Below, piece after piece: positions 1 through 24,643 of a stretch of 24,643 nt of DNA. Source of the stretch: Mycoplasmatota bacterium (GTDB taxonomy: Bacteria; Bacillota_I; Bacilli_A; MAG-NZ); assembly GCA_018394315.1 (NCBI GenBank), contig CP074575.1, positions 2,140,615-2,165,257 on the forward strand, read 5' to 3'. Numbering within the stretch: the first letter of the stretch is position 1; each line of letters starts with the position of its first letter. The notes beneath the pieces are model-generated. The model ran no database searches and was not told the origin of the DNA. It was given only the letters and a program-made list of their open reading frames with translations. A program made the position numbers and the translations under genes.

Positions 1-527
1 TTTCTCGAGTTATCATTAACATCCGCATTAAGAAGCACAGTGTCAATCGCTTTCTTGAATCCATATCGCTCTAAAAGTTTTCCATAATAATCATAGTTAT
101 AAGATGTAAATATTGAAGGCATTTCATTAAATCCCTTGATCATTACTCCCCTTCTGGTATCAGGATCAAATGGACTAAATGTCCCTTCACTATAATCAAT
201 CCCATTTAACTTCATATCTTCTTCCATGAAGCTAAATAATTCCTCTATAACAGAATAATTATTTATCGAATCAAAGTATGAGTAGTAACAAATTCTCTTT
301 CCTTGTTTCTTACTATAATCATATGTAAAAAGCAGTCTTCCAACAGCTTGTCCGTTTCGTATACAAAGTATAGCTTTATAAGTTTTATCTTCTAATACTA
401 TCTTTTTCAGTTCTTTCTTTTGAGCATAAAAAATAGGATATACATAATACTCATCATCCTTGTATAAATCTTTTATAAAATAAATAAATCGATTCAACTC
501 TTTTTTTGTATTAACTTCTATAATCAT
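1..527 (-). CDS. GNAT-fold N-acetyltransferase (YghO-like), truncated at window edge
   Basis: Not in ORF track. ATG at 527 with AGGAG RBS; open to the edge: MIIEVNTKKELNRFIYFIKDLYKDDEYYVYP...VGRL...YFDSINN...GVMIKGF...TSYNYDYYGKLLERYGFKK, resembling the YghO-like family pattern. Confidence 0.7.
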   Translation of the reverse strand, partial: MIIEVNTKKELNRFIYFIKDLYKDDEYYVYPIFYAQKKELKKIVLEDKTYKAILCIRNGQAVGRLLFTYDYSKKQGKRICYYSYFDSINNYSVIEELFSFMEEDMKLNGIDYSEGTFSPFDPDTRRGVMIKGFNEMPSIFTSYNYDYYGKLLERYGFKKAIDTVLLNADVNDNSR

Positions 528-810
528 TAGTATAACTCCTATCAAAAATTTAGCAACATTGGCCTACATAAAAACTTGTACTTCTCAATTTAAGCCTTTA
601 TTACTAGCGATTCATACTCTAATAAGTTATTTCATTCATACTCATTATAATACATTAGCTACTGATTTGTAAGTACTTATCTTCTTTTGCGATAATGATG
701 AATCATAATTTCTATAGCACATACCTTACTACCCATAGTTGAATAATTCGATAAAAATGATCAGATTAGAAAATTTAATAAGCACTGTTATAAAAAAACA
801 GAGTCATATT

Positions 811-867
811 TGAACTGCACCCCTTTCTTACTTGGTTAGTTTCCTCCAAGTTCTGGGGTGCAGTTCA
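811..867. mobile_element. 57-bp MITE / internally deleted IS3-family (IS150-like) remnant inserted in a terminator hairpin
   Basis: Perfect 13-bp terminal IR TGAACTGCACCCC / GGGGTGCAGTTCA with TG...CA ends, flanked by TATT direct repeats (807-810, 868-871). Removing it restores a CAGAGT/ACTCTG hairpin with A/T tails. Confidence 0.65.
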
Positions 868-886
868 TATTACTCTGCTTTTCTTA

Positions 887-926
887 TGACGACGGCAACG
901 GGTTTTGAACCAATACCGATGGTGTT
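887..926 (-). repeat. Degenerate tRNA-Trp 3' fragment (att-like site, truncated copy)
   Basis: Minus strand AACACCATCGGTATTGGTTCAAAACCCGTTGCCGTCGTCA is colinear with a tRNA-Trp 3' half (T-loop GGTTCRA, acceptor strand) and with the copy at 21925. Confidence 0.7.
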
Positions 927-1015
927 TTTCACTGTTTAATTTTGACCACTTTATATGGTTCACTATAGCTGTTAAAAATAACAATTATTGGATTACAGTA
1001 TTATTTCAAAGAAAT

Positions 1016-2230
1016 TTACCTTGTTTTTCTTTCTTTCACTAATTGAATAAATCCAACAGGATTAACTAACTTAGTTCGATTCACATTATATGCGCTCTCT
1101 AGCATCATATCATTCATTTTAAAAACATCAATATTAGGATCTACTTGTAATGCCATTGCAGCTAAAGACACTTGAACTGGCGTTGTCCAACTGGTACCAC
1201 CCCTATTCCAATATGTATAATGATCATCCATAGAAGAATTACCAAGAGTATATGTAGTAGGGAAAGTGACTCTATCAGTACCATTAAAAATAGGTTCGTA
1301 ATTTTCTGGATTATCTCTATCTAGATATGGTTTAATTAATGCAACACCATTGTCTGCAAAAAACACTACCATCCCGTTATCATTTGCAGCTTCTACAGCT
1401 TCTCTAAAATCAGATATGTTTGACTCACTTGGATCTGGATTGTCAGAAAATCCAATTATTTTAATTTTTCCATCTTCGGGTAATGTTTCATTTATCTCAA
1501 TTACCTTATATATAGCTTCACTGTGACTCTTTTGATCACGGAGATAAGCTGGATGACCTATAAAATATAGGTTAACATCAGGTGCTGCTCCCACCTTATC
1601 ACCTACAATAAGATTAGCAACACTAATGCCGTGCATTGAAGTTCCATAATCTATTGCATTATTATAATCAATCCATTCATAATGGATATTTTTACCCTGA
1701 ATTGACTCGTGTGATTCTCTTAAATCTTGATCAATATACGCAATATTAACTCCCTTACCTGTTATTCCCTGCTCATGTAAAGAAGTAATACCTAAGACAG
1801 GACTTCTCCCCCATTCAAGTACTGTCTTTGGATCAAATTCCTCTGGCATATACTCACTGCTAGGAAACCTATCATTACTATGAATAGTAAAATTTAACAA
1901 GTTATCTAGTGAATCCCTAAAATCATAATCTGTAAAATCATTCCTAGCTTTATATCTAAACTCAGAAGGAACCAAATCATTCCCGTCTAAAGTAGGACCA
2001 TACTCTTCTTCAGTCACATCTGAATCCTCTATTAGGCTACTTTCTTCTTGTTCTTCATCAATTACAGTTTCTTCTGTTGTAGACTCTTCTTTTACAGTTT
2101 CTTCCTCAATATTTGATTTATCTGTTTCTTTTTCTAGTGTTTCAGGACTATTAATTTCACTTACTTGCTCGCATCCTGCAGTGTTAATAACCATTATAAC
2201 CAATATAATTAATATAATTAATTTTCTCAT
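1016..2230 (-). CDS. S8 (subtilase) family serine peptidase, lipoprotein
   Basis: Start moved to MRKL (ATG 2230, GGAGGG RBS). Lipobox-like TAGC, acidic linker, triad motifs AYIDQ / SMHG / GGTSWTTP. Confidence 0.88.
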   Translation of the reverse strand: MRKLIILIILVIMVINTAGCEQVSEINSPETLEKETDKSNIEEETVKEESTTEETVIDEEQEESSLIEDSDVTEEEYGPTLDGNDLVPSEFRYKARNDFTDYDFRDSLDNLLNFTIHSNDRFPSSEYMPEEFDPKTVLEWGRSPVLGITSLHEQGITGKGVNIAYIDQDLRESHESIQGKNIHYEWIDYNNAIDYGTSMHGISVANLIVGDKVGAAPDVNLYFIGHPAYLRDQKSHSEAIYKVIEINETLPEDGKIKIIGFSDNPDPSESNISDFREAVEAANDNGMVVFFADNGVALIKPYLDRDNPENYEPIFNGTDRVTFPTTYTLGNSSMDDHYTYWNRGGTSWTTPVQVSLAAMALQVDPNIDVFKMNDMMLESAYNVNRTKLVNPVGFIQLVKERKTR

Positions 2231-2365
2231 AATACCCTCCTTTGGTATCAAAATATTTGAATCATCTAATTATCTATAGAAATTATACTTAACATGAACT
2301 TTTTTTATAGATCATGATAAAAGTTTTTATTAATATTGGAGCATAATAGGGGGAACACCTAACTG

Positions 2366-4789
2366 TTATTTAAGTAGATTATGTAAGGGTGATTCATCAG
2401 TTACTGTTATATTGTTAACTTTATCTTTACTAGAAACTTCTAATAAGCCTAAGTAGTGGAATGCAAGCGAATTATTAAGATTGAATTGATAATTACCTTC
2501 AGAAAGATATCTATTAGCCAAACTATTTGAAATATATATTCTTTTTGCATTCATAAAACTTTCACTCCATGATAAATTATGAAGATAAATACCTTTCATA
2601 GTCCCATAGAATAATGATACTCCATTATTTCCCTTTAACTCATTCAAAGGTGCATAAACATCTATACCACTATTTGATGTGATATATGAAGAAGCAATTA
2701 CATTGATTGCTTTACCCTCACTAAGCATTAGTTGAGTAATGTTTTCGTCATTTAATTGAGCTGCACCCCAACAATCCCAAAGGAACAAATTAAAATAGTT
2801 ATTGTCTAAATATCTATTTACATTAATGTTATTTAAGAAAGACTTCCTAACTTCTATTTCTCCACTTGTGCCTATAAAATACGCATTATCAATGTTATCA
2901 AATTGACCGTGCGAATTAATAACAAAATTGACTATTCCTTGTTCATTCTCATACTCAATGTTCTCAGGCTCAAATCCACCTAGAACAGGATTAGATACCG
3001 GATAGTTACCTTTTAAATTCCCATACAACTTATAATCATCATCTGACAAAATTCCAAAATACTTATCTAGTCTTAAGATGAAAGTTCCTAAATCATCTAG
3101 GTGTTTACGACTAGCAAAGATCGGATTAGAAAAGCTAACTAGAGGTAATCTCTTATTATTTGTTAATTCCTTATATTCTAAGTATCTATTGTAATAGTCG
3201 CATATTTCTCCTTCACCTAATGGTAATCTCGCTAGATCCCATTCAGGATAAAAGTTTATATCGATTTCATTTTCTTCAAAGATAGTATACATACTTAAGT
3301 TCTTATCAATTTTACTAGCATCATTTTTAAAGTTAGAATAAAAATGGTCCGTGTAGATAGTACCATAATCATGAATACCATATTCATCCATATTTACCTT
3401 ATCATGAATCATAAACGTGGGTACTTCCTCCCTTGATCCAAATATTTGAATTCCTTTTAGAATCAAATTCGTATTGGTATTCACTTTCTCTAAATAAGAA
3501 AGGATGCCCTGCGCTGTGTCAAAGTTCTTGACATCTATGATTTTAACATCTGTTTCATCATTAATTAGGGATTTACTATAGTCATTAATTGCTTCCAAGT
3601 CCATGGTATTTGCAAAAAGACTATTATAAAGAAGAACATAGTAATACTGACTTTCCGCTTTATTATTCTTTACTAAATCTATAAATCCTTTTGGGTTTAT
3701 AAGTTTATTACCATCGATGTTATACGCTGATTTAAGCATTAACTCTTCGATACTAAATGGATCTAAGTTAGGATTAACTTGTAACGCAAGCGCAGCTAAA
3801 CCAACTTGTACAGGTGTTGTCCAACTTGTATCACCACTTTCCCAAAATGTATAGTGTCTATCAGAGTCGGTATTTCCTGTTACATATGTGGTCGGGAATG
3901 CTAATTTATCCGATTTATGATAACTATTGAATTCGTAGTTGCTAGGCTCATCCCTATCCAAGGATTCTTTTATAGTTACTATATCATTGTTTGCAAAGAA
4001 CACCACTATACCATTTTCATTGGCAACCTCTACAGCTTCCTCAAATGCATCCTTATTTAATTCACTATCATCAATATTATCAGAGAAACCTATTACTCTT
4101 ATTTTTTCATCCAAAGCTAAGGTATCATTTATTTCCAACACTTTATAAATTGCCTTTGCATGAGTCCATTGATCCATTAAAAATGTTGGGTGAGCAATAT
4201 AATAAAGATTAACCTCAGGTGCCGCTCCAAACAGTAGATCTGTAACAGCAATCCCATGCATTGAGTTCCATAAGTCGATTTCACTGTTGCTTATAGTTAC
4301 ATAATCATAATATAAGCTTTTATCATCTAAAGCTTCATGGCTAATTCTTAATGGTTGATCTATATATGCAACACTAACTCCTCTCCCAGTAACACCTTCA
4401 TTATGTAAATTTCTTATTCCTAAAACAGGCTGCCTTCCCCATTCAAGTAAAGTAGTACGATGTTCCTCATCATTTATTGGTAAATAAGAAAATCCTCCAT
4501 CCTCTGAAGTTGAATTAAATTGATCCAACTTTAAACCGACTTGTTCTGTTTCGGTAATCTCATCTTGCTGAGTTTTTTCTTTTACTTCATCATCTTCTTT
4601 ATTTGAACCATCAGAATCTTCTTGATTATTTTCATCTTTTGCAGTATCCAAGTCATCTTCATCGTCATAACTCTCATTATTTAAATCTTCTGTCATCTCC
4701 ACCACTTCCTCTTTATAATAAGAATCTTTACATCCTGTTAAGGTTAAGAAATTACTTAAAATAATAATGATGATTAGTAATTTTTTCAT
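2366..4789 (-). CDS. Lipoprotein with S8 peptidase domain plus C-terminal C25 (gingipain-like) peptidase domain
   Basis: Lipobox LTGC; S8 motifs AYIDQ, SMHG, GDTSWTTP. C-terminal half has IFGS..EVP, TDHFY, PEWDLARLP, INSHG, WDCWG, FHYLG in C25 order. Confidence 0.8.
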   Translation of the reverse strand: MKKLLIIIIILSNFLTLTGCKDSYYKEEVVEMTEDLNNESYDDEDDLDTAKDENNQEDSDGSNKEDDEVKEKTQQDEITETEQVGLKLDQFNSTSEDGGFSYLPINDEEHRTTLLEWGRQPVLGIRNLHNEGVTGRGVSVAYIDQPLRISHEALDDKSLYYDYVTISNSEIDLWNSMHGIAVTDLLFGAAPEVNLYYIAHPTFLMDQWTHAKAIYKVLEINDTLALDEKIRVIGFSDNIDDSELNKDAFEEAVEVANENGIVVFFANNDIVTIKESLDRDEPSNYEFNSYHKSDKLAFPTTYVTGNTDSDRHYTFWESGDTSWTTPVQVGLAALALQVNPNLDPFSIEELMLKSAYNIDGNKLINPKGFIDLVKNNKAESQYYYVLLYNSLFANTMDLEAINDYSKSLINDETDVKIIDVKNFDTAQGILSYLEKVNTNTNLILKGIQIFGSREEVPTFMIHDKVNMDEYGIHDYGTIYTDHFYSNFKNDASKIDKNLSMYTIFEENEIDINFYPEWDLARLPLGEGEICDYYNRYLEYKELTNNKRLPLVSFSNPIFASRKHLDDLGTFILRLDKYFGILSDDDYKLYGNLKGNYPVSNPVLGGFEPENIEYENEQGIVNFVINSHGQFDNIDNAYFIGTSGEIEVRKSFLNNINVNRYLDNNYFNLFLWDCWGAAQLNDENITQLMLSEGKAINVIASSYITSNSGIDVYAPLNELKGNNGVSLFYGTMKGIYLHNLSWSESFMNAKRIYISNSLANRYLSEGNYQFNLNNSLAFHYLGLLEVSSKDKVNNITVTDESPLHNLLK

Positions 4790-4871
4790 TTTCTCTACTC
4801 CTTTATTAATTCAGAAATTTAGTCAGATAAATATATGCTTATCACTTAGTTAATAGTAAAACTGTTTTTAA

Positions 4872-4897
4872 AAGACCAGACAATTTGTCTAGTCCTT
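4872..4897. terminator. Hairpin, likely terminator after CPBP gene
   Basis: AAGACCAGACAA-TT-TGTCTAGTCCTT imperfect IR, followed by T residues on the minus strand. Confidence 0.5.
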
Positions 4898-4958
4898 GTA
4901 GATAATAAGATAGAACGGGAGAAATCTTAATATCCAATATCAACATTAAAATTCTTCT

Positions 4959-5777
4959 TTACATATCTTCCAATTTCTTGCTAAAGAAGAATTCAGGATC
5001 ACGTTTCACAAGCACGAATGCTACACCGAATAATACCAACGTAAGAATACACTTACTTACTTGATTAGCTTCAAAAATCTCTGAAGTAAAATTAACAAAT
5101 ACGTGGAATACTGCAACCAATAAGATACTTCTTTTATTTTTATAATATAACCAGTTCATTATAAATACTAACGGAATTATCCCTACAAAGAAGTTAATTG
5201 CGTAGATTGGATTCATTATCCAAAGTGAAGTTTGATAAGACCCTTCAATAAAGAATACTGGTAAATGCCATAACCCCCATATTAATCCAAAGATAATACT
5301 AGTTCTAAACAGATTATTTTTATGCATGATGCTATCTACACCATAACCTCTCCAACCCAATTCTTCAAGTATAGGTACTAACGCTAGAATTATTACACTA
5401 AGAATCATCTCTCCATCGAAAACTTTAAATTCTTGTGCAAATGTAAGTTGTTCAATAGGTTGTCCAAATATAACTGAAATCAATATAGATACAATCATAC
5501 CAATTGGTAAAATCAATAATGTAAATGGTAAGTATCTAATATTTATAAGTTTTACGTTAACCAACCTTCTGCGAAAATCTTTGAATAGTCCTTTTTCTCT
5601 TAAAATCGCAAATATAATTAATGCTGCGATAAATGGTCCCATGTATGCTAATAACAAAACAATCATATTCTTCGATCCTGAATTGTGACTTTGATATGCT
5701 AATATAAATCCATTTATCCATGTGATTGCAAAAGCTAAACCAAAGTATAATAGTGTACGATATTTATGTCCCTTCAT
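4959..5777 (-). CDS. CPBP family (CAAX/Abi) intramembrane metalloprotease
   Basis: EELGWRGY, WGLWHLP and FHVFVN motifs; multiple TM helices. Confidence 0.92.
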   Translation of the reverse strand: MKGHKYRTLLYFGLAFAITWINGFILAYQSHNSGSKNMIVLLLAYMGPFIAALIIFAILREKGLFKDFRRRLVNVKLINIRYLPFTLLILPIGMIVSILISVIFGQPIEQLTFAQEFKVFDGEMILSVIILALVPILEELGWRGYGVDSIMHKNNLFRTSIIFGLIWGLWHLPVFFIEGSYQTSLWIMNPIYAINFFVGIIPLVFIMNWLYYKNKRSILLVAVFHVFVNFTSEIFEANQVSKCILTLVLFGVAFVLVKRDPEFFFSKKLEDM

Positions 5778-5781
5778 TTTT

Positions 5782-6399
5782 TTACCTCTCTCCTAATAAT
5801 ATATTTTCTTCTAAGCCAAATACTCTTTCAATAATTTTGATCATTGTAATGCTTTTACTTACAATTTCTTCCTCAGTCCAACCAAATAAACTTTCATCTA
5901 AGAAAAACTGTGCTCCAGTAAGAAGAAATTGTATTGTATCAAGTACGTTATTTACTTTAAATGTACCTTCTTCAACACCGTCACTAACAATTGATGCGAT
6001 TATAGGTGATAGTTTCATCACAATAGCTACATTCATTTTTTCGTGTAATAATCTATTTGATGGTAAATGAAGAATATCCGCTGCCTTTTGAGTATCCTTA
6101 TTATTAATTTTATCACCACGCAGTAAAGTAGAAAATTTTTCTATTGGTGATAAATGTGGTGATTTTGCCAATTCGTCAGCAGATTTCAATACATTCTCTA
6201 AAGTTGTCTCTACAATTGCTTCAATTATGTCCTCTTTGGATTTAAAGTAGTAATAGAAAGTACCCTTTGCTACCCCAGCTTCTATTGTAATATCTTCGAC
6301 TGTAGTTTCATTGTACCCCTTTGTTTCAAAAAGCATCTTAGCTGAATGAATTATCTCAAATCTTCTTTCTTCAGGCTTCTTTTTTTTGATAGTAATCAC
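5782..6399 (-). CDS. TetR/AcrR family transcriptional regulator
   Basis: HTH motif TTVEDITIEAGVAKGTFYYYFKSKEDI; 4 bp upstream of the CPBP gene. Start codon uncertain. Confidence 0.92.
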   Translation of the reverse strand: MITIKKKKPEERRFEIIHSAKMLFETKGYNETTVEDITIEAGVAKGTFYYYFKSKEDIIEAIVETTLENVLKSADELAKSPHLSPIEKFSTLLRGDKINNKDTQKAADILHLPSNRLLHEKMNVAIVMKLSPIIASIVSDGVEEGTFKVNNVLDTIQFLLTGAQFFLDESLFGWTEEEIVSKSITMIKIIERVFGLEENILLGER

Positions 6400-6412
6400 T
6401 CCTTGCGATAGT

Positions 6413-6442
6413 ATAATAGCATACTGACTGACCGTCAGTCAA
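6413..6442 (-). promoter_or_regulatory. SigA-type promoter overlapped by a palindromic TetR operator
   Basis: TGACTGAC-C-GTCAGTCA perfect palindrome at 6425-6441 overlaps TTGACT-N18-TATTAT on the minus strand. Confidence 0.75.
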
Positions 6443-6610
6443 TAATTATTAGTATTTTTTTGAAATCAATAGAATATATCTATTAAATATAAAAAATTAT
6501 CTAGAAATTACAGTTAAATAAATATGATGGTTCTGTTAGTCACAAAATTGCAGGTGTAACATCCTTTAAACTAATATCAATAGTATAGGAGTATGAAAAA
6601 AGTCCCAGGT

Positions 6611-6641
6611 TGAACTAATACCCATAAAAAGGAGTAGTTCA
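6611..6641. mobile_element. Degenerate MITE-like scar within a terminator-like hairpin
   Basis: TGAACTA...TAGTTCA ends resemble the 811-867 element; flanked by AAAAAAGTC / GGCTTTTT. Confidence 0.35.
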
Positions 6642-6703
6642 TCAGAGGCTTTTTACTAGAAGACATATTGTGAGGAAATTTTAGTTTTAAACTAGTTTTT
6701 TCA

Positions 6704-7543
6704 CTATAGCCTTCCAACTAATGAAGTCAGGTGGTTCACAGTACTTATAATTTCTTTTTTTAAAAATTCGTTTGTATTTATTGAATTCTCAACCTCTACA
6801 TCTCGCTTTAGTAAACCAAAATTTCCCCAACTTGGTGAGAATGGTTTATAAGGCTTGTGTCCTGGTTTATGATCCCAGTGCGGTATATATGGTTTATATG
6901 GCTTATGGTCCGGTTTGTGGTCATCCCAGTGTGGTATTGGCACATGATGTGGTTTATGATTGTGTTCGTGATCATCCCAATAAGGAATATATGGTGTATA
7001 TGGTTCATGATCGTGTGTGTGATCATTCCAATCAGGAATATAAGGTGTATATGGTTCTGGTGCTGGGACGGGAGTTGGTTCAGGTATTGGAATTACATCA
7101 GGCTTTGGTGGTTCTGGTTTTGGTTTTGGTTTCCATTCTCCATCATCATCTTTAAAGTACTCAGTACAATCCCATTCCTCCATACCTTCAAAAATCTTAT
7201 TTAGAGAAATATCAATTCCTTTTGAATAATTACTTCCAAGATGCATACTTGCACTAAAAACTCTATCTATCACACATTGACAAGTTTCATATCTCAACTT
7301 ATCTATTCCCCAGTTGATAATTGGTTTAACCTTTAACAATGTTTCATTTTTAACTTCAGGATTCATCTCATTCCATCCTTCAGTCTTTAGATATTTATTG
7401 CCACTAAATTTGTACCAACTAAAATATCCAGCTACTGCAGCTCTTTTAATTAATTCCTCACACGGTAATACACCAAGATAATCATATATTGATATCGGAT
7501 GATAAAACATAAACTGCTTATCTTTACGGTATTGAGTTTTCAA
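6704..7543 (-). CDS. Hypothetical protein with Pro/His/Tyr/Trp-rich repeats, possible spore coat protein
   Basis: TTG start with AGGAAGGAG RBS; repeats like PYTPYIPxWDDHxHxH; upstream CATATTAT box. Confidence 0.65.
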   Translation of the reverse strand: MKTQYRKDKQFMFYHPISIYDYLGVLPCEELIKRAAVAGYFSWYKFSGNKYLKTEGWNEMNPEVKNETLLKVKPIINWGIDKLRYETCQCVIDRVFSASMHLGSNYSKGIDISLNKIFEGMEEWDCTEYFKDDDGEWKPKPKPEPPKPDVIPIPEPTPVPAPEPYTPYIPDWNDHTHDHEPYTPYIPYWDDHEHNHKPHHVPIPHWDDHKPDHKPYKPYIPHWDHKPGHKPYKPFSPSWGNFGLLKRDVEVENSINTNEFLKKEIISTVNHLTSLVGRL

Positions 7544-7874
7544 ATTTCTCTCCTTCCTAATCTTTATTCTCCTTATAATATGTTTTAATCTATTTTAAGA
7601 AATTATTAATGCCTACTTTTTTTATGATAAAATATCGTAAAAAATTCTTTGGAAATTAAATGACCAAACAAAGCATGTATAAAGACCTTAAAGGAAATTC
7701 TTACGGCTATGTTAAATGACAACAGATACGCTTCCACACGAAAAAAAAGCGAGAATTAACTTTTCCCCCTTTTAAGTTATGTTGTTACTAAAATAATAAT
7801 GCTAAGACCGAAATTCAAGAAATCCTTAAGTCAAGGTTAAAAACATATACGTAAGGTTATGAACTATCCTTTTA

Positions 7875-8108
7875 TCAACCTCCAATGATAACATCTAAGA
7901 TATTACTTGATAATGATGTTTTAGACTTGTATAGCTCAGTGTATCCACAAGTCGAGCAACTGATTGTTGTAAATTTCTTATTTTGAAGATCTATGATTTT
8001 ACTGAAACCACCACCTGTTGCAGAAAACTGACTTACTTCGGCCCCTTGGTTATTACACTTTGGACATCTAAATTTATCACTCACTTCTTTTGCTTCTTGC
8101 TTGTTCAT
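7875..8108 (-). CDS. Zinc-ribbon domain protein
   Basis: CPKC...CSTC, ATGGGFSKIIDLQ and GYTELY; AAGGAG RBS. Confidence 0.85.
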   Translation of the reverse strand: MNKQEAKEVSDKFRCPKCNNQGAEVSQFSATGGGFSKIIDLQNKKFTTISCSTCGYTELYKSKTSLSSNILDVIIGG

Positions 8109-8340
8109 CTGTATCTCCTTCCAATTTTTAATTTATTTTCATTTCACATTATGATTTATTATACTACATTATTCAATATTGCATATTATTTGATCGTATC
8201 TTATACCAACTCCATATTAGCCATAGTTTTTGCTACTTAGCTTTAAAATATTACTAAAATATATATATAATTTTAGAAAAAGTATATAATTTATTTACAA
8301 TTACTTTATTAAAAGTACGTGGGATGGAGGTCCAGTAAAG

Positions 8341-8814
8341 ATGAATAAAATATTCGGATATCGAATAGAGGTTTTAAAAGTAAATGCGTTAGAGAACGCA
8401 TTGACCCTTATAAAAGACGTTTTTATGGAATTCGAAGCTCCAGACTATAATAATGAAGGTATCAAAAATTTTATAGATTTTATAGAAATTAGTTCCATTA
8501 AAAATTTAACGCGCAGTCATATTCTAAGTTTTTGGGGATGTTATGATAAGGAAAAACTAGTTGGAGTAATCGCTACTAAGCAAATGAGTCACATAAGTAT
8601 GTTGTTCGTAGATAAATGTTACCACAGGAAGGGAATTGCAAAGAATCTATTTAAAACTATTCTTAAAAACGCTATAGTAAAAAATATTAAAGAAATAACT
8701 GTGAACTCGTCTCCTTATGCAGTAGAATTCTATCATAAACTAGGTTTTCTAGATACTAAGACTGAACAGACAATTGATGGTATAAGATTCACTCCGATGA
8801 AAATGAGTATTTAA
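8341..8814 (+). CDS. GNAT family N-acetyltransferase
   Basis: LFVDKCYHRKGIA motif A, VNSSPYAVEFYHKLGF; GGAGG RBS. Confidence 0.92.
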   Translation: MNKIFGYRIEVLKVNALENALTLIKDVFMEFEAPDYNNEGIKNFIDFIEISSIKNLTRSHILSFWGCYDKEKLVGVIATKQMSHISMLFVDKCYHRKGIAKNLFKTILKNAIVKNIKEITVNSSPYAVEFYHKLGFLDTKTEQTIDGIRFTPMKMSI

Positions 8815-8850
8815 CCAATCTTTAAAAGTTATAAGTAGTAGGGTGGTATT

Positions 8851-10083
8851 ATGAAAGGAAGACATATAAAAATACAACTGATAAAATTTAGTTTATACGG
8901 ATTTTTTAAGAATCTTAGATTCTTTGATCCATTTTTACTTTTGTATTTGACATACAATAATATATCACTAACACATATTGGTATATTATTCGCTATAAGA
9001 GAAGCAATAATTTATATATTTGAGGTTCCATCCGGCGTTTTTGCGGATAAATTTGGTAGAAAGACTGAATTGATAATATGTTTTATATTTTACATAATGT
9101 CATTTATTATCTTCTATTTAGGAAATGGATTTCATCACTTTATCATTGCATTTTCATTATTTGGTCTAGGTGAAGCATTTAGATCGGGGACACATAAAGC
9201 TATGATTATGGATTTTATGGATTATCATAATATCAAAGACAACAAGAGTAAGATATATGGAGCTACGAGGTCTTACTCTATGATAGGTTCTATGTTTTCA
9301 AGTATACTAGCTATTGTTTTAGTTAGGATTTTACCAAGCATATCAACTTTATTCCTAGTAGCAATCATCCCTTACATCTTTGATTTACTATTAATTTTAT
9401 CTTACCCTAATTACTTAAACACAAAGATAGAACATAAGTTCTCATTTAAGGAATTTTTTCAAGGCAGCATTGTGATTATCAGTACAACACTGAAGAATAA
9501 AACATTAAGATCCACTCTCTTTGACTCAGCTACTTATAATGCCATTTTCAAAACAATCAAAGACTATATTCAAATTGTCATATACGCAGCACTTATTACT
9601 TCATTTGTCAAAATGGACGATGCTACTGAATCGATTGAAATCAATCTCGCATTGATTTATGCAGGTATGTTTTTACTCAGCGCTTTAGCTAGTAGACTCT
9701 CTCACCGATTCTTGAAATTATCGAGTAGAGACAATATACTAAACTATATATGGCTACTAACTGCATTAATCTCATCTTTAATCATAATTTTTAACAATTC
9801 ACTATACATAACGATAGGTTTATTCTCTCTATTCCATGTACTACTAAATATCAGAAAGCCAATCATGATTGAAAAGATTGGTGATATGGCAGATTCCTCT
9901 CAAAGAGCTACCATATTAAGTGTAGAATCACAAATAACATCTTTAGTAATAATTGTAATGGCTCCATTATTTGGGTTTGTGTATGACAGATGGAATTTGC
10001 AGTACGTGTTCATATTGATTGTAATATTCAGTTTACTATTTTCATTAATCACCTATAAAAAAAGAAATCTTTCCAATACATAG
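8851..10083 (+). CDS. MFS transporter
   Basis: FEVPSGVFADKFGRK motif A, GEAFRSGT; about 12 hydrophobic segments. Confidence 0.9.
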   Translation: MKGRHIKIQLIKFSLYGFFKNLRFFDPFLLLYLTYNNISLTHIGILFAIREAIIYIFEVPSGVFADKFGRKTELIICFIFYIMSFIIFYLGNGFHHFIIAFSLFGLGEAFRSGTHKAMIMDFMDYHNIKDNKSKIYGATRSYSMIGSMFSSILAIVLVRILPSISTLFLVAIIPYIFDLLLILSYPNYLNTKIEHKFSFKEFFQGSIVIISTTLKNKTLRSTLFDSATYNAIFKTIKDYIQIVIYAALITSFVKMDDATESIEINLALIYAGMFLLSALASRLSHRFLKLSSRDNILNYIWLLTALISSLIIIFNNSLYITIGLFSLFHVLLNIRKPIMIEKIGDMADSSQRATILSVESQITSLVIIVMAPLFGFVYDRWNLQYVFILIVIFSLLFSLITYKKRNLSNT

Positions 10084-10142
10084 ATTAACAAAGTTTAAGA
10101 CTGACTTAGTTGGTTTTCTTTAATATACTAAATTTCTATCAA

Positions 10143-10171
10143 CGAAGTGTTGGAAATCAAAACAGCGCATT
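10143..10171 (-). repeat. att-like repeat copy
   Basis: + strand GTGTTG GAAATCAAAA CAGCGC ATT starting at 10147. Confidence 0.65.
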
Positions 10172-10175
10172 TTAT

Positions 10176-10204
10176 AAAAAACAAGCCTCAATTATGAGGC
10201 TTTT
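10176..10204. terminator. Bidirectional intrinsic terminator
   Basis: AAGCCTCA-ATTA-TGAGGCTT with A/T tails between convergent MFS and DUF4234 genes. Confidence 0.8.
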
Positions 10205-10309
10205 AACATAGAACTAAAGGACAATTGTAAAAAAACGCACAAACCATTACCTCAATGCTAGTTTTCAGAACAATTCAGTAAGATTATATAATTACTTTTT
10301 TTAAAAACA

Positions 10310-10621
10310 TCATAGCTTATTAGCTTGATTTTGCATTAAGAAAGGATTTAACCACGATAATGCGAAGAAACAGAAAATCAAATAGAGTATAGAATGGTCA
10401 TCAGCACCTTGCTTTGCAAGTCGTTGCCCCGCCACATATTGCCAATAAATGCTATAGATACCAAATGTGAAAATCAACATAAGAAAGTGAGCAAACCCTC
10501 CGAATCCCTCTCCAGTTTGTTCCTTTAACTCAACTTGAAACTTAATATTCCAGTAAATCAAATAGATTCCAAATGTTACAATTATAAGTAATATCATCAG
10601 TCCAATTGAACGCTTTGTCAT
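10310..10621 (-). CDS. DUF4234-like small membrane protein
   Basis: Duplicated TFGIYxIYW motif; strong RBS GGGGGAG. Confidence 0.8.
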   Translation of the reverse strand: MTKRSIGLMILLIIVTFGIYLIYWNIKFQVELKEQTGEGFGGFAHFLMLIFTFGIYSIYWQYVAGQRLAKQGADDHSILYLIFCFFALSWLNPFLMQNQANKL

Positions 10622-10638
10622 AACACTCCCCCTTTTCT

Positions 10639-10667
10639 ATTATAACTAGGTATATCATAGTATGCAA
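10639..10667 (-). promoter_or_regulatory. SigA-type promoter of the DUF4234 gene
   Basis: TTGCAT-N17-TATAAT on the minus strand, between the att-like repeat and the RBS. Confidence 0.7.
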
Positions 10668-10691
10668 CGATGATTAAAATAATACATACTA

Positions 10692-10719
10692 GGAGTGCTG
10701 GATACCGAAACAACGCATA
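10692..10719 (-). repeat. att-like repeat copy
   Basis: + strand GTGCTG GATACCGAAA CAACGC ATA starting at 10695. Confidence 0.75.
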
Positions 10720-11446
10720 ATCACATTTTGAGATACAACTTTCTAAATCATAGACACCCATTAGATATCTAATTTATTATTAATCTCCCCTAAAAAACCT
10801 TATAGATGGAATGAAATATATTCCAGTAAAACACACCTAAAAAATATTATCATAAGAGTAAATCTAGTAAATTTAATCATCATTGCGCATTTTCTTAATC
10901 ACACTTCATAGTACCTACCCCATAATCACACAGAATCAAATAAAAATTACTGGTTTTAGATAATCCCCAGTTACAAAATCCAGCTACTGAGTTAGCATCT
11001 TTAGGTTTTCCTAAGCGGTTTCGATGGTGGATCTGGGATGCAACCTTAAACAATCACATAAAAAATTTCTTTAACTTGTACAATTTGAAAATATATTGTT
11101 TAAAGGCATTGTTGATGCTCTCTTTCTTAACAGAATTATTTAGTTTACTACAGAAGAACTGTTTTTTTGTATGTACAAGACTTAATCGTATATAATTTAT
11201 TTCTTGTAAATATTCATTTAATTTATTATGATTATGAAGATATTTTCTTAAGTATGATTTGTAGTGCCTATATTTTTTCTTTTTGCGGTTCGAAAGTTAG
11301 AGGAATATTTACTATTTTATCATCTGATTTTAGTAGATCGGCCGAAAATAAAAAGTTCACTACATATTGTAATCAACTTTTTTATATCTAGTTAAGTAAT
11401 TCTTAACTACAAACTGAAACTATTTTGTTAGAAGGGTAGAAATTAC

Positions 11447-11632
11447 TTAACATTTAGTGGAAGCAAGACCTATAATAACCAACAGTATAAATAATACTAA
11501 TACTATTGTGTAGCTATTATCAGAACCACAGCAACCATAACCGTATCCGCCACCGTAACCATATCCGCCACCGTAACCGTATCCGCCACTGGAACTGTAT
11601 CCGCCACCGTAACCATATCCACCGTAACTCAT
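11447..11632 (-). CDS. YjcZ family sporulation protein
   Basis: GYGYGG repeats followed by IVLVLFILLVIIG; AAAGGGG RBS; upstream CATACTCT box. Confidence 0.88.
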   Translation of the reverse strand: MSYGGYGYGGGYSSSGGYGYGGGYGYGGGYGYGCCGSDNSYTIVLVLFILLVIIGLASTKC

Positions 11633-11943
11633 ATAATTCCCCCTTTCTAATACTAGAGTATGTTCATATGAAACTTTGAGATATTACAAACAACCAATTT
11701 CTATATCTAAAGCTTCTTAAGCATAGCATTTACCCCCCCTTAAAAATTACTTTACCGATTATAATATTCGTTAGTCCATTTTTATTATAAATAATCTTTG
11801 GGACACCAATAAGAAAACCAATAATAATATGATTTTATTTTTATTTATGATACATATCATAAAGAAATCACGTTTAATATGTGATAATGATTTTACACTT
11901 ACAGTATGTTATAATAATTTAATTGAATTAAGTAGGTGAATAA

Positions 11944-12585
11944 ATGAAAAAGAAAGAAATAAAAAGACCAATTCATAGGGCTGAGTTGGAGATTTATTAT
12001 GATTTACTTACTACTAATTTAGATATGGACCGAATTGAATACAAGAGAATTTATGATGGCTTAATTGCTGAAGTAGAAGGTTATAGGTTAGTTCTAGATA
12101 CTTGTGAAGTTGAAAAATGTATCTTTAGAGATGGTGAGTTTGTTCGTTCTGAATTTATTGATATAGTGTTTAAAAATTGCGAATTAACGAACTGTACTTT
12201 CATAGATTGTACCTTCGTTCGTGTCGAATTTATTAATTGTAAACTAGTTGGTACACACTTTGTAACAACTCATATGAGTGATGTTTTCTTTAACGAAGTG
12301 TATGCTGATTATCTAGATATATCGGAATGTAAATTAAAGAACGTAAAGATTGTTGATTCATCTTTAATGATGGCATCGATATTTAATAATAAAGTAGATA
12401 ATTTTATACTGGAAAGTGTCAATTTAAAGAGCGCGACTTTTTACGAGACTTCACTTAAAGGAGTCGATTTGTCTACATCGGATATTTATGGAATAAATAT
12501 TGAGCTTAAGAGTATTAAAGGAGCCACTATAGCATCGTGGCAAGCAGTAGATGTATGTAATTTACTTGGAGTATATTTAAAATGA
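11944..12585 (+). CDS. Pentapeptide repeat protein
   Basis: Continuous x(D/N/T)(F/L)xx periodicity; C-terminal LKGVDLS...IKGATI. Confidence 0.9.
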   Translation: MKKKEIKRPIHRAELEIYYDLLTTNLDMDRIEYKRIYDGLIAEVEGYRLVLDTCEVEKCIFRDGEFVRSEFIDIVFKNCELTNCTFIDCTFVRVEFINCKLVGTHFVTTHMSDVFFNEVYADYLDISECKLKNVKIVDSSLMMASIFNNKVDNFILESVNLKSATFYETSLKGVDLSTSDIYGINIELKSIKGATIASWQAVDVCNLLGVYLK

Positions 12586-12693
12586 TGAAAGAATTAGTTT
12601 GATAAGTAATCCTGATATTCTTTTGAATTTACCAAGTGGTATTAGTGAAGTGGTTTGAACTACAAATTTTAGAGAATTTATACTTAAATAAAT

Positions 12694-12716
12694 AAAGCCT
12701 CATCAAAGAGGCTTTT
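12694..12716. terminator. Intrinsic terminator
   Basis: AAAGCCTC-ATCAAA-GAGGCTTTT. Confidence 0.75.
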
Positions 12717-12734
12717 GTTGTTTTAATAGTGAAT

Positions 12735-12759
12735 CGATGGTGGAGACCGAAAGGACACT
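12735..12759 (-). repeat. att-like repeat copy
   Basis: + strand ATGGTG GAGACCGAAA GGACAC starting at 12737. Confidence 0.7.
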
Positions 12760-12825
12760 CTCTATGATTATCGAACTGTAGATTTTCTTCTTATCTTTTT
12801 ATACCAATAATCTCTTACTAAGCAC

Positions 12826-13659
12826 TTAAGCCGGAATCTTGAATTCACATGCAACACCAACTTGGCACAATCCGCAGCTTGATGAAGCCACTTCATAATG
12901 TTTCTCGGTATATGGCTTGATTACATTTCGTTGATACGCTCTACACTTAAGTTTGTCGTGCCCTTGCTCGGATATGGCTCCTACTGGACATCTTCTTATA
13001 CAATCATTACATGTACCATCGGAATAAAAAAGGCAGTATTCATGGTGAGAAACATATTTTCTTACACTGTAAGTTAATTCTACTTCCGAAATAATAGAAC
13101 CGCACCGATGAGCTTTTCCAACACTTGTTATTAATCCATCACATAGTCCAAAAGTACCTAATCCACATGCAAATGCAGTATGTCTCTCTGACCATGAGGA
13201 AGCATATCCATATTTATCAGATTCATAATAACTCCAATTTTCACTTAAGGATGGGCACATTGTTTTTATGTTTCTTCTATTCAATTCGTTAACTAAGAAT
13301 TCCATTAACATATCAATAAACTTTTGACCATATATTCTATTATTTGACCATAATCTACTAGCATAGTGCTCTTCATTTAGATTTGCAATCCTAGTCTCTA
13401 TTCTTTGGGGAAAGATAAAACTAACAACACTTAGTTTATCAGTATTAGAATCTCCGAATTCATGCCTAAAAGCTTCTTTTGGATTCCAGTAAAATCCCCC
13501 TATATCGTTCTTGAAAAAATCAAAAATTTTATCACTTCCACTGGAAAATCCAATTAATGGCATTTCATACGGTGTTTCTGATTCAGCATAGTTAATATAA
13601 AATTCTTCTATTAGTTCATTCAGTAAATTAGTATACTCCCTTTTTACATCACCAGGCAT
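12826..13659 (-). CDS. Epoxyqueuosine reductase (QueG)-like 4Fe-4S protein
   Basis: WSERH..FACGLGTFG, CxxCxxRCPVGAI and CGLCQVGVAC motifs. Start moved to ATG 13659 (GGGGGAG RBS). Substrate not assignable. Confidence 0.8.
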   Translation of the reverse strand: MPGDVKREYTNLLNELIEEFYINYAESETPYEMPLIGFSSGSDKIFDFFKNDIGGFYWNPKEAFRHEFGDSNTDKLSVVSFIFPQRIETRIANLNEEHYASRLWSNNRIYGQKFIDMLMEFLVNELNRRNIKTMCPSLSENWSYYESDKYGYASSWSERHTAFACGLGTFGLCDGLITSVGKAHRCGSIISEVELTYSVRKYVSHHEYCLFYSDGTCNDCIRRCPVGAISEQGHDKLKCRAYQRNVIKPYTEKHYEVASSSCGLCQVGVACEFKIPA

Positions 13660-13812
13660 TTGGCTCCCCCCATTCATGCTAGAAACTATTTTCAAGCAAT
13701 ACAAACTATCCAACTGTTTCGGATGTTTACATAATATAATTCAACTTAGATTAATACTCTACACTTACAATAAAAAAAGAATGATTTTACTCTAAAAATG
13801 TATGTTTATGCA

Positions 13813-13842
13813 ACCGGTGTTAGAAACAGAAAACGACACATT
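13813..13842 (-). repeat. att-like repeat copy
   Basis: + strand GTGTTA GAAACAGAAAA CGACAC ATT starting at 13817. Confidence 0.65.
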
Positions 13843-13902
13843 ATTTAACTGAAAATAATCTAAGTTTCATCCTCACTATTTTTCAACTACTCAAAAAGGT
13901 TA

Positions 13903-14460
13903 TTATTCAATAATTTTGTACTCAATGTCTTCCCATTCTTCTCTCAAAATACCATACTCATATTCATCCCACCAGATTGGGTCGCCATTATTATTTCTTT
14001 TAATAAAATAACTTTTTTTTAAGTTACCTTCTCGTCTCATTAAAATCCTTTCTAAAAGTTTCCATGACTTAATATTATCAGGATTACATCTTGCGGAAAC
14101 ACGATGAATTTGAAGGTTATCAAAACCATACTGTATAATAGCTTTGCATGCTTCTGTAGCGTAGCCTTTACCATAATATTTAGGATTAAATATATACCCT
14201 AAATTCCAACTCAAAAATTTTTTTGGCATTGCTTGATTGAAGTATACATGACCAATCATTTTACCTTTAGTTTTAAGTTCAACAGCCCAAAAGGCATTAC
14301 TTTGTGATAAAGACATAGCCGCTTTCTTACAACCTTCATCAGTTGAATCCCAATCCGACTCAAACTTAAGTACTTCTTCTTCAATTATATATTCTTGTAA
14401 ATCTTTCCAATCTTCTTCTTTGAAGTTTCTCACTAATAATCTTTCGGTTTCTATGATCAA
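13903..14460 (-). CDS. GNAT family N-acetyltransferase (RimJ/RimL type)
   Basis: IETERL, GYIFNPKYYGKGYATEA, NIKSWKLLER; TTG start with AAGGGGAG RBS. Confidence 0.92.
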   Translation of the reverse strand: MIIETERLLVRNFKEEDWKDLQEYIIEEEVLKFESDWDSTDEGCKKAAMSLSQSNAFWAVELKTKGKMIGHVYFNQAMPKKFLSWNLGYIFNPKYYGKGYATEACKAIIQYGFDNLQIHRVSARCNPDNIKSWKLLERILMRREGNLKKSYFIKRNNNGDPIWWDEYEYGILREEWEDIEYKIIE

Positions 14461-14520
14461 TTGAATCTCCCCTTTTTATTTTATCTATATCAATTGTATA
14501 CTTATTTTGCACTTATATCA

Positions 14521-14551
14521 AACTGTGTTGGAGTCTGAAATAACACATATT
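14521..14551 (-). repeat. att-like repeat copy
   Basis: + strand GTGTTG GAGTCTGAAA TAACAC ATA starting at 14525. Confidence 0.75.
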
Positions 14552-14599
14552 CTTTTAAAAATAACTTTGTCTTTTTTTTAGAGCGTAATGTAATTAAAC

Positions 14600-14900
14600 A
14601 ATATCATTTATCTTATTAACTGATTGTAGCTTAATTTATTATTATTTGTAATTCCACTAAATATTGAAATACCTTTTCCGATTAATTTGGGTATAGTTAC
14701 AAAATACTGATCAATTAAGTTTAGTTCCCCAATTGGTTTGATGAACTTTCCTCCACCAAACAACCATATATTTTTAAACCTTGTACTCTCAATTCTCTTA
14801 CAAATCCCGCAACATCACTACTATAAAATTGTAGTACACTCCCTTTGTATTACTAAATCCCTTTTTTCGATAAGACATTATAAATTCCTTTTTGAATCAT
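14600..14900 (-). pseudogene. Frameshifted C-terminal fragment of a dihydrofolate reductase/RibD-C family gene
   Basis: Minus-strand frames read QFYSSDVAGFVRELRVQG / KNIWLFGGGKFIKPIGELNLIDQYFVTIPKLIGKGISIF. Boundaries approximate; no 5' half seen. Confidence 0.75.
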
Positions 14901-14917
14901 TCTTATACTTAAGCATT

Positions 14918-14972
14918 TAAAAACACCCCAATCTTTAACTTGGTTTCTTGTCCAAGATTGGGGTGTAGTTTA
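14918..14972. mobile_element. MITE-like hairpin related to 811-867; probably terminates the sigma/anti-sigma operon
   Basis: 13-bp IR ACACCCCAATCTT / AAGATTGGGGTGT; shares internal ACTTGGTT and TCCAAG and the GGGGTGYAGTTYA end with 811-867. Confidence 0.6.
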
Positions 14973-14988
14973 TTAGTTGATTCTTTAT

Positions 14989-17487
14989 TTATGACTGATT
15001 TTTAATCTCATCTATCTCGCCATTTACTTCTTCAATTTCCTTCTCATAGTGGCGATTTAATTCATTTATCTTGTCATTGTATTCTTCAATCTCTTCATCT
15101 GATAATTCACTTCTTTTTGCTTCTAACTCTTCTTCTAGTTCTGCTAGTTTTATATCATATTCCAATTCTAGATTCACTAACTCTTCCTCTAACTTTTGGA
15201 TTTCCTCTTGTTTTTCAGCTTCATCTTCTTGTGCTTCTTCATCTAGGTCTGAAATAAAATCAAGGATATCTTTTTTTAGATCTTCATAATCTTCTTCCAG
15301 ATCATCAATTTGATCTTTTACTTCGTCGATCGCATCTTCATGTAATGATGTATCTTCTAACATTATTTCTAGATCAGCTATATTTTCATTAAACTGAGCA
15401 GTAATCTCATCCAATAATAAATTAGCCCCTTCAACTGAAATCAATTGTTCAATTTCATGTTCGTACTGTTCAGTTATTGCTTCAAATTGATTTTTTCTTG
15501 CTCCTAGCTCCGATTCACTTTCCTCTTCTTCTAAGTCTGAAATAAAATCAAGAATTTCTTCTTCTAGGTCTTCAAAATCGTCTTGTAGATCTTCAATTTG
15601 ATCTTTGATTTCGTCGATCGCATCTTCATTTGATGGTGTACCTTCTAACATTACTTCTAGATTAGCTATATTTTCATTAAACTTGCCAGTAATCTCATCC
15701 AATAACAAATTAGCTCCTTCAACTGAAATCAATTGTTCAATTTCATATTTATACTGTTCAGTTATTGCTTCAAATTGATTTTTTCTTGCTTCTAGTTCTG
15801 CTTTACTTTCTTCTTCATCTATTTCTGAAATCAATTCAGTGATGTCTTCTTCTAAATCCTTATAATCATCTTGTAGGTCTTCAATTTGATCATTGATTTC
15901 GTCGATCGTATCTTCATTTAATGAAGTATCTTCTAACATTATTTCTAGACTAGCTATATTATCATTAAACTCAACAGTAATTTCTTCTAACAATGAATTA
16001 GCTTCCTCAACTGAAGTCAATTGTTTTATTTCATACTTATAACGGTTTTTTATCGCTTCTAGCTGAATTTTATTAGCTTTTAATTCTGCATCTTCAACAT
16101 CTTCTATAGCATCGTTCATGGTAGAAGCAATCTTTTCTTCAGCTTCAGTTTTCAACTCATTAATTTTTTGATCAAACTCAACTGTTAGTTCAGCAATTTC
16201 TGCCTCAAGCTCTGCAATTTCTTCTTCAGTCATATTTTCTCTATTTGTTAAAAGTTCAGTGTTAAGTTCTTCTAGTTCTTGTTCATATTCATCAGTTAAT
16301 TTTGATATATCTTCGTACAACTCTTCAGCGACATCTTCAGCTTCATCTTCTGCTTCTCTTACCTTTTCTTTTGCTTCTTCGATTTTTTCCTTAGCTTCTT
16401 TGGCTTTTTCTTTTGCTTTTTCTTTTGCTTCTTCGTCCTCTTCAATTGATTCATAATAATCTTCTAACATGTCCTCAAGATCATCAACATCCATTGCTTG
16501 TAATTCTTCTACACTTAACAACCCTAAACCACTTAATGTTTCAATATACTTTTGTCTATCTGTTTCTTCAACTGCAAGTTCCGCAGTTTCCTTAACTTGA
16601 TTTTCCTTAATTTCGTAATATTCCTTTAGAACATCATGTAAATCTTTTGTCTCAGTAACAGCAATTTCTTCGATTGTTAGTAGTTCCTGTTCTAAGATTT
16701 CATTAACATACTTTTCTCTTTTTTTCAATTGTCCCGGGGTATCATCATTATCTTCAGATACGATTTCTTGAATTACAACCCCGTAAGATTCTTCTAGTAA
16801 ATCTTTGATATCATTAACCTTCATATCAGCAAGTTCATCTACATCATCTAATGAATAATCACCAGTAATAAGTAATGCTTCAATCAGTGTAGCTTTTGCT
16901 TGTGAAATCACAGATGATTCAGTATCTATAATTTCTTTATATTTATTTACTACAGTTTCAAATTGTTTTCCTAATTTCTCTGCTTCTTCATCTACAGTTG
17001 AAGTAATCTCTTGCTCTAACTGGTTATTTAACTCATCATCTTCTGATTGGACACTGAATAATATCGTGTCATCCTCAATTAAGAAATCCTGATCTTCAGC
17101 AACTTGAATAATATTCGCCACCAAATCATCTAAATTTGTTAATGTAACATCAACATCTAATAATAATGTCTCGGCATCAGCATTCAGTGCTTCAACACTA
17201 ATTACTTCATTATTTTCATCTAAGTTAATTAAGACACCTGGGTTGATATCAAGTGTTACTACAGAATTAAGTGCTCTCACCGGTACTATAGTACCATCAC
17301 CCTGGTTCAATCCAAAACCAAACACCAATGCAATCATAAGCATTGCAAATGCGCCTGTACGCTTCCAATTCCACAGAAGTCTAAAACTTTTGTTGTTATT
17401 AAAGTTTAAATGACTCTTCACATCTTTAGCTTCTAATTGTGAAGAAATGTTTATATTGTTATGTATTTCTTTTTTTAGCCTTTTCAT
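14989..17487 (-). CDS. Putative anti-sigma factor (RsgI-like domain) with long acidic coiled-coil tail
   Basis: Single TM helix, then VTLDINPGV.I.LD....V..VEALNADA (RsgI-like); 2 bp downstream of the ECF sigma gene. Confidence 0.75.
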   Translation of the reverse strand: MKRLKKEIHNNINISSQLEAKDVKSHLNFNNNKSFRLLWNWKRTGAFAMLMIALVFGFGLNQGDGTIVPVRALNSVVTLDINPGVLINLDENNEVISVEALNADAETLLLDVDVTLTNLDDLVANIIQVAEDQDFLIEDDTILFSVQSEDDELNNQLEQEITSTVDEEAEKLGKQFETVVNKYKEIIDTESSVISQAKATLIEALLITGDYSLDDVDELADMKVNDIKDLLEESYGVVIQEIVSEDNDDTPGQLKKREKYVNEILEQELLTIEEIAVTETKDLHDVLKEYYEIKENQVKETAELAVEETDRQKYIETLSGLGLLSVEELQAMDVDDLEDMLEDYYESIEEDEEAKEKAKEKAKEAKEKIEEAKEKVREAEDEAEDVAEELYEDISKLTDEYEQELEELNTELLTNRENMTEEEIAELEAEIAELTVEFDQKINELKTEAEEKIASTMNDAIEDVEDAELKANKIQLEAIKNRYKYEIKQLTSVEEANSLLEEITVEFNDNIASLEIMLEDTSLNEDTIDEINDQIEDLQDDYKDLEEDITELISEIDEEESKAELEARKNQFEAITEQYKYEIEQLISVEGANLLLDEITGKFNENIANLEVMLEGTPSNEDAIDEIKDQIEDLQDDFEDLEEEILDFISDLEEEESESELGARKNQFEAITEQYEHEIEQLISVEGANLLLDEITAQFNENIADLEIMLEDTSLHEDAIDEVKDQIDDLEEDYEDLKKDILDFISDLDEEAQEDEAEKQEEIQKLEEELVNLELEYDIKLAELEEELEAKRSELSDEEIEEYNDKINELNRHYEKEIEEVNGEIDEIKNQS
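15230..16090 (-). repeat. Three tandem 288-bp (96-aa) intragenic repeats
   Basis: TCAATTTGATC...TTCGTCGATCG block recurs near 15296, 15584 and 15872 (period 288). Boundaries approximate. Confidence 0.85.
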
Positions 17488-17489
17488 AT

Positions 17490-18017
17490 CTATACCTCCA
17501 ATTTTTCTTTTAATTTTTTCATTGCTTCGTTATACTTCCAACTAATTGTACCAATAGGCTTGTCCAAACCTTTTGATATCTGTTTATGAGTATAATTTCC
17601 AAGAACATGCATCAGTACAATTTGAAACTCATCATTATTCAGTACACTTTTCATGTCTTTTAATAATAGTAACTCTCTTTCGCTGGAACAATCACTGGAC
17701 ATAAAATCAAATCTATTCGATTCAACATAACTCATTTTGCTTTCTTTTCTTATGAAATTAATGGTTTTGTTTCTTGCGATGGTAAGCATCCATGATAGGA
17801 AATTATTACTATTACAAGAATCTATTTTTTCATATATTGTGATATAAGTATCTTGAAGTAAATCATCTGCAGCTGCTCGATTCTTCACCATACTATAAAT
17901 AAAATAGAAAAGATAGTCCCTTGTTAAGTAAAATAATTCATCAAATGCTCTTTCACTTTTTTTCTTTAACTTATACTTAATGATTCCTAACTGTCTTTTG
18001 CTCATTCTTTGGGCCAT
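17490..18017 (-). CDS. ECF (sigma-70 group 4) RNA polymerase sigma factor
   Basis: Region 2 ADDLLQDTY...FLSWMLTIARN; region 4 THKQIS..LDKPIGTISW. Confidence 0.92.
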   Translation of the reverse strand: MAQRMSKRQLGIIKYKLKKKSERAFDELFYLTRDYLFYFIYSMVKNRAAADDLLQDTYITIYEKIDSCNSNNFLSWMLTIARNKTINFIRKESKMSYVESNRFDFMSSDCSSERELLLLKDMKSVLNNDEFQIVLMHVLGNYTHKQISKGLDKPIGTISWKYNEAMKKLKEKLEV

Positions 18018-18527
18018 GGCATGTTCTCCTCTTCATTTAATAGACACTTGTAATTGAGATTTTATTGGATTTTACGAAATAAATTGTATAACTTAATATA
18101 CTATAAATACTCTTACTACAGTTTTGTATCATCTAATAATAACTGATAATATTCACTTAGCCTATACTAATAGGTAAAAAAAAGTACTCGACTTGCATAG
18201 TACGTGTACTTTTTAATACTTTATTTTTTCCCACCTAAATGACTTGTTACTTTTTAGTAATATTATTTAGCAAAACTCCTGCTGCAACATTTGGCTAATA
18301 AAGACCCTTTCATTACAATTAAAGAGAAATAAATTCTCACTAGCAATATTCCTTACACGAGTTTCAAATTAAAAAGGAAATGTGATTTCTAAATTTTGAT
18401 ATCATACAAGAACTACATAGTTATAATGAAACGAGAACCTCTATCTAATAATGCTCTCTTACAAGAATTATGCAGGTGAAATGGAATTTATGGTATAATC
18501 AAGAAAACTATAAATAGAGGTAATCGC

Positions 18528-19088
18528 ATGATTATAAGAAAATTAAATGAGATAGAGTATTCGTTAGCAGTAGAATTAAGGATTAATTTTTGGGATGAGG
18601 TAGTAGCAGGAACAGTACCTAATCCTATGGTAAAGAACAAAGAATTAAGATCAATGATAGAATGGGTTAATACGGCTGACGAGCACAATGATATCAGGCT
18701 ATTATATGGTGCTTTTGATAATGAGAATTTTATGGGATTTGCAGGAGCAAGTATTGCAGAAGAAAGTGACTCACAAAATGGAATCGAATTGAATTATCTA
18801 TTTGTTAAGGAAGAATATAGAGGAAAAGGGGTATCGTTAAAGTTACTGATAAAATTATTAAGTGAGTTTATGACAGATAAGTTTACTGAACTTGTTGTTT
18901 ACAACTTCAATTGTTCACCTTCAAATAAATATTATTGTAAACTTGGAGGTAAAGTAAAAAAACAAGCAGCTCAAATTAATGGTAAACTACTAGTTGATAT
19001 TTTTAGTTTTGATATAGGCAACCTAAACGAGAGACTCAAAAAAATGGTCATTGATAGATATACCTCAAAACCCTATGAAAACGAGTAA
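18528..19088 (+). CDS. GNAT family N-acetyltransferase
   Basis: LFVKEEYRGKGV motif A; GAGGT RBS. Confidence 0.88.
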   Translation: MIIRKLNEIEYSLAVELRINFWDEVVAGTVPNPMVKNKELRSMIEWVNTADEHNDIRLLYGAFDNENFMGFAGASIAEESDSQNGIELNYLFVKEEYRGKGVSLKLLIKLLSEFMTDKFTELVVYNFNCSPSNKYYCKLGGKVKKQAAQINGKLLVDIFSFDIGNLNERLKKMVIDRYTSKPYENE

Positions 19089-19113
19089 GTACATCGGACA
19101 ACTTAATAGAAAT

Positions 19114-19145
19114 AAAAAAACAGAGTCCAAAAATGGCTCTATTTT
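19114..19145. terminator. Bidirectional terminator
   Basis: AAAAAAACAGAGTCCA-AAAA-TGGCTCTATTTT between the GNAT gene and the car relic. Confidence 0.65.
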
Positions 19146-19158
19146 AATATTTTATCAC

Positions 19159-19319
19159 TTATTCCACTATATTAAAAACTTTTGTATTTTTAATTTCAAT
19201 AATTGCATTCATAACGTCGGTCAAGGCTTGTACAGTATTTTTCCAACACTTTCCTTCAAATATCCAAATGCATTTCCTTCAAATATTACTCCATTTTCTA
19301 ATACTAAATGTGCTTTCAT
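19159..19319 (-). pseudogene. carA: carA (pyrAA) 5' fragment joined out of frame to a probable carB 3' end
   Basis: ATG 19319: MKAHLVLENGVIFEGNAFGYLKESVG matches the CarA N-terminus, stop at 19221. Another frame reads TVQALTDVMNAIIEIKNTKVFNIVE* (stop 19159), CarB C-terminus-like. Confidence 0.8.
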
Positions 19320-19460
19320 CTTCATCTCACTTTCTAGTCTCACAGTACCAATTTAAAGTTTAGAATTTACCTAATACTCAAAAGTTTTTCCATCAATAAA
19401 ATATCACTATGCTCTTTTCGTCATAAATTAAAAATTTCTATGTTTTAAGGTTACTATCAT

Positions 19461-19492
19461 CCCCTTTTTAGCCTCTCTGGACTGAAAAAAAT
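19461..19492 (-). promoter_or_regulatory. PyrR binding loop
   Basis: Minus strand TTTTTTCAGTCCAGAGAGGCTAAAAAGGGG contains the canonical AGUCCAGAGAGGCU. Confidence 0.85.
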
Positions 19493-19507
19493 ATCTCGCT
19501 TTTTCCG

Positions 19508-19543
19508 AAAAAAAAGCCCTCCTCAAAAGAACTGAGAAAGGCT
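19508..19543 (-). terminator. Attenuator terminator of the pyr leader
   Basis: AGCCTTTCTCA-GTTCTTT-TGAGGAGGGCT followed by a T-run, downstream of the first PyrR loop. Confidence 0.75.
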
Positions 19544-19607
19544 GAATAAACGAATTTTTATGTGTTATTTATGTAATTGTATTCTATAAACATAAATATC
19601 ACAAGAC

Positions 19608-19635
19608 CTTCCTAGTCTCTCGTACTAGATTAAAG
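19608..19635 (-). promoter_or_regulatory. PyrR binding loop (leader-proximal)
   Basis: Minus strand CTTTAATCTAGTACGAGAGACTAGGAAG fits CUUUAA..AGUCCNGNGAGGCU..AAG; TTAACA-N17-TATCAT promoter just upstream (19650-19678). Confidence 0.8.
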
Positions 19636-19973
19636 ATACATATCGAACTATGATATATCATTATATATATATTGTTAACAGAACTTTAAAATAGAATAAA
19701 AAAGGACCGTCAGAATTTTGTTTAGATAATTTTCCTGATTACTCTCATTCCAAGAACCATCGATTGGAATTTCACGTGAATTTTCATTAATGTGTTTAAA
19801 TCTAAGGAGCCATCTATTAAACACACTTCAAAAAAAACATAATTTTAGCCATGATTATATTGTTTGATTATTGCTTGGTTTTTCACCCTCTATATGAAGG
19901 AAATCCTATTATTGTGATGAGAAAAATTGTAAAATAATGTATAATGTAAATAGACTTACACTAGGAGGATAAT

Positions 19974-20672
19974 ATGAAAGGACATGAGAGAATAATAGCG
20001 TACTTTATACCTTACAAATTTAAGAGAAACATAATTATTACAGTATTAGCGCTTTTATTAGCCATTATTACAGCAAGAAATGAGAAATTAGGAATCGTCG
20101 TAGTTGGATTATTAATCTTTGCTTTCTATAAAATTATAGTTATTCGAAAGAATAAAAAGAAAATAGTATTCGATCGTGAAATTGATGAGTATATCAAAAG
20201 AGAAGGAGATATTATATTTAATGAAGGATTAAATAAACTAGGTATCAACATTAGTGATGTGAATTTTATTGATCCTATAATTATTAATGAACATTTGTTT
20301 GAATCTACCATTACACCAATGTACAGTATAAGAGGACGTGACGGAAAATACAGATCTTCTAATCAAAGAACAACTGTATTTTATTTAAGTAGTAATCAAG
20401 TATATGTATACCGTAAACTACACTCTCTAGTTGGTTCAGAACATAGTTCTTCAACTCACGAATACTTCTATACTGATATAGTATCTGTTTCTACTAATAC
20501 TGATAAAAACAAAAACATGAATGAGATTGATTACAAATATGAAGTTGAAATTTTTAAAATGACAATGACTGATGGAAATCAAGTCGAATGTAGAATTTCT
20601 GATATTCAAGCACTAGAATCTCAAGTTAAAGCACTGAGACAAGTCGTAAGAGATCAGAAGCAAGTTGCATAA
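19974..20672 (+). CDS. Hypothetical membrane-anchored protein (two N-terminal TM helices)
   Basis: AGGAGG RBS, upstream TATAAT, 232-aa ORF, terminator follows. Confidence 0.8.
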   Translation: MKGHERIIAYFIPYKFKRNIIITVLALLLAIITARNEKLGIVVVGLLIFAFYKIIVIRKNKKKIVFDREIDEYIKREGDIIFNEGLNKLGINISDVNFIDPIIINEHLFESTITPMYSIRGRDGKYRSSNQRTTVFYLSSNQVYVYRKLHSLVGSEHSSSTHEYFYTDIVSVSTNTDKNKNMNEIDYKYEVEIFKMTMTDGNQVECRISDIQALESQVKALRQVVRDQKQVA

Positions 20673-20676
20673 AATA

Positions 20677-20724
20677 AAAAGAGGCTGTCTCGAAGTAATG
20701 CTTAGAGGTTAAGACGCCTCTTTT
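20677..20724. terminator. Terminator-like hairpin, possibly an IS-end-derived scar
   Basis: AAAAGAGGCTGTCT...AGACGCCTCTTTT with a long loop. Confidence 0.55.
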
Positions 20725-20934
20725 GTTATATAAATACCAAAAATTCTAAATGAAAAAATTACATATAACCTTACTATTTGCTATATACTTCCTCTAAGTG
20801 CTTCAGAATTAAATCGTCTTTTATTAACTTGTTCACCTCAATTATTATGAATAATATCCAAAATTTTAGTTTCTATACTTTAAGACTTCTTCTAAAATAT
20901 GCTGATAGTAAAAAACCAGTTTGTGCCTCCTCAA

Positions 20935-20958
20935 TAAAGCCATCATTGAATGGCTTTA
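20935..20958. terminator. Hairpin after the small membrane gene
   Basis: TAAAGCCA-N8-TGGCTTTA. Confidence 0.55.
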
Positions 20959-20975
20959 CTAGTGTAATAAAATTG

Positions 20976-21170
20976 CTAAAGTACTGCAGAAATAAATAGA
21001 TAATCTAGAAAAAATACTGTTATGAAGGATAATGCCACTAGAAGATATTTAATACATTTATTTTCAATATAGAGTATTCTCTTAATGATATTAGAAAGTA
21101 GCCACCCAAATAGTCCACAGAATACTGCTACAAGTGATATTGATAAAGTTACATTTGACAAAAAGTCCAT
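20976..21170 (-). CDS. Small two-TM hypothetical protein
   Basis: Strong RBS (AAGGAGGA), two hydrophobic helices, hairpin downstream. Confidence 0.65.
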   Translation of the reverse strand: MDFLSNVTLSISLVAVFCGLFGWLLSNIIKRILYIENKCIKYLLVALSFITVFFLDYLFISAVL

Positions 21171-21255
21171 ATGTAAATCCTCCTTCTCCTTTAGTTCATT
21201 CTAAGTATATCATCAACTAATTATAAATAGAATAGGTCATCTTATCGTTTATATA

Positions 21256-21287
21256 CTATCGGTTTTGGAGTACGAGAATTCACATAT
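21256..21287 (-). repeat. att-like repeat copy
   Basis: + strand CGGTTTTGGAG TACGAGA ATTCACAT; minus strand CTCCAAAACCG is the tRNA-Trp anticodon loop and 3' stem. Confidence 0.6.
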
Positions 21288-21310
21288 TGGCATAAATAGC
21301 AAAAATATAA

Positions 21311-21718
21311 CTATGCTGCTATAGAAACTTTTTCTTTCCACATTCTGTATTCCTCTAAATCATTTTTAACTGTTTTATAAACGTATGTCAAAATAGCACT
21401 ATCATCGAGACGCCCTATAACTGGGATAGTATCCGGAATAATGTCAAATGGGCTTAATGCATATATCAATGAAGCTACTATAAGTACAACTTTGATCACT
21501 GGTATTTCGCAATAGTCTCCTTTTGAATAATCCTTAACAAGCGAGATAAACGACTTTATAGTTTCCATAAGTTCTTTGAATGCATCCTTATTAGATACCA
21601 TTTTGTCAACTGCTTTCAATAATGTACCTAGTTCATATTCATTGTTCAGCAATTTTTTTGTTTTTTCTTTTAATTAATCATTCTTAATAAACTTTTTAAC
21701 GCTAACATTTTGGCTCGT
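21311..21718 (-). pseudogene. YkvA/DUF1232 family gene with damaged 5' end
   Basis: YALSPFDIIPDTIPVIGRLDD motif. AGGAGG RBS points to ACG at 21718 with in-frame TAA at 21676; the TTG start at 21652 lacks an RBS. Confidence 0.75.
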
Positions 21719-21796
21719 CTTGTTCCTCCTAGTTTTCAATGTCTGTACATATTATAGCATGCCACTATTTGCAACTCAGCTAGGTAAAAAGACAGT

Positions 21797-21828
21797 ATGT
21801 CGTCGTTGGAGACCGAAACACTGATATT
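21797..21828 (-). repeat. att-like repeat copy
   Basis: + strand TCGTTG GAGACCGAAA CACTGA TATT starting at 21803. Confidence 0.75.
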
Positions 21829-21924
21829 TTATATATCGACTAAAAATTTTCTCCAATACTATTACTAATTGCATTTATAATTTCGATTTTTGATAAATCC
21901 GACAAAGGCTCTTTTATAATTATA

Positions 21925-21982
21925 TGGCAGTGGCAACAGAATTTAAACCCTTGGCGACGTGTCGGAGACTGAAACAACTATT
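21925..21982 (-). repeat. Full-length att-like copy: foreign arm plus degenerate tRNA-Trp 3' half ending CCA
   Basis: Minus strand AATAGTTGTTT-CAGTCTCCGACACGTCGCCAAGGGTTTAAATTCTGTTGCCACTGCCA; no D-arm or 5' acceptor strand. Confidence 0.8.
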
Positions 21983-22353
21983 GTTTGGTATTACAATCTT
22001 CTAAAATTACGAATATTTTCCACTTTTTCTTCATAAATAATCCAGTATGGTAATAACGATACATCCTTATTTATGTCACTATAGCCAGATATATGCAATC
22101 CTGTAAATTCATCATTTATATATTTTATTTGAAATAGCTGTATTTAATAGGGTTCTAGACGAATTTCAGTTTAAGAAACATGGCTCTTTGAGTTTCAAGA
22201 GCATTAAAGAACTCTTAGATAGAACAACACCTCATTATCTTCCACAAAGCAATCGCATGGCTTTTTTCCATTGCAAAATATCAGTATGTTTATATAATAG
22301 TGCATGCACTATTCGACACTCTCAAATCCATCTAAAAAAAATTCCGAAGAATG

Positions 22354-22438
22354 TGTAAATTATACTTGACATCGTGTAAAGTTTTGTATACTATAGGGAT
22401 GTAAGCTATACTTTACATATCGTAAACTAAACATGACA
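22354..22438 (+). promoter_or_regulatory. SigA promoter with 3-4 TGTAA-N8-TTACA-like operators
   Basis: TTGACA(22366)-N17-TACTAT; operator-like sites at 22354, 22400, 22421 and a weak one at 22375. Confidence 0.7.
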
Positions 22439-22446
22439 CGGAGGAA

Positions 22447-22911
22447 ATGATTATGTCATATCAAGAAAAAAGAAATTTGTTTAACATAGTTGTATCTAGT
22501 ATTATTACAGTTATATATTTTATTATTATTAATACTAAATTCCAAAACGGTGCTTTTGATACGTCCAACATGTTACGTTTTTGGGCTGTTGTAATTCTAA
22601 TATTTATCCCAGTTTCTGTTATCTCAAGAATTATCGCACTGATTTTATTTCGTATCTATGGTGCGATTTCAGATGAAGTTCGTGGAGAAAAAGAAGATCG
22701 TGATGTGATAGATGAAAGAGATAAATTAATTGAATTGAAAAGTAACAAAGTAGCTCAAATTATATTTATACTTGGATTTATCGGAGCATTATTTACATTA
22801 CTATTTAATGCGAGTGTTTCGGTATTCTTTATCCTTATGTTAGCTAGTGGGTTTGTTGGAGAATTAGCTTCTAATATTATGCAAATTGTATATTACAGAA
22901 GAGGTTTTTAA
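22447..22911 (+). CDS. Four-TM membrane protein (DUF2178-like, DERD motif)
   Basis: DERDKLIELKS motif, YYRRG C-terminus; stop/start overlap with the XRE gene. Confidence 0.75.
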   Translation: MIMSYQEKRNLFNIVVSSIITVIYFIIINTKFQNGAFDTSNMLRFWAVVILIFIPVSVISRIIALILFRIYGAISDEVRGEKEDRDVIDERDKLIELKSNKVAQIIFILGFIGALFTLLFNASVSVFFILMLASGFVGELASNIMQIVYYRRGF

Positions 22912-23123
22912 TGGCCAAATCAAATATTCAAAATCATGTTAGAACATTACGTTTTATGAATAATGAAATGACACAAGCAGACTTAGCAAAAAAAATAGGG
23001 GTATCAAGACAAACAATTGTTGCAATAGAAAAAGGGCAATACTCACCCAGTTTAGAATTAGCGTTTAAAATTTCTGAGGTATTTGATAAAAAAATTGAGG
23101 AGGTATTTTATGTAGAAAATTAG
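22911..23123 (+). CDS. XRE/Cro-CI family HTH regulator
   Basis: MTQADLAKKIGVSRQTIVAIEKGQYSPSLELAFKI. Confidence 0.95.
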   Translation: MAKSNIQNHVRTLRFMNNEMTQADLAKKIGVSRQTIVAIEKGQYSPSLELAFKISEVFDKKIEEVFYVEN

Positions 23124-23323
23124 AAAAGAAGTAATTATCATATAACTATCATTTATTACCGCAATGTTTACTAGTTTTCAGGTTTGATGGAGAATATAGC
23201 AGTAATATAGATTTACAGATAAAATTCTTTGAGTGATATTTTGGTTATTAGTAATCATGACATACCACTCTTAAGGCAAGGTTGTGTATGTTATAACAAA
23301 TAAAGTGAAAGGAGGAATTTCAA

Positions 23324-24040
23324 TTGAAAACTTATAGAATGAATGCAGTGATGGCTGGTGTGCTTTACTTCCTAGGGACAGCATTTGGTGTTGCAAGTAC
23401 TGTCGTAGGGGGGAAGGTGATTTCTTCAATCGTTCAAACCAAACCACTTTCAGGTATAGTTTTACTGGATCTGGTTGCTATTGATTCGTCCCGTCTTCTC
23501 TGGGGTTCATTTTTCATCCTCTTGATGGGGATTTCACTGGTGGCGATGACGGTATTCCTATACCCAATCTTCAAAAAAGATAGTGAAGAACTCGCGATGG
23601 GCATGTTGCTTTTCCGTGGGGCAATGGAGGGAGCCTGGTATTTTATGACGACGATTAGTATTTTAGTATTATTCGCTCTAGGTGAGGAATATGTTGCCAC
23701 AGGGGCTAATTCGACAGCTTTGCAATCTATGGGCAATGTCGTGTATAAGTTCCAAGACCTTCTGGGACCAGTAGGAACTATTTTGTTTCTTATAGGGGCT
23801 ACGTGTTTATATATCTCTTTCTACCGTACAAGGTTAATCCCCCGCTGGTTGTCCGTTTGGGGACTAATCGGCGTGGTTCCATATATGGCTTATGCTCTAT
23901 TACATTTCTTCGGTATGGATAACGGCGTTGGATTTTACCTACAAATGTTGCTAGCGATACAAGAAATTGTGTTGGCTCTTTGGCTGATTATCAAAGGATT
24001 TGATCGTGCAGCCATTGGCAAGCTTGTAACTGATAATTAA
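23324..24040 (+). CDS. DUF4386-like membrane protein
   Basis: AGVLYFLG, LYPIFKK, LIPRWLSVWGLIG, E..LALWLIIKGF; TTG start with AAAGGAGG RBS. Confidence 0.85.
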   Translation: MKTYRMNAVMAGVLYFLGTAFGVASTVVGGKVISSIVQTKPLSGIVLLDLVAIDSSRLLWGSFFILLMGISLVAMTVFLYPIFKKDSEELAMGMLLFRGAMEGAWYFMTTISILVLFALGEEYVATGANSTALQSMGNVVYKFQDLLGPVGTILFLIGATCLYISFYRTRLIPRWLSVWGLIGVVPYMAYALLHFFGMDNGVGFYLQMLLAIQEIVLALWLIIKGFDRAAIGKLVTDN

Positions 24041-24065
24041 AGTGTATAATCAAGTTCGGTGTCAC

Positions 24066-24103
24066 AAGGTGCTATCGCTAAATTTAGGTGATAGCGCCTT
24101 TTT
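24066..24103 (+). terminator. Intrinsic terminator
   Basis: AAGGTGCTATCGCTAA / TTAGGTGATAGCGCCTT plus T-run. Confidence 0.85.
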
Positions 24104-24643
24104 CTTTATATTTAGGATTTAAGTGTTTTGAATAGGAGCTATCTCTTAAGTTCAACGTACTGGTTGTTTATATTGTATTTTACAGATAATCGATTATTAG
24201 TCGTTATTATTTCTTTTTCGAAAGGGGATATCTTCTCACAAAGTTTTCCGTACCATCTTTATAGTCAAAAGTGTCTTGTTCCCCCCACATCCAAAAGTCT
24301 GCTGCAACATAATTATTCTCAACAATAAACTGAAACAAAATTAAGTTCTCGCTTAACATCCGATTCAATTACATCACTGTCTTAACACCTAAATTAACGT
24401 GAGGATTCGTGATCACTCGCACCTTCAATTATAGAATTTCCAATTTAGTCACTAAAAGTAATAGTCCCTTCTTCTTAAAACAAAAATCTCTTACCTAATA
24501 GCTCTCTCCATTAAAAACCATTTCATATAATTCTGAATAATTGCTAACATCCTGATAATAATATTCATCCCAAATGACTACCAGATTTCTTGTATTAAGT
24601 ATTTTCACCAGCAATGAAATATATGAAATCACCGCCACCAATA

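Follow-up and report, generated by a model that had tools for sequence, protein, structure and literature searches.

Integrons are the textbook system for the capture and reshuffling of single genes. Their cassettes have no promoters and depend for expression on one Pc promoter that all share at the platform, their attC sites, which are imperfect palindromes, take up a single-stranded fold in which structure rather than sequence is conserved, and their integrase, IntI, carries a family-specific additional domain. Streptococcal accretions of ICEs and IMEs include CIMEs, att-flanked segments without recombination genes that are presumed to move with the help of an adjacent element's integrase; there are few of them in any one genome, each of several kb and derived from decayed ICEs or IMEs. 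The dif modules of Acinetobacter are plasmid-borne, have dif-like sites that pair binding positions for XerC and XerD and alternate in orientation, and use the host XerC/XerD. Firmicutes, Tenericutes and Actinobacteria are without complete integrons according to a large survey (Cury 2016, PMC4889954).

The locus described here comes from a Mycoplasmatota bacterium (GenBank assembly GCA_018394315.1, contig CP074575.1) and was analysed as a stretch of 24,643 nucleotides, positions 2,140,615 to 2,165,257 of the forward strand, hereafter called the window. A tRNA-Trp-anchored array in this region has the look of a system that captures genes much as integrons do, in bacteria whose group is considered to be without integrons. 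A first-pass annotation of the sequence had interpreted it as a tRNA-Trp-anchored analogue of an integron, and this interpretation is supported by the present analysis. All eight recurring sites listed in that annotation were confirmed in position and letters, every one on the plus strand, and none of the eight overlaps an open reading frame of at least 50 amino acids, in agreement with their description as intergenic (Table 1). The genes between the sites are functionally unrelated by Pfam, as had been claimed, and the proposed truncated copy at 887-926 is a genuine remnant whose match to the tRNA-Trp 3′ half runs up to GGTGTT. A supposed weak copy at 7798 was discarded; it shares only AGACCGAAAT with the site, was picked up by no scan, and its resemblance is treated as chance.

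An independent profile was constructed from 55 sites of a relative from a different genus (G004) only and scanned against the 2.17 Mb genome. This profile gave 23 matches at E ≤ 10 (one in the reversed genome) and 17 at E ≤ 1 (none in the reversed genome), and recovered six of the eight listed sites, those at 10147 and 21262 being too degenerate. Because its sites are degenerate, much of the window's array may now be inactive. Clustering of the motif at one locus had been predicted, and 9 of the 23 profile matches do fall in the ~32 kb between window position 887 and tRNA-Trp, but the motif also occurs elsewhere, in about 12 further copies at no fewer than six other places of the genome, on both strands. 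A site at 1473531 was considered as the att of a tRNA-Arg island and rejected, as tRNA-Arg 3′ repeats already belong to that island. Rfam searches of the window at the gathering threshold, and of two G004 arrays at E ≤ 1, returned no family for the sites; all that came up was a T-box unrelated to them and a snoRNA match due to chance. ARAGORN detected no tRNA in the window.

Table 1. Features of the array within the 24,643-nucleotide window
Position	Strand	Feature	Evidence or comment
887..926	+	Distal island end: decayed, reverse-complement tRNA-Trp 3′ half; ends GGTGTT, rest of site absent	Aligned with the tRNA-Trp gene and four other 3′-half-bearing junctions
10147..10168	+	Degenerate cassette site (GTGTTGGAAATCAAAACAGCGC)	Not recovered by G004-only profile
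10169..10694	-	Single-gene cassette, DUF4234 protein 10310-10621 (minus)	Pfam; terminator at 10183-10202
10695..10716	+	Cassette site	Also recovered by G004-only profile
10717..12736	.	Composite interval	YjcZ-like glycine-rich small gene 11447-11632 (minus) and pentapeptide-repeat gene 11944-12585 (plus), Pfam
12737..12758	+	Cassette site	Directly after bidirectional terminator 12694-12715; profile-recovered
12759..13816	-	Single-gene cassette, 295-aa protein 12826-13713 (minus)	Weak 4Fe-4S match, under Pfam cut-off
13817..13839	+	Cassette site, one base longer	Profile-recovered
13840..14524	-	Single-gene cassette, GNAT acetyltransferase 13903-14460 (minus)	Pfam
14525..14546	+	Cassette site	Profile-recovered
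14547..21261	.	6.7 kb multi-gene block, no sites detected	RsgI-like anti-sigma factor, sigma factor, GNAT, 232-aa protein, small ORFs
21262..21283	+	Cassette site, GGAGTACGAG subtype	Same subtype precedes same cassette in G004
21284..21802	-	Single-gene cassette, DUF1232 protein 21311-21652 (minus)	Pfam
21803..21824	+	Cassette site	Profile-recovered
21914..21980	+	Decayed 3′ half of tRNA-Trp (copy 21924-21971), then site; left junction of Int2 element	
21981..24643	+	Decayed integrative element: membrane protein, Cro/C1-type HTH, DUF4386, Int2 start	Int2 ATG at 24614, runs on to genome position 600

The sole tRNA-Trp gene of the genome lies at c7950-8024, about 8 kb past the end of the window if the single contig is circular, and had been expected beyond position 24643. 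The joining of the window's end to genome position 1 is an assumption from the single-contig assembly, and the one additional support for it is an open reading frame that reads across the junction, namely Int2, a truncated integrase spanning the contig ends and missing its N-terminal domain. With this join, the island extends beyond the window over genome positions 1-8024. A recombinase had also been anticipated in the flank, and an intact Xer-like tyrosine recombinase, hereafter called Int1 (301 aa, genome 6978-7883, PF00589 E=4e-35), was found directly upstream of tRNA-Trp, ending 67 bp before it. Int1 is short and without an arm-binding domain, which is consistent with action on a short simple site, and its top NCBIfam match is XerA (147 bits). 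The 7.3 kb plasmid-like element that carries Int1 is the one nearest the tRNA, outside the window; it also encodes a CRESS-type Rep, an HTH regulator and a ubiquitin-like/E1 operon, and is bounded by direct repeats of ~99 bp (96% identical over 99 bp). Copies of the 3′ half of tRNA-Trp are present at genome 676-733 and at window 21924-21971 and 887-926, and the site at genome position 721 combines a perfect tRNA 3′ half with GAAACGACGT. The locus thus has the anatomy of a tRNA island: the intact tRNA marks one end, a displaced, directly repeated 3′ fragment whose identity to it stops in the anticodon region marks the other, and a tyrosine integrase gene within the island adjoins the regenerated tRNA. 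Two of the units between window position 887 and the tRNA, which number at least 11, encode an integrase. The description of the cassettes as integrase-less accordingly holds for the small units, which also lack the tRNA 3′ half, but the island further includes two elements with integrases of their own, one intact and one truncated.

Intact orthologues of Int1 or Int2 were not found in G004, where only fragments of 98-108 aa lie beside tRNA-Trp, or in G001 or G002; the best full-length matches were at most 37% identical. A search of genome contigs with Int1 gave a single weak and irrelevant locus. In a plasmid collection no Int1 relative exceeded 34% identity, and the Rep had one match (30%), to RepA of a small Bifidobacterium plasmid. 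Tyrosine recombinases were the only recombinase class common to G000 and G004.

The site consensus, aaCGGTGTTGGAGACCGAAACGACrcAT, copies the anticodon arm of tRNA-Trp, and its core, CGGT-GTTGGAG-ACCG, is the reverse complement of that arm. The tRNA-Trp origin proposed for the repeats was therefore upheld; they are copies of the anticodon arm, some of which retain the 3′ half. The sequence is conserved over 26 bp and is laid out as a miniature att site (mini-att), with anticodon stem, TTGGAG(A), anticodon stem and then AAACGACAC. DNA folding of eight strands of four sites gave minimum free energies of 0 to -3.2 kcal/mol (z -0.8 to +1.3 versus shuffles) and no attC-type fold, as anticipated in the first-pass annotation. 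A single metagenome match to the 21-nt core (n=1) lay in a 68% GC contig without an array and was regarded as chance.

About 80 sites were found over several arrays in G004. A pattern search there gave 68 matches versus none with the reversed pattern, a profile search gave 80 matches in 156 kb, and the sites (at least 80) span roughly 110 kb. The 77 inter-site intervals have a median of 626 bp, with sizes peaking at 0.3-0.8 kb; among the 59 intervals of at most 1600 bp, 40 contain one antisense ORF, five one sense ORF, nine none and five several. Within any single array the sites are all in direct orientation, each lying just 3′ of a gene (median 43 bp past the stop codon), and site orientation tracks the direction of both the gene and replication. 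Co-oriented and mostly single-ORF units that each end in a site are characteristic of integrons, and the window has this layout too. No Pfam family was assigned to 22 of the 30 cassette ORFs tested. The gaps upstream of cassette genes (median 80 bp) contain -10-like and RBS-like motifs, and in the window a -35/-10 promoter match (10/12) at 14521-14493 abuts the site at 14525. The cassettes may bear their own promoter and terminator; promoter-like matches, however, were not enriched over shuffles (32 found versus 29.3 expected). Pfam analysis of ORFs in the larger G004 intervals beside "class B" sites revealed no recombinase, just an IS240-type DDE fragment. Arrays also occur at loci without tRNA-Trp in both G000 and G004. 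Cassette-site arrays were present in 4 of 401 genomes, all of this family; G005 and three small family genomes contain Xer genes and no cassette sites.

Differences in gene content among genomes and among arrays end inside the site, as the first-pass annotation had predicted. Cassettes found in one array reappear in others, 90-98% identical and beside unrelated neighbours; across the nine junctions compared, the switch in similarity falls at TTGGAG, the anticodon loop. These alignments show a cassette-by-cassette mosaicism across arrays and genera with its switch point in the 6-7 bp core, although short homologous recombination between repeats of ~30 bp could also put breakpoints in the repeat. 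Five segments of the window are common to G004. Two of these are site-flanked there: the DUF4234 gene, whose counterpart (84% nucleotide identity) lies between two sites, and the DUF1232 cassette (78% nucleotide identity), for which similarity stops at the sites. The G004 copies of the other three (the pentapeptide gene, the 232-aa gene of the multi-gene block and the Gly-rich gene) are without detected flanking sites. The composite interval may hold what is left of decayed sites near 11017 and 11335 (read by eye), and 11345-11699 has a 90% identical copy in a second array of the same genome. An apparent case of A-B versus A-X-B cassette order was dropped, the two 233-aa cassette ORFs being unrelated.

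The array resembles integrons in its co-oriented, mostly single-ORF units of mostly unknown function with a site after each ORF, in the tyrosine recombinase of the Xer-like group at its anchored end, and in cassettes that are common to arrays and reordered between them. It differs in its components. Int1 is not an IntI, scoring 77 bits against NCBIfam TIGR02249 versus a cut-off of 265 (Int2 73 bits) with the match split in two stretches; the site is a conserved, duplex-type, non-folding sequence of ~26 bp, where attC is a structured hairpin whose sequence varies; a tRNA gene takes the place of attI as anchor; and the cassettes, unlike those of integrons, may carry promoters and terminators. 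As in the class A islands of the Islander paper and the elements of the tycheposon preprint, an intact tRNA at one end is accompanied by displaced 3′ fragments as direct repeats, the integrase adjoins the regenerated tRNA, and newer elements displace older ones outward. Unlike those islands, most units here are 0.3-1.1 kb, with a single gene and no integrase, just the ~26-bp core is kept rather than the tRNA 3′ half, and the arrays reach tens of units and also lie away from the tRNA. CIMEs share the att-flanked segments without recombination genes of their own, whereas dozens of standardised-looking single-gene units are present here. The Xer-dependent dif modules are likewise small accessory-gene modules with short (~28 bp), simple sites that are shuffled between replicons, but the sites reported here are all direct, chromosomal and tRNA-derived. 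No described system of such kind in this bacterial group was found among the open-access papers searched.

The locus is probably composed of tandem integrative elements and integrase-less cassettes that are exchanged by conservative recombination at the mini-att site. In the proposed mechanism, repeated conservative site-specific recombination downstream of the single tRNA-Trp would have built an island of ~32 kb, most of it within the window, with the tRNA anticodon loop as recombination core. Outward from the tRNA, the order is the Int1 element, the decayed Int2 element and then small units of 0.5-1.1 kb, putative cassettes with one gene each on the strand opposite the site, no integrase and mini-att boundaries. 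A one-site circle would recombine with any resident site, strands being exchanged within TTGGAG(A), and the catalyst would be an Int1-type recombinase supplied by a co-resident or transient element. The sequences themselves show the anatomy, the tRNA origin of the site, the neighbouring recombinase and the mosaicism; we infer the acting enzyme, circle formation, continued activity in this genome and, as initially suggested, capture by a recombinase acting in trans. More tentatively, with confidence a little short of even, this may be an independently evolved integron-like form of gene capture in a wall-less Firmicute-related lineage, in which a short Xer-like recombinase on a Rep-encoding episome would use the tRNA-Trp anticodon arm as docking site and its 26-bp miniature as universal cassette site, and promoter-bearing single-gene cassettes would enter, leave and change places between several arrays of the chromosome by strand exchange in the 6-7 bp encoding the anticodon loop.

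Alternatively, every unit may have entered tRNA-Trp as a full integrative element with an integrase, deletions then leaving one gene and a junction, so that the arrays would be inert accretions without mobilisation in trans. Such a history agrees with the truncated Int2, the degenerate window sites and the 3′-half remnants retained at junctions 21959 and 887, and it has a precedent, in the tycheposon preprint and the Islander paper, in tandem tRNA integration with scattered partial tRNAs and broken integrases. It is nevertheless unlikely, since most small units have no 3′-half tRNA on their left flank and therefore could not have restored the tRNA at entry, and since arrays lie at tRNA-Trp-less loci in G000 and G004. 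One cassette can also occupy several arrays with differing neighbours and switch points in the 6-bp core, random decay would not be expected to leave units that peak in size at 0.3-0.8 kb and contain exactly one ORF, and just 4 tandem arrays of at least three were reported among 3919 islands in the Islander survey.

Transfer of the same cassettes by the housekeeping XerC/XerD or another resident tyrosine recombinase, as for IMEX elements and the Acinetobacter dif modules, is considered quite improbable. Two Xer-type genes of ~305 aa are present in all eight family genomes, Int1 itself is best matched by Xer models, and G004 is rich in well-conserved sites yet without an intact Int1 orthologue; these observations are opposed by the nature of the sites, which are direct repeats of tRNA-derived sequence and are associated with the integrase that an element carries at the tRNA, and by the four family genomes (G005 and the three small ones) with Xer genes and no sites. 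Very improbable is a REP/MITE-like intergenic repeat, or a protein-binding or terminator signal, spread by transposition, with the mosaic produced by homologous recombination between repeats. Repeats of the REP/RAYT or IS200/IS605 type combine a stable hairpin with a Y1 (HUH) transposase encoded in the genome. Neither strand of the site forms a stable hairpin, no Rfam family matches, a Y1/RAYT transposase was not found in G004, and PF01797 was detected in G000 only (in none of the four other family genomes searched, G004 with its ~80 sites included). The sites are moreover continuous in sequence with true tRNA-Trp att junctions and strongly clustered rather than dispersed, although copies at several loci on both strands, the constant position shortly after a stop codon and the shared orientation with gene and replication would suit a repeat of this kind.

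Exchange of integrase-less cassettes at the mini-att site remains the preferred reading, and the system is directly testable, as the predicted exchange region, TTGGAG, and the candidate enzyme, Int1, are both named. Were the mechanism true, the compact recombinase and 26-bp site would be a candidate tool. In this Mycoplasmatota-type family the end product is integron-like: single-gene cassettes, most of them orphans, stand in long arrays in one orientation and are common to arrays and genera. The parts, a short duplex site derived from a tRNA and a simple recombinase of the Xer-like kind, differ from those of integrons. Should the mechanism hold, gene capture by cassette arrays would have arisen more than once, and a path would be visible by which a cassette system can grow out of an ordinary element that targets a tRNA, with attB becoming the platform and a shrunken att the cassette site.

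The eight degenerate sites reported in the first-pass annotation, which bound the intervals at window positions 10147 to 21959 in the table, all carry the letters reported on the plus strand, and none overlaps an ORF of at least 50 aa. Their proposed derivation from tRNA-Trp was borne out: the motif GTGTTGGAGACCG is the tRNA anticodon arm in reverse complement, with CGGT and ACCG as stem strands and GTTGGAG as loop; on the plus strand the tRNA reads ...GAACCCGTACCGACGGTGTTGGAGACCGGCGTGCTAC.... The truncated copy near the left end is a true, decayed 3' half of tRNA-Trp; a further weak copy proposed near 7798 was picked up by no scan and was taken as chance. A weight matrix from seven window sites, circular for those seven, gave strong new copies at genome 721, 390307 and 1430857, among others. 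Clustering at a single locus had been expected, and the island running from the window to tRNA-Trp does carry sites, but copies were also found at other loci of the source genome (G000). An independent test profile drew solely on 55 sites of another genome, G004. Against the 2.17 Mb of G000 it gave 23 matches at E<=10 versus 1 in the reversed genome, and 17 versus 0 at E<=1, recovering six of the eight window sites and missing 10147 and 21262. The consensus of the 55 strongest G004 sites (E<=1e-3) was aaCGGTGTTGGAGACCGAAACGACrcAT, conserved at 84% or more at 24 of 26 positions, with two variable R/Y positions and unconserved flanks. The window sites are decayed relative to the copies at 721, 390307 and 1430857, and from its sequence the window array may be largely fossil.

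The window is the final 24.6 kb of a single 2,165,257-bp contig (31% GC). Circularity of the contig was assumed, the sole extra support being an ORF that reads through the junction. On this assumption the intact tRNA-Trp expected beyond position 24643 is present, as one tRNA-Trp(CCA) called by ARAGORN about 8 kb past the window end. The recombinase expected in the flanks lies directly upstream of it: Int1, a 301-aa tyrosine recombinase (PF00589, E=4e-35), preceded by a PF02407 Rep gene, an HTH regulator and a Multi_ubiq/DUF6791-ThiF/DUF6527 operon. The Int1 unit spans 7.3 kb between tRNA-Trp and an exact repeat of the tRNA 3' half followed by GAAACGACGTATAT; the bounding repeats are 96% identical over 99 bp. 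A DJ-1/PfpI gene between two sites forms one further small unit. The second recombinase, Int2, crosses the contig ends; it has no more than 214 codons, and the first ~85-110 residues of Int1 have no counterpart in it. With HTH and DUF4386 genes it forms a decayed element. A protein search with Int1 returned one 87% identical relative in a public genome, all others being at most 49% identical. That relative (293 aa, on a 2,356,343-bp contig) is listed as 'site-specific integrase [Mycoplasmatota bacterium zrk1]'. The operon inside the intact Int1 element, with its E1-like DUF6791-ThiF protein, looks like a ubiquitin-like defence module. The CRESS-type Viral_Rep gene overlaps the start of Int1, and its sole plasmid relative is a small Bifidobacterium RepA (30% identity).

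Positions of sites, units and neighbouring genes in G000 and its relative G004
Feature	Reference	Position	Details
Truncated tRNA-Trp copy	window	887-926	
Paralogous S8 subtilase-like lipoprotein genes	window	1016-2251; 2366-4789	adjacent
Interval	window	10147/10695	548 bp; one gene, minus strand: DUF4234
YjcZ-like segment	window	11345-11699	355 bp
Interval	window	12737/13817	1080 bp; one gene, minus strand: 295-aa protein, weak Fe-S match
Interval	window	13817/14525	708 bp; one gene, minus strand: GNAT
RsgI-like anti-sigma factor	window	14989-17487	832 aa
Sigma factor gene	window	17490-18017	adjoins RsgI-like gene
Interval	window	21262/21803	541 bp; one gene, minus strand: DUF1232
Interval	window	21803/21959	156 bp; empty
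Left junction of Int2 element	window	21914-21980	tRNA-Trp 3' half plus site
HTH and DUF4386 genes of Int2 element	window	22447-24040	
tRNA-Trp copy bounding Int1 unit	genome	676-746	
DJ-1/PfpI unit	genome	721/1512	
Multi_ubiq operon and Viral_Rep genes	L001 (genome 1-12000)	1682-3456; 6002-7012	
tRNA-Trp(CCA)	genome	c7950-8024	
Other site copies	genome	390307/392274; 672028/678457; 979531; 1109832; 1473531	
Mini-array	genome	1430857/1432590/1433370	flanks 293-aa repeat protein and 132-aa protein
YjcZ-like segment, second copy	genome	1431033-1431375	90% identity
tRNA-Arg(TCT) gene and tandem island	genome	1458944; 1470366; 1479789	
tRNA-Arg(TCT) island integrase	genome	1478923-1479648	320 aa
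Arrays	G004	about 124-147, 833-860, 895-906, 1514-1553, 1619-1628, 1730-1733 kb	
tRNA-Trp	G004	2.138 Mb	
Class B site examples	G004	L026 6723-6810, 12484-12570; L020 (reverse strand) near original 19270-19352; L023 2874-2960	
~1.15 kb repeat copies	G004	L020 (flipped) 700-1843, 10206-11349; L026 9572-10711; parts in L021, L022	
T-box leader	G004	L026 626-827	RF00230, 141 bits

The genes between sites had been described as functionally unrelated, and the other genes of the island form such a mixture too (S8 peptidases, CAAX protease, TetR, MFS, a sigma/anti-sigma pair, pentapeptide and Zn-ribbon proteins). The left flanks of the small window units are not tRNA-like, so that regeneration of the tRNA would have been impossible had these units entered tRNA-Trp directly. 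The two S8 paralogs (66% nucleotide identity over ~700 bp) lie distally in the island, where there are no sites. The acidic C-terminal region of the RsgI-like protein is built of internal ~290-bp repeats of 82-84% identity. The segment carrying the glycine/tyrosine-rich, 61-aa YjcZ-like gene is common to the tRNA-Trp island and the second mini-array, and occurs in G004 and in another relative, G001, at ~80% identity.

Elsewhere in G000, tRNA genes are absent for tens of kb around the three-site mini-array, and no PF00589 match lies close to it. Cumulative GC skew places the origin at about 0.52 Mb and the terminus at about 1.56 Mb; the contig start is thus not the origin. Antisense genes adjacent to sites run with replication at every G000 site except 1473531, and orientation flips with the replichore. 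The excepted site is the one cassette-type site inside the tandem island of tRNA-Arg(TCT), which holds two displaced 3' fragments of that tRNA, an 18-nt probe being exact at all three places.

By pattern scan, the site was found in 4 of 401 genomes of the class, all within one 8-genome family. The relatives carrying it are G004, G001 and G002; the scan showed it absent from G005 and three family genomes of ~0.8-0.9 Mb. The single copy in G002 is the distal junction of its own tRNA-Trp island. G004 belongs to another genus and is complete at 2.45 Mb. Allowing up to 3 mismatches, the 19-mer matches it 68 times, versus 0 for the reversed pattern, and the profile gave 80 matches within the 156 kb searched. 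None of its arrays adjoins its tRNA-Trp. Without exception, its arrays lie on the minus strand below 0.91 Mb and on the plus strand above 1.51 Mb. Inter-site intervals in G004 and G001 (n=77) have a median of 626 bp. Counting ORFs of at least 50 aa, the 59 intervals of up to 1600 bp held one antisense ORF in 40 cases, one sense ORF in 5, none in 9 and several in 5; over all intervals 118 ORFs were antisense and 29 sense to the site. In the 40 single-antisense-ORF cassettes, the median distances are 80 bp from the upstream site to the start codon and 43 bp from the stop codon to the downstream site. Thirty of these ORFs were drawn and tested, and 22 had no Pfam family; the families found were miscellaneous (WG repeat, DUF4234, RDD, DUF4932 twice, DinB, HAD).

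A second, longer site type in G004, class B, shares the CGGTGTTGGAGACCG core of the ordinary ~26-bp (class A) sites; an insert of ~34 nt (ATGGACTAYATTTA...) follows, and after it CGACACACGGATTTTCAATCC with a small hairpin. The intervals that come after class B sites hold several genes and measure 1.3-7.6 kb. One left-hand cassette is followed in one array by a class A site and in another by a class B site. G004 also has a ~1.15 kb repeat whose copies share 93-95% identity. Its last bases, ...TTGGTCAAAAAAATCATTATTAGCAAAACGG, directly abut a site, and it contains an ORF of 103 aa, without a Pfam family, on the strand of the site. The repeat may be the end of a larger element inserting at sites. 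Immediately beyond one cassette array is a T-box leader, with no relation to the sites.

When the arrays were compared all against all by BLAST, individual cassettes recurred in more than one array beside unrelated neighbours: a 138-aa cassette (L020/L026, 96.6% identity), cassette 'Y' (L020/L026, 97%), cassette 'X' (three arrays, 89-92%) and a two-gene tandem duplication (99.7%). Nine junction sets were anchored on TTGGAG for comparison. Where the shared cassette lies right of the site, left flanks are unrelated until 1-3 nt before TTGGAG and everything from there on is shared, including rare right arms such as ACTACG and TACGAG. Where it lies left, identity runs through TTGGAG and stops 0 to 12 nt after, in L027 immediately. 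In G000 (site 21262) and in G004 alike, the DUF1232 cassette comes with the unusual right arm GGAG-TACGAG and with left arms that differ. Because similarity switches there, the predicted exchange point is TTGGAG(A), the anticodon-loop nucleotides, which lie between the two 4-bp inverted arms of the anticodon stem. The overlap region of tyrosine recombinases is 6-8 bp, and TTGGAG(A) between inverted arms fits the expected geometry. In location it also agrees with the tRNA att sites that the Islander paper classes as 'anticodon-centred'. Short-homology recombination could in principle also place breakpoints inside a 30-bp repeat, and three of five window segments recurring in G004 do not lie beside detected sites there, which counts against the cassette reading.

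The sites showed no single-strand folding (z from -0.8 to +1.3) and are therefore not attC-like, as had been suspected. Int1 and Int2 scored 77 and 73 bits against the integron-integrase model, below its cut-off of 265; they look like short Xer-type enzymes, the best model for Int1 being XerA (147 bits, below its 220-bit cut-off). No Y1 transposase was found in G004 and no serine recombinase in G000, which leaves tyrosine recombinases as the sole class common to both array-bearing genomes. In G004, an Int2-like gene is present beside tRNA-Trp only as fragments of 98-108 aa, one of them 89% identical to the Int2 C-terminus. Since no full-length protein of this genome, the richest in sites, exceeds 37% identity to Int1, candidates for the acting enzyme are a transient Int1-type episome, some other resident recombinase and XerC/XerD.

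The tRNA-proximal part of the island is an ordinary tandem pair of tRNA-targeting elements, of the kind catalogued by Islander and described for tycheposons. Among the 3919 islands of Islander, tandem arrays of at least three number only 4. Unlike such elements, the arrays here are runs of standardised, integrase-less single-gene units with shrunken att sites, numbering about 80 sites in one genome and lying also away from the tRNA. No description of such arrays in this group was found in the open-access literature searched. The defining features of integrons and of Xer-dependent dif modules are absent here, but in function the arrays are closest to these two systems.

Follow-up and report, generated by a model that had tools for sequence, protein, structure and literature searches.

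A tRNA-Trp hybrid junction in a Mycoplasmatota chromosome and its kinship with arrays of short anticodon-loop sites

The window analyzed here, a stretch of 24,643 nucleotides, is the last 24.6 kb of the single 2.17-Mb contig (C1) of a Mycoplasmatota genome (the source genome, G000), and the tRNA-Trp gene lies near the start of the same contig. A preliminary description, made from the letters alone, quoted a sequence that we located at window positions 21982-21925 of the minus strand; it saw there a foreign arm joined to the 3' half of tRNA-Trp, and the origin of the short repeats found in the same window. What is this hybrid, which process left it there, and are the short repeats mere relics of that process or also the boundaries of units that move?

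The hybrid copy and the tRNA-Trp locus

The source genome has a single tRNA-Trp(CCA) gene, on the complementary strand at C1:7950-8024. Aligned globally with this gene, as the preliminary description had proposed, window positions 21971-21925 (minus strand) are identical to it at 39 of 48 positions, from nucleotide 28 to the CCA, with 8 mismatches and 1 deleted base. The alignment score of 62 compares with 29.5 for the next best of the 33 host tRNA genes and with a mean of 19.5 and a maximum of 41 for 2,000 dinucleotide shuffles of the fragment, which bears out a hybrid that ends in a tRNA-Trp 3' half. No intact tRNA is called by ARAGORN in the window, as had been anticipated. Rfam has nothing at the gathering level there, the mir-5595 matches being an inverted-repeat insert at 794-882.

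Some details of the earlier account changed. It was right in taking the two sequences as colinear through the CCA, but the likeness does not end there and runs on for about 29 bases into the terminator, to about position 21896. The copy is the best long one in the window, although a second, more decayed one lies at 934-887 (34/48). Its arm does belong to the family but is degenerate here, and the proposed ATGYGTTGTTT, taken by itself, is no commoner in the window than expected (22 matches at 2 mismatches, with 21.8 expected); arm plus stem is enriched (5 matches, with 0.5 expected). Apart from this, a C27-T43 mismatch closes the anticodon stem of the host tRNA-Trp and also that of G004, a genome of the same family. 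The long junctions and their surroundings in the window are the following.

21984-24643, no strand assigned: cargo of the unit upstream of the copy, with DUF4386, HTH and a 154-aa ORF (Pfam)
21972-21983, minus strand: degenerate element-type left arm replacing the D-arm (aligned to the intact attR arm at C1:733 and the family consensus)
21925-21971, minus strand: decayed tRNA-Trp 3' half, nucleotide 28 to CCA (39/48 identities; score 62 against 29.5)
21967-21961, minus strand: anticodon loop of this copy, with 1 change; its 5' stem has 1 change and its 3' stem a 1-base deletion
21896-21924, minus strand: tRNA-Trp terminator remnant (alignment to the tRNA locus and attR)
19110-19143, minus strand: isolated tRNA-Trp terminator copy (34 bases, 97% identical to the tRNA-Trp terminator of G004), probably a relic of a further long junction
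794-934, minus strand: most distal long junction, a tRNA-Trp 3' half (934-887, 34/48) and a terminator with a small inverted-repeat insert

The counterpart of the hybrid lies at the other end of the contig. A 7.26-kb element sits directly behind the tRNA-Trp gene, and its far end (C1:733-686) is a perfect 48/48 copy plus terminator, preceded by the non-tRNA arm, so that a direct repeat of 48/48 bases and terminator flanks PF00589 and PF02407 genes. The element encodes a 301-aa tyrosine integrase (C1:6978-7883, pointing at the tRNA), Viral_Rep and HTH proteins, and cargo, with no conjugation family in the 10 ORFs scanned; shortly before its end it has one gene and one short site (C1:1523). At the intact attR (C1:733) the arms form the dyad CGT-N5-CGGT, 7-base loop, ACCG-N5-ACG. 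This perfect twin, closing an integrase-bearing element, agrees with the attR/attP-type architecture that had been read into the window copy. A second integrase gene at C1:1-600, without the N-terminal third, is 46% identical to the 301-aa integrase. Hybrids of the same kind, arm plus 3' half, are present in G001, G002 and G004, and another long tRNA-Trp copy of the source genome is found at C1:1433377 (42/48). At its tRNA-Trp gene, G004 has integrase fragments only, among them a second-type remnant 79% identical to that of the source genome, and other integrase families occupy this place in relatives (314 aa in G005, 410 aa in G108).

The G004 genes downstream of tRNA-Trp map to the end of the source contig and the upstream ones to its start, so the two contig ends are probably adjacent, though a gap may lie between them; a terminal overlap of the contig ends was sought and not found. 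With the ends joined, the cargo at 21984-24643 would run on over the joint as far as the integrase remnant at C1:1-600, and the hybrid copy would be the middle one of three long junctions behind tRNA-Trp. The likely order is tRNA, first element, 48/48 junction (C1:733-686), decayed second element, the 39/48 copy, 21 kb of integrase-less units, and the 34/48 junction (window 934-887). Identity that falls with distance from the tRNA would fit insertion at the tRNA end, as far as three points can suggest. In the units from 21971 to 934, Pfam finds no integrase family. This arrangement supports viewing the 21971 copy as an internal, damaged junction in a tandem stack rather than as a working attP. 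The loop sequences of recombining sites must match (the overlap homology rule), and with its altered anticodon loop this copy is probably no longer a recombination substrate.

The stack and related loci contain several other features. The small insert in the distal terminator (window 794-882) has 13-base inverted ends, which we take to resemble IS3-like ends, and a second copy at C1:970091-970156. A sigma factor/RsgI-like pair (window 14989-18017, minus strand) is found directly upstream of tRNA-Trp in G005 (L038:6123-8952). A PyrR-like leader at 19240-19640 (minus strand; Rfam E 0.09, below the cut-off) lies inside the stack, and the apparent cut-off 5' end of a carbamoyl-phosphate synthase small-subunit gene after it is presumably captured chromosomal DNA. 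The 279-aa ORF at 6704-7543 (minus strand) has Pro/His/Lys-rich repeats and no Pfam or NCBIfam match. Element cargo at L001:1682-3456 (minus strand) has multi-ubiquitin-like, DUF6791+ThiF and DUF6527 genes in a row, resembling, we assume, bacterial ubiquitin-like defence clusters.

Short Trp sites, their units, and their place in Phe arrays

The 15-base anticodon stem-loop of each distinct host tRNA was searched genome-wide, with locally shuffled DNA as the control. At up to 2 mismatches, the Trp stem-loop has 14 copies outside tRNA genes and the Phe stem-loop 18, with none in shuffled DNA; the Gln stem-loop has 3 copies at up to 1 mismatch, and those of the other tRNAs are near background. 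The three Gln copies (C1:639677, 1765694 and 2085751) could form a third site family; one is a long junction 1.6 kb beyond tRNA-Gln, and the others are short and far from it. A short Trp site consists of the left arm (consensus ATATGTGTCGTTTC over 76 sites), the stem-loop, and a right side that tracks the tRNA for about 8 bases before fading. A tRNA-Trp-like terminator above the 99th percentile of shuffles is present in 20 of 109 short sites, several of which are copies of one unit. With these terminators and the kept stem-loop and first bases beyond it, the short sites look like long sites minus the T-arm and acceptor stem, and the tRNA-Trp origin first suggested for them is supported.

In the window, six short Trp sites at 14.8 to 28.9 bits are picked up by a position-specific scoring matrix (PSSM) trained without the source genome, for which 4.3 Mb of shuffled DNA gave 1 match of at least 14 bits. 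A seventh, with an insertion that the ungapped PSSM misses, comes from nhmmer (background 0.03 per shuffled window at 8 bits or more). These sites and the one-gene units between them are as follows.

21795-21829, minus strand: short Trp site between an empty 156-bp unit, which ends here, and the DUF1232 unit, which starts here (PSSM 21.4 bits; nhmmer 16.5 bits)
21274-21814, minus strand: 541-bp one-gene unit, DUF1232 ORF at 21311-21652 (Pfam; G004 homologue)
21254-21288, minus strand: short Trp site (PSSM 17.4 bits), its atypical left arm common to the end of the G004 homologue
14517-14551, minus strand: short Trp site before a GNAT gene at 13903-14460 (PSSM 28.9 bits; Pfam)
13809-13842, minus strand: short Trp site with insertion, before an Fe-S protein gene at 12826-13713 (nhmmer 9.4 bits)
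12729-12763, minus strand: short Trp site (PSSM 23.3 bits)
10687-10721, minus strand: short Trp site that opens the DUF4234 unit (PSSM 25.3 bits)
10159-10706, minus strand: 548-bp one-gene unit, DUF4234 ORF at 10310-10621 (G004 homologue)
10139-10173, minus strand: short Trp site (PSSM 14.8 bits; nhmmer 13.1 bits)

The DUF1232 unit is 78% identical over 524 bp to a G004 unit that starts at the Trp site of a different array; the neighbors differ on both sides, and the two units have in common a variant right half-site at the start and the atypical left arm at the end. The DUF4234 gene is 84% identical to a G004 gene between two Trp sites, with different non-coding ends. Similarly, the 65 bases downstream of the site at 12729-12763 recur behind a Trp site at C1:672038 (79% match), and the 67 bases upstream of the site at 10687-10721 recur before a G004 Trp site. 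Two intervals of the window, of 6.7 and 9.2 kb, are long and multigenic, with no further sites found inside, and the sites of the window are degenerate. A YjcZ-like spore gene unit at window 11345-11699 has a 90% duplicate in another Trp-bounded cluster (C1:1431033-1431375) and relatives in G004 and G001.

Among 8 genomes of the host's family, G004 has 61 Trp and 90 Phe matches at up to 1 mismatch (reversed controls for both motifs, 0), the source genome has 10 and 16, G001 (55% complete) has 5 and 6, and the other five have 0 to 3, with reversed controls of 0 to 1. In the 401 class genomes, large Trp expansions were seen only in the host's family. Several others have 5 to 6 matches. Of five other class genomes with raised Trp counts that were inspected, two had arrays, and G333, G291 and G073 were dropped, their matches being scattered. 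The exact arm-plus-loop pattern occurs in 21 stretches in 3 genome records, which come from the same GTDB release as the compared genomes and do not count as independent of them. Its single metagenome match lies in DNA of 69% GC and was judged to be chance, and it has 0 matches in viral sequences.

For G004, the clusters and some flanks were analyzed, about 460 kb of 2.45 Mb, and the unit counts are limited to those. Among 60 Trp-Trp units of 250 to 1,500 bp, 53 have one ORF, 4 have two and 3 have none, and the longest ORF is on the same strand as the sites in 54 and on the opposite one in 3. Almost all Trp sites (113 of 117) fall outside ORFs of at least 100 aa. At the start of 18 of 109 unit heads lies a terminator-like hairpin, compared with 3.3 in shuffles and 10 of 116 for upstream controls, a feature that speaks against read-through at those heads. 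A common terminator hairpin was also seen at short-site heads in two families (G000:C1:1523; G158:C1:95852 and 99845).

Several units are found end to end in different arrays, 88 to 98% identical. Among 116 sites, the Trp site pairs with a homologous flank have it downstream only in 27 cases, upstream only in 5 and on both sides in 2, i.e., 32 of 34 share one side only; the 27 and 5 pairs belong to 11 and 3 unit families, respectively, most of them in a single genome, and should not be counted as 32 separate events. Pairs with a common upstream flank are alike up to motif position 8, apart from one mismatch, and differ from position 9 onward, and pairs with a common downstream flank are at background identity through position 2. 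The switch thus falls between positions 2 and 9, which is the anticodon loop, and the proposed crossover in the anticodon arm gains from neighbors that change over within these 7 bases. Phe sites behave alike (16, 22 and 0 pairs). These data support the view that the short repeats, besides being relics, are boundaries of units recurring in other arrays. As a separate case, a 2.9-kb block (G000:C1:668473-672038 and G004:C1:127819-130928) that includes a transposase-like ORF is Phe/Trp-bounded in one genome and Trp/Trp-bounded in the other; its 96.5% identity between two genera marks it, on sequence grounds, as a recent exchange between them.

In G004, Trp and Phe sites occur together in arrays, and blocks of Trp sites lie inside arrays of tRNA-Phe sites, in the map pattern Phe, pad, Trp, Trp ... 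Phe. After thirteen of the Phe sites, a conserved connector leads to a Trp site 55 to 57 bases further on. The left arm of these connector Trp sites is nearer to the tRNA's arm than to the element's in 12 of 13 (one tie), with a mean of 5.9/10 against the tRNA arm and 2.4 for a shuffled arm, whereas the element's arm is nearer in 73 of 75 internal Trp sites; other first or isolated Trp sites have the element arm in 16 of 19. The 13 connectors share a single ancestor. A more specific descent, from the 5' half of tRNA-Trp, is unsupported, as Lys, Thr and Phe score equally over the 10-base arm. G001 has a 38-base connector with an element-type arm. The source genome is without such a connector, and its Trp sites sit in islands behind Ser(TGA), Ser(GCT) and Arg(TCT) tRNA genes. 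In G158, from another family, a five-site Trp array has a different arm, and its head site, directly after an Arg-type tRNA end, has a tRNA-like one; G249 has the same arm as this array, plus one tRNA-like site. Two other observations concern Phe sites: 14 of them, with about one gene between each and no adjoining integrase, lie at G000:C1:576089-583883, and a Trp-to-Phe spacing of only 22 bases occurs in two genomes (G004:C1:1553022 and L033:1589).

The integrase family and the probable origin of the hybrid

The model of the 301-aa integrase (pLDDT 91) consists of a four-helix core-binding domain and the catalytic domain only and matches residues 75 to 356 of lambda Int and 82 to 397 of Tn1549 Int, their arm-less part; the catalytic motifs are present. 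It is not IntI (TIGR02249, 77 bits with a cut-off of 265; NF011946, 48 with a cut-off of 435) and is neither XerC nor XerD (117 and 95 bits; cut-offs, 335 and 330), and in a tree it falls apart from two proteins that are likely the Xer recombinases of the host. Family members with different tRNA targets are not resolved into groups in this tree. The second integrase (C1:1-600) belongs to the same family (E 6e-85).

A profile built from 26 of 32 homologues matched 14 of 399 scored class genomes at an E value of 1e-60 or better. The 20 loci returned lie at tRNA-Phe (6), tRNA-Arg (4), tRNA-Trp (2, the source genome and a 410-aa outlier), tRNA-Thr (1) and tmRNA (1, another subfamily), and 6 have no tRNA within the 1.5-kb flank examined; the members beside Phe, Arg, Thr and Trp tRNAs come from several families. 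A viral scan with the integrase alignment gave one close relative among 80 loci, with no adjoining tRNA. In G151, tRNA-Phe and the integrase are followed by an array of mixed long and short sites (40 matches genome-wide), and short-site arrays of the same kind with other arms are found in G151, G158 and G249. The Arg stack of G049 has long sites in 8 of 10 non-gene matches and thus looks like plain accretion. At tRNA-Phe, G004 keeps an intact integrase of this family, followed by two short and two long sites, and the source genome has no intact Phe integrase.

On this evidence, the hybrid is probably a decayed joint from the insertion of one mobile unit in front of another at the tRNA-Trp anticodon loop; a small tyrosine integrase is likely to have done this, and to move the single-gene units with short sites as well. 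The integrase would recombine simple double-stranded sites, two arms of roughly 12 bp around the 7-base loop, with each unit bringing a right half-site at its start and a left half-site at its end. Units with the whole tRNA 3' half could enter the tRNA gene, displacing older units outward. With the T-arm and acceptor stem gone, a unit could no longer rebuild the single tRNA-Trp gene and would therefore enter downstream junctions or tRNA-like pads. Such pads would ride in units of sister systems (of the Phe type in G004, and following the end of an Arg-type tRNA in G158) and so carry Trp arrays to distant loci, and whole stacks would move from cell to cell inside an integrase-bearing (Rep) element. 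As G004 has many Trp sites and only integrase fragments at tRNA-Trp, and the source genome has no intact Phe integrase, a visiting enzyme has to be assumed.

A bolder reading, which we put forward tentatively and with more doubt than belief, would make anticodon stem-loops orthogonal cassette sites of arm-less tyrosine integrases, the 7-base loop (Trp, Phe, Arg) serving as the address. Portable tRNA-mimic pads, carried inside cassettes of one channel, would seed arrays of another, visiting mini-elements would capture, reorder and export single genes, and pads and short sites would be under selection, amounting to an integron analogue in integron-less Bacilli.

Sequencing runs added little. One sediment metagenome contains 11% of the window's words, and no RNA runs containing them are listed. 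Reads placed on the window and on C1:1-9500 came from related strains only, at low depth, and showed no window joint on a Trp site and no recombination, circle or excision. In contigs from one run (X1), the match ends at the attR arm, and one contig joins the integrase 3' end to the arm-bearing tRNA half; at 85% likeness, a relative's excised circle and a relative's tandem junction are both conceivable sources, and the case was not counted.

Passive accretion is the main competitor, and we regard it as unlikely. Units would have entered once, as or with full tRNA islands, and decayed, leaving short sites as scars, with distant copies made by homologous recombination, gene conversion or IS activity. 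The continuum from long to short sites, the tRNA terminators in 20 of 109 short sites, the integrase remnants beside long sites in the source genome and G004, and a decay that increases with distance all agree with it, and it has precedents in the route described for ICEs, IMEs and CIMEs (PMC5704250) and, as far as the available text goes, in the tycheposon island model (10.1101/2020.12.28.424599). It fares badly with whole units that are 88 to 98% identical in different arrays next to other neighbors, with the switch in the loop. Nor does it sit well with units that mostly hold one gene in one orientation, with a left arm conserved in 75 internal sites while the right side is lost beyond about 8 bases, or with arrays distant from tRNA-Trp.

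The units might also be mobile through another enzyme: host Xer, the second Trp integrase (C1:1-600, 46% identical) or another tRNA integrase family. Many well-preserved Trp sites in G004 without an intact family integrase at tRNA-Trp speak for this, as do the second-type remnants there in the source genome and G004 (79% identical), the fact that an element of the second type is the one ending at the hybrid, and the different integrases at tRNA-Trp in G005 and G108. We consider it distinctly improbable, given that the second integrase is of the same family (E 6e-85), that the sole intact element bounded by this arm encodes the 301-aa integrase, and that in G151 a family integrase lies directly between tRNA-Phe and a short-site array. 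Dif-type sites have a 6-base spacer, and the sites here have the 7-base tRNA loop instead. There appears to be a negligible probability that the hybrid is unrelated to recombination, whether as a fortuitous likeness, as a tRNA pseudogene arisen by duplication or as an artefact of assembly. It does lie 2.7 kb from a contig end without terminal overlap, and no run covers the strain, but the shuffle and all-tRNA controls already refute chance, the arm found at the perfect attR takes the place of its 5' half, and the same hybrid of arm and 3' half is present in G001, G002 and G004.

Comparison with known systems

Taken alone, the fragment is nothing unusual, a textbook island scar of a known kind. 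Tyrosine integrases are known to recombine within the anticodon loop, with a displaced 3' fragment as the trace (PMC4383910; PMC8371274), and this anticodon-centered crossover is the commonest class in the Islander collection, to judge from its available text (PMC4383910). The islands described there combine an intact tRNA, an integrase, a co-oriented displaced 3' fragment, an anticodon-loop crossover and tandems, which the hybrid and the 7.26-kb element fit exactly. An intact tRNA-Trp has a same-orientation 3' fragment downstream (for the hybrid, presumably across the contig end). The interval holds an integrase, intact at C1:6978-7883 and, in the hybrid's own unit, only as the C-terminal remnant at C1:1-600, and the start of identity at nucleotide 28 together with the neighbor switch points to the loop as the crossover. 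However, Islander tandems of three or more are rare in that account (4 of 3,919 islands; PMC4383910), and the arrays here have tens of sites at many loci. Islander, as described, rejects internal tRNA fragments and intervals shorter than 2 kb or without an integrase, which removes the short sites and most units, and IntegronFinder seeks attC; current island and integron finders would thus miss such arrays.

The 7.26-kb element resembles the IMEs, small elements with a tyrosine integrase and, in two streptococcal cases, a PF02407 Viral_Rep (PMC5704250): it has the integrase, a protein that looks like an RCR-type Rep, and no conjugation family in its 10 ORFs. The same survey describes decayed units stacked with intact elements and CIMEs, integrase-less units with att ends, and the att-bounded window units from 21971 to 934, without integrase and in tandem with an intact element, are alike. 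Units of about 0.6 kb with single genes and eroded right ends, reordered at distant loci and with nested site types, set the present arrays apart from the IMEs and CIMEs described there; neither a TcpA coupling gene nor an oriT came to light in the general scans. Tycheposons of Prochlorococcus share tRNA-specific integrases, scattered partial tRNAs and integrase fragments, and newer elements that displace older ones (10.1101/2020.12.28.424599). In the available text of that report, island-specific integrases partition the pool and gene-sized units between anticodon-only sites are not described, whereas here site types mix via connectors. The literature searched, which most subscription papers lie outside, describes neither arrays built from anticodon-only sites nor the nesting of one site type in another. 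What is new here is the nesting of Trp-site blocks in the tRNA-Phe-site arrays of G004.

The pdif modules are plasmid-borne and use host XerC/D and dif-like sites, whereas the units here are chromosomal, have tRNA-derived sites and are all in direct orientation. Gene-sized modules between simple tyrosine recombinase sites are common to these units and the pdif modules of Acinetobacter plasmids (PMC6449649).

The system is integron-like in its working yet is no integron, having neither IntI nor attC. Like integrons and CALINs as surveyed in PMC4889954, the arrays have co-oriented one-gene units (53 of 60 with one ORF; 54 to 3 in orientation), clusters far from an integrase, and a distinct head site followed by uniform ones (12 of 13 connectors, compared with 73 of 75 internal sites), although 16 of 19 other first or isolated sites are element-armed. 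Unlike integrons, they have short tRNA-derived dyads rather than attC hairpins (0 of 10 strand folds from 5 sites were more stable than shuffles; z, -0.5 to 0.9), an integrase that is not IntI and is carried on a mobile element, and some heads with their own terminator. The family also provides compact integrases whose short natural sites (Trp, Phe and Arg loops) may be orthogonal. The available text of that survey reports no complete integrons in Firmicutes or Tenericutes (PMC4889954), and in such a setting these arrays show a route from ordinary tRNA-island accretion to the integron-like shuffling of single genes.
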